Below are positions 1 through 64,000 of a stretch of 64,000 nt of DNA, piece after piece. The DNA is from a bacterium (GTDB lineage Bacteria > SZUA-182 > DTGQ01): NCBI GenBank assembly GCA_040752695.1, contig JBFMGO010000019.1, positions 1-64,000 on the forward strand, read 5' to 3'. The translations under genes and the position numbers were made by a program. Within the stretch, counting starts at the first letter, position 1, and each line of letters opens with the position of its first letter. A model generated the notes under the pieces. That model was not told where the DNA came from. It saw only the letters and a program-made list of their open reading frames with translations, and did not search any database.

Positions 1-812
1 GCAAGATTATGCCCTGATATCCATAAAGATGAATTAGACTATAGTTATCGATGATTGTAAGTATAGATCGGATTCTATCTCCACCTGGTGGATAAATCTC
101 TCACCATCCCTGCGAATCTTCTCATTGTACTAAACAGGCATACTGAGCAGGACAAGACATGTCTTCATTGTCAGTACGATCCTGGCTTAGTAGTAGGTAA
201 TTATGGTAATTAAGTGGCCGGTTGACGGTAACGCCATCAGGTCCGGTTACCAGTATTCTCGATGATCCACAAGAGTAAAAGGTATCGATTCAGCACCATG
301 ACCGGGCATGGGCCCCGTAGCAGGAATTATGATGTCAGGTTCCTGGAAAATTGTGAGTTAAGCGGCAGCTATCGTTGTTTGCTCATAAGGAGTAAAAAGT
401 ATGCCTTTGGGAGTACCCAATGCGGCAGCATGATAAATCTTTTTCTCTTTGCGAAATAAATTCTCTCCGGAGAAAAACAATCTTTCAAGAGCCATGTCGA
501 ACTGATGCTGGCATCGGTATTCTTGCCTGGAGACGCGCTCATGATCGGAATGCTGACCAAATTGCAGCCAGAGCCAGACAGTGCCTGGCACTCGCCTGTT
601 CCTCGCCTGGTGATAACCATACGAGCGTATCGCTCTTTTTTCTCTTCATCTGCATGGTCTTACTTATTGTCAGCAAAGGCTACTCGCTTTTACAGACACG
701 ATGCCCTTTACTCCCGCACCCTCCGCTCCGGTTGATAACAGACAGGGGGCCACCCTCTGTTTACTCGATGTAAGTGCCTCTCCAGCATGGACATATAACA
801 TTCATTACTCAC

Positions 813-882
813 AGTACCTATCCGAAAAGTGGGCTCGGCACATACCGTGATGCGGCCTTCCAGGATTTTTCGGACAGGCTCT
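813..882. mobile_element. Possible MITE/IS remnant bounded by imperfect terminal inverted repeats
   Basis: agtacctatccgaaaa (813-828) vs reverse complement of ttttcggacaggctct (867-882) = agagcctgtccgaaaa, 13/16 identical; no transposase. Confidence 0.3.
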
Positions 883-1249
883 CAATCAACTGCCACCACC
901 AGATGGGGAGGGGAGCATGTTATTGCTCTTTGAAGGGCCGTTGAGCGGTCAGGCTTTTTTTCTTCCATTATAGTGTTAACATATTGAGTCTATAAGTTTA
1001 ACTCAACAGACACCTTACAAATTGGCTGTGCTGTTATGAAAGCCTTATAGGCCGCTTTCCCCAATAGTCATTGTTAAAACATATTAATTCTGGGGGCACC
1101 TGATGAATGCACCGGTAGGACCTTTTTATAGTATCACTACTTTATATTATCACTACCAGATGTAGTGCCGCTAAATGAATTCCACGTAACGATAATCATG
1201 AATTATGGGGGGAAAAATCTTTAGTCATATCGGGTCAAGGGGAGGATTT

Positions 1250-2647
1250 ATGTTCAGGTATTTAGAAAGACATTTTTCTAGAATATGGCTATTAGTATTT
1301 TCGATTGACTTCCTTATCTTACTGACCATTGTAGTTATGGCATTAAGGACAATGACGACCGATTTAAGAAATACTGACTTCAGGTTCATCCAGGTGAGCT
1401 TTGCGTATTTAGCAGCTTTTATGCTTCTGAGTCTCGTAATGCTTTTTATTAATGAGCTTTACACCATAGAGAAAAAATATCATCCATGGTTGTTAACATT
1501 TAAGTGTATCATTTCGTTTACCTTTGCCTCTCTTTGCTGTTATTTTCTGTTCTACAGGGCCATTTCTCATAGAGCCTTGTTTCACTTTACCTGTATGCTC
1601 ACACTCATTGCCTGTGTATCAATTTTATGCTGGAGATTTATTTCCTACCGGATTCTTCCCCGGATTAACATACAGCAAAGAGTTTTATTTTGGGGAGCCG
1701 ATGATCTGAACAAGGGAGTGGTAAAGGAGATACTCGCCGATGCTCATCCCAAGTTTAAGGTTGTCGGCTTTGTGGATAACAATCCCGCACTGACAGGGAA
1801 TCTTATTATGGACCGCAAAGTTCTGGGGCGGGTGGAGGATCTTGATTCCATAATTAAAACAGAAAAAGTAGAGAAACTCATAACGCCGTGTTCGCAGGCC
1901 AGAGGTGATTTTCCTGCTCAAAATTTAATCGATCTTAAGTTTAGAGGTATTGAAGTACTGGATATCCATACTTTTTATGAGCGTTTAAAAGGCAAGATCC
2001 TCTTGAATGGCTTGCGACCAAGTTGGCTGATATATTCCCAGGGATTTAAGAAAACCAGACTGACGAAGTTCCATAAAAGAGCTTTTGACATTTTAACATC
2101 GAGCTTTGGCTTAATAGTGACCCTGCCGGTTTCAATTATCACGGCTTTACTTATTAAATTGGAATCAAAAGGCCCGGTCATTTACCGGCAACAGAGAGTC
2201 GGTGAAAACGGCCGCATCTTTAATTTATTCAAATTCAGATCGATGAAAGCGGATGCGGAACATGGCACCGGACCGGTATGGGCGAGGAAAAACGATCATC
2301 GTATTACCCGTGTCGGGAAATTTATCAGGAAAGTGCGCATTGATGAAATACCGCAAATGGTTAATGTTCTTCGGGGAGATATGAGTTTTGTTGGCCCCAG
2401 GCCCGAGCGCCCCTATTTTGTAGAGATGTTGACTGCAAAAATTCCCTATTATAACCAGAGACATTCTATCAAACCTGGTATCACGGGGTGGGCAGCAGTG
2501 AACTACGACTATGGAGCCACGGTCGAAGACGCTGTCGAAAAACTGCAATACGACCTCTATTATATCAAGAACTGCTCTCTATCTCTCGATGTGATTGTTA
2601 TCCTGAAGACTATTGCTACTGTCTTTGGCAGGAAAGGTTCCAGGTGA
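1250..2647 (+). CDS. Priming sugar transferase (polyprenyl glycosylphosphotransferase), XrtA/PEP-CTERM EPS type
   Basis: N-terminal TM helices, CoA-binding-like middle domain, C-terminal KRAFD, FKFRSM, RIDEIPQ, GDMSFVGPRPERP, KPGITGWA motifs; GGAGG RBS before ATG 1250 (ORF track starts 1205). Confidence 0.92.
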   Translation: MFRYLERHFSRIWLLVFSIDFLILLTIVVMALRTMTTDLRNTDFRFIQVSFAYLAAFMLLSLVMLFINELYTIEKKYHPWLLTFKCIISFTFASLCCYFLFYRAISHRALFHFTCMLTLIACVSILCWRFISYRILPRINIQQRVLFWGADDLNKGVVKEILADAHPKFKVVGFVDNNPALTGNLIMDRKVLGRVEDLDSIIKTEKVEKLITPCSQARGDFPAQNLIDLKFRGIEVLDIHTFYERLKGKILLNGLRPSWLIYSQGFKKTRLTKFHKRAFDILTSSFGLIVTLPVSIITALLIKLESKGPVIYRQQRVGENGRIFNLFKFRSMKADAEHGTGPVWARKNDHRITRVGKFIRKVRIDEIPQMVNVLRGDMSFVGPRPERPYFVEMLTAKIPYYNQRHSIKPGITGWAAVNYDYGATVEDAVEKLQYDLYYIKNCSLSLDVIVILKTIATVFGRKGSR

Positions 2648-2864
2648 GTTTTGCCCTTACGTTCTGAAACCATACAAGACATCGTGACCACAACCGCGTG
2701 CCATGACGAGGATCTTTTTGCTTATGGAAAAGTACTTCATAATTGTGAAAAAAAATTCATAGAACAAGGGTTGAGAAATAGGTTATCATTATTCTTTTTT
2801 ATTATATGTTAAATATTAATCTTCATAATTTTAATAAACAAAACTCTAATTTTGAGATATCGAA

Positions 2865-2880
2865 TGGCCTATTACTTGCA
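2865..2880 (+). promoter_or_regulatory. Sigma54 (-24/-12) promoter upstream of the wza-like gene
   Basis: TGGCCTATTACTTGCA = GG-N10-GC with TGGC and TTGCA ends, in an AT-rich intergenic region about 105 bp before the ORF. Confidence 0.65.
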
Positions 2881-2985
2881 TACTTTTTTGTTATTATTTA
2901 TACATTATTATGAGCTCATAAATGGGTTTAAAATCAGTAAAAGCAGAGCCTTATCGAAACCTCACAAAAACTTTTCTCCCTGTTT

Positions 2986-3873
2986 ATGAAGAACCGCAGT
3001 GATAGAAAAAGCCCAAGGAAAAGGTCAATGAAAGGAAGGTCAGGCTTTAAAGCGATATTATTCTTACTTGCTGCTGTAGTATTTTTATCAATGGCAGACA
3101 GGGGAAACCTGCAGGCACAAAATGATGATTACAAGATCGGAGCTGAGGATGTCCTCTCTATCTCCATATGGGAAAACAAGCAATTAGACCGTGTGGTTAC
3201 GGTAAGACCCGATGGGAAGATATCCTACCCCTTACTGGACGATATCATGGTGGAGGGATTAACTGCTCTCGAGGTCAAGGAGGTAATTACAAAGGGACTT
3301 ACCCGCTACGTAAGCAAGCCCGAAGTAACGGTAACGATACAGAGTATCGGTAGTTACAAGGTCTATGTATTGGGTGCAGTGAATTCTGCCGGTGCGCTGA
3401 CTCTGAAAAGGAAAACCAATTTACTGCAACTGCTTGCCATGGTAGGGGGTGGAAACCTGGCAGAAAATGCCGACCTCGAAAAGGCTTACCTGTTGCGAAA
3501 CGATCATCGCCTCGGTGTGGATTTTTCCAAATTGATAGAAGAGGGTGATACAGCCCAAAATGTTGAGCTTCTCCCGGATGATGTTATTTATATACCGGAT
3601 AGTTTTTCCAGGAGAATTACCGTAATTGGAGAAGTAACAAGCCCCAAGACAATAACCTTTAAAAATGGCATTACTGCTCTTGATGCAGTGCTTATGGCAG
3701 GAGGGCCTACTGAAGAGGCATACTTGAACGGCACGACGATTATCAGCAGGAGAACGGACGGGGAAAAAACCCTTAAGGTCAAATTATATGATGTCATGAA
3801 AAAGGGTAAGCTGGACAAGAATATGAAACTTGAACCAGGTGATATGATTATTGTTCCTGCCGGCGTTTTTTAA
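2986..3873 (+). CDS. Polysaccharide export protein (Wza/Poly_export + SLBB domains)
   Basis: Signal peptide; YKIGAEDVLSISIW, VRPDGKISYPLL, VYVLGAV, VIGEV...P, LEPGDMIIVP. Confidence 0.92.
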   Translation: MKNRSDRKSPRKRSMKGRSGFKAILFLLAAVVFLSMADRGNLQAQNDDYKIGAEDVLSISIWENKQLDRVVTVRPDGKISYPLLDDIMVEGLTALEVKEVITKGLTRYVSKPEVTVTIQSIGSYKVYVLGAVNSAGALTLKRKTNLLQLLAMVGGGNLAENADLEKAYLLRNDHRLGVDFSKLIEEGDTAQNVELLPDDVIYIPDSFSRRITVIGEVTSPKTITFKNGITALDAVLMAGGPTEEAYLNGTTIISRRTDGEKTLKVKLYDVMKKGKLDKNMKLEPGDMIIVPAGVF

Positions 3874-3906
3874 CATTGGATTGTTACCGGATTTCCACGA
3901 ATCAGA

Positions 3907-5331
3907 ATGGGAAGAAAAACAAAGTTTAAAATTCTTTCACTACTGTATCTATTTTTTCAAATCCAGCCGCTTTACTCAGCACTGCATCAAGCCGAAGCTG
4001 GAGGAATCGGAAAATATCAGTGTTCGGCCAGTATCACGGTGGAAAGAGCCTATGATGATAACGTTCTGTTAACGCACAATAAGCGGGAAGGCAGCTATAT
4101 ATCCATGATCAGCCCTTCACTGTCCCTGACGAAGACAGGGAAAAAGATAGATATGAGCCTTCACTATGATGCGTACCTGACATTGTATGACAGGTATTCT
4201 CATCAGGATCAACGCAATCACACCGGGACCTTCAGCATTGGAATAAAGCCGGTGAATGCCGTAAGCATGGGGATCAGGGGGCAGGATACCTATAGTTCTA
4301 CGAAAAGAGATGAAAGGAAGCCTTCACTGGCTGATAATACCATCAAGTTCAACGACTTTTCCATTACTCCCTATATTGAACAAAAATTAAGTCAAGATCT
4401 TGGGATTACACTCAGTTATACCTTTACAGAGAAGAAATATCAACAAAAGGAAGATAAAGACCTCGAAGACAGCACAACGTATCGTGGTGCGGCAAACATC
4501 CAATGGAAATTGAGCGGCTGCTTTTCGCTTGACGGAGGCTATACCTATACTTTCAACGACTTTATGCGCACGACGCCAGATGAGTCGGAGCAGGAGACCG
4601 GCGTGGGGTTTACCTTGAACAGAGAATCGAAAATAAGAGTGAGGGGGAAATATGGCTACGTATGGAAAGAGGACGATGCGGGGCAAAGGAACAATCGTCC
4701 AACAATGAGCTCAACGGTAGACCTTTATCCGTGGAGGGGCACTACGGTTGTTGCAGCCTATGCAGAGTCATCCACGTACTCTTCCTCGCATGATGCCAAA
4801 AATGACTCTTTCATTTCTCATGATGCCTCACTTATTATCAGGCACGATCTATTGAGCCGGAAAATTACGGTCCAGTATGGTGGAACCTATAATCTGTCGG
4901 ATTACGATTCAGTGGACAGAGTGGATAAATCCTATCAGGGAACAGTTCACATAGGCTGGGAGATGTTCACGCCGCTCGTACTTTTCCTGGACGGAAGCTG
5001 CGGCAAATCCTGGTATACCCACGACTTGACGCAGAGAAAAGATACGTCCTGCGGCGGCGGGGGTGGTTTGGAGTTAAGAATATCCAGATCCACGACGTTC
5101 ACTTTACATGGCAATTATACAAAAACGTACTATCAACCCGATAGCCATCAGGTTGAGCTTTATGATGGAAATGTTAAATTGGCGTACCATATCAACAAAA
5201 GAATCCTCTTCGAAGCCGGATACCGGTACCTGGAAAGTGGGTCAAACGATCGGGAGAGGCAGAATTATGAAGAAGATAAAAATACCTACCTGAGTAAGAG
5301 ATGGATCGCCGGTTTGAGGGCTGCTTTTTAG
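3907..5331 (+). CDS. Outer-membrane beta-barrel protein of EPS locus
   Basis: Signal peptide, YDDNV motif, alternating aromatic beta strands, C-terminal Phe; between wza and chain-length gene. Confidence 0.8.
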   Translation: MGRKTKFKILSLLYLFFQIQPLYSALHQAEAGGIGKYQCSASITVERAYDDNVLLTHNKREGSYISMISPSLSLTKTGKKIDMSLHYDAYLTLYDRYSHQDQRNHTGTFSIGIKPVNAVSMGIRGQDTYSSTKRDERKPSLADNTIKFNDFSITPYIEQKLSQDLGITLSYTFTEKKYQQKEDKDLEDSTTYRGAANIQWKLSGCFSLDGGYTYTFNDFMRTTPDESEQETGVGFTLNRESKIRVRGKYGYVWKEDDAGQRNNRPTMSSTVDLYPWRGTTVVAAYAESSTYSSSHDAKNDSFISHDASLIIRHDLLSRKITVQYGGTYNLSDYDSVDRVDKSYQGTVHIGWEMFTPLVLFLDGSCGKSWYTHDLTQRKDTSCGGGGGLELRISRSTTFTLHGNYTKTYYQPDSHQVELYDGNVKLAYHINKRILFEAGYRYLESGSNDRERQNYEEDKNTYLSKRWIAGLRAAF

Positions 5332-5385
5332 AGGGAAAAGAGAAAGGAAATACTCCTCATAAGAGAAGGAAACACTACTCAAGAC

Positions 5386-6957
5386 ATGCAAGAATCATTC
5401 GATAAAGACATTTTCAAACTTATAATAATTCGGTATTTGAACATAATATCATGCAGAAGATACTTATTTTTCAGTATCTTTGCGTCCATTACCATTATCA
5501 GTGTGGTTTACAGCTATACCATAAAAAAGAAGTATACATCTTCTGAGACCATACTGGTCGAGAAAGAAAAAATAATCAATCCTCTTATGCAGGGTTTGGC
5601 CGTAGCTCCAAGCCCTGCTGAGAGGCTCAATACGATCAAGCAGGTTATTTTAAGCAGAAGCAGGCTGCTTCAGGTTATAAAGAAGCTGGATCTTGATTTA
5701 CATATCAAGACACCTTTGGAACTGGAAAAATTAATTGAGGATATGAGAAAAGCTATCAGGATAACGCTGACCGGCAAGAACCTGTACCTTATTTCCTTTG
5801 AGGGAGATAGCCCGGAAATAGCAAAAAATGTGACCAGTACCATTTGCGATCTCTTTATAGAGGAAAACCTGGGAGAGACGAGAGGTGCGGCCCATGAAGC
5901 ATTTACTTTCATAGAGAATCAATTAAATATTTACAAACGCAAGCTGGAAGATTCAGAAACTGCCCTGCGGCTGTTTAAGGAGGAAAACCTGGGGCAATTG
6001 CCAGGGGAGGAAAATGTCAACCTGAACAAGTTGGCACACTATCAGGATTTATTATCCGGGGCCGAAAGCGAATTGAAAGAGGCACAGTTGCAAAAGTCTC
6101 TGTTGACGAAACAACTTTCGGGTGAGAGTCCCCTCATCCTGACGTTCAGCTCCAGCAGTAATAATTCCCTGGAGGCTCAACTGACGCAATTGAATGCCCA
6201 ATTAAATTCCCTCTTGACCAGATATACTGAAAATTATCCCGATGTCGTGAATCTTAAGGAGCAGATAGAGCACGTAAAGCAAAGGATCTCGGAATCGGCA
6301 GAAAGCGCGGATAAAACAGAATATGGCAAAACCGTCGAAGAATCGACAACGCAAGCCCTGAATCCAATTTATCAAAAGCTGAGGGAAGATTTAGGCCAAA
6401 CGAACATCAAAATCGATTTGCTCAATTCGCGCATAGCTGAATATAAGGAGAAAATAGAGCTCTATAGCAATAAGGTCAAAAGTATTCCATTGCAGGAACA
6501 GGAGTTGGTCCGGTTGAAAAGAGGGTATGATGTTAATTCATCAATCTATAAGACCCTGCTGAATAAACTGGAAGAAGCCAGAATTTCCAGAGAACTTGAG
6601 GTTCATGAGAAAAGTGATAATTTTCAAATTATTGACCCGGCTCAATTACCGATAGTACCAAGTAAGCCGAACAGGCCTCTCACGATACTTATGGGGGGGA
6701 TTCTTGGTTTACTTGCAGCGTGCGCTGCTATTTACTTTCTCCAGTATCTGGACAACTCTATTATCGATCAATATGATGCCAGGGATTATTTTAAATACCC
6801 TGTCCTGGCCAGCATACCTCTTGTAACCAGCCCTGAGGACACGAAAAGAGAAAGGAGGAATAATTTCCTGTTCTTTTCAATAGCTGGAGTATTCAGTATT
6901 TCAATCCTGATCCTGGTTATAAAGGAATTGGTGGGTACCTATATCTTAATAAAATAA
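5386..6957 (+). CDS. Polysaccharide chain-length determinant (Wzz/GumC, XrtA type)
   Basis: Two TM segments flanking long coiled coil; YTENYPDV, FQIIDPAQLPIVPSKPNR, YPVLASIP. Confidence 0.9.
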   Translation: MQESFDKDIFKLIIIRYLNIISCRRYLFFSIFASITIISVVYSYTIKKKYTSSETILVEKEKIINPLMQGLAVAPSPAERLNTIKQVILSRSRLLQVIKKLDLDLHIKTPLELEKLIEDMRKAIRITLTGKNLYLISFEGDSPEIAKNVTSTICDLFIEENLGETRGAAHEAFTFIENQLNIYKRKLEDSETALRLFKEENLGQLPGEENVNLNKLAHYQDLLSGAESELKEAQLQKSLLTKQLSGESPLILTFSSSSNNSLEAQLTQLNAQLNSLLTRYTENYPDVVNLKEQIEHVKQRISESAESADKTEYGKTVEESTTQALNPIYQKLREDLGQTNIKIDLLNSRIAEYKEKIELYSNKVKSIPLQEQELVRLKRGYDVNSSIYKTLLNKLEEARISRELEVHEKSDNFQIIDPAQLPIVPSKPNRPLTILMGGILGLLAACAAIYFLQYLDNSIIDQYDARDYFKYPVLASIPLVTSPEDTKRERRNNFLFFSIAGVFSISILILVIKELVGTYILIK

Positions 6958-7075
6958 CCAAATAGTAATAAGATAACCAGGGCATATGCCTAAGACAACC
7001 AGGGCGAATGGAACCCGGTGACCGGCTGCAAGGGCGAGTTATTCACAAACATTCTACATAATTTTTAAAGAGAAA

Positions 7076-8020
7076 ATGGATTTTATGAAAAAGATGTTGG
7101 GAAAAGTATATAAAGGAAGGCGTAACGGGGGAGAGTTAGAAAATGTTATTCAGATTGAGGAATTAGCTCACAAAGATACGGCATTAAAAAGACGGGGTTT
7201 GTCCTTCTGGCGGGACCGGAAAAAGAAAAAAAATCCGGATAACCATAATCTGAACAACCATAATCTGGATAATGATAACCTTGATAACGATAACCTTTAC
7301 AATGGAAATCTTATTAACGGTAACCATAACAACCATAACTTGAGTAACCTTCTCGTTACATTGTGGGAACCATACTCTATGGCATCAGAACAATACCGGG
7401 AATTGAGAACACGAATGCTTGATGCATCCCAAAGGGATGGGAAAAGAGTCTTCCTTATATCCAGCGCGTTGAGTGGTGAAGGCAAGACTCTGGTTGCGAT
7501 CAACCTGGCCATATCACTGGCCAGCGGGCTTCATGAGACGGCACTCCTGATAGATGCCGATCTCAGGAATCCGAACGTATCCCGTGTGCTCGGTCTTGAA
7601 AAAGAGAGAGAAGGATTGGCGGAATATTTAACCTATGGTGCAAATCTGGCGGATTTTATAACGAAAACTTCAATCCATAAACTAAACGTAATAACCTCCG
7701 GCCAGCCGCCGGAAAACCCTTCCGAGCTGATAAGCTCAGTGTACATGTCTGATCTGATCAAGGAGGTAAAACATCGCTATGATAACCGCTTTATCATTAT
7801 CGATGCTCCCCCTCTCCTCCCGGTAACTGATTCGGTTGTTCTCTCATCCCTGGTAGATAGTGTCATCATTGTTGTTAAAGCATTATCTACGCAAAGAGAA
7901 ATGGTGAGTAATGCTATCGATAAGATAGAAAAAAAGGAGAAGATCCTCGGATTGGTCGTTAATTGCTGTAAAGGCAAAACGCCTTATCCTTATTATAATG
8001 ACCAAAAGGATAAATCCTGA
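7076..8020 (+). CDS. CpsD/CapB-family tyrosine autokinase
   Basis: SEQYRELRT, Walker A SALSGEGKT, LLIDADLRNP, IIIDAPP, C-terminal PYPYY. Confidence 0.92.
   Translation: MDFMKKMLGKVYKGRRNGGELENVIQIEELAHKDTALKRRGLSFWRDRKKKKNPDNHNLNNHNLDNDNLDNDNLYNGNLINGNHNNHNLSNLLVTLWEPYSMASEQYRELRTRMLDASQRDGKRVFLISSALSGEGKTLVAINLAISLASGLHETALLIDADLRNPNVSRVLGLEKEREGLAEYLTYGANLADFITKTSIHKLNVITSGQPPENPSELISSVYMSDLIKEVKHRYDNRFIIIDAPPLLPVTDSVVLSSLVDSVIIVVKALSTQREMVSNAIDKIEKKEKILGLVVNCCKGKTPYPYYNDQKDKS
7237..7345 (+). repeat. Degenerate 15-bp coding tandem repeat giving Asn-rich (D/N)NxNL pentapeptides
   Basis: DNHNL-NNHNL-DNDNL-DNDNL-YNGNL-INGNH-NNHNL in the kinase N-terminal region. Confidence 0.8.
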
Positions 8021-8192
8021 CTTGAGCAGCCCTCGTCAGATCTCTTTTAAGCACTTCAAACAGGCAGTATCAAAAAAATAAAATGGCCAAAAGGAAAGAT
8101 TCGTTAAAATACAACGAAGCCTCATGGCCTTCCCCCTCTCCTGTCCCCCCTGGACTCTTCACCCAGGGGGGACGGACGAAAAAACAGAGGCA

Positions 8193-8732
8193 TTATTCTT
8201 TCGTGGGTCGCTCCGGCGGCGGGGGGAGTTGCATCGTGCTCTCAAATGTCAAATCAGGGAGCATATAGCGGTGAATTACCCTGGCCTGCATAACGTAAAG
8301 ATACTGGCTATCGGTGCAGATCCCTGCCAGCCCGGGTGCCGGAGGGAGCGGTCTTTGGCCAAGAGGTTCCAGTCCCGCATCAAGGTCCGCTCCGTTGCTT
8401 CCCGAATCAGTTGGGTCGGCTGGAGGTTCAGGTGGCGGGGGCAACTCCACCGAGCGCACAAGCGTTTGATCGGCGAGTGTATACTGATGAATTATTTTAC
8501 CATCCATAACATAAAGATATTGCCCATCGGTACAGATTCCTGACGGGACAGGTCTGGGTCCGCGTGGCGGTCCTTGATGCTGTAATCCTGCGCCAGGATA
8601 ATAGGGACATGGTTGAGAAAACCTGGTGGGATTCAGTTGAGGAACCGTGGATCGTTGAGCAAAGGCTCCTGTTACACTCAATACGAAAACGAATAAAAGA
8701 GATATAATGGTTATTCTATAATAGGGTTTCAT
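8193..8732 (-). CDS. Secreted Pro-rich hypothetical protein with two internal repeats
   Basis: Signal peptide ending GAFA; repeats GICTDGQYLYVM...IHQY...ELPPPPEPP and GICTDSQYLYVM...IHRY...QLPPPPERP; AAGGAG RBS. Confidence 0.75.
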   Translation of the reverse strand: MKPYYRITIISLLFVFVLSVTGAFAQRSTVPQLNPTRFSQPCPYYPGAGLQHQGPPRGPRPVPSGICTDGQYLYVMDGKIIHQYTLADQTLVRSVELPPPPEPPADPTDSGSNGADLDAGLEPLGQRPLPPAPGLAGICTDSQYLYVMQARVIHRYMLPDLTFESTMQLPPPPERPTKE

Positions 8733-8753
8733 CTGTTTTTCTCCTTAATCAAT

Positions 8754-8788
8754 GTATTAAGTATTAAGTATTAAGTATTAAGTATTAA
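8754..8788. repeat. Perfect 7-bp tandem repeat (GTATTAA)x5
   Basis: Read directly; just upstream of the RBS of the 8732 gene. Confidence 0.9.
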
Positions 8789-8989
8789 ACGGACACTCTA
8801 TTCTCTTTCGTGTGTCCATACCTTTTCCTGCTGTTATCATTTAGTTTCCCTATGTTTTCACCTCCCTTCTATGACCATTTTTACCTGTCCTGCCCATGAT
8901 TGAGGCCCCGGTTTTTTTGTGGCATGCCAATTGTCTGTTCATTAAAAATATACCAGCCAATTGTGGAGAAAATATGGAGCAAGTATGTG

Positions 8990-9170
8990 AAGAATATGGA
9001 GAAAAAAGAAAAAGACAAGAAGGCAGACCGGGAAAGAAAATAAGGAGAAAATAGAAGAAAGAACAAAAGAAAGGGAGAAAGAGAGATAGGGAGAAAAAAA
9101 GAAGAAAGGAAAAAAGGAAGAAAGGAAGACAAGGGAGGTGAGGAAAATAAGGAATGAAAAACCCAAAAAG
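8990..9170 (+). repeat. Purine-rich (A/G) low-complexity tract
   Basis: About 180 nt almost entirely A and G, immediately downstream of the response regulator. Confidence 0.7.
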
Positions 9171-9173
9171 GTA

Positions 9174-9872
9174 TTAGTCACTCCCCAAATTCTTGGCATT
9201 TAATTTGTAGCCAACCCCATATACCGAGCTGATGACGTCTTTATTCGGCAGCAGGATCGCTATTTTTTTTCGTAAATTTTTTACATGAGTGTCAACAGTG
9301 CGGTCATATCCGTCAAACTCATACCCTTGCACCAGATTCAATAATTCACTTCGCGGGAAAACGCGGTTTGGATGAGTCAGCATTACCTTTAACAATCCAA
9401 ACTCACTTGGAGTCAGTTCTAAGGCCTGATCATGGATGGTTACCTGGCGTGTGTCTTCATTGAGCTCCAAAGCGCCGGCGGTAAGCTTTTTTTCTTCCTG
9501 TTTTGGGTGCATCCTTCGCAGCACTGCCTTGACGCGAGCCACTACCTCTCTGGGGCTGAAAGGTTTACCGATGTAGTCATCCGCCCCTAACTCCAGGCCG
9601 ACTATCCGGTCGATTTCCTCCTGACGCGCTGTAACCATAATGATGAAGACGTTTGAAAATTTCCTGACTTCCCGGCACACTTCCATGCCGTCCATGCCCG
9701 GCAGCATGATATCCAAAAGGATAAGATCCGGCATGCTCTTTTTGATGAATGGGATAACCTGTTCCCCTCTATCCAGGACAGATACAGAGTACCCGGCTTT
9801 TTCCAAATAATCCTTCAAAAGCTGGGCAATCTTCCCTTCATCTTCGACAACGAGAATATGGTGCCTGGTCAT
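9174..9872 (-). CDS. OmpR-family response regulator (BaeR-like)
   Basis: ILVVEDE, LILLDIMLPG, GADDYIGKPFSPRE, LTPSEF, DRTVDTHVKNLRKK, VYGVGYK. Confidence 0.95.
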   Translation of the reverse strand: MTRHHILVVEDEGKIAQLLKDYLEKAGYSVSVLDRGEQVIPFIKKSMPDLILLDIMLPGMDGMEVCREVRKFSNVFIIMVTARQEEIDRIVGLELGADDYIGKPFSPREVVARVKAVLRRMHPKQEEKKLTAGALELNEDTRQVTIHDQALELTPSEFGLLKVMLTHPNRVFPRSELLNLVQGYEFDGYDRTVDTHVKNLRKKIAILLPNKDVISSVYGVGYKLNAKNLGSD

Positions 9873-9918
9873 TTTTTCAATCCTGCGCCGGTCTGGCCAT
9901 TTTTCAATCCTGCGCCGA

Positions 9919-11559
9919 TCAGGTTTTTCCCCTGGTTTTTTGGGTGTGTATTTTGCTTTCCTTACCCTGGCTCATGGGAAGCATGATTTCTACTCGCAAT
10001 CCCCCCAAAGATGAGTGGCCGGCTGTAATCTTTCCCCCGAATATCTCTTCGACAATACTCTTGCAGATGGCCAGGCCTAAACCGCTTCCACCATTGGTGC
10101 GGGTTCTTGCGGAATCAATCCGGTATAATCTTTCAAAAATGAGATCAAGCTTTTCTTCCGGCACCGCCGGAGCTGAATCTTCAATAATCAGATGGAGTTC
10201 CGCCTCGGTCTGGCATTGGCTTATTCGCAGAATTCCGGGAGGGTCTGTGTAACGAATCGTATTTTCAAACAGATTGGAGAATACCTGCGCAAGTCTGTCC
10301 GGATCTCCCTGAACCATAACGCCTTGATCGGGGTCCAGATGTTCCTTAACCGTTATGTGTTGCTGAATAAACCTGGTGTTGAAGATCTTCAGGGTATCGT
10401 TCAAGATGAGAAAAGCGTCCACAGGTTCTTTTTTATGAGATAATACCCTGGTATCGAATAGGGATAATTCGTGTAAGTCATGTATTATCCTGTTCAGAAT
10501 CATCACTTCCGCATAGAGCGAATCGATGGTTTCCTTACTTATATCCCGCACACCATCCTGCAGAGCTTCAATTTCACCGCGCAGGATGGTCAGTGGAGTC
10601 CTCAACTCGTGTGCTATGTCGGTAATCCACTGCTGACGCATACGCTCATATTTTTCCAGTGTCTGGGCCATGGTATTAAAATCGAAAGCCAGTTGTCCCA
10701 ATTCATCTGTGGAATTTACCTGTATCCTCGTTCCAAATTTTCGCAAAGCTATCGCCTGAGCCCCTTCGGTCAATTGCTGAATGGGCCTCAATAGATGCCG
10801 TGAGAAGAAAAAGGAGACCAAAGCCGCAAGGAACAACACCCCGCCGCCGATAATTGCAAATGTCTTGGATTGGCTATAGATAAAGGTACTTTCCAATGGG
10901 CTCGATAAGTTCTTTCTCTTTTTGAGCCCCAGCCACCCAACCCTTTTTCCCTCAACGACAATTTCCTTGAGAATATGATCCGCAGATGAAAGAGCTTCTC
11001 CTGCAACCGGTTGCTCCTGATTATCGAAAAGCGAGATCCTCGGCACCAGCATCAAGGGATCATGACCCGGCAGAGGGGGGGGCGGGTGCCATCTGTTTCT
11101 TCTCCCTGCCGGCGGCGGAGGGGGCCAGGGAGGAGGCCATGCATTCCTTTCCCCCTCTGGCGGCGGTCCCATCCGCGGTGGGTTCCCTTGATTCCCATCC
11201 CCCTTTGGTGGTGGCATTCTATCTCTTTTTTCAGGAGGAGGCGAAGATGGTGATGAAAATACTGAGCCGTTGAAATCATATCGAGATACGACGGGTCTTA
11301 CTATTCCATGCCAATAAAAGGGATCTTTCAGATGACGCCATCCCTGATGCTTTTGATATTCCAGACTCAACTCATGAACAAGATCACCCAGTTTTTCCAT
11401 TTCCACCTTATTTACATAGTCCGCAAAATTTCTGAAAGAATAAAACTGCATGATCAGAACCATGAAGACGACGATCATCAGGCAGTTCAACAGGAAAACG
11501 GAGAATATCTTATAGGAAAGCTTTGTCTTCACCAGGCAATCCCTACTATTAGGAGGCAA
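9919..11559 (-). CDS. HAMP sensor histidine kinase (BaeS-like) with Pro-rich periplasmic insert
   Basis: 2 TM, HAMP (DELGQLA..FN.MA), H-box DIAHELRTPL, N-box NLFENTIRYT, GGSGLGLAI; true start may be GTG near 11532. Confidence 0.93.
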   Translation of the reverse strand: MPPNSRDCLVKTKLSYKIFSVFLLNCLMIVVFMVLIMQFYSFRNFADYVNKVEMEKLGDLVHELSLEYQKHQGWRHLKDPFYWHGIVRPVVSRYDFNGSVFSSPSSPPPEKRDRMPPPKGDGNQGNPPRMGPPPEGERNAWPPPWPPPPPAGRRNRWHPPPPLPGHDPLMLVPRISLFDNQEQPVAGEALSSADHILKEIVVEGKRVGWLGLKKRKNLSSPLESTFIYSQSKTFAIIGGGVLFLAALVSFFFSRHLLRPIQQLTEGAQAIALRKFGTRIQVNSTDELGQLAFDFNTMAQTLEKYERMRQQWITDIAHELRTPLTILRGEIEALQDGVRDISKETIDSLYAEVMILNRIIHDLHELSLFDTRVLSHKKEPVDAFLILNDTLKIFNTRFIQQHITVKEHLDPDQGVMVQGDPDRLAQVFSNLFENTIRYTDPPGILRISQCQTEAELHLIIEDSAPAVPEEKLDLIFERLYRIDSARTRTNGGSGLGLAICKSIVEEIFGGKITAGHSSLGGLRVEIMLPMSQGKESKIHTQKTRGKT

Positions 11560-11768
11560 TCCTTACCATTAGGACTTGGAATACATCATTCTCTCTCATT
11601 GTAATGAGTTTCTTTTGACAACGCAATACTCCCACATGTTTTACAGTATTTCTTCACATTTTTTCCATGATTGCCCGTTAGCATTCATTGCCCATGAATA
11701 TTCATTGCCCGTTAGCATTTTCATGAAGCAAAAGGGTGTACAAGGTTGTACAAAGAACCACTGATACG

Positions 11769-13034
11769 TTATTTCGAGAGAGCCTGGAGCCGGACAGCCA
11801 GTGTGGAGAGTAAACTGATGGCCATAATCGCCAGGGCTATCGATTGGGCGGCAAAGGTAAATCCGGCGGTTCGAAAAAAGCATGGTAAGATTCTTACTCC
11901 CAAGCTGCCGCCCAAAAAGACAATAAAACTATTAAAAGAAGAGGCATTGCTCCTTATGCTTTCAGGGAAATCCAGCCAGGAGGAGACAGCCATACTGTGG
12001 ATCATTGCTCGCGCTATGCCAAAGATGAGCATTATGAGAACGATGATCCAGGTCCAGGAGACCTTAAAAAGAAGCAGCGAGATGGCCAAAAGGAAAAATC
12101 CTCCCTGGATAATTCTGTCGGATGAGAATATCCTGGAAATTTTCCCTATCATAAAATTCATCAGGATTGAACCAATTATGGATAGAGGAAGTATATATGA
12201 TATATCCAAGAGGGATAGTCTATAATATGTTTTCAGGTGATAGCCGAAATATGAGTAGAAGCCTGTACAAATAAAGCTATTGATAAAAATTAAAATAAAT
12301 ACGTTGATATGGTTGCTTTGGGCAAAAATGGTCACATAATTTCCCAGTAACCTTTTTACTCCCATTTTCCTCCTCTTGTCACACCTCAGCAAGTCCTGCC
12401 TGGGAAAAAGCGCGACAAGTAAAAACAGAGCTATTACTCCCATTATGGCAGGTATCAGGAAGAGTAATCTCCATGAAAAATAACCGCTTAACAATGTCCC
12501 TGTAATCCCGGCCACCGAGTTGGCTCCAAAAAGGTATCCTATTTTTTCCTCTTTTGTCTCGTGGAAAAGATCTTTAATAATCGTTAAACTCGTCGGAGCT
12601 ACAATTGAACCTGATATTCCGCACCATATCCTGCATATCAGTATGAGTTGATAGTTTCTCACCAGGGCAATAATACAGTTCAAAAGAATGATCAGGTGCA
12701 TGGATATGATAAGTGATTTATATCTGTTCAGGATTTCATGGAAAAAGACAACAAACAGAGCAGATATCCCATAAGCAAACATATAATAATAAATAATTCG
12801 GCTTGCTGAAGCAAAATCCAGCGAAAACTCTTTTATCAACTGGTTCAGCAAATTGGGCATTGCCGAAACATTGAAAAATATGACAATATTACAAAGTATC
12901 AAAATATAAAAGCTCACCGTATACTTACCAAGACCTCTTGCCATGCTTAATCTACTCTCTTCTATCATGATGTGATTAGAGAAGGATCTATGCTCTTTCA
13001 ACGAAGTTTCAGAATAAAGAAAAAACCGGGGCAC
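11769..13034 (-). CDS. MFS transporter
   Basis: About 12 hydrophobic helices, LILICRIWCG, GANSVAGITGTLLSG; AT-rich; start uncertain. Confidence 0.8.
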   Translation of the reverse strand: MPRFFLYSETSLKEHRSFSNHIMIEESRLSMARGLGKYTVSFYILILCNIVIFFNVSAMPNLLNQLIKEFSLDFASASRIIYYYMFAYGISALFVVFFHEILNRYKSLIISMHLIILLNCIIALVRNYQLILICRIWCGISGSIVAPTSLTIIKDLFHETKEEKIGYLFGANSVAGITGTLLSGYFSWRLLFLIPAIMGVIALFLLVALFPRQDLLRCDKRRKMGVKRLLGNYVTIFAQSNHINVFILIFINSFICTGFYSYFGYHLKTYYRLSLLDISYILPLSIIGSILMNFMIGKISRIFSSDRIIQGGFFLLAISLLLFKVSWTWIIVLIMLIFGIARAMIHSMAVSSWLDFPESIRSNASSFNSFIVFLGGSLGVRILPCFFRTAGFTFAAQSIALAIMAISLLSTLAVRLQALSK

Positions 13035-13275
13035 CTATGCTGACGCATGTTGAGTACACCGGTTCGTTACAGCGTTTTTTAAGGCCAGGCGGCTTTCCCG
13101 CCACTGGAAGGGATTGACCTCACAAGATATTAATTCCAAAAGGGAGTGCCCCCGATCATAATCCCAGTCCCGGTCCCTGCCTGGTTTTGAACCTTAGAAT
13201 AACCTTTTTTTCAATACCCTCATCGCGACGATATCCTTGTGCAGGCATCCCGATTGTGCGGGTATCCCGATTTTT

Positions 13276-13659
13276 TTACTTTTGCTCTCCCAGAGATTTT
13301 TTTAACGCTTCGCTGACAGCCATTTTTATTGCCCGGCTGCTGCCGCTGGCACCGGTTATCGCATCGATATCCAGGCTTTGTTTTTGGACAAATTGTTCGG
13401 GGATTCCTTCCCTGACCGCTTTATTTCTCCATCCGAACGCCATAACATCGATTATCCTTACCTGTTCGATTTTTCCGCTCTTCATGGTCACTTCCACCTC
13501 AGCTCTCTCAAGACCTTTCTTGACCTTCCCGATATAGATACCGTCGTGTACATTTTTCAGGCTTTCATCCGGCAGGAAGTCATAGGGGGTCTTTTTCAGG
13601 CAACTGGTAAGAAGCAGGGAAATAAGACATACAACAACAAGCAGGGAATACTTCTGCAT
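13276..13659 (-). CDS. FMN-binding lipoprotein
   Basis: Lipobox LLTSC, DGIYIG, IDAITGASGSS flavinylation-type motif; GGAGGG RBS before ATG 13659 (ORF track extends to 13788). Confidence 0.85.
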   Translation of the reverse strand: MQKYSLLVVVCLISLLLTSCLKKTPYDFLPDESLKNVHDGIYIGKVKKGLERAEVEVTMKSGKIEQVRIIDVMAFGWRNKAVREGIPEQFVQKQSLDIDAITGASGSSRAIKMAVSEALKKSLGEQK

Positions 13660-13879
13660 ACTGAACCCTCCAAATCCAATCGCTTGAACTCGTTTGAGCT
13701 GGCAATACCTGCTCAAGAATCCAATCAGGTCAATTTCAAACAAGTCAACGAAAGGAGGGAACGTGATATTCTTCACCTTCCCCTCCAATCCAAGGGCATT
13801 GTTATAACTTTCAGGCTTCCCCCCTTTGAGATCTTTGAAGTAAAGCGTACGGCCTGCCCTTAAGCCTGCTGCCGTTACC

Positions 13880-15055
13880 TTAACCTGCTACCGTTACCAG
13901 GGCTTCTTCCAATCCGGCATCTTTTCGCAGTTGATCTGCCTTGTCGGTTTTTTCCCAGGTAAATTCCGGTTCATTCCTCCCGAAGTGGCCGTAAGCGGCA
14001 GTCTTTTTATAGACAGGACGTCGAAGGTCGAGATGCTTGATAATGCCACGGGGGGTTAAATCGAAATTGTCCCAGACGATTTCTCTGATTTGGTTCAGTG
14101 GAATCCGCCCGGTGCCAAAAGTATCCACCATAATGGAAACGGGCTTTTCCACACCTATGGCATAAGCCAGTTGCACCTCGCAGCGCTCGCAAATCCCGGC
14201 AGCTACAATATTTTTGGCAATATAGCGGGCCATATAGGAAGCTGAACGATCCACTTTGCTGGGATCTTTTCCGGAAAAAGCCCCTCCGCCGTGACTTCCC
14301 AATCCGCCATAGGTATCGACGATGATTTTTCTCCCGGTCAGGCCGGTGTCGCCCATGGGCCCGCCGACCACGAACCGTCCTGTGGGATTGACATAAAAGA
14401 CCGTGTCAGAGTCAAGGAGTGATGGATCAACTACCTCTCGAATGACCTGGCTTATGATATCCTCCCTGAGGGTCTTGTTATCGACTTGCGGGCTGTGTTG
14501 AGTAGAGATGACTACGCTGTCCACCCTCACCGGTTTGTTATCCACGTATTCCAGCGTCACCTGGCTTTTGCCGTCAGGCCGTAAATAGGCAAGAGTGCCG
14601 TTTTTCCGCAGATCAGCCAGTCTTTGGGCCAGCCGGTGGGCTAACAGGATGGGCTTAGGCATAAGAGTTTCGGTTTCATTACAGGCATAGCCGAACATAA
14701 GCCCCTGGTCTCCGGCACCTCCGACATCCACTCCCTGGGCAATGTCAGGGGACTGCTCATCAATGGAAGTGAGTACAGCACAGGTCTGGTAATCAAAACC
14801 ATATTGAGCATCCGTATAACCAATTTCCCGAATCGTGCTGCGGACAATTTTGGGTATGTCTACATAACACCTGGTGGTGATCTCTCCGGCTACAAAGGCT
14901 AAGCCGGTAGTCACTAATGTTTCGCACGCCACTCGTCCCATGGGATCCTGGGCTATAATGGAATCCAAAATCGCGTCCGAGACCTGATCCGCTACTTTAT
15001 CCGGATGTCCTTCGGTGACCGACTCTGAGGTAAAGAGGAAATCTTTCTTGTGCAT
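13880..15055 (-). CDS. metK: S-adenosylmethionine synthetase
   Basis: [44 protein letters not shown]. Confidence 0.98.
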
Positions 15056-15167
15056 GGCGTTACTCCTGGCCTTCGTTATTTCGTTGCCGTTTCAGATTAA
15101 ATGAGCAAGTAAACACGTATGTAAATAAATAAGTAAGTAAGTAAAGCATGGCGAGTTGCTGCTTTCG

Positions 15168-15212
15168 CCTTGCCTACCCTTGCCTATCCTTGCCTACCCT
15201 TGCTTACCCTTG
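15168..15212. repeat. 10-bp tandem repeat (CCTTGCCTAC) x about 4.5 overlapping ACP stop codon
   Basis: ccttgcctac ccttgcctat ccttgcctac ccttgcttac ccttg. Confidence 0.85.
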
Positions 15213-15476
15213 ATATGCAAGTATGAATTTGTTCACCAGTTGTCCATAGGTTTTCAGTTCCTCTCGTCTACTAATGAAAATGTTGAACTTTTTCTTGATG
15301 GTATCCAAAAGCTCGACCTGTTGCAACGAGTCGAGCCCCAGATCCTCTTCCAGGGATGTTTCTGGTTTGATCAAATCATCGGCAATCTCGAATTGTTCTA
15401 CAAGAATTGACCGGAGTGCTGCCTCCGCATTTTTATTTTCCGTTATTTCCTTATTGGTATCCTTATTGGTAATCAT
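15204..15476 (-). CDS. Acyl carrier protein of type II PKS
   Basis: 90 aa, LEEDLGLDSL phosphopantetheine motif; GGAGG RBS; follows KS/CLF. Confidence 0.93.
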   Translation of the reverse strand: MITNKDTNKEITENKNAEAALRSILVEQFEIADDLIKPETSLEEDLGLDSLQQVELLDTIKKKFNIFISRREELKTYGQLVNKFILAYQG

Positions 15477-15572
15477 ACATGAACCTCCATAGATTGGCTA
15501 TGAAAATGTGAGCGCATACTGGCTATCATATATTTATTGGCTACCGCTATTGGTTGCTGCGGCTATTCGCAG

Positions 15573-16832
15573 CTACGGCTCCCATCGCCGGATAATCATG
15601 GCCCTGTTGGCACCGCCCATTCCTCTTCCCAAAAGCAGTGCGGTGCGGACCTGTGCAGGTTGTGGCTTTTGGCCGACAAAGCGAAGGGGTGACTGAATAA
15701 CCGGCTCTTCCAGGTTCAGGGTTGGAGCGATGATTTCCTGTTGCATGGCCTTGAGGGCAAAGACAAGGTCAATAGCTCCTGCCGCTGCGATACCGTGTCC
15801 GGTGGCGCTTTTGGGCACACTTACAAAGGGTCTTCCGGCAGCAGGGCCGAGGGCCAGCATAAGAGCCTCGATCTCTGACCGGTCATACTCGACATTTCCG
15901 AGCCCTGCCGGGCTGACCAGATCGATTTCTTCTTCGCTCAGGCGGGCGCTTGCCAGAGCTTCACGAATCGCTCTGGCATAATGGCCGGGATCGGTGCTGG
16001 GTTTCATCATGTGACTTGCGTCCATGGTTGCGCCAAATCCCAGAACTTCGGCCAGAATTCTTGTTCCCCGTGCCTGTGCATGTTCGAGGTCTTCCAGAAC
16101 GACCATGGCTGATCCTTCGGCCATGACCATCCCTGTGGCCTTTCTGTCCAGAGGCCGGTACACGCTTTCGGGCGGTCCGTCACTGGTTGACAGCCAGCCT
16201 GAAGCATGGTAGCAGACCAATCCGTAGGGAGCGATTCCGGCTTCTCCTCCACCGCATAAACTGATATTCAGCACGCCGTTTCTGATCAGCCGGTATCCGG
16301 CATTCAAGGCATCAAAAGAGGCTACACACTCGGTGACGAAGGTTTTGCCGTATCCTCGCATATCGTAGGATATGGTGATCTGCCCTTGTGTAGCTGCATA
16401 GAACCAGGCTATGGCCTGATAGGGACCGATAGCGCCGGGGTCTTTGGCCGTGTACATTTTGGCTAACTCTTTCTCTCCGAATTCGGAACCACCCATATTG
16501 TTTCCGAACTGAAAGCCGATCAGGTGTGGATCTCCCATGTTTTTCGGATCAAGAGCCGCATCGAGCAGGGCCTCTTTGGTGGCCACAAAAGCATATTGGG
16601 AAACGACATCCGTCTGTGCCCTGAACTGTCGGCTGATAGCATGCTTTAAAGGATCGAAGTCTTCTACCATACCGGCTACGGCCACAGGGATTTCAGCAGC
16701 GGGAAACCGGGTAATGGGCTTGATCTGAGATTGCCCCGAAAGGATGTTATTCCAGAAATCATGGACGTTCTGGCCTCCGGGAGCAACAATTCCCTGTCCT
16801 GTGATAACGACGCGCTTTTGCATATGAGTCAT
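15573..16832 (-). CDS. Type II PKS chain length factor (KS-beta), atypical
   Basis: YQAIAWFYAATQGQITI matches aromatic CLF signature (YQSFAWFYAVNTGQISI type); VPKS..G; lacks first catalytic His; VTECVAS where CLFs usually have VxEQAG. Confidence 0.88.
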   Translation of the reverse strand: MTHMQKRVVITGQGIVAPGGQNVHDFWNNILSGQSQIKPITRFPAAEIPVAVAGMVEDFDPLKHAISRQFRAQTDVVSQYAFVATKEALLDAALDPKNMGDPHLIGFQFGNNMGGSEFGEKELAKMYTAKDPGAIGPYQAIAWFYAATQGQITISYDMRGYGKTFVTECVASFDALNAGYRLIRNGVLNISLCGGGEAGIAPYGLVCYHASGWLSTSDGPPESVYRPLDRKATGMVMAEGSAMVVLEDLEHAQARGTRILAEVLGFGATMDASHMMKPSTDPGHYARAIREALASARLSEEEIDLVSPAGLGNVEYDRSEIEALMLALGPAAGRPFVSVPKSATGHGIAAAGAIDLVFALKAMQQEIIAPTLNLEEPVIQSPLRFVGQKPQPAQVRTALLLGRGMGGANRAMIIRRWEP

Positions 16833-16845
16833 CCTGAGCTTTCAC

Positions 16846-18108
16846 CTAAGCTGCAATTTCGGTTAAGCTGATGCAGGAATGAAGTCCCGAGAAGCCGCTG
16901 GCATTGGAAATAACCGTGTGCACCTCGGCCTGCCTGGCTTTATGGGGTACATAATCCAAATCACACTCAGGATCGGAAAACTCGATGTTGATGGTCGGAG
17001 GAATCACATCGTACATAAGAGAGAGCACGCTGGCGATAATTTCAATGCTTCCGACTCCCCCAAGCGCATGTCCGATGCAGGATTTGATAGAACTTATGGG
17101 GATCTTGTAGGCAGCGTCTTTGAACACGTTTTTATAGGCTCCTGTTTCATGGGAGTCGTTCTGCTGCGTAGCACTGCCATGAGAGTTGATGTATTGTACC
17201 GAATCAGGCGAAAGTCCCGGATCGGTCAAACATTTTTTGATGGAGTAGGCAGTTTCGATCCCATCGGGTTTTAAGCCGGTCATATGAAAAGCGTTGCAAT
17301 TGGATGAAAAACTGATGATCTCGGCTAAGATGTGCGCCCCCCGTGCCCTGGCGTGCTCATATTCCTCCATGATAATGATGCCGCTGCCTTCCCCCAGTAC
17401 AAAACCATCCCGCTTGGCGTCAAAGGGGCGCGATGCCCGCTTCGGATCATGATTCCAGGACGTGGAACAGGCACCGATTTTATCGAAGGCTGCCAGGGTG
17501 ATAGGACAGATCGGCGCCTCGGACGATCCGGTAACCATGACCACTGCCTCACCGGACCTGATCAGTTCAAAAGCATAGCCTGCAGAATCAAGCCCGGTCG
17601 TGCAGCCGGTGGATATGCCGATAGCGGGTCCGTGTAATGTGAACCTTTGGGCAATTTCCGAGGTTATGGCATATGGTGAAGCATAAAGGTACAGGTTCTT
17701 ATCCACCGCTCTCCAATCAGGAGGACAGGCACCATCTTTGGTGGCTTCCCGCCAGTTTTGCTCCATCCTGGCAGTACCGCCGATGGCGCTGTTGATACAG
17801 GTTCCAATAAGACTGCGATCCTCCTGCGTCAAATTCAGTCCTGAATTCCTGACCGCTTCATCGGCAGCGATGACCGCAAACTGGATATAACGGTCCATGC
17901 GGCCGATTTCCTCGTCAGTCAAACCAAGCTCTTTTGGGTTAAAATCCGGCACTATCGCAGCGACCTGTGACCGAAAGGCTGAAGGATCAAATAAATCGAT
18001 CTTCTGTACCGTGGATCTGCCTTCGCATAGTCCCTGCCAGAAGGCAGGGACACCAATTCCCATGGGTGTAACCGTACCCATGCCTGTAATGACAACACGC
18101 TTCACCAT
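16846..18108 (-). CDS. Type II PKS ketosynthase alpha
   Basis: STGCTTGLDSAG active-site Cys, NAFHMTGL, INSHGSATQQND, ISSIKSCIGHALG, DPECDLDYVP: aromatic KS-alpha signatures rather than FabF. Confidence 0.95.
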   Translation of the reverse strand: MVKRVVITGMGTVTPMGIGVPAFWQGLCEGRSTVQKIDLFDPSAFRSQVAAIVPDFNPKELGLTDEEIGRMDRYIQFAVIAADEAVRNSGLNLTQEDRSLIGTCINSAIGGTARMEQNWREATKDGACPPDWRAVDKNLYLYASPYAITSEIAQRFTLHGPAIGISTGCTTGLDSAGYAFELIRSGEAVVMVTGSSEAPICPITLAAFDKIGACSTSWNHDPKRASRPFDAKRDGFVLGEGSGIIIMEEYEHARARGAHILAEIISFSSNCNAFHMTGLKPDGIETAYSIKKCLTDPGLSPDSVQYINSHGSATQQNDSHETGAYKNVFKDAAYKIPISSIKSCIGHALGGVGSIEIIASVLSLMYDVIPPTINIEFSDPECDLDYVPHKARQAEVHTVISNASGFSGLHSCISLTEIAA

Positions 18109-18251
18109 AAATGTAGCCTCCTTAAATGTATCGTTATCCTTAATTTAATAGGGCTATGATTGAAAATCCTGATATTTTTTCCCCGGCTTAAGAGGACCAG
18201 AGGGCCGGGAGCCACCCTCTCTTGGCCTGATGGGCAAATCCTTCTCCCCTC

Positions 18252-19421
18252 TTAAGAGGGCCAGAGAGTGCCGTCGATAAGGTTATCCACCTTGCTGTCG
18301 AAGGCAGCAAGGGCTTCTTGATTGCTTTCCTCCGTAGTACGCACACTTCGCTCTGCCCAGCGCTGACAGATGGTACAGGACCGGCAGCCGACAAGTTCAC
18401 AGTGCTGGCCCATGATTTCCTCAAGAAATCCATCCAGGGCTTTATTATCGATATAAAGCGGGAACCGCTTTCCGGCGCAGGATTTCAGATAGTCTCTCTT
18501 TACCAGATCCGGCCTGTTCAGCAGTTCCCCTGCCACCTGCTCTGAACCTGGTTCATCGGCAAATCCGAAGGGGACAAGATCCACGAGATTGCCGCAATAC
18601 TCACGCCGTGAGTAGGCACTGACGACCCGCCGCAGCCAGGCGGAGGACTTCTTCCGATCGGCGAGTTTAAACAGGGTATAGCCGATCTGTTCATAATAAT
18701 GAAGATCCTCGGGCCGCACCCAGTCTCCGCGGATAAATTCCACAGGATCACTCAGCCGCTTCAGGGTGCAAAGGCTGTAGCAGTAGTCAATGAAAAATCC
18801 CCGCTGGCTTCCGTGAATCTCCGTACTGTGGCCGACCGTATTGGCATGGTAATACTGGAATGGACATTCATGAAGACAGGTATTATTGACATAGATCTGA
18901 AGTTCGCACTTCACTGCCTTGCGCAGCGCTTTCAGCACCGGGGAATTCCTGGTGAGCGATTGTGAAAGGGTGATCAAATCAACCCCCATATCTTCGAGAA
19001 TCCTGGCTTTTCGTATGCTGTCCACATGACAATATACCGATGCAGCCACCTGGATATGAGGGAAATGACGTTTGATGAATTGCAGCAAAAAGGGTGTGCC
19101 TACGGTAATCCTATCAACACCGATCTCCGAAAGCCAGCCCATGAACGCCAGAAGTTCCCTGTGGCCCTCACTGGTGAATTCTCTTCCCCCGGCGCACGGC
19201 GCATTGAGGAGATAGGTAAACTCAAGATCATGGGCATGAACTTCCCTGATGTAATCCTCTACAGCCGGCCGGTCGATCTGAGGAAGAAGAAACGCCGGAC
19301 GGCCGCCGCCGATGATATCAAGGGGAAGCTTGCCGAAAACATCCTTGACCTGATACTGCCTTAACTCGGCAACGAACTGTTTATCCCAATTACATGCTAA
19401 ACTGAATTGCAATAATGGCAC
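18252..19421 (-). CDS. U32-family Fe-S protein (candidate O2-independent hydroxylase)
   Basis: YLLNAPC, ASVYCHV, Cx3C-x27-Cx3C cluster, WVRPEDL..Y, FKLADR, extra C-terminal Cx4Cx2Cx2C. Confidence 0.85.
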   Translation of the reverse strand: MPLLQFSLACNWDKQFVAELRQYQVKDVFGKLPLDIIGGGRPAFLLPQIDRPAVEDYIREVHAHDLEFTYLLNAPCAGGREFTSEGHRELLAFMGWLSEIGVDRITVGTPFLLQFIKRHFPHIQVAASVYCHVDSIRKARILEDMGVDLITLSQSLTRNSPVLKALRKAVKCELQIYVNNTCLHECPFQYYHANTVGHSTEIHGSQRGFFIDYCYSLCTLKRLSDPVEFIRGDWVRPEDLHYYEQIGYTLFKLADRKKSSAWLRRVVSAYSRREYCGNLVDLVPFGFADEPGSEQVAGELLNRPDLVKRDYLKSCAGKRFPLYIDNKALDGFLEEIMGQHCELVGCRSCTICQRWAERSVRTTEESNQEALAAFDSKVDNLIDGTLWPS

Positions 19422-19442
19422 CTCCTCTTTTCTCTCTTCTCT

Positions 19443-20192
19443 TTAGCCATAAACGTTATCAGCCCGAGTGGACTGGCCGGTCACCTCACCGCTCATGATC
19501 TCAATGACTTCGCTTTCCCAGAAAGTTCCCTTGGGAACTTCGACGCGCAGCATCTCGTGAGGGGAATGAATGTTGAACCAGAATTTTACCCTGGGAGCAA
19601 GATGCCTGGTCAGTCCCCGGTTGCCGACCTCAACCAGATGGCAGGCAAAGGTTCCGAGGCGGGTACTAAGGTCCACTTTCCCCTGATAGAGGGCATATTT
19701 TTTAACCACGGTCGGCCAGTGAAAAAGCTCACTGAACACGACCTTTTCTTTTTTTTCAAAGGGAAACCCTTGCAGGGAAAAGGCGTAGAGATTAGGTTCC
19801 ATAACGCCCATAGGTACCGTGACCCACTCGCACAGATCACGGCCCGGTATGTTCAGATGGGCGCGCTCCTTTTCGTACGTTACCTGAAGGTCATCGAGGT
19901 GAGGCACGCCGCCGCTTCGCTGCTCAAGGCGCATTGGCCAGAGTCCCTGCCGGGAGAGAATCCCGAAGCGAAATCCCTTCTTCCATCGCCACTGCACCTC
20001 ATAGCAGTCCGCCGGGTTGCCTGATAAATTGTTTGAAGAGCCGGATGATACGGCTCTCACCCGCTCCTCGATCTCAATTTCCACCTTCCCGTGAACACGG
20101 TACAGCGTACGCACAGGATTGCGGTCAAGGCCCGGATCCTGGAAGAGAAAGGGTTTTAATGCCCCTGGTAAATGAACCGATTTGTGCTCCAT
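19443..20192 (-). CDS. Hypothetical protein (DUF3108-like beta fold)
   Basis: 249 aa in operon; TRLGTFACHLVEV...KFWF segment resembles DUF3108 C-terminus. Confidence 0.55.
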   Translation of the reverse strand: MEHKSVHLPGALKPFLFQDPGLDRNPVRTLYRVHGKVEIEIEERVRAVSSGSSNNLSGNPADCYEVQWRWKKGFRFGILSRQGLWPMRLEQRSGGVPHLDDLQVTYEKERAHLNIPGRDLCEWVTVPMGVMEPNLYAFSLQGFPFEKKEKVVFSELFHWPTVVKKYALYQGKVDLSTRLGTFACHLVEVGNRGLTRHLAPRVKFWFNIHSPHEMLRVEVPKGTFWESEVIEIMSGEVTGQSTRADNVYG

Positions 20193-20197
20193 GAATA

Positions 20198-20980
20198 CTA
20201 CTTCCTCTTCATTTGAAACTGTCTTACGGCTGCATGAAAATCAGCGGGTTTTACCGATACAAACAATTCATATGCCTGGCGGCCCGGATGGGGAAGCTCG
20301 GTATAGCACCACTTCGGCAGTGGCCTGAAGCTCTCGCCCCTTGAAAGCTGCTGCCGGAGCTGCTGAAACCCGAACAGGAAATTAATAATCAGCAGCATGG
20401 GCTGCTGAGAGCGGAAAAGGCAAAGACTCCGCCAGAACCGGAACCAGTCGCCAAGCGACATTGGCGTATACTGCATTTTTTCCTCATGCGGAACCAAGAC
20501 CCCCATGCGCATGTATATGCACTTCCAGCCATTATAGGTTGGATACTCGTAGGCAGTCCTCACTGATGAAGGATTGCGGCCGAGTGCTTCTGAAACGATG
20601 AAATTCAATGTGTCATGGTCCGGGTGAGCGCCTTCGTAGGCCGGTACAAAGACCGAATCGGGAGACAGAGTATCGAGCGCACCGCTGACTGCCTCATACA
20701 GCGCAGGCATCTGGTTTATCAATTCTCCATCCTCGAAAGACCAAAATCCGGTATCTGCATCACCCAACCCGTGATACGCAAGCAGCCTGAGTGATTCCTG
20801 ACGCCGGATGAGGCTTTTCTCATCCTTTGCACCTGCCGTCATCCACCGCAAAACAAGCCGGTCGCCCTGCCGGGCAATCTTCTTCATGCGCTGAATGATC
20901 CACAACTCATCGTCTGGATGAGAAAACAGCATAAGATGGGTTGTTCTCTTCCGGTTGTTTGCCTGCGGGGTTTTCATCAT
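20198..20980 (-). CDS. PIG-L/LmbE-family N-acetylglucosaminyl deacetylase
   Basis: FSHPDDE and GAHPDH metal-binding motifs, IRRQE, FEDGEL. Confidence 0.88.
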   Translation of the reverse strand: MMKTPQANNRKRTTHLMLFSHPDDELWIIQRMKKIARQGDRLVLRWMTAGAKDEKSLIRRQESLRLLAYHGLGDADTGFWSFEDGELINQMPALYEAVSGALDTLSPDSVFVPAYEGAHPDHDTLNFIVSEALGRNPSSVRTAYEYPTYNGWKCIYMRMGVLVPHEEKMQYTPMSLGDWFRFWRSLCLFRSQQPMLLIINFLFGFQQLRQQLSRGESFRPLPKWCYTELPHPGRQAYELFVSVKPADFHAAVRQFQMKRK

Positions 20981-20994
20981 TGCTCACTGATCGG

Positions 20995-22317
20995 CTAAAA
21001 AAAATAGTAGAAATTGAGATACCAGTGATCATTCCTGCGGAACTTCCACAGTCCCTCATCCTGATCGCGGGTGTCGAACAAATTCACTCCTGCCTGCACA
21101 ATGGCATGGTCAACGAGGAGATATTGTATTTCGCCATTCACAAAAATTTCACGAGCCTGAGGATTATAGTAACTGATCAATTGCGGCTGCACATATTCAT
21201 GGAACAGTCTGCTGTTGATTCCCAGACTGTAGGTTGTTGCCACCTTCTCGCTCAAAGGGCGATTTCGAGAGGCCGTCTTCCGGTACTCCTCGTACTTGAG
21301 CATCCGGTCTGTGTAATATTGGAGAGTCACGGTCGTCGTTCCCCATAAGGTGCGCTCCCAGCCGATGAGTGCCCGCACCGAATCGTTGGCGATGCCGGGG
21401 TCATCACCGTTTCGGTCGTCACCTGCCCGCCGGACCGCCTCGAAGCGCCAGATCGAGGAGAAAACCGAGGCCTCAAAATGCATTCCAAAGGCGCGAAGCC
21501 TCGAATAAAAAGGGCGCAACTGCATGGTCTTTTGATCAAACCGATAGGATGCATCATCGTCCCAGCCATAGAAAGCGCACAGGGCAAGCTGTGACCGGGG
21601 TCCATTCACCATCAGCCGTGCTGCGGCTTCGGAGTTGCCGAAATTCGGCTCCGGAGTCTCCGCTTCCGGATTTTCCCCTCCAGAGGAGGGGGGGGCAAAG
21701 GCCCAGATGCCTTCCTCATCATATTTACCGGGGACAAACCGGGTAATCCAGACGGATTCGAATAAAAAAGGCCCGGACATGAATTTCAGACGGCAGCCTG
21801 GCACGCCGATCAAAAAATCGTTGCTGGTCTTTCGGTCCAGACGGGGAATAATAAATTGCCGGCAATCCCTCGGATTGATGAGATCGGTCAGAATGAATCC
21901 ATCGGCTACCCCCCAGGGAATAATCTGCTTGCCGGCGGTGAGTTCGAGGTGCCTGCCGCGCCATTGGCCATAAAACTCACATGCATTGAGGTTGGCATCA
22001 CTGTCGCTCTGCTGCCGCAAGTCCTGCTCGACATCGAACACGGCAAGACTTCTGAACGATTCGTGTTTCGTCTCGAGCTTAAAGCGGCTTAAAAGATCAA
22101 GAATGAAGTAATCACCGGATGTTTTTTCCTGCTGCGTGCTCTGGTCTGATGAAAAGAGCTGATAGCTTCTCGTGCGCAAAAAACCTGTCAGATGCAGGAC
22201 CTCGCCACTGGATGAAAAACACGACCCTTTTGTGGAGCACAGAATCAAAAAAACCGTGAACAGGAAAACAAAAAAGACCGCTCCCTGATCGTGGCCGGGC
22301 CTGCTACTCCATTTCAT
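20995..22317 (-). CDS. Outer-membrane beta-barrel protein (DUF1302-like)
   Basis: Signal peptide, AGKQIIPWGVADG...DLINP, C-terminal YLNFYYFF. Confidence 0.7.
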   Translation of the reverse strand: MKWSSRPGHDQGAVFFVFLFTVFLILCSTKGSCFSSSGEVLHLTGFLRTRSYQLFSSDQSTQQEKTSGDYFILDLLSRFKLETKHESFRSLAVFDVEQDLRQQSDSDANLNACEFYGQWRGRHLELTAGKQIIPWGVADGFILTDLINPRDCRQFIIPRLDRKTSNDFLIGVPGCRLKFMSGPFLFESVWITRFVPGKYDEEGIWAFAPPSSGGENPEAETPEPNFGNSEAAARLMVNGPRSQLALCAFYGWDDDASYRFDQKTMQLRPFYSRLRAFGMHFEASVFSSIWRFEAVRRAGDDRNGDDPGIANDSVRALIGWERTLWGTTTVTLQYYTDRMLKYEEYRKTASRNRPLSEKVATTYSLGINSRLFHEYVQPQLISYYNPQAREIFVNGEIQYLLVDHAIVQAGVNLFDTRDQDEGLWKFRRNDHWYLNFYYFF

Positions 22318-22996
22318 CTTTGATTACCCTGCCGTCTTTCAGTGAAATAACCCGTCTTGCGCAATCGATAATGTGCTTATCATGGGTGGAGAACAAAAAG
22401 GTGGTGCCGTGAGTCCGGTTTAAGCGAATCATAAGATCGAGGATGGTCCTGGCAGTTACCGAGTCGAGGTTGGCGGTTGGTTCATCCGCCAGGATCAGGG
22501 CCGGGTTGGTCACCAGTGCCCGCGCGATCGCCACCCGCTGACGCTGGCCGCCACTGAGTTCATCCGGCCGGTGGCGGCTGTAGTCGGCAAGCCCGACTTC
22601 CGCAAGCCATTGTACTGCCAGCTTGCGCCGCTCCTGATTCGAAACCGGATGAAGCAGGAGAGGAAACTCGACATTCTCCTGAGCCGTCAGCACGGGAATC
22701 AAATTAAAATTCTGAAAAATAAATCCTATTTTTCGACTGCGCACCGCCGCCTGACCTGGTTCGTTCAATTCACCGATATCTTTTCCTTCCAGAAATAAAT
22801 GTCCTTCGGTAGCCTTGTCAAGACAGCCGAGCAGGTTCATCAAGGTCGTCTTGCCCGATCCGGACGGCCCGGCAATGGCTGCAAACTCGCCAGGCATAAA
22901 GCTTAAGGTGACATCCTGCAAGGCAGGAACCTTTGTCTTGCCCAAAAGATAGGTTTTGCTCAACCTTCGGGTCTGAATCAATGGAATGCTATTCAT
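22304..22996 (-). CDS. LolD/MacB-type ABC transporter ATP-binding protein
   Basis: GPSGSGKTT, LSGGQRQRVAIARAL, LADEPTANLD, STHD. Confidence 0.95.
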   Translation of the reverse strand: MNSIPLIQTRRLSKTYLLGKTKVPALQDVTLSFMPGEFAAIAGPSGSGKTTLMNLLGCLDKATEGHLFLEGKDIGELNEPGQAAVRSRKIGFIFQNFNLIPVLTAQENVEFPLLLHPVSNQERRKLAVQWLAEVGLADYSRHRPDELSGGQRQRVAIARALVTNPALILADEPTANLDSVTARTILDLMIRLNRTHGTTFLFSTHDKHIIDCARRVISLKDGRVIKDEME

Positions 22997-23070
22997 GTAA
23001 GCTCCTTAACGTGCTTTGGAGTGTCCCGATGTACGCAGGGTGGTACTCAGAGCGGGAACTTAAGATATAC

Positions 23071-24453
23071 TCAGAGCGAGAAATTGATACCAATTTCCCA
23101 TTGTGAACGCAGCGGGATAAAACCAAATTCGGCGTCATCCTGGCCGCAAAACAGCATCATCTCGCAGCGGACACTTGTCCGGCTGGTCGGGAAATATTCA
23201 ATATAGGGACGAAGTGCAAAGCTCTTGTCTTCGAGATTCATCAGAGCTGTCATCGACCAGGAGAAATCGTCGAGAAGCCGCAATCCGATCAGGCTGACTA
23301 CACCGTAGTGACGGTTAAATTTCGTCGGGTCATAGAGCGAGGCTACATCCATCCGCACTGAGCCGTCATCCGGGCTGTCGAGAGCAGCGAGAAACCTCCT
23401 GCTTTCAGACCGGTTAAGTCCTCGGCCATTGAAAAAGTATTCGAAAGTGAACATCATGTCCGCATCCGGAAAGGTATAGCTGCCGCCGGTAGATACCTGC
23501 CAGGTCGGGTCTCTTTTTTCAATCAGGGGGTTCACCTGCTGCCGGGAATTGTCTCCTTCAGCGGTTTCAGGAGGAAGAAATCGAAGGTCTTTTGGCCGCC
23601 AGGCAGCTTCCAGGTGCATTTCCAGGGCTCCGAAGACCCTGCTGAAGTCAGTACCGAACATGGTGATCCCCCTGCTTTGGTTCACCAGGTTCTGGCTCTG
23701 CTCCTCCTGCCCGTTTGCGACAGTCTCAGAAGAATCCTGGTAGTGAACCCAGGAGACCGACAGATCGTTTCCCCAAAAGCACAATTCCAATTTTGCCCCA
23801 AAGCGCTCGGTATACCCTTCGGATTCGGGCAGGTACACCCCGGCCAGGGTAACATGGCGGAAAGGCAATTCAAGCCGCAGTCCGACCACCCCTTCGTTCT
23901 GGGTGCCGGAGCGGTCCTCGGGATCTATGGCATTTTTGGTAGGTTCAAGGGGGAAATCCGTGGGATTCCAGGCAAGTCCACGTCCCCAGGAGATGCGCTG
24001 CTTGCCGATCCGGACAAAAAAGTGAGTGCCTGGCCGGAAATTGAAAAAACCTTGCGTGAACCGCACCTTGCCGGTAGCTTCGCTCTCCCCGCCCGTGTCA
24101 TTCCCTGAAGAGTCATTCATCGAAGAGTCATTAAAGCTGGCCACGGTCTGGGTGAAGAATCCGAATTTGCCGGTCATCCCCTGCTCTATATTCAGCCGCA
24201 GTTCATACCTGCTCATTTGCTCGTCGGGTGATTCTGACGGCGAAAGAAATGGTGACTCTGACCGGTAGGAAAAACCTGTCAGGGAGTAATCCAAAAAGCC
24301 ATAGACCTTTACTCCCGGTGACCCGGGCTCCTCTCCCCCCGGCTCCTCTCCATAGGCAGCACTGCACAGGACAGCAAGGATCAGGCAGCAGCAGCAAAGG
24401 AGAAAAAACCGTTCGCAAGAGATTCCGGAAAAGAAGTTTTTGAAGGATATCAA
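23071..24453 (-). CDS. Outer-membrane beta-barrel protein
   Basis: Signal peptide, IGKQRISWGRG..WNPTD, EYFFNGRG, amphipathic strands. Confidence 0.7.
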   Translation of the reverse strand: MISFKNFFSGISCERFFLLCCCCLILAVLCSAAYGEEPGGEEPGSPGVKVYGFLDYSLTGFSYRSESPFLSPSESPDEQMSRYELRLNIEQGMTGKFGFFTQTVASFNDSSMNDSSGNDTGGESEATGKVRFTQGFFNFRPGTHFFVRIGKQRISWGRGLAWNPTDFPLEPTKNAIDPEDRSGTQNEGVVGLRLELPFRHVTLAGVYLPESEGYTERFGAKLELCFWGNDLSVSWVHYQDSSETVANGQEEQSQNLVNQSRGITMFGTDFSRVFGALEMHLEAAWRPKDLRFLPPETAEGDNSRQQVNPLIEKRDPTWQVSTGGSYTFPDADMMFTFEYFFNGRGLNRSESRRFLAALDSPDDGSVRMDVASLYDPTKFNRHYGVVSLIGLRLLDDFSWSMTALMNLEDKSFALRPYIEYFPTSRTSVRCEMMLFCGQDDAEFGFIPLRSQWEIGINFSL

Positions 24454-24467
24454 TTCGGCTTTCCCTT

Positions 24468-25319
24468 TTATTGCCAGCGCGATAACTGCCCTTGCGTAAA
24501 GAGGGTATCATCGATCTCGGGGCTCCAGATAACCTTCTCGGTGGTCATGACCGTTTTTTTGTCTTTGCTGAGTGCGCTTTCCATAGTCCAGCGCCGGGGA
24601 ATCAACCTTCCGGAGACTTCACAAGGTTCTGAATACGACAGGGTTTTCAGCAGCTTGCCCGAAATAACGTAGAATTCCCGGCGAAGCGGCAGGTTATGAT
24701 CAAGACCGATCCAATAGAGAATTCGGTCATAGACCGCCTTGGAATGACGGCGCTTCAACTCCAGCTTATAGCCCTGTGCCCCGCCGTCCAGGGTATCCGG
24801 GCCGATCATCCGGGCCGAATAATCATCGAGAAGCCTCATATTGGCAACATCCGCATTGGAGAAATCGGTTCCCATCATCCGTGCCTTGGGAGATACCCTC
24901 ATGCTGCGGTTCACATCCGGCAGGTACATCCACATATCATCTCCGTTCATCAATATGGCTCTTCCCCGCTCCCTGGGAGGTTCCAGGAACCGGATGATGG
25001 TTTTGTCATTCCCCTTGATCCAGACTTCAATGGTATACTCTTTGTCAACCTTCTCTTTCTTATACTCGATCATTTTCATGGTATAGATGGCCGTATCCCT
25101 GACCAGCGCCTCATCGGCTGCCTTCACGAGCTGTGCTGCATCGGGTCCTGTATTCCCTTGAGAGTATGGAGAAGAGGACGGCTCAGAGGAGACTGCCGCC
25201 TTCGGTGTCTTTGCCCCGCAAGTGGGAGCGGGCCAGGCGATGAGGATGCACAAAACCGCCAGAACTGCTGCGGCAGGAATGGAAAAATACACTTTGTGAT
25301 ACTTTCTATTATTTTTCAT
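24468..25319 (-). CDS. Outer-membrane lipoprotein-sorting (LolA-like) protein
   Basis: Signal peptide, FLEPPRERG, MWMYLP, MGTDFSNAD, GKLLKT, IDDTLFT. Confidence 0.88.
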   Translation of the reverse strand: MKNNRKYHKVYFSIPAAAVLAVLCILIAWPAPTCGAKTPKAAVSSEPSSSPYSQGNTGPDAAQLVKAADEALVRDTAIYTMKMIEYKKEKVDKEYTIEVWIKGNDKTIIRFLEPPRERGRAILMNGDDMWMYLPDVNRSMRVSPKARMMGTDFSNADVANMRLLDDYSARMIGPDTLDGGAQGYKLELKRRHSKAVYDRILYWIGLDHNLPLRREFYVISGKLLKTLSYSEPCEVSGRLIPRRWTMESALSKDKKTVMTTEKVIWSPEIDDTLFTQGQLSRWQ

Positions 25320-27396
25320 GAGCGAGATCTCCGGCAGCCTGGCAATACTGCATAATGGTTTCAGCGACCAGGCTCAGATTCTGACCGCCGTTCCCTTGGG
25401 AATACTCCCCGATCGTCCTGCACAAGGAAGCTCCATCCCCTTTCAGAAACGAAGCCAAAGCCGCATCAGGCACCGCAATGCCGCTGTCCGGATCGCCGTC
25501 GGAATCGTAAAATTCCAGCGACAGGCGGCTATTTCGCGCCTGAAGCTCAAGGCACGGCCCGCCGGTCACGGCCAGGCGGCAACTTCCCCGTCCCTGCTTG
25601 TGGGAAGAACCTTTTGCCTCCCGCAGGTTCTTTTGAATGATTTTAAAAACCACCGGCGGATTGAACGCAGGTCCCTGATGTGCATTCATGGCTAATTCCT
25701 TTTGCAGGAGATTGGTCCAGCGTATCCAGGACAATAATAGGCCGGGGCTCGAATCTGGATGGATACGACGGTTGAACAGTCCGCTGAACGCGTCATAGGT
25801 TTGCGAGGCATACAGGCTGCACAGGGTGTCATCGTCGGTTCTTAAGGTCAGGTCAGGCTCTTTCTGGCCCGGCTCGGTTCCCTTGATCATGCCTTCCTGG
25901 ATAATGAGGGTAAAGGATTGGTTTTTAGTCCTGAAGCCGATATTCGCCCGATAGCCCGGCAGGCTGGCGTGCAGTTGCCGGTTGGCCAGATTCCCCCAGG
26001 CAATGAAAAGCTCTTTCCATTGACCAAAAGCCCTGGGACCGAACTGCTCTCCTTCTGGGTCCATCAGTACACTGAAAGAGGTCTTGACAATGAACCGTGC
26101 TCCACCGCCTGAAAAATGGTTCGTAATCCAGTCCGACCGCAGGTAAAAATCCCGGATCTGGTCTGCAAGAACCCTCCCCATATCCGGCCTTACACTGGCA
26201 ATGACCGAGTCGCGGGTGGGATCGTAATCTACCCATTTGCGGTCGAGCAAAAGTCCTGCTCGCAGGTAATCTTCATAGTCCAGGCTGCCGGGAAAGGGAG
26301 TGAGTACATTGGGATTATAGATATCAAGATCGAGCTGTTTGGCATGCTCTAAGGTTTGATTCATCAGCCCGTCGTCCTCATGGGGAAAACCGATGATGAA
26401 TAACCCTGCGGTCAGGATGCCGTTTTGCTTGAGGATCTCGACAGCTCTTACTCCCACCTCTACCTCGGTTTTCTTCTGGGCCAGGGCCAGGGTCTTCGGA
26501 TTGGCGCTTTCAAGCCCGAGGGCCACCATGATAAAGCCCGCCCTGGCCATCAGTTCGACTATTTCCGGATGTCTGGCAATGGCATCCGCACGCGCCTGGG
26601 TTACCAGGCCTATCTTCAATTCCCTGTCCAGGATATGATGGCACAGATTCTCGATGTGACTCATACTGATGGTGGAATTATCGTCTACCAGGAAAAAGAC
26701 ATTGGTTCCATAGTGCTCGATCAGGTATTCGATTTTTTTCACCACCAGTTCAGGAGACGCCGTGCGGTAGGGAGCACCGGGGCCATAGAAGCGGCGTACC
26801 GAGCAGAAGGTGCAATCATAGGGACATCCCCGGCTGGTGTCGATCAGGTGAAGGATGGTGAGAGGATAATCCACCAGGTCATAGGCGGGAAAACGCAACT
26901 CATCGAGATCGGGGATGACCGGCCGCCGTGGATTCGTCGTGATCTGTCCAGAGCGGATAAAACTCAAACCTGCCACACCGTCCGGTCCGCCGCGACTGAC
27001 CAGATCGCGGACCGTCATTTCACCTTCGCCATGACAAACCATGTCGAAAACCCCTGTTTGAAAGAGCACATCGGAAATGGAGGTAGCAGCCTGCCCTCCG
27101 GCTATGATCGAAAGACCCGGCTGCAACTGCTTGATGGCAGAAGCGATTCGGATGGCGTTATCGGTTGCGGTTATAAAACTGATACTGATGCCGACAAGAT
27201 CGGGATTAAATTCTTCGATCTCTCTATGAATTCGCGGGATATCGACCTGGTCCATGGTCGACAGGATGCGTACATCCGAGATATCCCGAAGGTAGGCGGC
27301 AACATAAGCCAGCCCCAAAGGGTATGGTTCCATAAAGGTTTTCCCTCTGCGGGGCTTGGGCGGCTGAATCAGAAGCACTTTTTCATAGCTGCTCAT
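25309..27396 (-). CDS. Cobalamin-dependent radical SAM enzyme with C-terminal SCP2-like extension
   Basis: PLGLAYVAA, GEGE, SRGCPYDCTFC, GLES, TPFPGS; C-terminal ~230 aa with IIQEG...PDLTLRTD SCP2-like segments. Confidence 0.9.
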   Translation of the reverse strand: MSSYEKVLLIQPPKPRRGKTFMEPYPLGLAYVAAYLRDISDVRILSTMDQVDIPRIHREIEEFNPDLVGISISFITATDNAIRIASAIKQLQPGLSIIAGGQAATSISDVLFQTGVFDMVCHGEGEMTVRDLVSRGGPDGVAGLSFIRSGQITTNPRRPVIPDLDELRFPAYDLVDYPLTILHLIDTSRGCPYDCTFCSVRRFYGPGAPYRTASPELVVKKIEYLIEHYGTNVFFLVDDNSTISMSHIENLCHHILDRELKIGLVTQARADAIARHPEIVELMARAGFIMVALGLESANPKTLALAQKKTEVEVGVRAVEILKQNGILTAGLFIIGFPHEDDGLMNQTLEHAKQLDLDIYNPNVLTPFPGSLDYEDYLRAGLLLDRKWVDYDPTRDSVIASVRPDMGRVLADQIRDFYLRSDWITNHFSGGGARFIVKTSFSVLMDPEGEQFGPRAFGQWKELFIAWGNLANRQLHASLPGYRANIGFRTKNQSFTLIIQEGMIKGTEPGQKEPDLTLRTDDDTLCSLYASQTYDAFSGLFNRRIHPDSSPGLLLSWIRWTNLLQKELAMNAHQGPAFNPPVVFKIIQKNLREAKGSSHKQGRGSCRLAVTGGPCLELQARNSRLSLEFYDSDGDPDSGIAVPDAALASFLKGDGASLCRTIGEYSQGNGGQNLSLVAETIMQYCQAAGDLAHEK

Positions 27397-28451
27397 TCTT
27401 GGTTCGATCCTTCTTCAAGAGGTGGAAAATAGCACTGGCGCTCTCCGCTCAGGGATGACCAGGTCGAGGCAAAAGAATCCGAGGCACAGGGCTTCTCTGC
27501 CCGAAGGTTCTCAAGGGCAGAGACCAGGCCGTAAGTCTCTGGACGACGGCTGGCTCTGAACAATTCGCGCATCTGCCTCATCTCCTCAAGATCCGGTATT
27601 ACAGCGGCAATCGCGCACTCTTCGGCACCCGCTTTGGCCAGTATGCCAAAGGGATAGGAAATGCGGCTGCCTCCCAGGTATTGCATCTTATAGGCAGTAC
27701 CGGCCAAAGCTTCCTCACCCGAACTATTGGCACAGATCACCACAAAATCGTTCTGCCAGGCAACGACGCTCGAAAAAACAGGGGGTTTCCACGCCTGCCA
27801 TTTTCTCATGGAATTGCGTACCTGAACCTTCCAGTACAAAAGGGGCAGATCCAGGGGAGGCGCTTTGCAGGGCATTTTGTCCGCGGGCATATGTTCGATA
27901 CCACGAAAATCGATATGGGTGGATGTCCAGATCAGAAAATCAGCATCTTGAAGAGCATAGATGCGCATGACCTCGGGATAGCACATCTCGCCGCAGGAGG
28001 TCATGGCAACCCTGCCTATCTCGGTGTCGAACACGTTATAATCATTCCCCAATGCCTCGCAGATGGTGAAATTGGTCCTTCTGTGCGTTCCGACGACCCT
28101 GCCATCCGGTCCGATCAGCACATTGGTGTTATACACCTTGTATGGCATGGGATGATTCAACCAGACAAATCTGCCGGGCTCGCCCTGCTCATACAGGGAA
28201 ATGACCACATAGGCATTATACTTACGGGCCAGATCTCCAACGGCGTCAGTGGTCGGCCCCGGAATCTTTTCCACATTTTTATGGGGGTGGGCCGTATGCA
28301 GCCAATGATCCGGAAAGCCAATAAGGTCCACCCCTTTTAATTCCCCGTTGATATTGGCCTCGATTACTTTGTATGCCCGGTCAAGGGCTGCGTCGATCTT
28401 GCCGCAGTGATTTACCTGAATGGCTGCTACTTTTGGCTGTTTATCTATCAT
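27393..28451 (-). CDS. Carbon-nitrogen hydrolase (nitrilase superfamily) with atypical triad
   Basis: VAAIQ, DLIGFPD, YNTNVLIGPDG, HRRT, TSCGE..YPE..R, RRPETYG. Confidence 0.85.
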   Translation of the reverse strand: MIDKQPKVAAIQVNHCGKIDAALDRAYKVIEANINGELKGVDLIGFPDHWLHTAHPHKNVEKIPGPTTDAVGDLARKYNAYVVISLYEQGEPGRFVWLNHPMPYKVYNTNVLIGPDGRVVGTHRRTNFTICEALGNDYNVFDTEIGRVAMTSCGEMCYPEVMRIYALQDADFLIWTSTHIDFRGIEHMPADKMPCKAPPLDLPLLYWKVQVRNSMRKWQAWKPPVFSSVVAWQNDFVVICANSSGEEALAGTAYKMQYLGGSRISYPFGILAKAGAEECAIAAVIPDLEEMRQMRELFRASRRPETYGLVSALENLRAEKPCASDSFASTWSSLSGERQCYFPPLEEGSNQE

Positions 28452-28493
28452 GATGAAAACCCTCCAAACCCTGAGTGTTCCATAATGGACACG

Positions 28494-29306
28494 TTACTCA
28501 CGGTCAAGATAATTACGGTCAAAGAGTTCGTCTTTTAACCTGCTGTTATACTGAAGGTTCGAAAATTCGAAGACGGTCGAATGACTGGTCTGCTCATTCA
28601 CCATAATGAGCATGTTCGGCGTCCATATGTCATTGATTTTATTTATATGAGGAATATCAAGGTGCTTCAGCGGACGATCTTTGCGGTCGAACATCCGGGA
28701 GTGAACGATCATCCAGATGTCACCCCGTATCTCATGGATTATCCGTCCATAGCCCAGCTTTCGCGCTGTCTGCTCAGTCTTCGGTATCGATTCTACGCGG
28801 TACATGGTTTTTCCATCCTGCTCGTAGACTTCCAGAATTTTGTAATCATAGTCATTAATGCTCAGGTCCTCATCCATATCATCGTAGGTGAAGTCCGTTC
28901 CCATAAAATAGTCGCCTTTTTCACTGGAAGTAATCATCCGGACCTTTTTCAGTGCCGGGATATAGAGCCACTGCAAATCATCCCTGTCCTCGTCATCATA
29001 CGTCCAGCTCAGCAGCCCGACTCCGGCAATCTCGGGCGGAGCGGTAATCAGAAGCCTCGTTTTGGTTCCCCATTCCATATCCTTGCGCCAGGTTTTCATC
29101 TCCCTGCTGCGCTTTTCCCCGTGGCGGTTAGTGAGAATAACCTTAATATCGGCTGTCATATCATCTCCCCGGTCACGGGCTTTTACCCGCTCCATCACCT
29201 CCCTGGCGGTAACTTGAGGCTTCGATGCAGCCAAAGACGCGCCGCAGTGCATCAGGATCATCAGGCAGAAGAGCGGAATCGCAAAGGAACAGTTTTTACT
29301 TTTCAA
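28494..29306 (-). CDS. Outer-membrane lipoprotein-sorting (LolA-like) protein
   Basis: Signal peptide, DLQWLYIPALKKVRMI, FMGTDFTYDD, LKDELF. Confidence 0.9.
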   Translation of the reverse strand: MKSKNCSFAIPLFCLMILMHCGASLAASKPQVTAREVMERVKARDRGDDMTADIKVILTNRHGEKRSREMKTWRKDMEWGTKTRLLITAPPEIAGVGLLSWTYDDEDRDDLQWLYIPALKKVRMITSSEKGDYFMGTDFTYDDMDEDLSINDYDYKILEVYEQDGKTMYRVESIPKTEQTARKLGYGRIIHEIRGDIWMIVHSRMFDRKDRPLKHLDIPHINKINDIWTPNMLIMVNEQTSHSTVFEFSNLQYNSRLKDELFDRNYLDRE

Positions 29307-31599
29307 AGATTTTTCCCTCCATACTCGATTTTGTGCACACCCTGAGTACAGGCAGCAGTATGAACAACAGGGTGAAAAAACTGGTAATGATAACCATGAT
29401 CACCTGCCAGCCTGTCTGGCGGATCGGTGGAAAGTTCGAAAAAAGAAGGACAAAGTAACCGGAGCAGATGACAATGACATTGATCAGGATTGCCTTGCCG
29501 CTGCCTTGAAAACTGGCGGCCAGGGCATCCGCGAAGGAGCCGCCATCCTGCATGTGATGCCGGTATTCACTCAAAAAGTGGATCGTGAAATCCACTCCGA
29601 TGCCGATTCCCATGCCAGCCATAAGGATCGAATCAAATCCCAGGGGCTGCCCCTGGAAGCCGAGGATGGCAAAGTCGAACAGGACAGCCAGGCTGATGGG
29701 AGCAATGGCCTGGATACCGGCAGCCAGCGATTGCATGAGGAGTGAAACCACGATAAATACTCCGGCCATGGCCAGAATCAGCGTCCAAATTTGTCCCCGA
29801 ACCATCAGGTTGACCATGGTGGTCACAACGGTTCCGCTTCCGGCAAACTTCCACTGAATGTGATGCTCTTTCAGACTGTGCAGGTAGTCCTGGGCCTTAG
29901 AGATGATCTGGCTTAAGCTGGATGCATTGTCCTTTTTGATAAAGAAGGTGGCAATGGCAGTACGGTAATCGTTGTCAACAAATTCTTCAAATTCATCCGG
30001 CCCTGCTCCCAGAGAGTAGAGGAACAGATATTGGGCTATCAGCTCCCGCGTTTCCGGCTGTACCCTCGTGCCGCTTTCATCGGCCTGCATCACCCGGTTG
30101 ATGCGATCTAATAGATCGGCCAGGGAGCGGCTTTTCCCGATATCCGGCAAAGACTCCATAAAGAACTGAAACCGCCTCATTTCGCTTAAAAGTTCCGGGT
30201 CATTAAAATCCCTGCCGCCGGCTGCCCCGGCAATGGCATGAAGGGTCACGATGCCGCTGTAATGATCGTTGATGTAGCGCGAGGCAACAACGATATCGCT
30301 ATCCGGTTTTAAATCGGACAACAGTCCAGCATCGATATAAATTTTGCCGACACCCACGAGAGAGACGATCAGAAGTATCCCGGCACAGCAAAGAGGCCAG
30401 ACCGGATGCTGGACAATGATCCTTTGAGCGAAGCCGGAAAGCCGGGCAAAAAAGCTTTCTTCACCTTTGGCAGACCACCATTTCTTCGGTGCTCTGACCG
30501 GAAGCAGGACAAAGACAGCTGGTATGAGAAATAAGGTAAAGCAGGTACTCACTAGAATCCCGAAGGCGCTGGCGTATCCAAGGTAGCTTAATGGGCGGAT
30601 TTCACAGGGCAGGAAAGCCAGAAAGCCGACCATGGTGGTAAGTGATGTACCCATAAGGGGACGCCACAGCTCGGTAATGGTTTCCCTGGCAATCTTTTGA
30701 GGACTCCAGTTGGGATTTTGAATACCTTTATCCTGGTAGCGGCTTAAAAAATAAAGGTCATCGGCTACACCGACGACAACAAGCAAAGGGGGCAGCATGG
30801 TGAGAACCGGTGACAGCGGTACGCCAAAGAAAGAAAGTGCACCGAATGTCCATAATACGGTGAGCATGGCCTCGAAAAGTGGCAAAAAGACGCATCGCAG
30901 ATTACCGAAGACGATAAACATGAGCAGCGCTGCTACCAGAAGGACCAGAGGAAAGAGAACCCGCATGTCCTTGCGGGCAAAATCGCCGAATATCCCGGTC
31001 AGGACAGGCCGGCCCGAGATGTAAAAGCGCTCCGGGCCTTCCTCTTCCTTGAGAAGAGTCTGCAACGCCTGGTAAAAAAGAAGAGAGTCAACCCCATCCC
31101 GCAAAGGAAAAACAATGGCCGCTGACTTGCCATCTTTGCCAACAAGACGCCCCTTGACCAGATTGTCTCCCTCGGCCATTTTGCGGATCGTGTCAACGCT
31201 TTGGGCATCCTCAGGGGGGGCACTCATAATGCGCTCGACCCGAAAGCCTCCCTCGTCCGGCTGGATCTGCCTGAAGGTGGAAAGGCTGCGGACCTTATTC
31301 TCCATGACTTCGGGCAGGTCTTTGATTTTCATGGTGAGCCTGTGGAGTTTAGCCAAAGATTCCGCCTGGTAAACAGTCCCCGGTGCCTCCATGACCACGA
31401 TGACCGGATCTTTCAGGGAAAACCGGTCCTTAACCTGCTCATTGAGCACATAGGTTGCATTCGTCTTTGGCAGCATGCTGTCAAAGCCTGCTTCGAACAC
31501 CAGTTTGGACATCTGGGAGGCGAAAAAGAAGGTCAGGAAAAGGATCGCCACCAAGGCCCGAAAGGGGTAATCGATAACCCATTCGAAAATTTTTATCAT
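29296..31599 (-). CDS. MMPL/RND-family lipid exporter
   Basis: Two RND halves; GVADD, TSLTTMVGF, GIGVDFTIHF, SNFPPIR. Confidence 0.92.
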   Translation of the reverse strand: MIKIFEWVIDYPFRALVAILFLTFFFASQMSKLVFEAGFDSMLPKTNATYVLNEQVKDRFSLKDPVIVVMEAPGTVYQAESLAKLHRLTMKIKDLPEVMENKVRSLSTFRQIQPDEGGFRVERIMSAPPEDAQSVDTIRKMAEGDNLVKGRLVGKDGKSAAIVFPLRDGVDSLLFYQALQTLLKEEEGPERFYISGRPVLTGIFGDFARKDMRVLFPLVLLVAALLMFIVFGNLRCVFLPLFEAMLTVLWTFGALSFFGVPLSPVLTMLPPLLVVVGVADDLYFLSRYQDKGIQNPNWSPQKIARETITELWRPLMGTSLTTMVGFLAFLPCEIRPLSYLGYASAFGILVSTCFTLFLIPAVFVLLPVRAPKKWWSAKGEESFFARLSGFAQRIIVQHPVWPLCCAGILLIVSLVGVGKIYIDAGLLSDLKPDSDIVVASRYINDHYSGIVTLHAIAGAAGGRDFNDPELLSEMRRFQFFMESLPDIGKSRSLADLLDRINRVMQADESGTRVQPETRELIAQYLFLYSLGAGPDEFEEFVDNDYRTAIATFFIKKDNASSLSQIISKAQDYLHSLKEHHIQWKFAGSGTVVTTMVNLMVRGQIWTLILAMAGVFIVVSLLMQSLAAGIQAIAPISLAVLFDFAILGFQGQPLGFDSILMAGMGIGIGVDFTIHFLSEYRHHMQDGGSFADALAASFQGSGKAILINVIVICSGYFVLLFSNFPPIRQTGWQVIMVIITSFFTLLFILLPVLRVCTKSSMEGKIFEK

Positions 31600-31605
31600 A
31601 ATTTT

Positions 31606-31989
31606 TTATATCAGCAATGGAATGAGAAGACCAAATCCCAGGGCTGCCACAAAGTGGATGACTGTTTTTTCCGCCACAAAGGGAGTCTTGAGAGCAGCGG
31701 CCGCAAGGCTTCCGATTGCGGCCAGTGCAAGCAGGAGCATAAGAAAACTGCCCATACCCCAGTGCAGCCGTGATGAAACGAACGAGTACAAAAATGCGGC
31801 TAAAAGGCCAGGGCCAAAAGCGGCCAGGCCGAATAACACGGTCAAAAAGGCCCTGACCTGTCCAAAGCTCATGGTATGAAAGGGGGCGTTTCCCTGCATG
31901 GCCGGAACGATATGCCCTGCCCGGACATACACGATGCCTGCCCATATCAACCCTACGGGGATGGAAGCAAGAGTTGCGCTTTTGAGCAT
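31606..31989 (-). CDS. Small integral membrane protein
   Basis: 127 aa, four hydrophobic segments, fills operon gap. Confidence 0.6.
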   Translation of the reverse strand: MLKSATLASIPVGLIWAGIVYVRAGHIVPAMQGNAPFHTMSFGQVRAFLTVLFGLAAFGPGLLAAFLYSFVSSRLHWGMGSFLMLLLALAAIGSLAAAALKTPFVAEKTVIHFVAALGFGLLIPLLI

Positions 31990-32005
31990 AGTCTTTCGAT
32001 CCCGT

Positions 32006-34021
32006 TCATGGTTGATGATTTACGATATTCGCAAGCGGCAGAACCGGGGAATCGACCACTGCCTGGTAATTCTGAAGATCAGCGATGATATCTGCAAGAC
32101 CGCTTTCCAAAAGCCGCTTATAAGTCGGGAACCCGCCTTGAGACAGACCCCGGTACTGGTAATATTCATCCAGCATTCCCGGCTGATCGAGATCGACATC
32201 AAGGTGAGGGTGGGGTGGGTAGAGATCAGCCAATTCAGGCGGCGGCTGGCAAAGCGGGTCATTTTTTACATCCCGCCTGTTAAACCCATCGGCTTTTCGC
32301 CCCAATCCCAGGCGTGCATTGTAGGCCCTTTCCAGTTGGTAACAGCGCTCGGCGATCGTCATCAATCCTTCGGCGCTCACCTCGATACCGGTCAGGAGGC
32401 TATAGCAGCGGGCAAGATCCTGAAAAAGCATATGCTCGCCAAGAACCGCCAGGCCCTGCACAGGGTGGATGCAAAGCCCCAGGCAATCGATAAGGGTCTT
32501 GAAATTCTCCTGCCACCAGACCAGACGGCCGCTGCCAAAGGGTGAGCGTGCATCGGTCACTTTTATCGCTTCATCTCCCCAGAGTTTTCGCGGTCCTGTC
32601 TGATCGAGGCTCAGAGCGAAGAACGGCATGGCTTTCAGATGGTCTCCTCCCCGCGTGGAAGTACAAAAAGAGAGGCTCCAGGGCAGATTCAGGATGACGT
32701 CCATGGATGCACCCTTGATATGAATGGCATATTTTTCGGCACCGGGTATGGCCTCGCTCAACCAGCGGGCTCCCTTGCCTGCCAGAATGCCGAAACCTTT
32801 CTGATTTGCGACCATGTCCATGAGTTGGAAGACAGCCTTCGCATTTCCCCACCGAAGCTGCAACCCGTCTATATCCTTCTCGGAAATGATGCCCCGTTCC
32901 ATACACTCCATAACGAGACTGGCCACATGGCCAAACTCATGACTGTCGATGCCCAGGTGGTCGCAGCGATGGCTGAGCTGCAAGATAGGCTCAAGATCGA
33001 GCAGTCCCAGATTCGGCCCGAGGCTGGCCCACTGCCCGAACTCGAATTTATTCCCTCTGATATCTTCCCTTTCGCCCTGGCTGCCGGTTTTAATTGCCCA
33101 GGGCATGGTACAGGGAGAAGGGCATCCCGGACACCCGGTCTGGCCGGTCTTGTACCGGGTGGCGAACAGCTCCGGGTCTATGAGGTCTATCTGATCGAGG
33201 GTCAGAAATTCCCGGCAGTTGCGGCTCAGGTAAAGCCCTCCCATGGATGCGCTCGCTGCCGAAGCAACGTAGAGCGTGCCGTAATGGCGAAGCGGATCAA
33301 GGGTCGGGGATTTTCGCATCAGATCAAAGATAGAAGAGGCAAAACCTTTCAATTCTTCACCATGGCGGGACCGCGACAGGGGTTTTGCCTTAACTACGAT
33401 GGCTTTCAGATTCTTCGAGCCCATCAGTGCTCCCATTCCCATTCGCCCATGAACTCCGATCCTTCGGCGTCCCGCTATAATGTTGGCGTACAGGACCCCG
33501 TTTTCTCCTGCACGTCCGATGCGGGCAGTCTCACATTCTCCGAACCGCTCGAGCAGCCTTCGGTCTGCCTCGAAAACATCGGTCCCCCACAGATCAGCGG
33601 CTGATGTCAGGTAGGGAGGCTGATTCTGGTCGATGACCAGAAGAGCCGGCTCCTTGGCCCTGCCTCTGATAACGATGATATCGAACCCTGCCCACTTCAA
33701 TACCTGTGGGAAACGGCTTCCCGACGAGGAGTCGGCATAAATCCCGGTGAGCGGACTGCGTCCTGAGACATTCATCCGCACGGCAGCGGGAAACCGCTCC
33801 CCGACCAGAGGGCCGACGGAAAAGATAAGCGGGGCATCGGGTGCTGCCGCCGGAATGGATGGCGGGTTTAAATCGTAAAGGAGCCGGGCTGCCATCCCCG
33901 GACCGCCGATATACTGTGTGGCCAATTGTTCCGGAAGCGGCTCTATCTGAAGCTGCGAATTCTCAAGATCGACCCAGAGCATTCTGCCAGCCCAGCCGCC
34001 ATGTAAATAGGTATCTGTCAT
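32006..34021 (-). CDS. Aldehyde:ferredoxin oxidoreductase (AOR)-family W/Mo enzyme 1
   Basis: SPLTG..ADSSSG, GRAGENGV, GRMGMGALMGSKNLKAI, CPGCPSPC, RGGDHL, DCLGLC, LDEYYQYRG. Confidence 0.92.
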   Translation of the reverse strand: MTDTYLHGGWAGRMLWVDLENSQLQIEPLPEQLATQYIGGPGMAARLLYDLNPPSIPAAAPDAPLIFSVGPLVGERFPAAVRMNVSGRSPLTGIYADSSSGSRFPQVLKWAGFDIIVIRGRAKEPALLVIDQNQPPYLTSAADLWGTDVFEADRRLLERFGECETARIGRAGENGVLYANIIAGRRRIGVHGRMGMGALMGSKNLKAIVVKAKPLSRSRHGEELKGFASSIFDLMRKSPTLDPLRHYGTLYVASAASASMGGLYLSRNCREFLTLDQIDLIDPELFATRYKTGQTGCPGCPSPCTMPWAIKTGSQGEREDIRGNKFEFGQWASLGPNLGLLDLEPILQLSHRCDHLGIDSHEFGHVASLVMECMERGIISEKDIDGLQLRWGNAKAVFQLMDMVANQKGFGILAGKGARWLSEAIPGAEKYAIHIKGASMDVILNLPWSLSFCTSTRGGDHLKAMPFFALSLDQTGPRKLWGDEAIKVTDARSPFGSGRLVWWQENFKTLIDCLGLCIHPVQGLAVLGEHMLFQDLARCYSLLTGIEVSAEGLMTIAERCYQLERAYNARLGLGRKADGFNRRDVKNDPLCQPPPELADLYPPHPHLDVDLDQPGMLDEYYQYRGLSQGGFPTYKRLLESGLADIIADLQNYQAVVDSPVLPLANIVNHQP

Positions 34022-34040
34022 AGTTTTCCCCTGCTCTGTA

Positions 34041-34121
34041 TTATGGCTGGTGATGAATTACGGCTGATGATAAATAATAGCTGGTGATAAGTTGCGGTAA
34101 TTGCCGGATTATGGCTGGTGA
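34041..34121. repeat. Degenerate 17-bp tandem array echoing the 3' end of AOR 2
   Basis: Units start at 34041, 34058, 34075, 34092, 34109 (ttatggctggtga consensus); the last is the gene's own stop region. Confidence 0.75.
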
Positions 34122-36118
34122 CGAGTAATAGTCTTGAGCGGGATGACATCGTCCTCGGCAATGGCCTGATACTTTTGAAGATCATCGATCACTTCGCTCA
34201 GCCCCACCTCGGCAAGGCGCATCTTCGTGGGCAGGCCATTGGATGAGCATCCCCGGTACTGGTAATATTCATCGAGCATGCCCGGATGGTCAAGATCGAT
34301 GGCCAGATGAGGATGCACCGGCGCAATATCGGCAAACTGCGGATCGGGCTGGCACAAAGGATCGTTCTTCACATCACGGCGGATAAACGAGTCATGCTTT
34401 CTCGATATCCCGAGCCTGGCATTAAAGGCGCGCTCGATTTGAAAGCAGCGCTCGGCACCGGTCATGATCTCTTGCGCATCGGTTTCTATACCGGTGCTGA
34501 GGGTATAGAGCCTGGCCAGATCCTGAACCAGCATTTCTTCACCGAGCATGCTTATCCCCTGAGTTGCATTCACGCACAGCCCCAGACAGTCATGAAGCAT
34601 CTTGAAGTTTTCATGCCACCAGATGAGCCGTCCGTTTCCCTCATGGGAAAGTGGATCGGTGGCCTGTTCCGCTGCTTCTCCCCAGATTTTTTGCGGCCCG
34701 GTCTGACTGACGCCGAAGGAAAAAAAGGCCAGGGCCTTGAGATGGTCCCCTCCACGGGGTGAGGTGCAAAAAGAGAGCGTCCAGGGGATATTGGAAATGG
34801 CATCCATGGCAGCCCCTTTAATATGGAAGGCATAGCGGCCATCCACGTTCAGTATTTCACCCAAACGCCTGACACCGAGAGAAGCCAAAGCCCCGAACCC
34901 CTGCCCCAGGGCGGTCTTGAGCATCAGGGCTTCGACAGCTCTGGCGTTGCCCCACCTGAGGGTGAGACCGTCGGTATCGGTTTCTTTGATGAGTCCCCGC
35001 TCCATGCACTCCATGACCAGTCCGGCCACGCGGCCGAATTCGGCAGCATCGATGCCCAGACGGTTTGACAGATGGCTGAGGCGAAGAACAAAGGGCAGGT
35101 CGAATATGCCAAGGTTCGGCCCAAGGTTCAGCGCCTGCCCGAATTCAGCCTTCAGTCCTGCCATTTCCCGGCCATCCGCTTCAGGGTCTTTAGCCTTCCA
35201 TCTCATGGTGCAGGCCACCGGACAGTAAGGGCATCCGGTCTGACCGGTCTTGTATTTGTCTTCGAAGAGCTCGGGACTTAAGGGGTCGAGTTCGAACAGC
35301 GGCAAAAAGTCACGGGCATTTCGTCCATACAGCCCGCCCAGGGAAGCGGTGCTGGAGGCTATAATATGGAGCGTGCCATACTTTCTGATCGGCTCGTTGG
35401 TCGGGACCGAAGCCATGAGGCGGCTGAAGTGCCTGGCAGCCTGGCCGAGTTTTTCCGGCTGAGCGCAAAAGGATCGCGGGGTGGCCCTGACAACGATCGC
35501 CTTTAAACGTTTTGCGCCCATCTTCGCGCCCATGCCCATCCGGCCGTGAACGCCAAAGCGCCTGTGCCCGGCAACAATGGATGCATAGCGGACGCCGTTT
35601 TCTCCTGCCGGGCCGATCCGGGCAACCTCACAGGAGCCGAACCGCTTTTGCAGCACCTCATCCGTCTCGAAGCAGTCCATACCCCAGACATCATCGGCAG
35701 ACTCGATTCGCGGCCGCTCGTTCTGATCGATGACCAGAAGGCATGGCCGTTGCGCTTTCCCCTGGATAACGATCAGGTCATATCCTGCCCATTTCATGGC
35801 CATGCTGAACCTTGAGCCTGATGAGGAGTCTCCGTAAATACCGGTCAGGGGACTGCGGGCAACTGCGGACAGGCGCGATGCTCCGGGAAACCGCTCCCCG
35901 ACCAGGGGGCCGGTCGAAAAGATCAAAGGTGCCTGTTCATCCAGCGGCTGAATCGACGGCGGGTTCAGGTCGTAGAGCAGACGGGCAGCCATACCGGCTC
36001 CGCCCAGGTACCCTTGCCGCAACTCCTGTCCCGATGGCTCGCTGGCGAGGGTTCCCCTGCTTAAATCGACCCACAAAGACTTGCCTGTCCAGCCGCATAC
36101 GTGATTTTCGCAACTCAT
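34109..36118 (-). CDS. AOR-family W/Mo enzyme 2 (close paralog of enzyme 1)
   Basis: Same motifs; CPYCPVAC, RGGDHL; shares RRDVKNDPLCQP and near-identical C-terminus with 32006-34021. Confidence 0.92.
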   Translation of the reverse strand: MSCENHVCGWTGKSLWVDLSRGTLASEPSGQELRQGYLGGAGMAARLLYDLNPPSIQPLDEQAPLIFSTGPLVGERFPGASRLSAVARSPLTGIYGDSSSGSRFSMAMKWAGYDLIVIQGKAQRPCLLVIDQNERPRIESADDVWGMDCFETDEVLQKRFGSCEVARIGPAGENGVRYASIVAGHRRFGVHGRMGMGAKMGAKRLKAIVVRATPRSFCAQPEKLGQAARHFSRLMASVPTNEPIRKYGTLHIIASSTASLGGLYGRNARDFLPLFELDPLSPELFEDKYKTGQTGCPYCPVACTMRWKAKDPEADGREMAGLKAEFGQALNLGPNLGIFDLPFVLRLSHLSNRLGIDAAEFGRVAGLVMECMERGLIKETDTDGLTLRWGNARAVEALMLKTALGQGFGALASLGVRRLGEILNVDGRYAFHIKGAAMDAISNIPWTLSFCTSPRGGDHLKALAFFSFGVSQTGPQKIWGEAAEQATDPLSHEGNGRLIWWHENFKMLHDCLGLCVNATQGISMLGEEMLVQDLARLYTLSTGIETDAQEIMTGAERCFQIERAFNARLGISRKHDSFIRRDVKNDPLCQPDPQFADIAPVHPHLAIDLDHPGMLDEYYQYRGCSSNGLPTKMRLAEVGLSEVIDDLQKYQAIAEDDVIPLKTITRHQP

Positions 36119-36122
36119 GGCA

Positions 36123-37466
36123 TTATCCGCTCTTTTGTCCGGGTGAAGTGTCTGACAACGGCGAAATCCCGTTAAACAGCCAGGTTGGATGATCGTAAGC
36201 GATACTGTAGATCAGATCCATGGCCGTTCTTGTTTCCGGCGATGTATAGTACACAGGCCAGTAGTTTCGCTCATCGACGCTCCGCCCTTCCTCTGCGGCA
36301 TACCGGGCCAGGGCGGTATCCGGATACATGGCCACCCCGATATTGCAGTGGACAACAAAGGGGTCGAGTTCGAGCAGAGCCTCATGGGTTTCCTGGATGG
36401 TGGACCGGTTCTCGCCCGGGCCGCCGAAGATCAGGCCCAGGGTAAACAAAAGACCATACTCCTGGCAGCGGCGGATCGTATTTTTCACCTTTTCTACTAC
36501 CGGCGGGAGGTTGAAGTTTTTCAGCATCCGGTTGGACAGCGAGGGAAGGTCAAAATCTATGGCTCCGCATCCTGACATCATCATCAGTTCGATGAGATCA
36601 GATGGAAGATCGTTGAGCACGGAAGCGCAGTGCCATCCGACATTGATCTTGCGATCGAGCATTTCACGGCAGATGGCTCTGACATAATCAAGATCTGCGG
36701 TGAAGCAGGAGTCGAGAAAATAAAACTCCCCGGTCCGGCTGCACATCTGTTCGATCTCGTCCACGACCAGTGAGGGTTTGCGCCTGCGCAGGCACTTTCC
36801 CATAACTTTCGGGATATGACACTGCACGCATCCGAAGATGCAGCCCCGGACGCTCAATATCCCATGAACAGGCACAAAGTGGAGTCCAGGGTAGGTATCG
36901 TAGCTTGGGTCCAAAAGGTCCCTGCTTGGGAAAGGCAGGGTGTCAGGTTCCATGATCAGCTTTGGCGGGTTATAGCTCACTCTGTCTCCTTCAAGAAGAA
37001 CCAGCCCCGGCACACCGTGCAAGGAAGCTCCGGCGCTTAACCGGTCGGCGATCTGCACAATGGCTTCCTCTCCCTCGCCCACGATTCCCTGACTTACATC
37101 CAGGTAGCGCAGGATTCCTTCAGGAGCGGCGGAAAAACCGGCGCCGCCTATAATCAGTGGAGCACCGGAGAGCGCCCGGCAAACCTGGACGATCTGCCTG
37201 GCTATCGGCAGGTAGCACTGAGGATCAAGAGCGTTCAGGTTATCGATATTGCGGATGGAAATCCCGATCAGATCAGGCCTTGAAAGATCAATGGCTCCGG
37301 CCACGGAGTTCTCAAGGTCCGGCTCGAACATGAGATCGAGCAGATATGCCTCGTGCCCGCCCTTTTGCAGGGAAGAGGCCAGATAGAGCAGGCCAATCGG
37401 CGGTGCCGGGGTCACGGTTGTTATCCCCTGGTTGGCAGCGATCAAAAGGACTCGCATTCCGTACAT
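36123..37466 (-). CDS. Cobalamin-dependent radical SAM enzyme (short, SIRNID type)
   Basis: PIGLLYLA, IGISIRNIDN, GEGEE, RGCIFGCVQC, FGGPGE. Confidence 0.9.
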   Translation of the reverse strand: MYGMRVLLIAANQGITTVTPAPPIGLLYLASSLQKGGHEAYLLDLMFEPDLENSVAGAIDLSRPDLIGISIRNIDNLNALDPQCYLPIARQIVQVCRALSGAPLIIGGAGFSAAPEGILRYLDVSQGIVGEGEEAIVQIADRLSAGASLHGVPGLVLLEGDRVSYNPPKLIMEPDTLPFPSRDLLDPSYDTYPGLHFVPVHGILSVRGCIFGCVQCHIPKVMGKCLRRRKPSLVVDEIEQMCSRTGEFYFLDSCFTADLDYVRAICREMLDRKINVGWHCASVLNDLPSDLIELMMMSGCGAIDFDLPSLSNRMLKNFNLPPVVEKVKNTIRRCQEYGLLFTLGLIFGGPGENRSTIQETHEALLELDPFVVHCNIGVAMYPDTALARYAAEEGRSVDERNYWPVYYTSPETRTAMDLIYSIAYDHPTWLFNGISPLSDTSPGQKSG

Positions 37467-37849
37467 CCTTCCGGTTTGTAAAGCTCTTTATAGGCTGTCT
37501 GGAGAGGTTTCAGGAAGGGTTGCAGCCGGACGGTTCTCGACACCGGGCCCTTCATGATAATTTCACCGGTCATATGTGCCTGAATGGGATTAATTTCTCC
37601 TTTCAGCAGCTTGCGGTAAGTGGCACTTTCCATTTCAACCTCGATGTCGAACTCGGCCTGATCAAGCTCGGCCATCACTCTGCCATTACCGATACGCAAG
37701 GTCCAGCCAAAATGCATATCCGGATAATAATAGCCCACAATGAGCCTGGTCAGGGTAGATGCCCGCTTGATAACCGGATCGTTATTGATATGGCTGACAC
37801 AATTCTGGACAACACTCCACAGTTCTTCACGGTCTTTGAATCCGTTCAT
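37442..37849 (-). CDS. SCP2 sterol/lipid carrier domain protein
   Basis: DIEVEMESATYRKLLKGEINPIQAHMTGEIIMKG; AAGGAG RBS before ATG 37849. Confidence 0.85.
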   Translation of the reverse strand: MNGFKDREELWSVVQNCVSHINNDPVIKRASTLTRLIVGYYYPDMHFGWTLRIGNGRVMAELDQAEFDIEVEMESATYRKLLKGEINPIQAHMTGEIIMKGPVSRTVRLQPFLKPLQTAYKELYKPEGCTECESF

Positions 37850-39902
37850 GATCGTCTCCTTTTTTGTCAATTTGGATTATTATTTTTTTTATCACCCCGG
37901 CCCACGCTTCCTCAGACCTCTTCCAGTGCTGGAAGAGCCCTGCGATATCTTCATTCCTGACTGACGACAAGCACAGAACAGCATCATCCGCCTCTGCCTC
38001 CCGTATCACCGCGAGGCCGCGGATGACTCCACGCCGAAAGCGCAGGGTTATACCTGCCTGAGGTGCTTTGATCAGACAGTCACCACTGAAGTCCGGCCGC
38101 CCCTTCGGAAAGCAGAGTTTCGATTCGCTCAGGCAAAGGGCCAATTCGCTCCGCCGCCAGGCCGGACCATCGATATGAAGCCCGGCAAGGCACTGGATCT
38201 TTTGCACCCAGGCCAGAAAAAACAAAAGGTCACAGACATCGCCCTTCCAGCTTGCCCCATCGAGGATGAGAGCGGCCGGAAGATCGAGTTCCATCAGGAT
38301 GAATATCCTGACCAAAAGGTCATTGGACAGGACAAGATCCATATCCACATCCTCTTTTGACTCCGGCAATTCCAAAAGAGCCTGAATCCCTCCCTGGCGA
38401 AGGATCAAATTCCCCTGCCAGAGTTCGGTCCTGATGTTCAGGCTCAAGGTCAGGTCTTGGAATGTCTCTTTCAACGATGCACCCCAAAGCCCATCGAAGC
38501 CAAGAAAAATTTCCCGCCACTGCACAAGCGATGCCGGTTGTGCAGACCAGGGCTTATCGACCGACATCATGCCGGTCCACTGAATCCGGCTTATGGGCAA
38601 AAAGGAGCGGACAGGACCCAGGTGATCCATTATCCACTCACGCCTTACGTAGTAGCGTTGATAGGTTTGCGAGAAGGCCTGGAGCCAATCCTTTTCCGAA
38701 TCCTGATTCTTGATCAATGGCCGCCAGCCGTGATACTGCTCCCAGTCAAAGCTTCTGATGGAACCATCCGCTGCGGCCTGATCGAACAGTTCCGTGCCCG
38801 GATAGGGAACCATGAAGGTGAAAAAAAGAAAATCAAGCGGCCAGTCAAACAGCAAACTTGCGGTTTCCGCTGCCTTTTCGCTGCGTATTCCCGGTGCATC
38901 TAAAAGAATGAATCCCACGCAGGTGATCCCTGCTCCTTTGATCATTTCTGCTGCCTTTCGGTTCTGCTCGAAGGTTGTCGATCTTCGCATCCGGCAAAGG
39001 CACTGATCGTAGGGAGACTCGATGCCAAGGTTTAAAAGGAAAAAGCCTGCTTCTGCCATCCGTGGAATCAGGTCCGGATTGGCCACCAGATCATCGGCCC
39101 GCACCTCGGCTGAAAACCGGACATCGAGGTTCTCTTTTGTAACCAGGTCACAGAAAGCGCGTACGTGATCGGGATCTTCGGTAAAGCTGTCATCTGCCAG
39201 GAAAAAGCCCGAAGCCCCATATTCATCCCGCAGCCTGCGCACCCGCTCTACCACCAGTCCGGGACGAATGGTGCGGTAGGATCTTCCCCAGAACCGGGGA
39301 AGAAGACAATAGGTGCAGCCTCTCGAGCATCCACGGCTGCTTTCGATCAAAAGAAGCCTGCGGTTGAAATTATCGACCAGATCATAGGCCGGATCCTGCA
39401 CCGAATTGAGATCGGAGATCAGCGGCCGGGGAGGGCTGAGAACTACCCGGCCATTGATCCGGCAGGCAACCCCGGGAATATCACGCAATTGCCCGCAAAG
39501 GCGCACGATATCGGCAAAGGCCTGCTCGCCTTCACCAACCACCACACCATCGATAAAGGGCGAGGCGTTCAGCAATTGGCTGTATAAGCCGCTTGCCGCG
39601 CGTCCACCCAGGATAATCGTTGAAGTAGGGCAGATGCTCCGCCCTAACCTGGCTACATCGAGAGTCTCCTGCCAGGTAAAGGTCCAGGACATGGAAATGC
39701 CGATAAGATCGGGGAGAAAATTCCTCAATTCCTCCTCGATAAGAGGCATCCCGCCATCCATGGCATCCACTATCCTGACTTCGGCATACTCTCTGGCAGC
39801 GGCAGCGATGCAGGCCAGCCCCAAAGGGTACCGGGCGGCTGTTCCGCCGCCGGCAAAATCATTGTTCAGGCGGTTTGAAGGCTGTATCAGAAGTACTCGC
39901 AT
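37827..39902 (-). CDS. Cobalamin-dependent radical SAM enzyme with C-terminal SCP2-like extension
   Basis: PLGLACIAA, GEGE, SRGCSRGCTYC, GIES, VPYPGT; QWREIF linker shared with 25309 and 54464 paralogs. Confidence 0.9.
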   Translation of the reverse strand: MRVLLIQPSNRLNNDFAGGGTAARYPLGLACIAAAAREYAEVRIVDAMDGGMPLIEEELRNFLPDLIGISMSWTFTWQETLDVARLGRSICPTSTIILGGRAASGLYSQLLNASPFIDGVVVGEGEQAFADIVRLCGQLRDIPGVACRINGRVVLSPPRPLISDLNSVQDPAYDLVDNFNRRLLLIESSRGCSRGCTYCLLPRFWGRSYRTIRPGLVVERVRRLRDEYGASGFFLADDSFTEDPDHVRAFCDLVTKENLDVRFSAEVRADDLVANPDLIPRMAEAGFFLLNLGIESPYDQCLCRMRRSTTFEQNRKAAEMIKGAGITCVGFILLDAPGIRSEKAAETASLLFDWPLDFLFFTFMVPYPGTELFDQAAADGSIRSFDWEQYHGWRPLIKNQDSEKDWLQAFSQTYQRYYVRREWIMDHLGPVRSFLPISRIQWTGMMSVDKPWSAQPASLVQWREIFLGFDGLWGASLKETFQDLTLSLNIRTELWQGNLILRQGGIQALLELPESKEDVDMDLVLSNDLLVRIFILMELDLPAALILDGASWKGDVCDLLFFLAWVQKIQCLAGLHIDGPAWRRSELALCLSESKLCFPKGRPDFSGDCLIKAPQAGITLRFRRGVIRGLAVIREAEADDAVLCLSSVRNEDIAGLFQHWKRSEEAWAGVIKKIIIQIDKKGDDHERIQRP

Positions 39903-39920
39903 GGACGTATGTATCTCTAT

Positions 39921-40208
39921 CTATGCCTCTTCGGACTGATCACGAATGGCCTCGACCCGAAAGACCAGTTTGCCCTGTGGATCGGGACACATGGAATGAC
40001 CTACGCCCGGCTCTTTCTCCCAGGGGGGGTCTTGCCCCATATTCATGGCGAACAACAGGGGGAAAAGAGCATGGTAGGCACCGCCGCAAAATCCATCCGG
40101 AGTAGCGATGCCTTTAAATTCAAATACATCTCCGGGCTTGTAGCCTGCGTGGCACACGCCCGGCATCTCTTCTACGATAACCCGAAACAGGGTCGGTTTT
40201 CTGGCCAT
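39921..40208 (-). CDS. TIGR04076-like small Cys protein
   Basis: GVCHAGYKPGDVF, GFCGGAYHALFP, CPDP, VFRVE; GGAGG RBS before ATG 40208. Confidence 0.75.
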   Translation of the reverse strand: MARKPTLFRVIVEEMPGVCHAGYKPGDVFEFKGIATPDGFCGGAYHALFPLLFAMNMGQDPPWEKEPGVGHSMCPDPQGKLVFRVEAIRDQSEEA

Positions 40209-40216
40209 AGTCGGTC

Positions 40217-40672
40217 CTACCTCCATCCTTCCTCGATTTTTTCCTTGATTTTCTTCATCTGCACCCGCGTTCCCTCATTGAGATGATGAGCCACTCCCTC
40301 ATCCGTATGTCCGCAGGCAGGATCCATTTCGAAGCGCTGCACCCACGTCATCTTGACCCCTTCGGGAACATCTTCATACGTCCAGTCAATATGCATGAAT
40401 TTGAAAGGATACAAAGGCTCCTGACGCTCGGCGTGCGCACGCCAGTTTTCACGGTCGATATCGCGCCAGGAAATCCAGCTCATCCGGCCGTGGTCCTCTT
40501 CGGGAAAAGTCGTGAGCCGGAAGGTGATTCGATTCCCCTCTTTTTTCAGAACTTCCGCTTTCTCGTACTCATGAGTGAACAGCTCGGGCCAGCGGGCTAT
40601 ATCATTGGTCAGATCGAAAACCGCGGCCTTATCGGCCTCAATCACAATTGAATTCTCGATTCGGGCAGACAT
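40217..40672 (-). CDS. Monodomain aromatase/cyclase (TcmN/WhiE-ORFVI type, SRPBCC)
   Basis: ENSIVI, TNDIARWPELF.EY, FRLT, SWISWR, PFKFMHIDWTY, MTWVQRFEM follow WhiE/TcmN ARO/CYC motifs. Confidence 0.92.
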   Translation of the reverse strand: MSARIENSIVIEADKAAVFDLTNDIARWPELFTHEYEKAEVLKKEGNRITFRLTTFPEEDHGRMSWISWRDIDRENWRAHAERQEPLYPFKFMHIDWTYEDVPEGVKMTWVQRFEMDPACGHTDEGVAHHLNEGTRVQMKKIKEKIEEGWR

Positions 40673-40700
40673 AATGCATTAAACCTCCTTAGAGTATTGT

Positions 40701-41543
40701 TTACTGACAACCATTCTCGAAAATGGCAACACACCGGGACCAGGCAGCTCCGGTTCCGGTTATCTTAATGGGAAAGCAGGCCACCTTGAAGCCGCAAGGT
40801 GCAGGGAGAGCGTCAAGATTGCCGATCCGCTCCATATGGTAATATTCCCGCTCCCTGCCTGCACAGTGAACCGGCCATAAGACCCTTTTGTCGCGGGTTT
40901 TAAAATACTCTTCCACCATGATAAAAAAGGGCCTGTCCAGTCCGTAGCAATCCGTACCGATGACCCTGATGCCCTGATCGAGCAGCCAGAAGAGTCCTTC
41001 GCGGCCAAGGCCAGGAGCATCGGTGAAATAGGCCGGTGTGCCCCATCTGGCAGAGGTTCCGGTATTAAACAGGACAATATCGCGGGGTTTGAGGCGGCAG
41101 GATATCCTGTCCAGGCTGTTTTCGATATCCTGGACACCGATTTCATGTCCCTTTTTCAGATGCTTGAAATCCAATACCACCCCATCCCCATAGAAGAGTT
41201 CGAGCGGTGCCTGATCGATGGTCGATGCAGGTTTGCCCTCACACCGGGTGCCGTAGTGATAGGGTGCATCCATATGGGTACCGGAATGTACGGAGGCAGT
41301 CACTGTTTCGTTCGAGAGAAACTCCTCATCGGGAAACGAGGTATGGTCCAGCCGCCGCTTGCCGCTCAGATAAGCCAAAAGCCGCCTGAGGTTCTGGACA
41401 TAAGACAGCCTGGGTGAAAAGATGAGATGGCGGCCAAACTGATCGGCGCCCTTGCGGTGTCGGGTCCATTTGATCGTTACTGCTTGAGGCTCTCCGGCAT
41501 TCGGTTCTAAGGGAACGCTTAAGTCAATGATTTTATGTGGCAT
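40701..41543 (-). CDS. Polyketide cyclase, kynurenine-formamidase-like (DpsY/OxyN type)
   Basis: IIDLSVP, HSGTHMDAPYHYG, GTDCYGLDRPF, LWPVH, REYYHMER, FPIKI. Confidence 0.9.
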   Translation of the reverse strand: MPHKIIDLSVPLEPNAGEPQAVTIKWTRHRKGADQFGRHLIFSPRLSYVQNLRRLLAYLSGKRRLDHTSFPDEEFLSNETVTASVHSGTHMDAPYHYGTRCEGKPASTIDQAPLELFYGDGVVLDFKHLKKGHEIGVQDIENSLDRISCRLKPRDIVLFNTGTSARWGTPAYFTDAPGLGREGLFWLLDQGIRVIGTDCYGLDRPFFIMVEEYFKTRDKRVLWPVHCAGREREYYHMERIGNLDALPAPCGFKVACFPIKITGTGAAWSRCVAIFENGCQ

Positions 41544-41584
41544 ATGTTTTCTTTAGCATGTGTTTTCTTCGGGTTTTCGGGCGA

Positions 41585-41664
41585 GCTGTCGACTGCCCGC
41601 TGTCGAACGCCGGCTGTTGACTTCCGGCTGGAGAACACCAGCTATTGACCTCTGGCTGTTATCC
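41585..41664. repeat. Degenerate 14-bp intergenic tandem repeat x6
   Basis: gctgtcgactgccc/gctgtcgaacgccg/gctgttgacttccg/gctggagaacacca/gctattgacctctg/gctgttatcc. Confidence 0.7.
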
Positions 41665-42593
41665 TATCGTTTGAACATATCGTGCATGGTCATCAGGCGT
41701 CGGGCATTTTCTCCCAAAAGGTCATCCAGTGCAGTTGGGCCGAGCCCCGGCATACCCATCATTTTCATGGGCATGGGAGGTTCGGCAGTACGTAAAAATT
41801 GCAGGACTTCCTCGGTGTTGGGGGTCGCTGTCCAGTCGGTTCCCCACAGCAGGTGCTTTGATCCGATCATGCCCAGCATCTTGCCCATTTCCATATGAAA
41901 GGCCACCGGGCTTTGCCGGATCATGATATTGGCTGTAGCGGTAATGGTCAGGTACATGTTGGAGTGGCGCTGAACCATGTTATAGGTCAGATCCGTCCAG
42001 GGGAAGCCCATATGCTCCACGATCATGGTCAGATCGGGAAAGTCCACGGCCACATCGTCGAGCAGGACCGGATAGTTATGCTTCATGTGGAAAAAGGGTG
42101 CCGGTGTAATGCCGGTATGAAAACTCACCGGCAGGTTCAATTCGAGGGCCTTCTCATAGAGCGGGTAGCAGAGCTCCCGGTCGTTGGGAAAATAGGCTCC
42201 GAAATCGTTCGGATTCATTTTCAGGCCGCGAAGCCCCAAATCGTTCACTGCCCGGTCCAGTTGATCCACCCTGTCTTCGGCATGCGGGTCTATACCGGCA
42301 AAGCCGACCAGACGGTCAGGGTACTCTTTTACCGCTTTACTGATCTCCTCATTGGAGAGGGTTTCATAACTGAGGTGATGAGCAAAACTAAGCTGGTGAA
42401 GCCAGGCAATCTCTATCCAGCACCGGTCCATGACCTCGAGCAGCCTTTTCAAGGTCGGCACCTGTTGCTTGAGCGGGGGAAATCCAACCCTGGCCCGAAG
42501 CTGATTCATTTCCTCAAGCAACTGCCAGCCTTGAGTGCCTGCTTCGTGGTCCAGCACTTCTTCACGGAAATGGGCATGCGTATCGATGATCAT
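41664..42593 (-). CDS. Amidohydrolase_2-family metalloenzyme (hydrolase or decarboxylase)
   Basis: IIDTHAH, GLRGLK, FHTG, EHMGFP, WGTDW. Confidence 0.88.
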   Translation of the reverse strand: MIIDTHAHFREEVLDHEAGTQGWQLLEEMNQLRARVGFPPLKQQVPTLKRLLEVMDRCWIEIAWLHQLSFAHHLSYETLSNEEISKAVKEYPDRLVGFAGIDPHAEDRVDQLDRAVNDLGLRGLKMNPNDFGAYFPNDRELCYPLYEKALELNLPVSFHTGITPAPFFHMKHNYPVLLDDVAVDFPDLTMIVEHMGFPWTDLTYNMVQRHSNMYLTITATANIMIRQSPVAFHMEMGKMLGMIGSKHLLWGTDWTATPNTEEVLQFLRTAEPPMPMKMMGMPGLGPTALDDLLGENARRLMTMHDMFKR

Positions 42594-42685
42594 GGGTTTT
42601 GATTATCTCCTTTCTGGCTATTCTCTCACGGAGCAACAGCGTGCTTAAAGTGCCTCCGGTGCGGTAGATGCGCATTGTTTCGCTC

Positions 42686-44635
42686 TCACGGGGCAACGGC
42701 CCCGTAGCGTTCAAGATCGGAGGCCACCCAGTCCAGGCCAAGCTCGCGGAGGCGGCTTATTTTCGGCAGTCCTTCTTCCGAGCAGCCGCGATAGTGATAA
42801 TATTCGGGCAGCATGCCCGGATGCTTCAGGTCGATGACGCTGTAGGGAAATCCAGGGCTCCCTTTGGGCCTGCGGACGAGGTCGTCATCCTTTGCCCTGA
42901 TACCCAGCCTGGCATTGAAGGCCCGGAAGATCTGGAAGATGCGCTCTCCGGCCTGGAATAAACTGCTGCCCGACATGGACAGGCCGGTTGTGATCCGAAA
43001 GATATCGGCCAGTTCATCCAGACCGACCTGACCGCTGAGTTTCAGGTTGATATAGGGAAAGATGCACAGGCCAAGGCTGTCGATCACGGTTTTAAAGTTC
43101 TCGTGCCACCAGACACTTCGTCCCTTGCCTACGGGGCTTTCCATTTCATATGCCTCGGCTTGCGGGCTTTTTCCCCAGCAGGCATCCATGGCAAAGGGCG
43201 TTCCATAGATGAAGGTGGTAAAGGGAAAGCTCTTGAGATGATCACCGCCGCGCGGCGAGACGACAAAGCCAAGGGTCCAGGACAGGTTTCGCTCGACCCG
43301 GTATGCCTGCCCCTTCATATGAAAGGCGAATTCCGCTGCCGCAGGTCCCAGATTTTTCGAGGCACCTTTTACCCCTTCAGCCAGGATCTGTCCGATCCCC
43401 TTACGGTAGGCGATCTCTCCGGCCAATTGGACAAAATCTTCCACCACACCGAACCGGACCGGATGCCCGATGTCGCCCTCAGTGAGAATGCCCCGCTGAC
43501 AGGCCTCAGCGGTAAAACCCATTACATAGCCCAGTTCCATAGAGTCCATGCCGAGTTCGTTGGCCATATTGGACAGGCGAAGAACTGCGCCAAAGTCGAA
43601 AATGCCCAGATTGACGCCAAGCGGAAAGGTATGGCCGAATTCAACTTTCGTTCCGCTTTCTCCCGTTTCCTTGTTTTCCCACTTCAGTGAACAGGCTAAA
43701 GGGCACCTCCAGCAGCCTCCCCGGCCTGAATAATAACGGGAGAGAAAAGCCTCCGGCTCAAGGCCCTGGCCCAGTTCCTGAGGAACCGGACGGGAATAGT
43801 TTTGCTGCCATAAATCACCGATTGAATTATAGGCGGTCATCAGATTGTGAGTGCCATTTTTCGCCCGGTCCTGAGCTCCCTGATTACTTTTGATCATTTC
43901 CAGCAAAGCGGACGAAAGACTTGCAAGATGCCGCTCGTCAGCCACGCTGACCCGCTTTTGCGTGTCTTGAAGGACAATGGCTTTGAGCTTTTTCGAGCCG
44001 AACAGGGCTCCTGCGCCGGTCCGGCCAAAGAAGCCCGGCCTCTTGCTGGAGCAGGCTACGCAGGCAAACTTGACGTCATGCTCTCCGGCAGGTCCGATCC
44101 TGGCCACGGTCGATCCCGGATGATGCTTTCTGATCTCGGCATCAGCCAAAGATATGTCCATCCCCAAAAACCTTTCGGCATCGTGAATCTCACATTGGCC
44201 ATCCGGGCCGATGAACAGATACACCCACCGGGCCGATTTTCCCCGTATAATCAGGTGCGAGTAGCCGAGCCTGCGAAACCGGGCACCGAAATCGCCCCCT
44301 GCATTCGTATCGCCATAGCAGCCGGTCAGGGGGCTGCGAAAGGTCAGGGTTGTGCGCGAGCAGGCTGGAAGCATGGTCCCGACACAAGGACCGGCACCGA
44401 AAATGATCGGGCTGTCATCAGCCTCTGAAGCGGTCCCGGGATCTGTCAGTTGATAGAGTAAAACGGCGTTTAACCCGCTGCCGCCAAGGAACAACCGGAG
44501 CTGATCATCGGGGACCGGATAGGTAAAGGCCTGGCCTGAGCCAAGATCCACCTCCAGGATGACACATTCCAGCCCGCCTGAACTCCTTGCGCCTGAAGCA
44601 CCTGCCTCTGACGCACGTGCGCCCGAACCACTCAT
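42686..44635 (-). CDS. AOR-family W/Mo enzyme 3
   Basis: SPLTG..GDTNAGG, GPAGE, GRTGAGALFGSKKLKAI, CWRCPLAC, RGGDHL, DSLGLC. Confidence 0.92.
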   Translation of the reverse strand: MSGSGARASEAGASGARSSGGLECVILEVDLGSGQAFTYPVPDDQLRLFLGGSGLNAVLLYQLTDPGTASEADDSPIIFGAGPCVGTMLPACSRTTLTFRSPLTGCYGDTNAGGDFGARFRRLGYSHLIIRGKSARWVYLFIGPDGQCEIHDAERFLGMDISLADAEIRKHHPGSTVARIGPAGEHDVKFACVACSSKRPGFFGRTGAGALFGSKKLKAIVLQDTQKRVSVADERHLASLSSALLEMIKSNQGAQDRAKNGTHNLMTAYNSIGDLWQQNYSRPVPQELGQGLEPEAFLSRYYSGRGGCWRCPLACSLKWENKETGESGTKVEFGHTFPLGVNLGIFDFGAVLRLSNMANELGMDSMELGYVMGFTAEACQRGILTEGDIGHPVRFGVVEDFVQLAGEIAYRKGIGQILAEGVKGASKNLGPAAAEFAFHMKGQAYRVERNLSWTLGFVVSPRGGDHLKSFPFTTFIYGTPFAMDACWGKSPQAEAYEMESPVGKGRSVWWHENFKTVIDSLGLCIFPYINLKLSGQVGLDELADIFRITTGLSMSGSSLFQAGERIFQIFRAFNARLGIRAKDDDLVRRPKGSPGFPYSVIDLKHPGMLPEYYHYRGCSEEGLPKISRLRELGLDWVASDLERYGAVAP

Positions 44636-46533
44636 AACAGGTGTTCACATTCTTTCGGATCGAGCCCGAGACGGCTCATGGTTTCCGGCAAAGGGATGCC
44701 GGTCTTTTGATCCCAGCCGTGCAAAAGGTAGTATTCATCCAGCATCCGGTTGAATTCATCCTTCTTCAGGACTTCTCTGCGGTCCTCTTTTTCCAGAGGG
44801 ATGAAGAAGCGATCGGGCAGGCTGTCATGCTTGCGCCTGATGCCTTCTCTGGCCAGAAATATCCGTTCCATGGTCAGGCAGCGCGAGGCTACATCCTTGA
44901 TTTCCGCTTCGTCTACCTCCCATCCTGCGGCCAGAGAGGTAAGTTGTGCGAATTCTTTAAACTCCAGGACGTAAGGTTTCAGCAGGCTTAAGAAAATCAG
45001 CTTGCAGATTCCCAACGTATCATAGATAGAGCAGACCGCTTCCGAGAACCAGACCTGACGGCCTTTCCCCTTGTAGGAAGTGTATTTGGGAGAAACGTAT
45101 CCGCCATATAATTCCTGCATCTTTTCAGCGGGGTAAGACATCGGCTCATAAATCGGACGGCTGCGCAAATGGTCCGCTCCGCGGGTGCTGATAGCTATCC
45201 CCAGAGCAAACCCTTTAAAAAACCGAAGGTCTGCGGTATCGGATTGCGGCAGGTATTTCACCCACGAAAGGTACCGGGAAGCTTCGGGAGGAAACTTTTC
45301 CGCTGCAATCCGCGCGCCCTCGGCCAGAATATCGCCAATCCCCTCCCGGTTATACATGGCCTCGACCAGCTTGATCACTCCTTTTTCGTCTCCCCAGGTC
45401 AGGGTCAGGCCATTGGTATCAGATGGCTTGAGAATCCCTTTCTCCTGAAGCTCGATAACCCAGGCCACCAGGCTGGCTGTGGTAGCCGAGTCCATACCCC
45501 ACCGGTTCAGCCTCTCGGTCAGATAAAGAATCGGCTCCCATCTGCGCAAACCGCATTCCGGCCCGAATTTGGCCATCTGGCCGAACTCCGGACCCTCACC
45601 TGCCGCACCCGCATAGGGTCCCTCCGTGACCTTGAAGTAATGACGGCAGGCAATCGGGCAGGAAAAGCAGGCACCGCGCTTTGGAGTAAAAAATTCCTGA
45701 AGCAACGACTTGGGAAAAACATTTTCATTTTCAGAGAAAAGGGTCTTAAGTCCATTGTCCACCCGTCCGATGCGTGCGGCCTGGTAGACGACATCGTAGA
45801 GAAAAGGAGTGCCATACTTGCTCAGTTCTTTTATGGTCACTCCCTCTTCAAGGAGACGGGATTGCAGCTTCCGGGAAAAATCGTTGAACTCTTCGGGTCT
45901 TGCCGGCTGGAGAACCTTATTCTTAAAAGCCACAACGGCTTTGAGATTCTTGCTGCCCATAAGACAGCCCATGCCTGTTCTTCCCGCCGCACTCTTGGCT
46001 CCTGACCGGATGGCGGCGAAGCGGATCAGGCGCTCACCCGCAGGGCCGATGCAGATTACCTGCGATGTCCTGCCATGCCTTTTACGCAGCTCCTCATCCG
46101 TTTCGATAGAGTCCATCCCCCAAAGATCCGAAGCATCCCGGAAATGAATCCGGCCCTCCTCGACTACCAGGTAAATAGGCTTATCGGCCCGGCCCATGAC
46201 AGCCAGCCCGGCAAAGTGGGACTGCTTCAAGGCAGCCCCGAATTGTCCTCCGATGCTCGAATCGCCCAACAACCCTGTTTCAGGTGAATGCCCGGATATC
46301 TGGCAGCGGGCGGTCGATGGTCCTTTAAGGCCGGTGAGAAAACCAGGGCCGATCAGCAATGGCTTGTCAGGGTCGAGCGGATCACCCCCGCCTTTCGTCA
46401 GTTCGAGTAAAAGATGCATGTTGAGAGCGCGGCCACCGAGCAAGCGCCTCCTCACCCCTTCATCGAAAAGGATCGTCTCTGACCGCTGTCTGGTAAGATC
46501 GATAAAGGCAAATGGCAGTTGATCGACTCTCAC
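44632..46533 (-). CDS. AOR-family W/Mo enzyme 4
   Basis: SPETG..GDSSIGG, GPAGE, GRTGMGCLMGSKNLKAV, CFSCPIAC, RGADHL, DTLGIC, MLDEYY...GWD. Confidence 0.92.
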   Translation of the reverse strand: MRVDQLPFAFIDLTRQRSETILFDEGVRRRLLGGRALNMHLLLELTKGGGDPLDPDKPLLIGPGFLTGLKGPSTARCQISGHSPETGLLGDSSIGGQFGAALKQSHFAGLAVMGRADKPIYLVVEEGRIHFRDASDLWGMDSIETDEELRKRHGRTSQVICIGPAGERLIRFAAIRSGAKSAAGRTGMGCLMGSKNLKAVVAFKNKVLQPARPEEFNDFSRKLQSRLLEEGVTIKELSKYGTPFLYDVVYQAARIGRVDNGLKTLFSENENVFPKSLLQEFFTPKRGACFSCPIACRHYFKVTEGPYAGAAGEGPEFGQMAKFGPECGLRRWEPILYLTERLNRWGMDSATTASLVAWVIELQEKGILKPSDTNGLTLTWGDEKGVIKLVEAMYNREGIGDILAEGARIAAEKFPPEASRYLSWVKYLPQSDTADLRFFKGFALGIAISTRGADHLRSRPIYEPMSYPAEKMQELYGGYVSPKYTSYKGKGRQVWFSEAVCSIYDTLGICKLIFLSLLKPYVLEFKEFAQLTSLAAGWEVDEAEIKDVASRCLTMERIFLAREGIRRKHDSLPDRFFIPLEKEDRREVLKKDEFNRMLDEYYLLHGWDQKTGIPLPETMSRLGLDPKECEHLL

Positions 46534-46982
46534 GTGCCGCTCTCTTGCTTTGCCAACGTGCCGCTCTCTTGTTTTGGCAACTCCCGGTGTCCCTGCGAAG
46601 GGGTGGGTGCCAGAGGAGCCGAGGCAAAAACCATCTCGAGAAGCTCCGGGCCGGTATTGGTAATTTCGTGAGTCTGGCCCTGATGAACAATGGCGGCCAG
46701 GTTCGGCTCGAGGCCGATATTTTGATCCCCGTCAAGAATCAAAAGCCCGGTACCGGAAATCACATAAATGGCCTCTTCGCCGTAATCATGCACATGGTTG
46801 ATGATCGTTTCACCCGGTTTCAGGTGCGCGTAACCCATGATCAGACGTTTCGCCTCAACGGTTTTGGGTGTCAGCATGACCCTGATCTCCCCGCCCCGGG
46901 AGGTCATGGGTGAAACCTCCTCCCTGCGAACAGCACTGTTCTGTGTGCTGTTCCGTGTACTGTTCTGTGTCTGGTTCAGCAT
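46530..46982 (-). CDS. Cupin-fold polyketide cyclase (TcmJ/WhiE-ORFII type)
   Basis: RGGEIRVMLTPKTV, HVHDYGEEAIYVISG, H..TNTG, PLAPTP..GH. Confidence 0.88.
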   Translation of the reverse strand: MLNQTQNSTRNSTQNSAVRREEVSPMTSRGGEIRVMLTPKTVEAKRLIMGYAHLKPGETIINHVHDYGEEAIYVISGTGLLILDGDQNIGLEPNLAAIVHQGQTHEITNTGPELLEMVFASAPLAPTPSQGHRELPKQESGTLAKQESGT

Positions 46983-47036
46983 ACTGGTATTCTCCTTCTT
47001 ATCCCCTCAAGGTGTCTTTTTAAGATATCGCAGTGT

Positions 47037-50000
47037 CTATTCCTCGTCCTCTTCCTCATCCTCTTGGGCCAGCTTGGCCTTGTAGTCCGAAACATCGACC
47101 CCCATTTTCCCCAGTTCATCATAGAGAGCGGACTGAACCATTCTGGGTGCCCCCTGGAATGCAAAGGCCAGGTCTGCATCTTCGATCACCTGAGCGCCGC
47201 GACCGCGCGCACTGTTCGTCGCTCCGGTCTGAATACCTTCCAGGGCTACTGGGCGAAACATTTCAGGGATAACACTTTCCATAATCGAATCAAGTTTTTT
47301 CTTTGTTTCAGGATGCCAATCCATAGTCTGTTCCTTTCTTTCTTGAGGTTCTTCCGCAGGTCCATCGGCGGAAGAAGTGCCTCCGGCCCGGAGGCCGGCA
47401 CGCAATCCGGCATAGACTCGTGGATAGAACTGGTTGATGTATTTAAGAAAACGCTGGAGCTTAATAAGGTTGAACACGGGCCCTTCAATCTGCATCAGCC
47501 CCTTTTGGGTGGCCTGCATGGGATGAAGATCTCCCCGCATCAGATCGTGCCAGGTTCTGCTCGAAAGCCTGATCCTGACCGGCGCATCAGCCACTTCACC
47601 CATTTCCACCTGAAACCGGCCATCACCAATCCGCTCGGCATAGGCGGTGTTCAAATCTTCGATCAGGTACTGCACCACTATCCTTTCTGCGGGAAGTGCC
47701 TGCAAGGCTTCGTGATCATCATTGATATCACCTGCCAGGCGGTGGATCAATTCGTCGAGCATGGCTTCGTCGGAAATAGCCGCTTCGGGCACAGATGCGC
47801 AGTCAGCAGCAGGCTTCCCCAAGTCTTCAGCAGCAGCAGGCTGTGACGATTCTTGTGCAGCAGTCTGTTGATTATTTTTCGCCTCCTCCACCGCCAGAGG
47901 AAAGAGCCGGTTAATACTGTTCAAAAGGCGCTGCATCCGGATAAGCTTGAAGATCGGTCCTTCCGGCTGAGATCGCTTTTGCTGGGCTGCCTGCATGGGA
48001 TGGATGATACCGGCCATGATTTCATACCAGGTGCGGCTGTCAGTCCTGAGAACCACCTCTGCATCCTGCCGGTGACCCATTTCTATCTCGTACCTGCGAT
48101 CTTCTATGATTTCGGTGTAAGCGAGGCCAAGATCCGAAAGGACATAGGCAACCGTGGTGCGTCCGGGAGGAAGACTCTCCAGCGCATTCTCATCGCCGTT
48201 AATCTTGTCTTTCAGGGCACGGACGAGCTTTTCCAGACTGGCCGTATCCCGCACGGGGAAGTCACCGTCAGCAGCGGCAGCTTTGTCGGCAGCGGTAACG
48301 GTACCGGCTGTCGCCGGTGGTGCAGGCACTGCACCGGAGCCGTTGCCGGAGCCATTATCCCGGTCCGGGGAGGAGGAACCGGCCCTGGCAGGTGAAGAAG
48401 AGGCCGTATCCGGCGAACAGGCCGCGGCCTGGGCAGCATCGGGGAAAAGCCGGTTGATGTTCGTCAGCAGGCGATGGGTCTTGATCAGTTTAAAAACCGG
48501 GCCTTCCGGTTTGATGAGACCTTTTTGTGCTGCCTGCATGGGATGGATGCTGCCCCACATGAGCTGTTTCCAGGTCGTTCCTGACATGGTCAGCCAGATA
48601 TCCGCATCCGCCGCCCTGCCCATGATTACCTGAAAAGATCCTTCGTCCATGACTTCCGAATAGGAAGCATCGATATCTTCCAGAATGAAATTAATCTTCA
48701 TTCTGGTTTTCGGCAAACTCCCCATAGCCTGCCGATCTTTGTTCACCCTATCCGCCAGAGCACTGACCAGCCGCTCACAATCCTCCTGATTGCGCAAGGG
48801 TATCATCTCAGGATTGGTGATAGCGGTTTGGACAGCGACGGTGGTTTTGGCAGCCGGGGCAGGCACTGGCCCGGCTGGTCTTGCAGGTCCCTTTTGGGGC
48901 ACAGGCTGATCCTCTTCGGGGAGGGATATTCCAAGCTCGGCCAGGTGATTTCGGGTTATGCAGCGAAAGGGCTCAGGGGTGAGTATCAGGGCAGCCCGCA
49001 CGAAATCCTGAAGCTGAACCATCCGAGATCCGCGCTCCAGAGCATACTCTTCAGCACGCTGCCGGATGCCTCCTGCTGCCAGATCTCTGGCAAAAAAGGG
49101 CTTTTTCTGAATCGATTGCAGAAAAATTTCCTCAAGGCCGCTCTCCCATACGAGAGGCTGACGGGGATAGCGGGGATCGAGGTCAAAGGCCTGCCCGGAA
49201 AGGAATGCATTCATCAGATTTGTCAGTTTTTGAAGGCACTTGTGCCTTTTCCCGCTGGACGGCAATTCTAAAAGGTTCACCATGCGCGCCAGTTTGATTG
49301 CACTTTCCTCGCTATCCAGATCAAGCCCCGCAAGACCGGCTGCATCCTTGCTGCTTAGGGAAGCGAGCGGAAAGGCCCGCACGTCCTCCTGACTCGTGGT
49401 AATCTGGCCATTGCCATGGTCAGGCCGGTCGAGAATCATGAGGTTGAAAGGCAGGGCAGTGTCTGCCCCGGACCCTGCACCTGACTCAGCCACTGCACCT
49501 GATCCCGATAGCGGCAGGGGCAGAAGCTCCAGCAGATTATCATTTGATTTCCGTTCCTGATAGGCCCGGGCGGTCTTGATAATCCAGGGCGTTGACATCG
49601 ACTGATCAAGAACATGGAAACTGTTGATGCCAAGAGCTTCATAGAGGTGCAGGTCCTCCGGTCGAATCAGGGGAATACGCAGATAGGTTTCGGGGACGCT
49701 TAATAGTTGTCTCATGGTATTCAGGAGGGGATAGTCAAGCAGGAACCCTTCCTGACCGTTGATCGATTGTGAAGCCTGACCATAGGCATTGGCAGCATAG
49801 CCCTGATTGGCACTGCTCCAGGCATGAAGCGGATTCAATTCAAGGCTCAAGGTGGCGTTGACTCTCCGGCGGATCGACTCGAGCTTTTTAAGATCCCGGT
49901 TCAAGAAAGGATCGATGACCAGGTAATCGACTCCCCGCTCTATCCACAAGAGGGCATCAGCCAAAGAGGCGACGCCCCGCACAATGACACCGATTCCCGG

Positions 50001-50351
50001 TGCATGGCGAAGGATCATTTCCGCCAGGTAGGGACTGGCAACCAACACCCGGTCAACCTGCACTTCCAAAAGCCAATCCAGGTGCCTGCGCAAGGACCGG
50101 TCCCCGTCCCGCCGGAACTCATAGTTACCGGCAGAAGGAGCCGAGTTGTCATAGATAAAGCGGATTCCCCGGCAATGGCAGTTCGCTATGAAGGAGTCTG
50201 CCTCCTTCTTCTCTACAGGTGTTCGGCGGTATGAGGGAATGCTTCCTCCGACCGGATCACATCCCAGAGCACCTATCAGGCTATCCACCCGAAGACCGTC
50301 GAGCAGATGGAAAATTTCGGTATCCCAGTTACATGGGAGAATCAGGCGCAT
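47037..50351 (-). CDS. Multidomain protein: Cys-less U32-like domain + helical (PCP-reductase/DUF2621-like) domain + 3 SCP2 repeats + second helical domain
   Basis: N-terminus paralogous to 18252 U32 (PCNWD, IRPEDLHLYE) but cluster Cys absent; three HPMQA..K....EGP.F.LI repeats; W......L...IP..FR helical domains; GAGGAG RBS. Confidence 0.82.
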   Translation of the reverse strand: MRLILPCNWDTEIFHLLDGLRVDSLIGALGCDPVGGSIPSYRRTPVEKKEADSFIANCHCRGIRFIYDNSAPSAGNYEFRRDGDRSLRRHLDWLLEVQVDRVLVASPYLAEMILRHAPGIGVIVRGVASLADALLWIERGVDYLVIDPFLNRDLKKLESIRRRVNATLSLELNPLHAWSSANQGYAANAYGQASQSINGQEGFLLDYPLLNTMRQLLSVPETYLRIPLIRPEDLHLYEALGINSFHVLDQSMSTPWIIKTARAYQERKSNDNLLELLPLPLSGSGAVAESGAGSGADTALPFNLMILDRPDHGNGQITTSQEDVRAFPLASLSSKDAAGLAGLDLDSEESAIKLARMVNLLELPSSGKRHKCLQKLTNLMNAFLSGQAFDLDPRYPRQPLVWESGLEEIFLQSIQKKPFFARDLAAGGIRQRAEEYALERGSRMVQLQDFVRAALILTPEPFRCITRNHLAELGISLPEEDQPVPQKGPARPAGPVPAPAAKTTVAVQTAITNPEMIPLRNQEDCERLVSALADRVNKDRQAMGSLPKTRMKINFILEDIDASYSEVMDEGSFQVIMGRAADADIWLTMSGTTWKQLMWGSIHPMQAAQKGLIKPEGPVFKLIKTHRLLTNINRLFPDAAQAAACSPDTASSSPARAGSSSPDRDNGSGNGSGAVPAPPATAGTVTAADKAAAADGDFPVRDTASLEKLVRALKDKINGDENALESLPPGRTTVAYVLSDLGLAYTEIIEDRRYEIEMGHRQDAEVVLRTDSRTWYEIMAGIIHPMQAAQQKRSQPEGPIFKLIRMQRLLNSINRLFPLAVEEAKNNQQTAAQESSQPAAAEDLGKPAADCASVPEAAISDEAMLDELIHRLAGDINDDHEALQALPAERIVVQYLIEDLNTAYAERIGDGRFQVEMGEVADAPVRIRLSSRTWHDLMRGDLHPMQATQKGLMQIEGPVFNLIKLQRFLKYINQFYPRVYAGLRAGLRAGGTSSADGPAEEPQERKEQTMDWHPETKKKLDSIMESVIPEMFRPVALEGIQTGATNSARGRGAQVIEDADLAFAFQGAPRMVQSALYDELGKMGVDVSDYKAKLAQEDEEEDEE

Positions 50352-50400
50352 ACATCCTTCTCCTCTTGTGTTTAAAAAGTTATTTTGTTAAAATAAAAAA

Positions 50401-50580
50401 GGCGCGTTTCTGATACAAAAAGAGCGCTGCCCCTTCAAGGGCGAGAAGAGATCAAAGCTTTGGTCGGTGGCGATCTCTTCTCGCTTTCCTGTTTCTAAGG
50501 GAAAGTGTATTTTTTAGATGCTTCCCTGTGATTCCCCCGTATGAGTGCCCATACCGGGCCGCCATTATAGGGGAATACAG
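50401..50580 (-). promoter_or_regulatory. Structured intergenic leader upstream of the 1104-aa gene
   Basis: Perfect 13-bp stem gcgagaagagatc (50441-50453) / gatctcttctcgc (50472-50484); second stem ctgtgattcccc / ggggaatacag (50526-50580); minus-strand TATAAT near 50564-50569. Confidence 0.45.
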
Positions 50581-50617
50581 GTTGTTTAAAGGATGGGGAA
50601 CATATGAATGGGTCGCA

Positions 50618-51391
50618 TTAGTTTAATATTAACTGAACGATGCGTGCAAATTCATCGAGAGATTCTGCTTTGACAGCTTTCCTCAGAAGTATCTTTAAGA
50701 TTGAGGGATCGTTTATCTCGTTTATGGTTTCTTTCATCGACTCTGGTATAACATCAAAACGAGCCTCAAGACTATCAATGACAACCTCTCGAGCATTTTG
50801 GATGATTCCCTGCTGCACTCCTTCCTGCATTCCCTGCTGCATCCCCTGTTTTCTGCCTTCCTCGATGAGTGAATCAGCAATGGTAGGCATGATCTCACCT
50901 CCTTCATCCGATAAGGCACTCTCTACAGCCTCCTTGATATTTCCATAGGTTACCTGTTCCTTTGGAGCTGCATTGAGAAAGTATCTTATCAGGGTTTCGA
51001 TGAATTCCATTCCTGTTTTTTTCCCGGCCAGGTCCCTCAAAAGACCGATCCTATTTTTTCCCCGGTCAGGTCCCTCAAAAGACCGAATATTTCCGGTAAA
51101 TGCTCCCTCAGATCTTTCCGGAAGATATATTTCAGAGCGAGTAAGGCTGCCCGCAGCATCACTCTGCCCTTTATCTCCTGGTCAGGTACTGTTGAGGCAT
51201 CCCAGATGAGATACTCAAAAGCCGGGATAAAGCAGGACATATCTTCTCCAGTTGGTATATTCCAGGGACTCAAGATCCAACAGGTTCAGGATATCACCCG
51301 GCAGATAGTTTACTAGAAAGTCTTCCGCATTGCTCTTGGTGGAAAAAACGTTTTTAAAAAACTTATCATGGGGATTATTGATCTCATTCAT
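50618..51391 (-). pseudogene. Rpn-family (YhgA-like) recombination-promoting nuclease, internally deleted and frameshifted
   Basis: MNEINNPHDKFFKNVF..L..YLP from ATG 51391 breaks off; nuclease core missing; 38-bp duplication (51012-51048/51050-51086) shifts frame; C-terminal MPTIADSLIEEGRKQGMQQGMQEG. Confidence 0.85.
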
Positions 51392-51487
51392 AAAATAAAT
51401 ATAGCATGTGCTTCACTATCCTGGCAAGGAGGCTTTTTTCTTTCTATGTCTCAATACAACAAACTTGCCTTTTTGTAAGTGCCATTT

Positions 51488-52312
51488 TCACCAGATATCA
51501 TATGTCCCTGCCAGAACCGGCAGCATAACCTGCAAGAACCTGTCCGGTGCTTCGAGGAAGAAGAAGTGGCCCAGGTCTTCCAGAACGGTCAGGCGGCCAT
51601 TCTCCACCCGCTCGACAATCATTTCCCCGAACCGGGGCAGACCTACCTTATCGAGCTCGGCGAAAATGCAAAAGGTCGGCACCTTAATCCTGTCCAGGAG
51701 CGGCAGTAAATCCACCCGCTTGAGGTTATTGAGAGCATGATGGATATGCGGCTCGGTTTCGTGCAGCCAGTTGAGCACGACCTTGTCCCTTACCCTGTCC
51801 ACGGTTTCATCGGAAAGGGTACGGCGTGGTTTCGGAAAAAAGGAGGGAATAAGGTGCTCGACAATCTGAGCCGGGGTCAGGTTCTCCACCTGCGGCTTAA
51901 AATGATGGAGTGACGGGCTGACTCCGCACCCGAAGCAGGCGAGGCGTTTGACATCAGCCGGATAACGGATGGCCAGGTAGAGGGCCAGGCTTCCGCCGAG
52001 TGAATGCCCGGCAACATTGACCGGTGCCAATCCCAACTCATGAATCAGGAAGTCTATATCATCGACAAGGATATCGAAACTGTATTCTCCGGAGGGTTTA
52101 TCCGACCAGCCATGACCACGCAGGTCCATGGTGATCATCGAACACCGGCCAGACAGTGCCTCCCGCACCGGGTCCCAGATGGCCTGCGTGTCCCGCATGC
52201 CATGCAGAAACAGCCAGGATTCTCCGCTGCCGGTGCGGCTGTAGGCCAATCTGATGCCCTGACGGTTGACCCACCCGGTTTCTTCTTTTCGTTTTTCGTT
52301 TTTCATTTCCAT
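51488..52312 (-). CDS. Alpha/beta hydrolase (candidate thioesterase/esterase)
   Basis: FLHG, DLRGHGWS, GHSLGG nucleophile, GHFFFLEAP. Confidence 0.9.
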   Translation of the reverse strand: MEMKNEKRKEETGWVNRQGIRLAYSRTGSGESWLFLHGMRDTQAIWDPVREALSGRCSMITMDLRGHGWSDKPSGEYSFDILVDDIDFLIHELGLAPVNVAGHSLGGSLALYLAIRYPADVKRLACFGCGVSPSLHHFKPQVENLTPAQIVEHLIPSFFPKPRRTLSDETVDRVRDKVVLNWLHETEPHIHHALNNLKRVDLLPLLDRIKVPTFCIFAELDKVGLPRFGEMIVERVENGRLTVLEDLGHFFFLEAPDRFLQVMLPVLAGTYDIW

Positions 52313-52362
52313 CGTACCTTCCGGTGAGTTCTCTATTCATGGATATTCTGACAGGCAGTGAA

Positions 52363-53739
52363 TTACTCATGGATATTCTGATACGCTGTGGCATACTTCA
52401 AGATTTCCTCATCCCATTCACCGAAGTCGCGGGCTAGGCAGACATAGGCCCATTGCGGATGCTTTTTCCGGTATGCGTCGATCAAATTCCACCATCCGTT
52501 CTCGATGTGCGGCGAAACGTAAAAGCGGGGGTGCAAAAGATCGTCGTCTTCGGCAATGATCCTTTCCCGTCGGGCGATGCGCTCAAGTTCGGTATTGGCA
52601 TAGATGCGGATGCCAAGGCTTATCCAGGCACAGTCAGGGTCCATCCCGGCCACCCTGTCCAGGCTCTCTGTGATCGTTTCCAGGGTCTCGTTCGGGCCCC
52701 CTAAAAGCAAAGAGACAATCAGCCGCATCCCGCTCGCCTTGACCATTTCGGCCGCTTCCATGATCTGATCCACGGTAAAGCCCTTGCCAAGTCCTTTAAG
52801 CGTGACGGAAGATGCCGAGTCCATACCGCCAAAGTCGATGGAGTTGCATCCTGAGCGGGCTGCCAAGAGCAGAAAATCCTGTGACAGGTACTCTGGATGC
52901 GGATAGAAGGTGGCATCCCAGCGAATGTCAAGACCGGCCCTTAAAATCTCCTCACAGATGGCGGCGGCATGGTCCAGCGGCAGATTGAACAGGTTATCCA
53001 CGAAACTGAAGTCGGAAATTCCAAGGTTCCGGCGGCAATACTTCATTTCAGCCGCTACCTGGCGGGGGTCCCGAAAGCGCAGGGTTTGCCCTTCCAGATT
53101 CGGATAAACACAGTAGGAGCAGGACATCGGACAGCCTCTCTTCGACTGGATATTGCCCCAGATTCCGGCATTGATGGTTGCATACTGGGCGCAGTGACCG
53201 GCCTGCCGCCAGGGTTTCGGAAAATCAGTCAGATCCGGGACCTTCCAGGGCTCGGCAGGTTTTCCCCGAAGCATGAGGCCCGGAATATCATCATACGGTT
53301 TCCCTTCGGATAATCTGCGAAGCAGCTCTGCCATGGCCATTTCACCATCTCCGATAATGCCGATCTCAAGATCCAGATACTTCAAAAGGGCCTGTGGAGC
53401 CAGAGAGAATCCTGAACCACCGGCAACGATGGGAACCCGAGCATGCTTTTTCAAAAGATGAGCGAATTTTTGATGGGTCCGAGTATAATCGATGTTCAAA
53501 AATTCCGGATAGAGGGTATTGTCCAGATTGCGGATCGACAGGCCGATAACATCCGGCCCGCTTCCATTGGATCTCTGAATAGCCTCGATCACTTTTTGCT
53601 CGGGTTTTGGTTCGAAGCAAAGATCGAGCATGTCTACCCTGTGCCCGAGGCTGCGCAGCCAGCCAGCCAGGGTTGCCATCCCCAGCGGGTAGATGGCAGG
53701 AACCTTTTCAAAATTGGAAGAAACAAGAAGTACTCGCAT
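52363..53739 (-). CDS. Cobalamin-dependent radical SAM enzyme (short, SIRNLD type)
   Basis: YPLGMA, IGLSIRNLDN, GDGE, KRGCPMSCSYCVYP.LEG, LGGPNET. Confidence 0.92.
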   Translation of the reverse strand: MRVLLVSSNFEKVPAIYPLGMATLAGWLRSLGHRVDMLDLCFEPKPEQKVIEAIQRSNGSGPDVIGLSIRNLDNTLYPEFLNIDYTRTHQKFAHLLKKHARVPIVAGGSGFSLAPQALLKYLDLEIGIIGDGEMAMAELLRRLSEGKPYDDIPGLMLRGKPAEPWKVPDLTDFPKPWRQAGHCAQYATINAGIWGNIQSKRGCPMSCSYCVYPNLEGQTLRFRDPRQVAAEMKYCRRNLGISDFSFVDNLFNLPLDHAAAICEEILRAGLDIRWDATFYPHPEYLSQDFLLLAARSGCNSIDFGGMDSASSVTLKGLGKGFTVDQIMEAAEMVKASGMRLIVSLLLGGPNETLETITESLDRVAGMDPDCAWISLGIRIYANTELERIARRERIIAEDDDLLHPRFYVSPHIENGWWNLIDAYRKKHPQWAYVCLARDFGEWDEEILKYATAYQNIHE

Positions 53740-53746
53740 AGCTTCG

Positions 53747-54064
53747 CTATACTATCTGAAGATCAGCTAAAGAGACGCCGAAGGCCTCCAGGCTGTCTAT
53801 AGTCAGGGGTAAAAATTCTTTCGGTGTGCTCTTTAAAAAGCCCCGTGCAACCGCATCCTGCGTAACCTGCTCAAGGTGAGCCTCGCCGGCGATTTTTTCC
53901 GCCGTGCTGATGACGCCATTTTTGGCAAGTTCTTTATATTGAGCAGGAATGACCAAAAGCATGTTGCTCAACAGCTCCTTTGCTTCATTGCTCCAGTCCA
54001 CAATATCCTCCTTTTGTGCCTCTTTCCTCTTCTCCTTCTTCCATGGCCATGGTGTCACTCTCAC
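53747..54064 (-). CDS. Small helical protein (DUF2621/PCP-reductase-like), paralog of domains in the 1104-aa protein
   Basis: WSNEAKELL..ML..IP..YKELA...AE.IA....V...VARGF...TP. Confidence 0.7.
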   Translation of the reverse strand: MRVTPWPWKKEKRKEAQKEDIVDWSNEAKELLSNMLLVIPAQYKELAKNGVISTAEKIAGEAHLEQVTQDAVARGFLKSTPKEFLPLTIDSLEAFGVSLADLQIV

Positions 54065-54467
54065 AGGGGGCTTCCAGTGAGGCGAGAATTTTTTTATATG
54101 CCTGGCACATGAGTCCCAGAACGGAAATGGAACGGTTCATGGCTTCCTGATCGTCCACCCGTGCCACCTCGATCTTTTTCGCTGCCAGGGCAATCATGGG
54201 ATTGGTCTTGCGGGCCAAAATCTCGTGAATCGTATTGGCTGACATCTGAAAGACAAAGTCAGCATCCTCGACTCCCTCACGATCAACCCATATCTTACCG
54301 CTTTCAATCACATACGAGAATTCGACATCGAGATCCGGCAGGATGAATCCCATGATCATGTCACTGCCGGAAAGCTTCGGGCCGTAAGTGCCCTGGCTCA
54401 TGCTGGTGCAGAGCCTGTCCATAATGGACCAGAATTGTTCTTTGGAACCGTTGTAAATACCGCTCAT
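53985..54467 (-). CDS. SCP2 sterol/lipid carrier domain protein
   Basis: DADFVFQMSANTIHEILARKTNPMIALAAKKIEV. Confidence 0.8.
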   Translation of the reverse strand: MSGIYNGSKEQFWSIMDRLCTSMSQGTYGPKLSGSDMIMGFILPDLDVEFSYVIESGKIWVDREGVEDADFVFQMSANTIHEILARKTNPMIALAAKKIEVARVDDQEAMNRSISVLGLMCQAYKKILASLEAPCESDTMAMEEGEEERGTKGGYCGLEQ

Positions 54468-56578
54468 ACAGCTTCTCCTTCATAGATGGGGCAGGAAGCG
54501 GGTTGGCTTTGAAAAATCGACAGTAAGATATCACCGGCAGCCGGTATCCTGCTTTTCAGCTCTTGCAGGGCCGATTGCAGCGCCTGGCCTCTGGCCAGCA
54601 CCAATTCCAGCAACTGGGCGTCGGTGAGATCGATCCTGAAATCGGCTGCCTCCGGCTGACCATTCTTAAGTTCATAGGCCTGACACCGGCCGTTTCTTCT
54701 CAGGTGCAGATAAAGATAGGCAAAAGAGGCGGCGAAAGCCACCTTGATCTGCCGGCCTCTTGCAAGACTCCTCAACTCCTGATCGGAATCGAGCAGCCGG
54801 TTTATCCGCAGCTTGATGGTGCGGCGTTGAAACATGACCCCGCCAAAATCAAAATCAAGATACCGCTGATACTTTTCCGTCCAGGCAAGTAAAGTTATGA
54901 GCTGGTCAAGATCGCCATCGAAATGGACCTCAGGATCTGATACGACATCGAGAAGGTCGCGCTCGCCCGATCCGAAAAGTGCAGACAGGATTCTGTCCGG
55001 AATCCTGAGCGAGCACTCGTAGCCGGGCTTTTGGGGCGTAAACCCGTATGTCCTGCCGTTCTCGATCAAAAGACTAAAGGAAAAGGCGTCATGATGGACC
55101 CGAAGATGAATCGTGAGGTCCCCTGCCTCCTTCTCCAGCACAGGATTCAAGTCAGGTAAAAGGCCGTTAAATATTTCCTGCCACTGCTCCAGGCTCTCTG
55201 GCGGTCCTCCGACGAGGGGGATGAAGGTTTGCACCCAGGAGAATTTATTCAGCATGGTCTGGAACTGCTCACGGGGCTGCAACGAGATGTGATCTTTGAC
55301 CCAACGCTCCCGGTAATAGAAATCGCGGGTGAATCTGGCAATCAGCTTGTCGCATCCAGGCGGATTGACACTAGTGACAATATGATGGCCGTCGTATTTA
55401 TCCCAATCCCGGTGCAGGAGCCATCCCTTCTCTACACATTCGTCGAAGAAGGGACTTCCGGGCAGCGGGGACAGAACCGAAAATCCTGCCGTATCAAGAT
55501 CAAGGTCAATGGCATACTGCCGGGTCTGCCACATCATCTCTTCGGTTTCACCCGGAATGCCGATGATAAAAAAGCCCCACACGGAAATGCCATGATCCTT
55601 CAGCAGCTTGACAGCGGTTTTTGCATCCTCGGGGTTTATCCCTTTGCAGATTTTTTTGAGCGACTCAGGGTGCGGTGATTCAATGCCCATTTCCACAGCC
55701 CTGATTCCTGCTTTGGCCATAAGCTTGACCATTTCCGGATTGCGGGCTACTTCGGTGACGCGAGTGCCGATAATGGGGCTGACCACAGACCCCAGGTCCT
55801 CGGCCATGAACATTTCGAGAAACCTGCCAAACCGCTCTTTTCGCAAAGGCGTAGTATCGGAAAACAAGCCGACGAACCAGGCCCCATGGCGGTCGATCAA
55901 AAGACGGATCTCCTCCATGGTCCGCTCGGGTGATTTTTCACGGAGCTTATGCCCCCAAAAGCGCTTGCCTGTACAAAAGCTGCACGGGTAAGGACACCCG
56001 CGGTTCAGTTCCACCTGATAGAGAATGCGGCTTGCGGAAAAGTGATAAGCTGGCAGACGCATAGTGTCGAGATCGCTGATCAACTCCCGGTCAGGATTAT
56101 CGACCAGCCTCTTGTCATCGTCGAGGTAGCTGACACCCTGAGCGTTTTTGAATTGGAACCCGGAGGTGACCAGATCGCGCAGCGTAATCTCTCCCTCTCC
56201 CCGGACAATGAGATCAATAAGGCCCGACTGCAACAGGTCCAGCCTGCTGAAGGTTGCTCCATGTCCTCCGGCGATAATGGGAACACCAGGTGCCATCGCC
56301 CTGATCGCTGCGGCCATTTTCAGTGCCTTGGAGATCGAAGGTGTGGCCACGACCGACAGGCCGATCAGATCCGGCTGGAATTGGGCGATTTCGGCTAAGA
56401 TCTTTTCCCTGCTCTGCCACAGGCCTTCCAAAATGCGCACTTCAGCCACATCTTCGATATAAGCGGCCAGGCAGACCAGGCCGATTCCGCTGATAAAACC
56501 GGCTTCCATGCGATATTCATCGTCAGATTCGACAACCTGAGCCTCCGGAGGCTCAATGAGCATTACTTTCATATTCAT
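54464..56578 (-). CDS. Cobalamin-dependent radical SAM enzyme with C-terminal SCP2-like extension
   Basis: IGLVCLAA, GGHGAT, RGEGE, NRGCPYPCSFC, GIES, SPLPGS; ADFRIDLTDAQL SCP2-like end; start placed at ATG 56578 after GAAGGA (ORF track extends to 56671). Confidence 0.9.
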   Translation of the reverse strand: MNMKVMLIEPPEAQVVESDDEYRMEAGFISGIGLVCLAAYIEDVAEVRILEGLWQSREKILAEIAQFQPDLIGLSVVATPSISKALKMAAAIRAMAPGVPIIAGGHGATFSRLDLLQSGLIDLIVRGEGEITLRDLVTSGFQFKNAQGVSYLDDDKRLVDNPDRELISDLDTMRLPAYHFSASRILYQVELNRGCPYPCSFCTGKRFWGHKLREKSPERTMEEIRLLIDRHGAWFVGLFSDTTPLRKERFGRFLEMFMAEDLGSVVSPIIGTRVTEVARNPEMVKLMAKAGIRAVEMGIESPHPESLKKICKGINPEDAKTAVKLLKDHGISVWGFFIIGIPGETEEMMWQTRQYAIDLDLDTAGFSVLSPLPGSPFFDECVEKGWLLHRDWDKYDGHHIVTSVNPPGCDKLIARFTRDFYYRERWVKDHISLQPREQFQTMLNKFSWVQTFIPLVGGPPESLEQWQEIFNGLLPDLNPVLEKEAGDLTIHLRVHHDAFSFSLLIENGRTYGFTPQKPGYECSLRIPDRILSALFGSGERDLLDVVSDPEVHFDGDLDQLITLLAWTEKYQRYLDFDFGGVMFQRRTIKLRINRLLDSDQELRSLARGRQIKVAFAASFAYLYLHLRRNGRCQAYELKNGQPEAADFRIDLTDAQLLELVLARGQALQSALQELKSRIPAAGDILLSIFQSQPASCPIYEGEAV

Positions 56579-56622
56579 CTGTCCTTCCAACTGAAAAAGA
56601 GTAGAAATATAAGCGTCTTTTT

Positions 56623-57897
56623 TTACCGTGCCCGAAGCAGATCGACCGGCAGTTGTCTGGCTGTCCGCCATCCTGCATAGAGACTGGTCAGGCTAGTCAC
56701 GGCCACCATGACGCCGATCATAATCACGATATCGAAAGGCTTGAGAATAAGGTGAAGCGAACTGCCGCCCAGTATCCAGGCAGCGACATCACCCAGATTG
56801 AGCCCTGTGCCCCTCAGGGCAAGGAAGACACCCGATCCGATTACCGCACCCAGGCTGGCGGCTATGGCGCCCAGCCAGATCCCCTCCAAAATGAAAAGAG
56901 CGGTAATGTGCATGCTGCGAAGGCCCATGGCCCGCATCGTACCGATCTCCCGCTTTCTTTCCTGGACGGCAAACATCATCGAGTTGGCGATCCCGAACGA
57001 AACCATCAAAAGGATCACGATATTGGCCAGGGCCAGCATCAGACCGTATCCGGTAGCAAAATTGACAAAGATCGATCCCCCTTCCTGAAAGGTGCGAACC
57101 GCAAGACCCTTTTGGCGGATCATCGGCTCTGTTTGCCAGGATCGGGCCACATTGCCGCTTTGCGAAGGATCATCGACATAGCAGAGGATCTCACTGACCT
57201 GCCCGTGGGCCTGCACCAGTTCCTGAGCTGTTCCTAAGGGGACATAGGCCACGCGCTCCACCCAGGGGACGGTCTTTTTATAGACGCCCACGACTTCGAC
57301 ATCCAGGGCATTGAGACTGCCGTCTACGGTCTGGCACAAAAGGGTGAGGGTGGCTCCCTGTTCGATCCCGAGAGTCTCACTGATTGTCGTGCTGATCATG
57401 ATCTCGGGTTTATCCAGGCCGCTTAAGCCTTTCTCTGCCTTGAGGTTCGCGGTCAGGGGAGACTTCTCGAAAGGATCGATGCCGGACACGATCACGCCCA
57501 TGGAACTGAAGCCCGAATTGACCGTGGCCTGAAAGCGCAGGCGGGTGGTGACAGAGGAAATCCCCGGATGAGAGCTTTGCAGCGTGCGCAGCCAGTCACC
57601 GGACACAGGAACCAGATGTTCACGGTCCAGGACCGGCTCCAAAACTTGAGCCTGCTCCGAGGCGGCAGTTTCTCCCTCGACCGCTTTGCGGATGCTGACA
57701 TGGCCGGTGAGAAAAGTGACAATGTTTTGAATCATCTGTACCTTCACGCTATGGCTGAAAACCAGACTGGTCAGTCCCAAAAGAGTGCACAGGCTTAAGG
57801 TCAGCCCGATCAATAGGTTGCGGCGGCGATGGCGAAGGACGTTTCGAAAGGAAAGGTCGATCAGACGACGGGTGAAGCTATTGTGTCCGCTCTTCAT
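56623..57897 (-). CDS. FtsX/LolE-type ABC transporter permease
   Basis: RNVLRHRRR, V.ERKREIGTMRAMG, four TM. Confidence 0.92.
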   Translation of the reverse strand: MKSGHNSFTRRLIDLSFRNVLRHRRRNLLIGLTLSLCTLLGLTSLVFSHSVKVQMIQNIVTFLTGHVSIRKAVEGETAASEQAQVLEPVLDREHLVPVSGDWLRTLQSSHPGISSVTTRLRFQATVNSGFSSMGVIVSGIDPFEKSPLTANLKAEKGLSGLDKPEIMISTTISETLGIEQGATLTLLCQTVDGSLNALDVEVVGVYKKTVPWVERVAYVPLGTAQELVQAHGQVSEILCYVDDPSQSGNVARSWQTEPMIRQKGLAVRTFQEGGSIFVNFATGYGLMLALANIVILLMVSFGIANSMMFAVQERKREIGTMRAMGLRSMHITALFILEGIWLGAIAASLGAVIGSGVFLALRGTGLNLGDVAAWILGGSSLHLILKPFDIVIMIGVMVAVTSLTSLYAGWRTARQLPVDLLRAR

Positions 57898-59186
57898 GTC
57901 GCCCTCAGTGCCTCCACCGGCACAAGATGTGCCGCCCGCCTGGCGGGTAAAAGCCCAACCACGATACTCCAGAGCATCATGCCAAAAGAGGTGGTCATAA
58001 CATTGCCCAGAGAAAGGGGTAGATACAGATAGTCAGATCCGATAACCAGGCCGAAACTCTTGCCAACGGGTATGCCGACACGCTGAGCAATAAAAATGAT
58101 GCCAACGCCCAGCAATGTCCCGATAAGGGTTCCGCTTACACCTACAACCAGGGACTCGCAGAGGAAATAGTGCATCACCTGCCTGCGGTTAAAGCCAAGG
58201 GCCATGATGGTGCCGATTTCCCGCGTACGCTCCTGGACCGCCATGTAAAGGACATTGGCCAGGCCGATCGCCAGAACGACAAAGAGAATTCCGGTCATAA
58301 TACCCGGAATAAGTTGATTCACCTTGATAATCCCCATAACCGGTCCAGCCACCTCCATCCAGGTAAAGACCTGCACGTCGTACCCTTTTGCCAAAAGCTC
58401 TTCCCTGATCAGCCGTGCTCCTTCCTCCACGGAAACCCCTCGCGCCAGATCAACCATGATGACCTGCGTGGCCGAATCGTCCACTCCGGCCAGTCGCCGG
58501 ACCGAATCCAGGGAGAGAAACAGGGCGGTATTCATAAAAAAGTCGATGGAACGCACCCGAAAGAGCCCTCCCAGGGTGACACTGGTGGCATTCATATACC
58601 CATCGGGCGTGATGCCGAGCAGAATCAATTCGTCCTTCAAGCCGACCTTAAGCCGGGCTGCCGTATCTTCCCAGATGGCTATTCCGGGGGGATCACTCTT
58701 TCCCGGCCAGGGACGAACCCCTTCGACGAAACGTACATCTGAGCCGAGCATCGGCTCATTGTCCAGTTCGAGGCCGAAAATCTGTACCGGCCTCGACCGC
58801 TCGCCGGTAGAGAGCAGCCCCCACAGCTTGTACCGCTCGCGGACCCGCGCTACCTGAGCCATTTCGCTTACTATCGATCTGACAGCGCCAGCGTCCGGGA
58901 TCAATTCTATGCGGCCCGTATTTTCGCCGGTGACCAGGAAATCGGAAACATGACGCGGCAAAAGAGGCTTTCCGCCCGAACCCGTGCCTGCAACAATGAC
59001 TACATCACTCAAAAGAACCCGTCTGGCTGCTGTTTCAAGGTTTGAGCGCACTGATTCGGTGAAGGATCTGGCTACGATGATGGCCGTAATGCTGAAGGCG
59101 ATCGATGCACCGATAAGAAACGAGCGATGCCGGTTCCTCAGCAGAAAATTTTTGATTGAAACCCTGATGAATCTGGTAAAGGTCAT
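57894..59186 (-). CDS. FtsX/LolE-type ABC transporter permease
   Basis: RNRHRS, V.ERTREIGTIMALG, PARRAAHL.PVEALR. Confidence 0.92.
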   Translation of the reverse strand: MTFTRFIRVSIKNFLLRNRHRSFLIGASIAFSITAIIVARSFTESVRSNLETAARRVLLSDVVIVAGTGSGGKPLLPRHVSDFLVTGENTGRIELIPDAGAVRSIVSEMAQVARVRERYKLWGLLSTGERSRPVQIFGLELDNEPMLGSDVRFVEGVRPWPGKSDPPGIAIWEDTAARLKVGLKDELILLGITPDGYMNATSVTLGGLFRVRSIDFFMNTALFLSLDSVRRLAGVDDSATQVIMVDLARGVSVEEGARLIREELLAKGYDVQVFTWMEVAGPVMGIIKVNQLIPGIMTGILFVVLAIGLANVLYMAVQERTREIGTIMALGFNRRQVMHYFLCESLVVGVSGTLIGTLLGVGIIFIAQRVGIPVGKSFGLVIGSDYLYLPLSLGNVMTTSFGMMLWSIVVGLLPARRAAHLVPVEALRAT

Positions 59187-59199
59187 GTGCGTTTTATCA

Positions 59200-60510
59200 T
59201 CACTGGAAAGATTTTATCTTTGACTGGAACGAGGCAGCCGCTCTGGAAGCAAGCTGCGTCCAGTTGTACTTTTGTCGCACGAAATCTCTGGCCGCCTGCC
59301 CCATTGCCTGCCTCTGGTGAGTATCCTGCAAAAGGCCGACGATGCTGTCTGCAAGAGCCATGGTATCATTGGGAGGGCATCGCCTTCCCAGCCGCTCGCT
59401 GACGATTCTGCCTGCGAATCCGAGATTGGATACCACTGCCGGTTTTGCCGAGGCCATGGCCTCAAGCAGGGTGATTCCGGCAGAATCAGAGGCAATGTAA
59501 GGCGAGATGAACAGATCACAGGCCGCGTACACATTCTGCTTGACTTCCCCCGAAACAAAACCGATGGTGTTAACCCGGTCGTGAATGCCCAGCGCCCTGG
59601 CAATGGACTTGAGACTGATGGCGTAAGATGGAAAATCGCTCATGTTACCGGCAATAACCAGGCGGGCATCGGGGAAGCGGTCGAGAACCGCCGGGAAAGC
59701 GGAAATCAGGTTATGCAGCCCCTTTTGCGGCTCGATTCTGCCCACGAACAGCAAAACCTCCCCTGTCCAGCCCCGCTTCTCTTTGAATCCCGGGACGGGC
59801 TCGTGAAAAAATTCGTCGGTCCAGATACCGACTTCATGGACCTGGATCTCGTCACGCGGAATATGCAGATCAGCCGAAGCCGTATCGGCGAATTCCGGGC
59901 TGACTGCCCAGATCGAATCGAATATCCGGATAAGCTGACGGAACTCACCGATTATCTGCTCGTAGGTAACTTTCGGCTTCCCCATGCTCTCCAGCATCGG
60001 CCCAAGCTCTTCCATATACCGGAAGACCGTGGGATAGGAATGCAGCAAGAGATTCAAGTGCAGATCAGGATGGATTCGCTTTATGATCTGGCCAAAATGT
60101 GAATAGCCGTCGGTTATCTGCAAGACATCGAGATCAAGCTCACCGAGCAGCTCAAAAAAGGTCTGGCCTATATTCCGGTAGGCCTCCTGATTGTGCGGCG
60201 GCATGAAGACATAGCCAAGTTCCTCGGCAATTTCGATAATAAAGCTGCCTGAAGTGCCCATCATTTCCCTGATGGAGTCCGAGACCTTCCCGGCCACGCG
60301 GGTTAAGTCAACAATCGGAATAGTGTGAACATGGAGGTTGCAAAGTCCCGTACCGAAGGCTGGCTCGGCATCCTCGGCACTGGATAGCTTTACCAGGAGG
60401 CAGTGCACTTCATGTCCCAGAATGGCCAGCGCTCTCCCAAGGTGGCGAATCCGCTCCATACCTCCTTGATACATGGGAAACCAGGCTTCCATGAGTCCAA
60501 TTTTCATCAT
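59200..60510 (-). CDS. Glycosyltransferase family 4 (GT-B)
   Basis: GGMER, FVGRIEPQKG, DSAGITLLEAMAS, YNW. Confidence 0.92.
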   Translation of the reverse strand: MMKIGLMEAWFPMYQGGMERIRHLGRALAILGHEVHCLLVKLSSAEDAEPAFGTGLCNLHVHTIPIVDLTRVAGKVSDSIREMMGTSGSFIIEIAEELGYVFMPPHNQEAYRNIGQTFFELLGELDLDVLQITDGYSHFGQIIKRIHPDLHLNLLLHSYPTVFRYMEELGPMLESMGKPKVTYEQIIGEFRQLIRIFDSIWAVSPEFADTASADLHIPRDEIQVHEVGIWTDEFFHEPVPGFKEKRGWTGEVLLFVGRIEPQKGLHNLISAFPAVLDRFPDARLVIAGNMSDFPSYAISLKSIARALGIHDRVNTIGFVSGEVKQNVYAACDLFISPYIASDSAGITLLEAMASAKPAVVSNLGFAGRIVSERLGRRCPPNDTMALADSIVGLLQDTHQRQAMGQAARDFVRQKYNWTQLASRAAASFQSKIKSFQ

Positions 60511-60524
60511 CGATTCCTTGTTTT

Positions 60525-62021
60525 TCAGTTTTCAACCGGTACGGGGACGATAACAGGCACCGGCTGGCGTGATATCTCTTCTTCTATGCCAAGGCAGGCA
60601 TGATTTCCGTATAACTGCGCATTTTCAGTGACTAAATCAAACATCCCCTGATCGACCATACCAATGCCGGGAACGGAGAATTCCTGCTGTTCTTCTCCAA
60701 GCTCCCTGTGGATGATCTCGATCAGCCGGTCCGCACCGATGGTCGGAGAGATGTAATGGTGGGGCATCAAAAGATTGGTTCCAGGCTGCAAGACTCCTTC
60801 CTCGATGGCAATCTGCTCAAGGCGGGTCCTCGGGTATATCCGCATACCAAGATGGATAAGCTTGGCCCGATGTCCCTCCCAACGGTTGCGAATCCATATC
60901 CGCTTTAAAACCTCCAGGGTTGCCTGCACTGTCCTTGGGGTTTCCCCTGGCGCGCCGAAAATGATCGACAGAAAAACTTCCAGGCCCAATTCGGTACAGC
61001 GATTGGCGACCCGTTCGATGAGAGAGCTTGACGCGCCTTTTTGCATGCTGTCAAGCATCTGGTCGGAAAATGAATCCGCAGCTAAAGCTACATGCACACA
61101 GCCCGCTTCGGCCATAAGGGGAAGCAGTTCAAGGCTCCGTTCATTGGCTGCCAGATTGGCTGCCCACTGAAGGCCCGGCTTTCGCCGGATGATCGCCTGG
61201 CACAGATCCATTGCCTGCTCATGGTGAATATTAAATACATTGTCCACGAAGAAGACCGATTTTATCCCGAAGGAATACCGGATTTCCATCAATTCATCTA
61301 CCACCCTGGCGGTAGATCGCAGCCTCAGGCCGTGTCCCTCGATGGATGGATAGGTGCAGAAGATACAATTGAGCGGGCAACCCCGCTTCGTCTGCACATT
61401 GGCGATAATACGCTCGTCCCAGGGATTGACATAGGAATGGTTATCCAGGTAATTCCTGGCTGGCGTGGGCACTCTGTCAAGGTCTTGGATCAGTTTCGGT
61501 GCCCGCTCTACGTAACTGCCTTCAGAGTCGAGAAAAGCCACTCCCTGCGGTAAAAGACGCGGATCTTTCCCCTCTTCCAGAGCCTCGACGATATCCACCA
61601 GTACTTCCTCGCCTTCGCCGCGAACGGCCAGGTATCCTTCACCAAGACTCCTCAGGATCTGCTCGGTACAGATGGTTACTGCCGCTCCGCCCAGAACGAT
61701 CGGCAATCCGCCCCTGCCCCGCTCGTCATTACCCGAAAGAAGTGCAATGTTCCGAACCACCGACAGAACAGCGGGAACAAAACTGATGGCGGACGGATAG
61801 CTGATCGCATCGAGATTGCGGATGGAAATCCCGATCACATCGGGCTGAAAATCCCGCAATACTCTTTTTACCTCCTCCTCGTACTGCATCCAGAGCGTCA
61901 GATCGAGGCAGCGTACTTCATGGCCCCGCTGATTCAAAACCGCCCCCAGAATGGCCAGCGCCAGAGGAGGAGCGGGGGTTACGAATAATTCACGACTGCT
62001 GTTACACAAGAGAACTCTCAT
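60525..62021 (-). CDS. Cobalamin-dependent radical SAM enzyme (short, SIRNLD type); first gene of the cluster
   Basis: PPLALA, IGISIRNLD, RGEGEE, KRGCPLNCIFCTYPSIEG, FGAPGET; GAGG RBS. Confidence 0.92.
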   Translation of the reverse strand: MRVLLCNSSRELFVTPAPPLALAILGAVLNQRGHEVRCLDLTLWMQYEEEVKRVLRDFQPDVIGISIRNLDAISYPSAISFVPAVLSVVRNIALLSGNDERGRGGLPIVLGGAAVTICTEQILRSLGEGYLAVRGEGEEVLVDIVEALEEGKDPRLLPQGVAFLDSEGSYVERAPKLIQDLDRVPTPARNYLDNHSYVNPWDERIIANVQTKRGCPLNCIFCTYPSIEGHGLRLRSTARVVDELMEIRYSFGIKSVFFVDNVFNIHHEQAMDLCQAIIRRKPGLQWAANLAANERSLELLPLMAEAGCVHVALAADSFSDQMLDSMQKGASSSLIERVANRCTELGLEVFLSIIFGAPGETPRTVQATLEVLKRIWIRNRWEGHRAKLIHLGMRIYPRTRLEQIAIEEGVLQPGTNLLMPHHYISPTIGADRLIEIIHRELGEEQQEFSVPGIGMVDQGMFDLVTENAQLYGNHACLGIEEEISRQPVPVIVPVPVEN

Positions 62022-62180
62022 GGGTATCCTCTTATTGTCCTTACAAGAACTATCGTTATAGGGGTGTTATGCATCAAAAACACGCCACCTTAGCCAGATA
62101 CCCCGCATGGATAGACATTGATGATATGGATAGACATTGATGATCCGGTAAACCGGTACCCAGCCGGTGCTCTTTTTTCC

Positions 62181-62264
62181 TAGAGGTAGTATACCTGTAT
62201 ACACAGGTCTACCTTTAGTGATCTTTTTCTTAGAGGTAGTATACCTGTATACACAGGTCTACCT
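62181..62264. repeat. 34-bp direct repeat duplicating the 3' end of the DUF2141 gene
   Basis: tagaggtagtatacctgtatacacaggtctacct at 62181 and 62231. Confidence 0.85.
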
Positions 62265-62844
62265 TTTCTGCATTGATCTCGAATCGGGAATCTTCAAACC
62301 GGGGAGGACCAAAACGGGGTTTTGGATTATTGGATGCCCCATATCCTTCTTTGGGAATCGCCCATAATTTTTTATCCAATTTTCCGTTGGAGTTCTCATC
62401 GTGTATGATACTGATTGCATAAACACCAAAAGGAATATGGGTAAATCTAATTTTCGATTCTCCATTTTCGATTTTATTGCTGATTGTCTGAAAAGCTTTT
62501 TCAGATTTATCAGGAAAGCCATCTTTTGAATCGTAGAGAAAAACCCGCACCTCACCTGTGTTATTATGAAAGTGAGTGATAGTAACTTCAATATCCCCTT
62601 GCCCTTGCCCGCCGGCTTCGAGAGCTGATCCAACCGGTGAGAAAAAGATCGAAGAGGAAATCACGATGAACACCATAGTGATGAACACCATAGTAGTGAT
62701 TGTGCTTACTCCTTTGAGTAAGCCTGCTCCTTTTATGTATACATGTCCCTTTGTCATCATAAAGCCCTCATCTACTTTGTTCAGATTCATTTTTAAGACC
62801 TTTTTAAGGATTTCGACATCCCTCTTCATACAATCCCTCTTCAT
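62230..62844 (-). CDS. DUF2141-family exported protein
   Basis: YAISIIHDENSNGKLD...IPKEGYGASNN...FGPPRF; start uncertain. Confidence 0.88.
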   Translation of the reverse strand: MKRDCMKRDVEILKKVLKMNLNKVDEGFMMTKGHVYIKGAGLLKGVSTITTMVFITMVFIVISSSIFFSPVGSALEAGGQGQGDIEVTITHFHNNTGEVRVFLYDSKDGFPDKSEKAFQTISNKIENGESKIRFTHIPFGVYAISIIHDENSNGKLDKKLWAIPKEGYGASNNPKPRFGPPRFEDSRFEINAEKVDLCIQVYYL

Positions 62845-63602
62845 ACAGCTTCGCCCCGTCAGTTACATCAGCATATACCTGCCCTTTGAGCCCACAGTAT
62901 AGACAGGATGTGACACTGCAATAGGAAATAGTATTATCTTTTATGTGCTGTCTCAGTTATCCATGACGTCAACAGGCACACCGGCAAAACTACCAAACCA
63001 GACAAAGGAACCATAGGGATGGATAACGTGATGACAAAGAGGGCTCCTACTACTGATACTTCTTCACAGCCAAGTTTATGATGAGAGGAACAGTTTTGAT
63101 CTTAAATTTGGACACTACATCAACGTCATTCACGCGAAAGCGGAAGTGGCAAAATGGCTGACGAAGATCAGCGCCGGAGAAGCTCTTTTACTTCTCTCGT
63201 TCAACCGGCTTGTCTTTACTTACGGTTTTAGCGCGAAAAAGTACAGGCGATTGTCCTCTCATGAAGTTTTCATCTCTGAGAAAAGATTGGTTAACGAAAC
63301 CTCTCCCTCCAGACATCTATAATGAGGGATTAAACTTTCCTTTTCCCAGGATATCAGTGCTTGGATTTATTATTGGGGGGATGACTTTCCTTTGCCCCTT
63401 TTAATTACTAATTTATATAAAGGGACGCCAATAATCGTATATTATAATTGACTTGGTTGTCAAGACAAAAGTTTAGCTTTTTTGAATACATATTATTTTC
63501 ATTACCAATATTCCATCCCTCCGGCATATAATTCTATGATTTTATTAATTTTAATCACTCATATTTATACGGCAACATACCTGATAAAAAGCATCCTATC
63601 CC

Positions 63603-63628
63603 GTCATTCCCGCTTTCGCGGGAATGAC
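63603..63628. repeat. REP/dRS3-like palindrome
   Basis: gtcattcccgc-tttc-gcgggaatgac, perfect 11-bp stem containing ATTCCC-N8-GGGAAT. Confidence 0.7.
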
Positions 63629-63879
63629 AAAAAAGGATGTGATGGCTAATGTATATGAGCAATTAATTTTATTATCTATTATATCGACTCCTGATACATC
63701 GATTCCTGAATTTTGCAAGGATGTTATTGCTTGAATCTTTATTTATAGGATAACTTTCCTTTGTCTCTTTTTTACACTTTATTTATTAGAAAGATATCAG
63801 TCTCAAATTAAAAATATATTAAATCCTATTTCACCGCTCAAGTAAGGTTAGTACAATACCTATCCAGTTCAAGACAGGG

Positions 63880-64000
63880 TTATCGACCGGTTCGATATCC
63901 TTTTCCTCTATCCTTTTCCTCTATCCTTGGGCCGAGGTCAACATTGTAAGCGCCATTGATGATCATACCGTTATAATCGATCTGGGTTCCGTCTTCGCGC
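63880..64000 (-). CDS. Possible 3' end of a gene entering from outside the window
   Basis: Open frame ...REDGTQIDYNGMIINGAYNVDLGPRIEEKDRGKGYRTGR* to TAA at 63880; too short to assign. Confidence 0.3.
   Translation of the reverse strand, partial: REDGTQIDYNGMIINGAYNVDLGPRIEEKDRGKGYRTGR

Follow-up and report, generated by a model that had tools for sequence, protein, structure and literature searches.

The window, by which we mean the whole 64,000-nt stretch of DNA that was analyzed, contains a 48-kb block of 38 genes at positions 13880-62021, all on the minus strand, as determined from the open reading frame listing and from Pfam and NCBIfam scans (Table 1). Of the 37 gene junctions, 13 are overlaps and 24 measure at most 20 bp. 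The initial annotation had described an aromatic type II polyketide synthase (PKS) cluster of about 48 kb with some 38 co-oriented, often overlapping genes, and both the layout and the KS-alpha, CLF, ACP, aromatase and cyclase genes, recovered here by profiles, bear this out. It had also noted the lack of oxygenase, ketoreductase and class I methyltransferase genes; no match to an oxygenase, KR/SDR or class I methyltransferase family was found at E≤1e-3 across the 38 proteins. Three of the 38 (249, 440 and 127 aa) had no firm family.

Table 1. Features of the 13880-62021 block, in order of position.
Feature	Position	Strand	Evidence
MetK (SAM synthetase)	13880..15055	-	TIGR01034 610 bits
Acyl carrier protein	15204..15476	-	PP-binding E 2.7e-9; LGLDSL motif (DSL)
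CLF (KS-beta)	15573..16832	-	CLF clade, support 100
KS-alpha with Cys-His-His triad	16846..18108	-	1tqy_A 383 bits; KS-alpha clade support 99
U32-family protein, 389 aa	18252..19421	-	PF01136 47 bits; PDB match 5d88
DUF3108-like barrel protein, 249 aa	19443..20192	-	Weak Pfam match; atlas structure rows meet bar for DUF3108 name
PIG-L/LmbE-type de-N-acetylase	20198..20980	-	PF02585 E 2.9e-16
Exported protein, 440 aa	20995..22317	-	Signal-like N-terminus; C-terminal ...YYFF aromatic tail
LolD/MacB-type ABC ATPase	22304..22996	-	TIGR02211 234.7 bits, below cut-off; PF00005
DUF1302-like exported protein	23071..24453	-	PF06980 23.0 bits vs cut-off 23.2; signal-like N-terminus
LolA_like periplasmic carrier 1	24468..25319	-	PF17131 E 1.5e-47
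B12 radical SAM, 695 aa	25309..27396	-	BchE/HpnR/HpnJ-like, below cut-offs
CN_hydrolase (nitrilase-superfamily amidase or N-acyltransferase)	27393..28451	-	PF00795 E 6e-26
LolA_like periplasmic carrier 2	28494..29306	-	PF17131 E 3e-49
MMPL/HAE3-type RND transporter	29296..31599	-	PF03176; TIGR00921 178 bits; ~11 hydrophobic segments
Small membrane protein, 127 aa	31606..31989	-	Four hydrophobic segments (four-helix look), no family
AOR-family enzyme 1	32006..34021	-	AFOR_N + AFOR_C; conserved Cys and RGxDH
AOR-family enzyme 2	34109..36118	-	Family match; conserved Cys and RGxDH
B12 radical SAM, 447 aa	36123..37466	-	TIGR04072-like, 221 bits vs cut-off 360
SCP2 domain protein, 142 aa	37442..37870	-	PF02036 24.9 bits vs cut-off 21.3
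B12 radical SAM, 691 aa	37827..39902	-	Profile matches; CxxxCxxC
TIGR04076 family protein	39921..40226	-	TIGR04076 68.8 bits vs cut-off 33
TcmN-type aromatase/cyclase, single domain	40217..40672	-	2rez 112.7 bits, E 1e-31; WhiE 3tvr 97.9 bits
PF04199 cyclase (initially OxyN/DpsY type)	40701..41543	-	E 2.6e-33
Amidohydro_2 protein (decarboxylase, hydratase or cyclase superfamily)	41664..42593	-	PF04909 E 2e-35
AOR-family enzyme 3	42686..44635	-	45-46% identity to second AOR of G432 and L047
AOR-family enzyme 4	44632..46533	-	Orthologue of PKS-linked AOR in other phyla
Cupin_2 protein	46530..46982	-	PF07883 E 1e-11; weak TcmJ-type likeness (2gu9, 24.5 bits)
Fusion protein, 1104 aa	47037..50351	-	Cys-less U32-like, PCP_red/DUF2621-like, three SCP2-like repeats, C-terminal DUF2621-like
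Broken YhgA/Rpn-type transposase or nuclease gene	50618..51391	-	Three frames, low-GC DNA; PF04754 on two pieces, weak DUF4351 on third
Alpha/beta hydrolase	51488..52312	-	Abhydrolase_1 + Abhydrolase_6
B12 radical SAM, 458 aa	52363..53739	-	TIGR04072-like, 308 bits vs cut-off 360
DUF2621/PCP_red-like small protein	53747..54064	-	PF11084 34.3 bits
SCP2/Alkyl_sulf_C-like protein, 160 aa	53985..54467	-	Below both cut-offs
B12 radical SAM, 735 aa	54464..56671	-	Best matches BchE + HpnJ, below cut-offs
Two FtsX/LolC-E-like ABC permeases	56623..59186	-	PF02687; TIGR02212 below cut-off
GT4 glycosyltransferase	59200..60510	-	PF00534 E 9e-32
B12 radical SAM, 498 aa	60525..62021	-	TIGR04072-like, 263 bits vs cut-off 360

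In a quick tree of 51 rows, for which 8 FabF rows served as outgroup, KS-alpha and CLF fell in type II PKS clades and not with FabF, so that the PKS assignment was not refuted. Their branches are long (0.77 and 1.33, respectively), and KS-alpha joined actinobacterial-type sequences, although its placement with the anaerobe clade was not rejected (p-AU 0.098). KS-alpha has Cys169, His275, His310 and Lys342; its best PDB match was the act KS (383 bits versus 326 for FabF), and its nearest relatives share 49-54% identity. The aromatase scored 112.7 bits against TcmN. The CLF carries a Cys at the position of the act-CLF Gln and has lost the second His; among 5.8e9 proteins, no relative came closer to it than 40% identity. 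The PF04199 cyclase shares 42-52% identity with the cyclases of related clusters, the Amidohydro_2 protein has distant LigJ and LigW matches, and the AF2 model of the TIGR04076 protein reached a pLDDT of 86.5. Judged by these sequence features, this is a genuine aromatic type II KS-alpha/CLF/ACP minimal PKS with aromatase, cyclase and Amidohydro_2 protein. The cupin initially assigned to the TcmJ type is indeed a cupin, but a generic Cupin_2 one.

We then compared the two proteins originally called U32. Eight Cys columns are shared by 94% or more of 35 family rows; the 389-aa protein, a candidate O2-independent hydroxylase subunit, keeps all of them, and the U32-like domain of the 1104-aa fusion keeps none. 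This second domain scored only 14.6 bits in Pfam, yet its paralogy with the first is clear (E 1e-46; 31% identity across 275 residues). A complex model of the two proteins gave an ipSAE of 0.86, compared with 0.00 for the best of 3 controls, with runs agreeing in at least 88% of contacts and a partner pLDDT of at least 85; of 78 solved complexes, 51 attained the same mark, as did 2 of 108 mismatched pairs. The 389-aa protein is thus predicted to pair with the fusion, but the model may merely mirror paralogue or homodimer likeness. UbiU/UbiV/UbiT offers a model for such a pair with SCP2 domains, although the U32 protein matched no NCBIfam UbiU or UbiV model at E≤1e-5. The “at least five clear SCP2 domains” of the initial annotation are five SCP2-like domains (the 142-aa and 160-aa proteins and the three fusion repeats), only two of which pass a Pfam SCP2 cut-off: the 142-aa protein and repeat 3 (66.3 bits). 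Repeat 1 passes Alkyl_sulf_C (36.3 bits versus a cut-off of 27), and repeat 2 was recognized solely by repeat likeness in translation.

The six B12 radical SAM (rSAM) enzymes and four AOR-family enzymes counted initially were all recovered, the former each carrying CxxxCxxC and the latter all above Pfam cut-offs with the conserved Cys and RGxDH columns kept. By score, the AORs resemble aldehyde oxidoreductases more than the dearomatizing BamB. A tblastn search (E≤1e-15, at least 50% coverage) found no further AOR genes in the genome, in which MoaC is present. An AOR relative, P0139, is an Alkyl_sulf_C-AOR fusion, which links SCP2 and AOR outside the window. Besides the MetK of the block, the genome has two more copies, on C52 (88% identity) and C26 (80%). 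Family matches likewise upheld the MetK, GT4, PIG-L and MMPL/Lol-like export assignments, and all tailoring genes are of oxygen-independent kinds, as had been claimed. The claim of an anaerobic host is supported as well, since neither COX1/heme-copper oxidase nor cytochrome bd oxidase was found in the genome, which is 96.6% complete.

To place the cluster, we surveyed related loci. By gene content it belongs to an uncharacterized cluster family of uncultured anaerobes, of which it is the largest member seen in this analysis. The family core comprises TIGR04076 (a signature gene, which adjoins KS-alpha in relatives), KS-alpha, CLF, ACP, one B12-rSAM, cyclase and aromatase, usually with Amidohydro_2. 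The core was present in 50 of 301 sampled Omnitrophota-type genomes, and the 20 contexts fetched from these carried CLF (20), rSAM (19), cyclase (19), aromatase (19) and TIGR04076 (17), with a DUF2621/PCP_red-like small domain adjoining the PKS in 18. None of the 20 contained an AOR, which makes the AORs accessory to the family. The core also occurred in 5 of 401 sampled Thermodesulfobacteriota-type genomes, identified by KS-alpha relatives (E≤1e-125), each of which had an AOR4-type gene at a distance of 2-3 kb with a B12-rSAM adjoining, and in 2 of 401 sampled Nitrospirota-type genomes, both with an adjacent AOR; an AOR therefore lay beside the PKS in 7/7 non-Omnitrophota cases. B12-rSAM thus co-occurs with the PKS elsewhere, and AOR does so outside Omnitrophota, so that this check, too, did not refute the initial annotation. 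Among 80 metagenome loci used as a control, the 4 with a KS of at least 49% identity all carried CLF, whereas none of the 76 with a KS of at most 45% identity had CLF, cyclase, aromatase, TIGR04076 or AOR. KS/CLF pairs of this family are already in genome-mining catalogues (PMC6638757, PMC10132072). The combination, for which the initial annotation knew of no characterized precedent, is not a one-off; the cluster is an elaborated member of this family.

The cluster has a single ABC ATPase, also matched by MacB- and DevA-type models, and the 440-aa exported protein, a 22% BLAST match to the DUF1302 gene of G432, is by its sequence probably an outer-membrane barrel. MMPL and ABC systems are also common as drug-efflux or self-resistance genes. 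The product could be a diffusible aromatic polyketide antibiotic or pigment, with MMPL, ABC and LolA-like proteins serving efflux or self-protection rather than envelope insertion, a reading that we regard as unlikely. According to PMC7693217, the characterized type II polyketides of anaerobes (clostrubin, dendrubins) are secreted antibiotics or pigments, and their clusters share the KS-CLF-ACP-TcmN-OxyN layout seen here. Most related clusters lack export genes: none occurred in the 20 Omnitrophota-type contexts, and for 3 of the 5 Thermodesulfobacteriota-type genomes none was seen up to 20 kb away. However, two LolA-like, two barrel-like and five SCP2-like elements suit a water-insoluble cargo that crosses the periplasm better than simple efflux, and in G432, one of the 7 non-Omnitrophota cases, the PKS directly adjoins a LolA_like-DUF1302-MMPL-LolA_like set; in a second, G250, MMPL and a pair of LolA-like genes are found some 10 kb upstream of the PKS. 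Retention of the core in so many small (about 1-3 Mb) Omnitrophota-type genomes would also be unusual for an optional antibiotic.

It is also conceivable, if improbable, that a small type II PKS cassette merely adjoins unrelated lipid-modification and lipoprotein/lipid export genes (the TIGR04072-like rSAMs, AOR1/2 and the LolCDE-like system), their co-orientation being an accident of gene packing. TIGR04072, a lipid-biosynthesis model, gave the best score for three rSAMs, and AOR1/2-type relatives occur mostly without a PKS (no PKS gene in 11 of 12 contexts), as do most AOR2 relatives at 39-43% identity. The broken transposase splits the block, occupying its one large gap (1136 bp), and the PKS core, contiguous in relatives, is divided between KS/CLF/ACP at 15-18 kb and cyclases at 40-42 kb. 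Against this stand the close and overlapping junctions, a uniformly high GC content of 50-57% across the block versus 40-46% in the flanks, and the layout of the first 37 kb, in which tailoring and export genes are enclosed by PKS genes at either end. The ATPase and its permeases lie in opposite halves, which speaks for the 48 kb functioning as a single unit, and the links of AOR4 with rSAM and of MMPL with LolA to the PKS recur elsewhere.

U32/SCP2 systems (UbiU/V/T) function in quinone biosynthesis, and unreduced TcmN-type folding followed by hydroxylation is the usual route to anthraquinone-type rings. The dendrubin scheme is one example, as outlined in PMC7693217. Relatives also occur in respiratory anaerobes (a source assigns AOR relative P0151 to Candidatus Desulfofervidus auxilii). 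A redox-active polyketide quinone or anthrone in the envelope, acting as electron carrier or shuttle and not as a structural lipid, nevertheless appears very improbable: the cluster lacks a prenyltransferase, and the host already has futalosine-pathway genes for menaquinone (two MqnA/D-family matches above cut-off), which weakens the quinone-like carrier proposed initially.

We favor, with a probability of roughly 0.6, a single biosynthesis-and-export island for an aromatic polyketide that would be made and tailored without oxygen. The PKS would produce an unreduced poly-beta-ketone, which the three cyclase-type proteins would fold into a multi-ring phenol, and the six B12-rSAM enzymes, supplied by the cluster's MetK, would C-methylate it or alkylate it in some other way. 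Paired with the Cys-less U32-like scaffold and its three SCP2 lipid-binding domains, the Fe-S U32 protein would act much as UbiU/UbiV/UbiT do and hydroxylate the hydrophobic intermediate without O2. Ferredoxin-level reductions would fall to the four W/Mo AORs, most likely from carboxylate to aldehyde; ring reduction is possible, if unsupported. GT4, PIG-L and CN_hydrolase would attach an aminosugar, remove its acetyl group and perhaps acylate it again, and MMPL, the two LolA-like proteins, the two exported barrel-like proteins and the LolCDE-like ABC system would carry the lipid-like glycoconjugate to the outer membrane. Of the polycyclic membrane lipid first suggested, delivery toward the outer membrane is what the export set points to; ring reduction and a role as a structural lipid are conjectural. 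On the gene content, the product is best read as a C-methylated, redox-edited and glycosylated aromatic polyketide that would be delivered to the outer membrane.

By its gene content, the cluster is an aromatic type II PKS. Its KS-alpha retained a complete Cys-His-His triad, and the best solved relative was the actinorhodin (act) KS-alpha 1tqy_A at 383 bits, compared with 326 bits for the best FabF. Among 5.8 billion proteins the nearest relatives were 49–54% identical, many of them labelled minimal PKS KS-alpha. In the CLF (KS-beta), whose closest relative was only 40% identical, the second catalytic His was replaced by Ala, and the AWFYAA motif common to CLFs was present. The window CLF carried a Cys at the position of Gln161 of the act CLF, an active-site residue with a role in decarboxylative priming. 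That column held Arg or Lys in the relatives and R, G, A, S, E, T or Q in other aligned CLFs; the residue therefore varies outside the classical actinomycete CLFs. A discrete ACP with a DSL motif adjoined the CLF. The best matches of a 151-aa SRPBCC protein were TcmN aromatase/cyclase (E 1e-31, 112.7 bits) and WhiE cyclase (97.9 bits), and adjoining it were a PF04199 cyclase (E 2.6e-33) and an Amidohydro_2 protein. The TcmJ-type cupin of the initial annotation held up in part: a cupin was present, as a generic Cupin_2 protein, and its assignment to the TcmJ type was weakly supported (2gu9, 24.5 bits).

Positions of the features discussed in the text, in window coordinates
Feature	Position	Strand	Remarks
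Polysaccharide export set	1205-8020	+	Flanks the island; Bac_transf, Wza-like Poly_export/SLBB, beta-barrel, Wzz/GNVR, tyrosine-kinase-like ATPase
FMN_bind protein, MFS transporter, histidine kinase/response regulator pair	9174-13788	-	Lower-GC DNA, directly downstream of MetK
PKS cluster	13880-62021	-	38 ORFs
CLF (KS-beta)	15573-16832	-	13 bp downstream of KS-alpha
KS-alpha	16846-18108	-	Cys169, His275, His310, Lys342 present
389-aa U32 protein	18252-19421	-	
AOR1	32006-34021	-	
AOR2	34109-36118	-	
TIGR04076 protein	39921-40226	-	Single domain
AOR3	42686-44635	-	
AOR4	44632-46533	-	
1104-aa U32-like/SCP2 fusion	47037-50351	-	
Large intergenic gap	50352-51487		1136 bp, low GC
YhgA/Rpn-type (Transposase_31) gene	50618-51391		In three frames; middle of the profile absent
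DUF2141 protein	62230-62844	-	Low GC, immediately upstream of the first cluster gene; hydrophobic N-terminal segment

To place the synthase, we built a quick IQ-TREE phylogeny of 51 rows, rooted on 8 FabF rows, with no aryl-polyene rows and no KS or CLF of the clr, wex, den, ant or pcy clusters (the ancestral clusters discussed below). The window KS-alpha fell within the KS-alpha clade (SH-aLRT 99) and the CLF within the CLF clade (100); their branches were long, at 0.77 and 1.33, respectively. It had been stated at the outset that a grouping of this pair with FabF would count against the PKS reading; both proteins lay in PKS clades, and the FabF grouping is excluded by this tree. The cluster holds no KR or DH domain. 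As had also been claimed, no oxygenase, KR/SDR or class I methyltransferase family was detected in it at E≤1e-3.

The B12 radical SAM and AOR-family enzymes listed in the initial annotation were all confirmed. Each of the six B12 radical SAM enzymes (rSAMs) joined an N-terminal B12-binding domain to a radical SAM domain bearing CxxxCxxC. For the three of ~450–500 aa the best model was TIGR04072, at 308.5, 262.7 and 221.4 bits, below its equivalog cut-off of 360, while the three of ~690–735 aa had BchE, HpnR or HpnJ as best models, far under their cut-offs. The four AOR-family enzymes all had AFOR_N and AFOR_C domains above cut-off (194–315 bits per domain), and in an 11-row alignment C289, C292, C296, C510, E316 and RGxDH were invariant, residues that presumably bind the Fe-S and pterin cofactors. 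Searches with AOR4 and AOR1 matched the dearomatising class II benzoyl-CoA reductase BamB (4z3w_A) at 168 and 140 bits over partial length, compared with 257 and 224 bits for aldehyde oxidoreductases. No AOR genes beyond these four were found in the host genome, in which MoaC was found. AOR4 has a large family of relatives at 42–47% identity in uncultured anaerobes. One of them, the 845-aa protein P0139, is fused to an Alkyl_sulf_C (SCP2-like) domain, and this fusion suggests that the AOR4 clade takes hydrophobic substrates from SCP2-type carriers. Relatives of the AOR2 type gave no lead to function because 11 of the 12 contexts fetched had no PKS gene.

The other tailoring genes encode two more SCP2-like proteins, a GT4 glycosyltransferase, PIG-L, a CN_hydrolase, an alpha/beta hydrolase and MetK, the last being one of three copies in the genome. 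The two extra MetK copies (contig C52:33962-35131 and contig C26:38898-40043 of the window's own genome) are 88% and 80% identical to the cluster copy, and the one on C52 lies ~7 kb from another B12-rSAM-like gene (C52:26172-27314). Elsewhere in this genome, C98:4254-8810 and C148:4075-8171 each hold a B12-rSAM gene with KS-like genes, C98 also having a LolA-like gene; these two loci may be separate lipid or aryl-polyene-type clusters.

UbiU, UbiV and UbiT perform an O2-independent hydroxylation in ubiquinone biosynthesis, in which two U32 paralogues and an SCP2 partner act on a hydrophobic aromatic substrate and both UbiU and UbiV hold Fe-S Cys. We compared the U32 proteins of the cluster with this system. 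Eight Cys columns are conserved in at least 94% of 35 family rows, and the 389-aa protein kept every one of them. Its paralogue in the 1104-aa protein, formed by the N-terminal 280 residues (31% identity, E 1e-46), kept none of the 8. The rest of the 1104-aa protein comprises three SCP2-like repeats and, in two copies, a small PCP_red/DUF2621-like segment. This repeat part was found in one other protein (772 aa) among 1.84 billion representative proteins. A model of the U32-U32 complex scored an ipSAE of 0.86 against 0.00 for the best of 3 controls, with run agreement of at least 88% of contacts and a partner pLDDT of at least 85, a level attained by 51 of the 78 solved complexes and by 2 of the 108 mismatched pairs; since the partners are paralogues, the model may mirror family likeness only. 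The cluster resembles UbiU/V/T in having a U32 pair predicted to bind each other, together with SCP2 domains, and differs from it in that one U32 is devoid of every conserved Cys and fused to three SCP2 repeats. Neither U32 protein matched the NCBIfam UbiU or UbiV models at E≤1e-5.

Besides a transporter of the MMPL/HAE3 type, the export set has two LolA_like proteins that begin with signal-like segments, two exported proteins (one DUF1302-like, the other of 440 aa with an aromatic C-terminal end), a small four-helix membrane protein, a LolD-like ATPase and two LolC/E-like permeases; its carriers are exported proteins. The ABC ATPase and its permeases are encoded in different halves of the island, the ATPase in the first, which argues that the two halves work together. 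Clusters for aryl-polyene/flexirubin pigments of the outer membrane, and the genes for hopanoid side chains and export (HpnI/J/K/N/P/R), join a type II synthase or a lipid pathway to LolA-like and MMPL/RND exporters, B12-rSAM enzymes, a PIG-L-type deacetylase and a glycosyltransferase; the window likewise pairs a type II synthase with LolA-like/MMPL export, GT, PIG-L and B12-rSAM. The hits of its rSAMs and MMPL to hopanoid families lay far under the cut-offs (HpnJ 151.5 vs 577.6, HpnR 135.9 vs 650, HpnN 75.6 vs 751.9). From aryl-polyene systems the cluster differs in having a KS-alpha and a CLF of the aromatic-PKS type, as judged with the FabF-rooted tree.

The 38 ORFs are closely packed, with overlaps at 13 junctions and a spacing of 20 bp or less at 24 of the 37 junctions. 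The sole large intergenic gap contains the transposase gene in three out-of-frame pieces, and this broken gene may be a relic of an event that joined or moved the cluster halves. The GC content in 2-kb windows was 50–57% across the island versus 40–46% in the flanks. Mean GC was 53.5% for the island versus 48.1% for the whole genome, and the two central 10-kb windows of the island (54.8–54.9%) were the highest of 494 genome windows. Rfam (gathering threshold) and ARAGORN found no RNA element over the window, and a sequencing-run look-up for positions 40000-48000 found no run and no RNA dataset. In the flanks, the FMN_bind, MFS and two-component genes may have a regulatory or other role in the service of the cluster.

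Among characterised systems, the closest are the small 'ancestral' non-actinomycete clusters for clostrubin (clr), wexrubicin, dendrubin (den), AQ-256 (ant) and pyxidicycline (pcy), which combine KS-alpha, CLF and ACP with TcmN-type and OxyN-type cyclases (PMC7693217). All of these components have counterparts in the window, the PF04199 protein being the OxyN-type cyclase. Oxygenase and methyltransferase genes are missing from the den cluster, and some ancestral clusters come from strict anaerobes (PMC7693217). As described, the ancestral clusters have no AOR, B12-rSAM, U32, SCP2, TIGR04076 or MMPL/LolA set, whereas the window has them all. Their products, as described there, are free anthraquinone-type pigments or antibiotics (PMC7693217).

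We also considered the anammox ladderane lipid cluster, for which a preprint reports a KS/CLF-like FabF heterodimer with TIGR04072 rSAM enzymes (bioRxiv 10.64898/2026.05.19.726425). Both clusters would join a KS/CLF-type heterodimer to B12-rSAMs of the TIGR04072 kind in an anaerobe, and the ladderane cluster reportedly makes an unusual membrane lipid. However, the window KS-alpha scored 383 bits to the act KS versus 257 to 9s5h_B (titled only '3-oxoacyl-ACP synthase'), its rSAMs fell under the TIGR04072 cut-off of 360, and the window has aromatase and cyclase genes.

The cluster family to which we assign the window comprises uncharacterised type II PKS clusters of uncultured anaerobes that share a TIGR04076/KS-alpha/CLF core. 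In two genome-mining studies, the KS/CLF of Ca. Desulfofervidus auxilii is one of 7 pairs tried in E. coli and is outside the 3 reported soluble (PMC6638757), and Candidatus Omnitrophica is among 14 phyla with KS-CLF pairs (PMC10132072). By gene content, the clusters predicted in these two lineages belong to the same family as the window, with or without AOR. Our paper searches, the basis for the absence of a characterised match, gave no product for the family, no paper on this gene combination and no discussion of an association with AOR, rSAM, TIGR04076, U32 or SCP2.

A KS-alpha scan of genome contigs gave 13 loci at 35–43% identity that were apparently FabF-like, missing the true relatives, and KS-alpha and CLF searches of relatives of the window genome (41) and of its own phylum (20 genomes) gave only FabF-level matches at ≤35% identity. 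The cluster was not found in the other 19 genomes of the phylum, the window's genome being the sole match among the 20. AOR4 proved the more productive query.

The phylum labels of our samples follow the seeding locus. In the Thermodesulfobacteriota-type sample a KS-alpha relative (E≤1e-125) was present in 5 of 401 genomes, with an AOR4-type gene 2–3 kb away in all five; in the Nitrospirota-type sample it was present in 2 of 401 genomes, with an AOR adjacent in both. An AOR4-type gene occurred in 7 Thermodesulfobacteriota-type genomes, five being those with KS-alpha. Of the two AOR-only genomes, one had several rSAM genes beside the AOR and no KS within 20 kb, and the other had its AOR on a 5-kb contig. 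At loci L044/L045 of relative genome G096 (contig C10), an AOR4-type gene lies in the company of four B12-rSAM genes and no KS occurs within 20 kb. The pairing of rSAM and AOR may be an independent module. The neighbourhoods are conserved: the order in G084 was B12-rSAM, AOR, ApbA-type reductase, tandem TIGR04076, KS-alpha, CLF, ACP, cyclase, aromatase, SDR and Amidohydro_2. G432 had a second AOR and, directly upstream, MarR, LolA_like, DUF1302, MMPL and LolA_like genes, and G250 had MMPL and two LolA-like genes ~10 kb upstream.

The Omnitrophota-type sample had a KS-alpha relative in 50 of 301 genomes. In 20 contexts from this sample we counted CLF in 20, B12-rSAM, cyclase and aromatase in 19 each, TIGR04076 in 17 and Amidohydro_2 in 11, with no AOR and no MMPL/LolA in any. 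An ORF of 80–140 aa, DUF2621/PCP_red-like and matching segments of the window's 1104-aa protein, was present in 18 of the 20 (L140-L159). A metagenome scan with generic KS motif patterns, 76 of whose 80 loci were FabF-like, was retained as a control. None of CLF, cyclase, aromatase, TIGR04076 or AOR was found at the 76 loci with FabF-level KS (≤45% identity), and the 4 loci with KS at ≥49% held CLF. From the neighbourhood counts, therefore, the constant core is TIGR04076, KS-alpha, CLF, ACP, one B12-rSAM, cyclase and aromatase; the AORs and the export set are lineage-specific additions to it.

The accessory proteins of the window had their closest counterparts in the anaerobe family, with identities of 43–49% for AOR4, 42–52% for the cyclase, 42–54% for the aromatase and 35–51% for TIGR04076. 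KS-alpha was 46–51% and the CLF 33–43% identical to those of the family. The best trees placed the window KS-alpha as sister to an actinobacterial-type clade (support 96, then 92), outside the anaerobe clade; constraining it to the anaerobe clade cost 4.4 log-likelihood units and was not rejected (p-AU 0.098). Relatives have ~10–18 genes, some with SDR/KR, ApbA-type reductase or flavoproteins, none of which the window has. Instead, it has four AORs and six rSAMs; its KS-alpha and CLF form a separate long branch. Among the contexts examined, the window alone had the U32/SCP2 module, the additional rSAMs, the genes for glycosylation and the LolCDE-like system. The cluster is a strongly elaborated variant of a type II PKS within a widespread uncharacterised family of anaerobes.

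TIGR04076 is a tandem pair of 190–224 aa in relatives (e.g. locus L039:1478-2050), always just upstream of KS-alpha, in contrast to the single domain of the window. Three Cys and a CPD motif were invariant in 15 domains. Foldseek against the PDB gave no match to its fold at E≤1e-3. With an AF2 model (pLDDT 86.5), the top structures in VIA-align wide were N-domains of the XdhC/CoxI family, 3on5_B (Z 6.6, rmsd 4.7, 78 aligned) and 2we7_A (Z 6.5, rmsd 4.5, 81 aligned); because these scores are under the trustworthy level of the tool, the predicted likeness serves as a lead only.

The host genome is 96.6% complete. No heme-copper or cytochrome bd oxidase was found in it, and it has two MqnA/D-family genes (futalosine pathway), which fits a strict anaerobe already making menaquinone. 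MenA was not found in the genome, and squalene-hopene-cyclase gave weak, partial matches only. We rejected quinone replacement as the role of the product on account of the futalosine-pathway genes, and a catabolic aromatic-degradation cluster on account of the minimal PKS, ACP and TcmN-type aromatase.

We propose the following route. The TcmN-type aromatase, aided by the other cyclases, would fold an unreduced poly-beta-ketone to give a multi-ring phenol, and the B12-rSAM enzymes would C-methylate this scaffold. By analogy with UbiU/V/T, the U32/SCP2 module might hydroxylate it without O2. The AORs would reduce an intermediate at ferredoxin potential; the position of the AOR next to an ApbA-type reductase in relatives suggests a sequence of acid to aldehyde to alcohol. 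An aminosugar would be attached and then deacetylated, and the glycosylated product would be handed across the periplasm to the outer membrane. Targeting of the product to the envelope is our preferred reading, to which we give a probability of roughly 60%. The initial observation holds, and its interpretation is supported in part. Our findings gave no support for ring reduction to an alicyclic 'sterol-like' scaffold, although such a product is possible. We consider it doubtful that the whole of a broader proposal is right, in which an ancient type II PKS makes an envelope-resident polycyclic molecule by a primary-metabolism-like route, built, methylated, hydroxylated and reduced free of O2, in Omnitrophota-, Thermodesulfobacteriota- and Nitrospirota-type organisms and the window lineage, the molecule being glycosylated here, escorted to the outer membrane and serving as a hopanoid/sterol stand-in or an envelope redox carrier.

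Nearly all that is known of aromatic polyketide chemistry was learned from aerobic actinomycetes, with tailoring by O2-dependent oxygenases. The window cluster and its family open the anaerobic methylation, hydroxylation and reduction of rings to study in a defined gene set, the candidates being W/Mo AORs, B12-rSAM enzymes and the U32/SCP2 pair. If the broader proposal is true, natural-product biosynthesis would gain its first assigned members of the W/Mo AOR family, and polyketides their first anaerobic hydroxylase, the U32/SCP2 pair. The orphan families TIGR04076 and the small DUF2621/PCP_red-like domain gain a genomic context. That the core is kept in about one-sixth of the small Omnitrophota-type genomes sampled suggests that its role is physiological rather than that of an optional antibiotic. 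The product is possibly a biomarker of anoxic habitats, a lipid or pigment yet to be described.

Follow-up and report, generated by a model that had tools for sequence, protein, structure and literature searches.

The locus and its genes

The window, a stretch of 64,000 nucleotides of bacterial DNA, carries on its minus strand an uninterrupted open reading frame for a protein of 1104 aa (P0001). The gene is intact, and it joins a U32-type barrel devoid of metal-binding residues to three SCP2 domains and two helical modules. A Shine-Dalgarno-like stretch, AGAGGAGAAGG, lies just 5' of the ATG at 50351; a promoter and terminator scan of the same strand gave nothing remarkable. Just upstream of the gene there is a transposase-like ORF fragment of 140 aa. 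A sequence-only reading of this DNA had proposed a single-chain fusion of 1104 aa, and the open frame confirms it, with the minus strand, which that reading did not give, now added. The layout it described, with a helical domain, three SCP2 repeats joined by Ala/Pro/Ser linkers, a second helical domain and an acidic tail, is borne out, the SCP2 repeats by Pfam and the linkers and tail by the translation. The parts of the gene are as follows.

47037..50351, minus strand: whole gene, 1104 aa, stop codon included in the coordinates (ORF list and translation)
49512..50351, minus strand: residues 1-280, degenerate U32-like TIM barrel without Fe-S ligands (BLASTP, PDB match, AF2, none of 10 Cys columns)
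49158..49511, minus strand: residues 281-398, low-confidence linker replacing the CX4CX2CX2C segment of the family (pLDDT 41-75)
48906..49157, minus strand: residues 399-482, PCP_red-like helical module 1 (PF08369 below cut-off; pLDDT 90-96; whole-genome profile match)
48429..48860, minus strand: residues 498-641, SCP2 repeat 1 (Pfam SCP2 and Alkyl_sulf_C, repeat comparison, profile match)
47883..48314, minus strand: residues 680-823, SCP2 repeat 2 (Pfam, repeat comparison, profile match)
47400..47816, minus strand: residues 846-984, SCP2 repeat 3 (Pfam, best stretch 891-970; AF2; Foldseek)
47079..47336, minus strand: residues 1006-1091, PCP_red/DUF2621-like helical module 2 (DUF2621 below cut-off; aligns with module 1; pLDDT 83-89)
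47040..47069, minus strand: residues 1095-1104, acidic tail AQEDEEEDEE (translation)

The neighbouring genes that bear on the fusion are listed next. Several have same-position counterparts in a second locus (L051), from an Aminicenantes metagenome-assembled genome (MAG), which encodes a relative of the fusion (P0003).

53985..54467, minus strand: second free-standing SCP2-like gene, 160 aa (repeat profile E 3.4e-10; Alkyl_sulf_C E 6.6e-5)
53747..54064, minus strand: free-standing PCP_red/DUF2621-like gene (module profile E 2.2e-13; Pfam DUF2621 E 2.8e-8)
51488..53739, minus strand: upstream half of the conserved module (B12-radical SAM and hydrolase)
52363..53739, minus strand: B12-radical SAM (Pfam; 39% identity, E 2e-118, to the same-position gene in L051)
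51488..52312, minus strand: alpha/beta hydrolase (Pfam; 38% identity, E 1.5e-63, to the same-position gene in L051)
42686..46982, minus strand: downstream half of the conserved module (cupin, AOR, AOR)
46530..46982, minus strand: cupin (Pfam)
44632..46533, minus strand: AOR (Pfam)
42686..44635, minus strand: AOR (Pfam)
37442..37870, minus strand: separate SCP2 gene of the same subtype, with a B12-radical SAM gene on either side (profile E 1.2e-20; Pfam SCP2 E 2.7e-5)
18252..19421, minus strand: intact U32-like paralogue P0002, 389 aa, candidate dimer partner (PF01136 E 2.5e-12; both 4-Cys motifs, both His)

The gene for P0002 lies 28 kb from that of the fusion. Profile searches place all five SCP2 domains and all three PCP_red-like modules of the 6-Mb genome in this one cluster, whose context is one of KS, B12-radical SAM, AOR and MMPL genes; a Pfam scan of 34 proteins of the window turned up no UbiA, UbiD or UbiE. 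The SCP2 protein at 37442..37870 is 23-28% identical to the repeats of the fusion, and that at 53985..54467 scores slightly under the Pfam SCP2 cut-off of 21.3 (E 9.7e-4, 19.9 bits). The gene at 53747..54064 immediately precedes the conserved B12-radical SAM gene; its product passes DUF2621 (34.3 bits, cut-off 27.7), and the module profile that finds it was built without it. This ORF shares 80 nt with the one before it, which leaves its start codon uncertain.

Common to both genomes is the order B12-radical SAM, alpha/beta hydrolase, fusion, AOR, AOR, with the flanking genes 38-46% identical; the two AORs of the window are 46% and 44% identical to those that follow the fusion in L051. There the full order is rSAM, then a group of U32-like, rSAM and U32-like genes, then hydrolase, fusion, AOR and AOR, so that two intact U32-like genes stand just upstream of the hydrolase. 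In both genomes free SCP2 copies adjoin B12-radical SAM genes. The AORs match aldehyde:ferredoxin oxidoreductases (E 3.3e-75) better than BamB (E 2.3e-48), and we rejected their assignment as BamB-type ring reductases on that ground. A ladderane cluster was considered and also rejected; the accessible portions of the ladderane literature searched make no mention of U32 or SCP2.

A U32-type barrel without cofactor ligands

Residues 1-288 of the fusion are 31% identical to P0002 over 294 columns (BLASTP, E 4e-47), and to judge from this alignment the segment up to about residue 288 is a paralogue of that U32-like protein. The match to PDB 5d88 is seen by sequence (phmmer, E 2.1e-7) and again in the AF2 model of residues 1-490 (mean pLDDT 86.9, pTM 0.82; pLDDT 93-98 over residues 1-170), for whose barrel 5d88 is the best Foldseek match (E 1.4e-8) and the top VIA-align match (Z 21.9, rmsd 2.6 Å, 224 residues aligned; next match Z 14.1). 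By BLASTP, phmmer, Foldseek and VIA-align alike, then, the N-terminal domain has the fold and the homology of the Peptidase U32 superfamily, as the sequence-only reading held. With Pfam PF01136 it scores 14.5 bits (E 0.022), under the gathering cut-off of 22.4 that P0002 (47.0 bits, E 2.5e-12) and P0003 (32.1 bits) pass. That reading also aligned some 400 N-terminal residues with P0002; the similarity is real, but it extends over about 290, and beyond this point the Cys-rich C-terminal motif of P0002 has no counterpart, the C-terminal Cys columns of the family being gaps or Ser in the fusion. Among the motifs it quoted, CNWD, GF..DY and RPEDLH.YE are present in both proteins, but P.D.(I/V)GG appears in the fusion only as D.VGG.

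How far has the barrel departed from its family? In an alignment of 151 family sequences there are ten Cys columns, defined as positions with Cys in at least 35% of the sequences. P0001 keeps none of them, and each of the other 150 sequences retains at least four. The loss of the cluster cysteines had been noticed earlier and is real (NAPCAG has become SAPSAG, and DYCYSLC has become DYPLLNT), but the register then given was off by one residue: C182 and C186 of P0002 correspond to H176 and S180 of P0001. The whole chain has nine Cys (7, 31, 58, 60, 372, 464, 525, 645 and 851), all of them away from the conserved columns. Both near-invariant His of the subfamily are absent; R38, N70, H186, H192, K246 and R250 are among the residues replaced. 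Altogether 24 of 44 subfamily-conserved positions are retained and 20 lost, the lowest retention among 114 sequences; the survivors include N8, E78, R152, N173, R230, E232, D233, Y237 and the IRPED motif. The terminal branch of P0001 in the tree is long, at 1.17 against a median of 0.68.

In the Fe-S U32 oxidases and hydroxylases of the UbiU, UbiV, TrhP and RlhA type, four conserved Cys bind a [4Fe-4S] cluster that is essential for activity, according to the available part of PMC6747719, and P0001 lacks such a set of four. The same part of that paper describes U32 subfamilies without conserved Cys, e.g., PepU32#5, so that loss of the Cys is no proof that all activity has been lost.

SCP2 repeats and helical modules

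Pfam PF02036 (SCP2) matches three stretches of P0001 (E 3.3e-18, 66.3 bits, cut-off 21.3), and the repeats are 39-45% identical to one another (E 1e-36 to 1e-39). Repeat 3 is modelled at pLDDT 90-96 with an alpha/beta fold whose best Foldseek matches are SCP2 structures (3bn8 and 3cnu, E 4.9e-6; UbiJ-SCP2, 6h6p, E 4.6e-5). The earlier assignment of these repeats to the SCP2 fold therefore stands.

Module 1 falls short of the Pfam PCP_red cut-off of 32.5 (PF08369; E 5e-7, 28.0-30.1 bits), as does module 2 of the DUF2621 cut-off of 27.7 (PF11084; E 8.8e-4 to 2.4e-3, 18.3-19.7 bits). The two are homologous to each other and to PCP_red/DUF2621. Their PDB profile matches are weak, to Asr4154 (2l09, E 0.16) and to the C-terminal domain of ChlB (2kru, E 1.5). 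The domains of the chain are joined by long low-complexity linkers, rich in Ala, Pro and Ser as read from the translation, which ends in EDEEEDEE.

A relative in another phylum

P0003 (772 aa; L051:12023-14341) matches P0001 with E 5.1e-104 and is its sister in the tree (support 0.72). The fusion is thus real and inherited. Both proteins have the order U32-like barrel, PCP_red-like module, SCP2 repeats, both have the same neighbour genes, and P0003 has likewise lost conserved residues, three barrel Cys and one His. Identity is 38-41% for SCP2, 37% for PCP_red and 31% for the barrel, which is the least conserved domain. P0003 differs in that it has kept the first Cys of the barrel and the full C-terminal set of four, and has neither a second PCP_red module nor an acidic tail. 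It has two SCP2 repeats rather than three; they are 85% identical, a figure that points to a recent and independent duplication.

These two proteins are the only instances of the architecture found, and as evidence of conservation they are thin. Word-indexed searches of 5.8 billion proteins with full-length P0001 matched P0001 itself and nothing else, and with residues 490-1104 matched the query alone; residues 846-1104 gave no match among shorter proteins. P0003 escaped these searches, which therefore say little about rarity. No relative turned up in scans of metagenome contigs that used SCP2-repeat patterns as seeds. None of 60 relatives of the Aminicenantes genome has the SCP2 subtype of P0001, and none of 60 relatives of the P0001 genome has the full-length fusion; of the latter, seven match the barrel alone and an eighth (G037) has no more than a weak SCP2-like match. 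Neither a fusion of SCP2 with a Cys-less U32 nor a cluster of this type is described in the literature searched.

Predicted pairing with P0002

A complex model of the P0001 barrel with P0002 gave a median ipSAE of 0.86, against 0.00 for the best of three controls. The ipSAE mark used is reached by 58 of 80 solved complexes and by 2 of 110 mismatched pairs, a calibration that holds only roughly for the custom alignments of this model. The runs share at least 77% of their contacts, partner pLDDT is at least 82, and the predicted interface includes the Cys/His loops of P0002 (75-76, 183-199, 213-217 and 341-347). The sequence-only reading had paired these two proteins. The model is favorable to the extent that it passes its controls, but since P0001 and P0002 are paralogues, the pass would indicate the dimer mode of the family and not specificity for this pair in the cell. 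Close cousins of a true partner also pass such a model, and a homodimer of either protein would probably pass. Conservation specific to the interface was considered and gives nothing: 2 of 24 retained and 3 of 20 lost conserved positions of P0001 lie in it. Gene order ties the fusion most tightly to the B12-radical SAM, the alpha/beta hydrolase and the two AORs.

Possible roles of the fusion

What might such a chain do? Most likely it is a non-catalytic carrier of greasy intermediates for a large lipid or polyketide gene cluster. We lean toward the more particular proposal of a pseudo-U32 subunit without redox function that bears a lipid-carrier arm on the same chain and feeds O2-independent tailoring enzymes. 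The dead barrel would keep the dimer face of its family and dock onto an intact two-cluster U32-like enzyme, here P0002, as UbiV does on UbiU. UbiT and UbiJ hold hydrophobic intermediates, and the tethered SCP2 domains, which by analogy may bind lipid, would do the same for acyl or polyketide-lipid intermediates. These could then be handed among the U32-like oxidase/hydroxylase, the B12-radical SAM enzymes, the hydrolase and the tungsten-type AORs, a role within a metabolon that we infer for the fusion. The PCP_red-like modules may be docking or capping elements, as suggested by the small separate SCP2 and PCP_red genes that the cluster also encodes beside radical SAM genes.

It is possible, if rather unlikely, that the carrier serves the acid/aldehyde branch alone. 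A free fatty or polyketide acid, released by the alpha/beta hydrolase, would then travel on the SCP2 arm to the adjacent B12-radical SAM enzyme and the two AORs, and the barrel would be a relic or docking piece with no U32 partner. The gene order conserved between the two genomes, the affinity of the AORs to true aldehyde:ferredoxin oxidoreductases, the free SCP2 genes beside B12-radical SAM genes in both genomes and the place of the barrel as the least conserved domain all favor this; yet the barrel is confidently folded and has been kept in both lineages rather than deleted, two intact U32-like genes immediately precede the hydrolase in L051, and the model of the complex with P0002 clears its controls. 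That the fusion is an artefact, a misassembly or a gene in decay with neighbours falsely fused or repeats made by the assembly, is very improbable. The genome is a draft in 239 contigs and the transposase-like fragment is close by, but the 1104 open codons follow a ribosome-binding site, each domain is backed separately by homology or by a confident fold, the SCP2 repeats are too diverged (39-45% identity) to be assembly duplicates, and P0003 comes from an independent genome of another phylum with matching domain order. The artefact is already contradicted by these last two points.

One might think instead that the barrel is still an enzyme or ligand-binding subunit, which binds an O-donor or substrate without Fe-S, the chain being a catalytic subunit with built-in carriers. 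Prephenate is the O-donor of UbiU/V, and the family-invariant polar residues listed above survive in P0001. Cys-less U32 subfamilies provide a precedent (PMC6747719, as available), and the C-terminal 4-Cys motif kept in P0003 suggests an ancestral fusion that still bore cofactor, at least in part. Still, we consider such activity quite improbable, in view of the 20 conserved positions lost (both His, R38, N70, K246 and R250 among them), the long terminal branch, the deletion of the whole C-terminal Cys segment, and the essential nature of Fe-S clusters in the characterised U32 proteins as stated in the available parts of PMC6747719 and PMC10990095.

Returning to the pseudo-U32 subunit with a carrier arm, an extended form of it is a speculation that we would call unlikely: the dead subunit would be the non-covalent 'carrier protein' of an anaerobic lipid assembly line, anchored on the active two-cluster U32 enzyme. 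Its three SCP2 domains, which may differ in the intermediate that each is tuned to, would swing substrate between the U32, B12-radical SAM and tungsten AOR enzymes, and SCP2 plus PCP_red would form a reusable docking unit. If true, substrate would be channelled much as in ACP-based systems, of which this would be the functional analogue, but without a covalent tether.

According to the available part of PMC10990095, no enzymes other than U32 proteins are known to draw on an organic O-donor, in place of O2, for hydroxylation, and the majority of U32 subfamilies are uncharacterised. The locus offers a natural dissection: one protein is an intact two-cluster subunit, the other is stripped of every cofactor ligand and has the lipid carriers on its own chain. 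Should the pairing be real, the fusion could serve as a handle with which to co-purify the active enzyme and its substrate, to identify the product of the B12-radical SAM / AOR / ketosynthase cluster, and to ask on which side of a U32 dimer the chemistry takes place. The SCP2 and PCP_red-like modules also stand out as candidates for accessory factors that assist lipid-modifying B12-radical SAM enzymes.

Comparison with known systems

One close relation is the two-cluster U32 branch (360-500 aa; 721 hits), which includes P0002. The P0001 barrel is homologous to its members (25-38% identity), some of which (P0004, P0005, P0015 and P0020) also have a C-terminal PCP_red-like module. B12-radical SAM neighbours are found at 14 of 80 loci of this branch, ketosynthases at 10 and UbiE-type methyltransferases at 22. 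In contrast to the branch, P0001 is the sole sequence of 151 without any conserved Cys and is under the Pfam U32 cut-off, and SCP2 domains occur only in P0001 and P0003.

UbiJ (6h6p) and other SCP2 carriers share the fold of repeat 3 (TM-score normalised to target 0.64-0.77) and, presumably, the role of holding lipid intermediates for a multi-enzyme pathway. Sequence identity of repeat 3 to the matched structures is low, however (13-24%), and the SCP2 domains of P0001 are tandem-triplicated and tethered to a predicted pseudoenzyme.

The O2-independent ubiquinone hydroxylation system of Proteobacteria, UbiU-UbiV-UbiT, has a similar logic (PMC6747719 and PMC10990095, each as available). The heterodimer of UbiU and UbiV acts, together with the SCP2 protein UbiT, on a hydrophobic substrate in the absence of O2; in Zymomonas ubiT and ubiU are naturally fused (PMC6747719, available part). 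Likewise, P0001 has a U32-type barrel and SCP2 in one chain, P0002 is intact in the same cluster, and the heterodimer model passes its controls. Neither protein matched any NCBIfam family at E<=1e-3, and hence neither matched UbiU or UbiV. The Cys spacing also differs, being Cx105Cx3Cx31C in the barrel plus CX4CX2CX2C for the P0001 subfamily, and CX6CX16CX38C or CXnCX12CX3C for UbiU/UbiV (PMC6747719, available part). Given both, P0001 and P0002 are not orthologues of UbiU, UbiV or UbiT. UbiU/V have a cluster in both subunits whereas here one subunit has none, UbiT has one SCP2 domain and P0001 three together with PCP_red-like modules, and the context here is KS / B12-radical SAM / AOR / MMPL rather than ubiquinone genes. 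The earlier description of a UbiT/U/V-like scaffold thus holds for the logic and not for membership in those families: by analogy, P0001 may combine the work of UbiT with that of a dead UbiV, as a scaffold that is both pseudoenzyme and lipid carrier.

The fusion gene and its cluster

The fusion protein P0001 is encoded by one uninterrupted frame, 47037..50351 on the minus strand (1104 aa, from the ORF list and translation), and a Shine-Dalgarno-like AGAGGAGAAGG precedes its ATG. The coordinates assigned to the gene by an earlier, sequence-only reading do bound a single ORF. About 35 same-direction minus-strand genes enclose P0001, and a Pfam scan of 34 proteins of this run shows the content listed here.

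Gene content of the cluster, 13880..62844 (-), by Pfam
six B12-binding radical SAM enzymes
four AOR-family oxidoreductases
one pair of FabF-like ketosynthases
SRPBCC cyclase, PF04199 cyclase, Amidohydro_2 protein, cupin
alpha/beta hydrolase, PIG-L
MMPL exporter, two LolA-like proteins, ABC/FtsX transporter
GT4 glycosyltransferase, DUF2141
SAM synthetase
18252..19421 (-), one U32-family protein, the intact paralogue P0002

The cluster is one of lipid or polyketide biosynthesis and export, in the style of an anaerobe. The two FabF-like ketosynthases are adjacent (15573..18108, minus strand), the second being far weaker against FabF (318 vs 435 bits), and the pair is reminiscent of KS/chain-length-factor pairs. 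At 18252..20980 (-) three genes are consecutive, encoding a PIG-L/LmbE-type deacetylase, a 249-aa protein with no family assignment and P0002, the intact U32-like paralogue.

A U32-type barrel without the conserved cysteines

How much of a U32 protein remains at the N-terminus of P0001? Residues 1-288 are 31% identical to P0002 (BLASTP, E 4e-47). The similarity stops at residue 288, so that the homology proposed in the sequence-only reading stands, over about 290 aa and not the 400 or so that had been claimed. The Pfam U32 profile gives 14.5 bits, under the 22.4 cut-off, and the solved U32 barrel 5d88 is matched by sequence at E 2.1e-7. An AlphaFold2 model of residues 1-490, built from 114 family sequences, is confident (pLDDT 86.9, pTM 0.82); its top Foldseek match is 5d88 (E 1.4e-8, target-normalised TM-score 0.73), and an independent all-against-all structure alignment places 5d88 at Z 21.9 (rmsd 2.6 A, 224 residues), the next match having Z 14.1.

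When 1.84 billion representatives were searched exhaustively with HMMER, 721 relatives emerged at E<=1e-3, nearly all of them proteins of 360-500 aa. In an alignment of 151 sequences (P0002 numbering), the barrel motif C76, C182, C186 and C218 is Cys in 85-98% at each position, and the C-terminal motif C341, C346, C349 and C352 in 91-93%. P0001 has Cys at none of the ten conserved Cys columns and each of the other 150 sequences has at least four, which bears out the claim that the cluster cysteines are gone from the fusion, alone among the 151. The non-Cys conserved residues R38, N70, H186, H192, K246 and R250 are replaced as well. There are 44 positions at which 85% or more of 113 relatives agree; scored at these, P0001 retains 24, the lowest number among 114 sequences, followed by P0006, another degenerate member, with 31 and by P0003, a 772-aa fusion, with 36. 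The conserved residues that survive (N8, G35, F65, Y67, E78, P107, G140, R152, N173, IRPED and Y237) look mostly structural. The nine cysteines that P0001 does have are scattered, and P0003 is Cys-free at the matching columns; judging by where they sit in the barrel topology, they appear to form no alternative site.

The SCP2 arm and its free counterparts

The three SCP2 repeats of P0001 are well above the Pfam cut-off (E 3.3e-18, 66.3 bits vs 21.3). Modelled within residues 846-1104, repeat 3 has pLDDT >90 throughout. SCP2 proteins head the structural matches of this model, with AF1534 (E 4.9e-6), human SCP2-like domains and UbiJ-SCP2 6h6p (E 4.6e-5) among them; the repeats adopt the SCP2 fold, as had been proposed. 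They are only 39-45% identical in pairwise comparisons (E 1e-36 to 1e-39), and therefore the triplication is old and no assembly artefact. The helical domains, Ala/Pro/Ser-rich linkers and acidic tail (AQEDEEEDEE in the translation) described earlier are all present, and homology links the two helical modules (residues 399-482 and 1006-1091). Their matches to Pfam PCP_red and DUF2621 are under the cut-offs, and PDB profile matches to PCP_red-type 2l09 (E 0.16) and 2kru (E 1.5) are weak; we label them PCP_red-like, as possible members of that family.

The same modules occur as free genes. The SCP2-repeat profile finds further copies in the window at 37442..37870 (E 1.2e-20), between two B12-radical SAM genes, and at 53985..54467 (E 3.4e-10). 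The helical-module profile finds a free copy, itself absent from the profile, at 53747..54064 (E 2.2e-13); this gene passes Pfam DUF2621, and the conserved radical SAM gene follows it immediately downstream. Profile searches across all 6.05 Mb of the genome locate every SCP2 copy (five) and every helical module (three) inside this cluster. At 53747..54467 (-), flanked by two B12-radical SAM genes, an 80-nt overlap joins the SCP2-like gene (160 aa) and the PCP_red/DUF2621-like gene (about 105 aa); these represent the two module types fused at the C-terminus of P0001.

Relatives and gene order

The best non-self match to P0001 is P0003 (E 5.1e-104), identical to translated L051:12023-14341, on a contig of an Aminicenantes MAG. 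Its domain order is barrel, PCP_red-like module and two SCP2 repeats, the latter mutually 85% identical, and it still has the C-terminal Cys motif and, in the barrel, the first Cys, having lost C182, C186, H192 and C218. A FastTree phylogeny of 156 sequences places P0003 as the sister of P0001 (support 0.72) and groups the two with P0058 (0.92); the branches are long (1.17 for P0001 and 1.41 for P0003, vs a median of 0.68), and P0006 branches apart. No more fusions turned up among 60 genomes related to that of the window, in two metagenome scans or in three word-indexed searches, the last being insensitive because they also missed P0003; nor was the fusion's SCP2 subtype found in any of 60 genomes related to the Aminicenantes one. 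The window's genome has a third U32-like paralogue (C118:8580-9773, minus strand, 397 aa), in which Ser replaces the first barrel Cys and Thr the second His; its neighbours are two-component regulator genes, and it is not part of a biosynthetic cluster.

Gene order around the fusion in the window
52363..53739 (-), B12-radical SAM
51488..52312 (-), alpha/beta hydrolase
50618..51040 (-), 140-aa transposase-like ORF
47037..50351 (-), fusion
cupin
44632..46533 (-), AOR
42686..44635 (-), AOR

The order on L051 is FtsX, FtsX, FMN reductase, three B12-radical SAM genes, U32-like (392 aa), B12-radical SAM, U32-like (387 aa), alpha/beta hydrolase, fusion, AOR and AOR. Identities between window and L051 are 39% for the B12-radical SAM protein, 38% for the hydrolase, 29% for the fusion, and 46% and 44% for the AORs. 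The common order and homology therefore make the fusion part of a conserved module, radical SAM - hydrolase - fusion - AOR - AOR, whose AORs are nearer true aldehyde:ferredoxin oxidoreductases (E 3.3e-75) than BamB (E 2.3e-48). In the Aminicenantes genome a free SCP2 of the fusion's subtype adjoins DUF2141 and a B12-radical SAM gene. The 140-aa ORF matches an ISNCY transposase weakly (E 1.4e-4) and contains repeats rich in Gln and Gly, and L051 carries nothing at its position; just upstream, at 51040..51100, are two tandem copies of a motif of about 30 nt, GGTCTTTTGAGGGACCTG.CCGGG.AAAAAA. ORF and motif may be left over from a mobile element that interrupted the operon.

A rough phmmer census with our own seeds, whose counts are understated, covered 80 loci with a U32-like branch member: UbiE-type methyltransferases are at at least 22, B12-radical SAM genes at at least 14, ketosynthases at at least 10, SCP2 of the fusion's subtype at at least 3 and AORs at at least 1. 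Four relatives of the window's class have a UbiD-UbiA-...-U32(canonical)-x-U32-like-UbiE operon, and Omnitrophota loci have two or three tandem U32-like paralogues with an SCP2::FMN-reductase fusion, B12-radical SAM, ketosynthases, ACP and FabA. These surveys tie the U32-like branch to hydrophobic aromatic or acyl substrates, often as paralogue sets. The four operons (L017, L019, L018 and L020, of genomes G016, G018, G015 and G026) run UbiD, UbiA, xylose-isomerase-like TIM barrel, GFO/IDH/MocA oxidoreductase, canonical U32 (about 300 aa), unknown protein (about 256-291 aa), U32-like (about 361 aa), UbiE and Rce1-like, and look like an O2-independent quinone pathway with one canonical and one two-cluster U32 protein. 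In two Omnitrophota MAGs (L083 6017..15619; L072 3065..13037) SCP2::FMN reductase is followed by B12-radical SAM, ketosynthases, U32-like paralogues, ACP and FabA, another attachment of SCP2 to a redox partner in such clusters.

Discussion

Does the degenerate barrel still pair with the intact one? We modelled P0001 residues 1-490 (barrel and first helical module) with P0002, using our own alignments (A1 and A5). The median ipSAE is 0.86 and the best of three controls 0.00; 58 of 80 solved complexes, and 2 of 110 mismatched pairs, attain the pass mark of the test. At least 77% of contacts are common to the runs, with partner pLDDT >=82. The modelled interface is pseudo-symmetric, taking in the Cys/His loops 75-76, 183-199, 213-217 and 341-347 of P0002 and the degenerate equivalents 72-76, 179-193 and 203-211 of P0001. 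The model supports binding but falls short of showing it, the chains being paralogues, and speaks for a family dimer mode rather than for the specific pairing suggested in the sequence-only reading: we take it as evidence that the U32-like family would dimerise via its cluster-bearing face, and that P0001 has probably not lost this face.

The most economical account is that P0001 is a pseudoenzyme scaffold. A U32-like subunit would have abandoned redox chemistry while retaining the fold and probably the dimer face, and would have gained a tethered lipid-carrier arm. Its chief competitor is a reading in which the arm works for the hydrolase, AOR and radical SAM module and the barrel is a relic, a view that the conserved gene order favours. 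The scaffold and module readings are compatible and can both be true. Alternatively, the barrel may keep a residual function that is not Fe-S based, which is conceivable because U32 subfamilies without Cys exist, as PMC6747719 describes.

No published description of a Cys-less U32 barrel fused to SCP2, or of this cluster type, was found in the literature searched. The new features are a fused subunit that has lost every cofactor ligand, an arm of three SCP2 domains on a U32-like barrel, and the PCP_red-like modules, which the same cluster also encodes as free genes. The closest parallel is in the ubiquinone system, where, as PMC6747719 reports, UbiU-UbiV is a heterodimer, UbiT is an SCP2 accessory protein and a natural ubiT-ubiU fusion exists; P0001 would act like UbiV and UbiT within one chain. 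The sequence-only reading of a UbiT/U/V-like scaffold is thus apt as an analogy, a U32-type barrel and SCP2 in one chain, but not as family membership: P0001 lies outside the UbiU, UbiV and UbiT families, and the Cys spacing of its U32-like subfamily is unlike the UbiU and UbiV motifs as given in PMC6747719.
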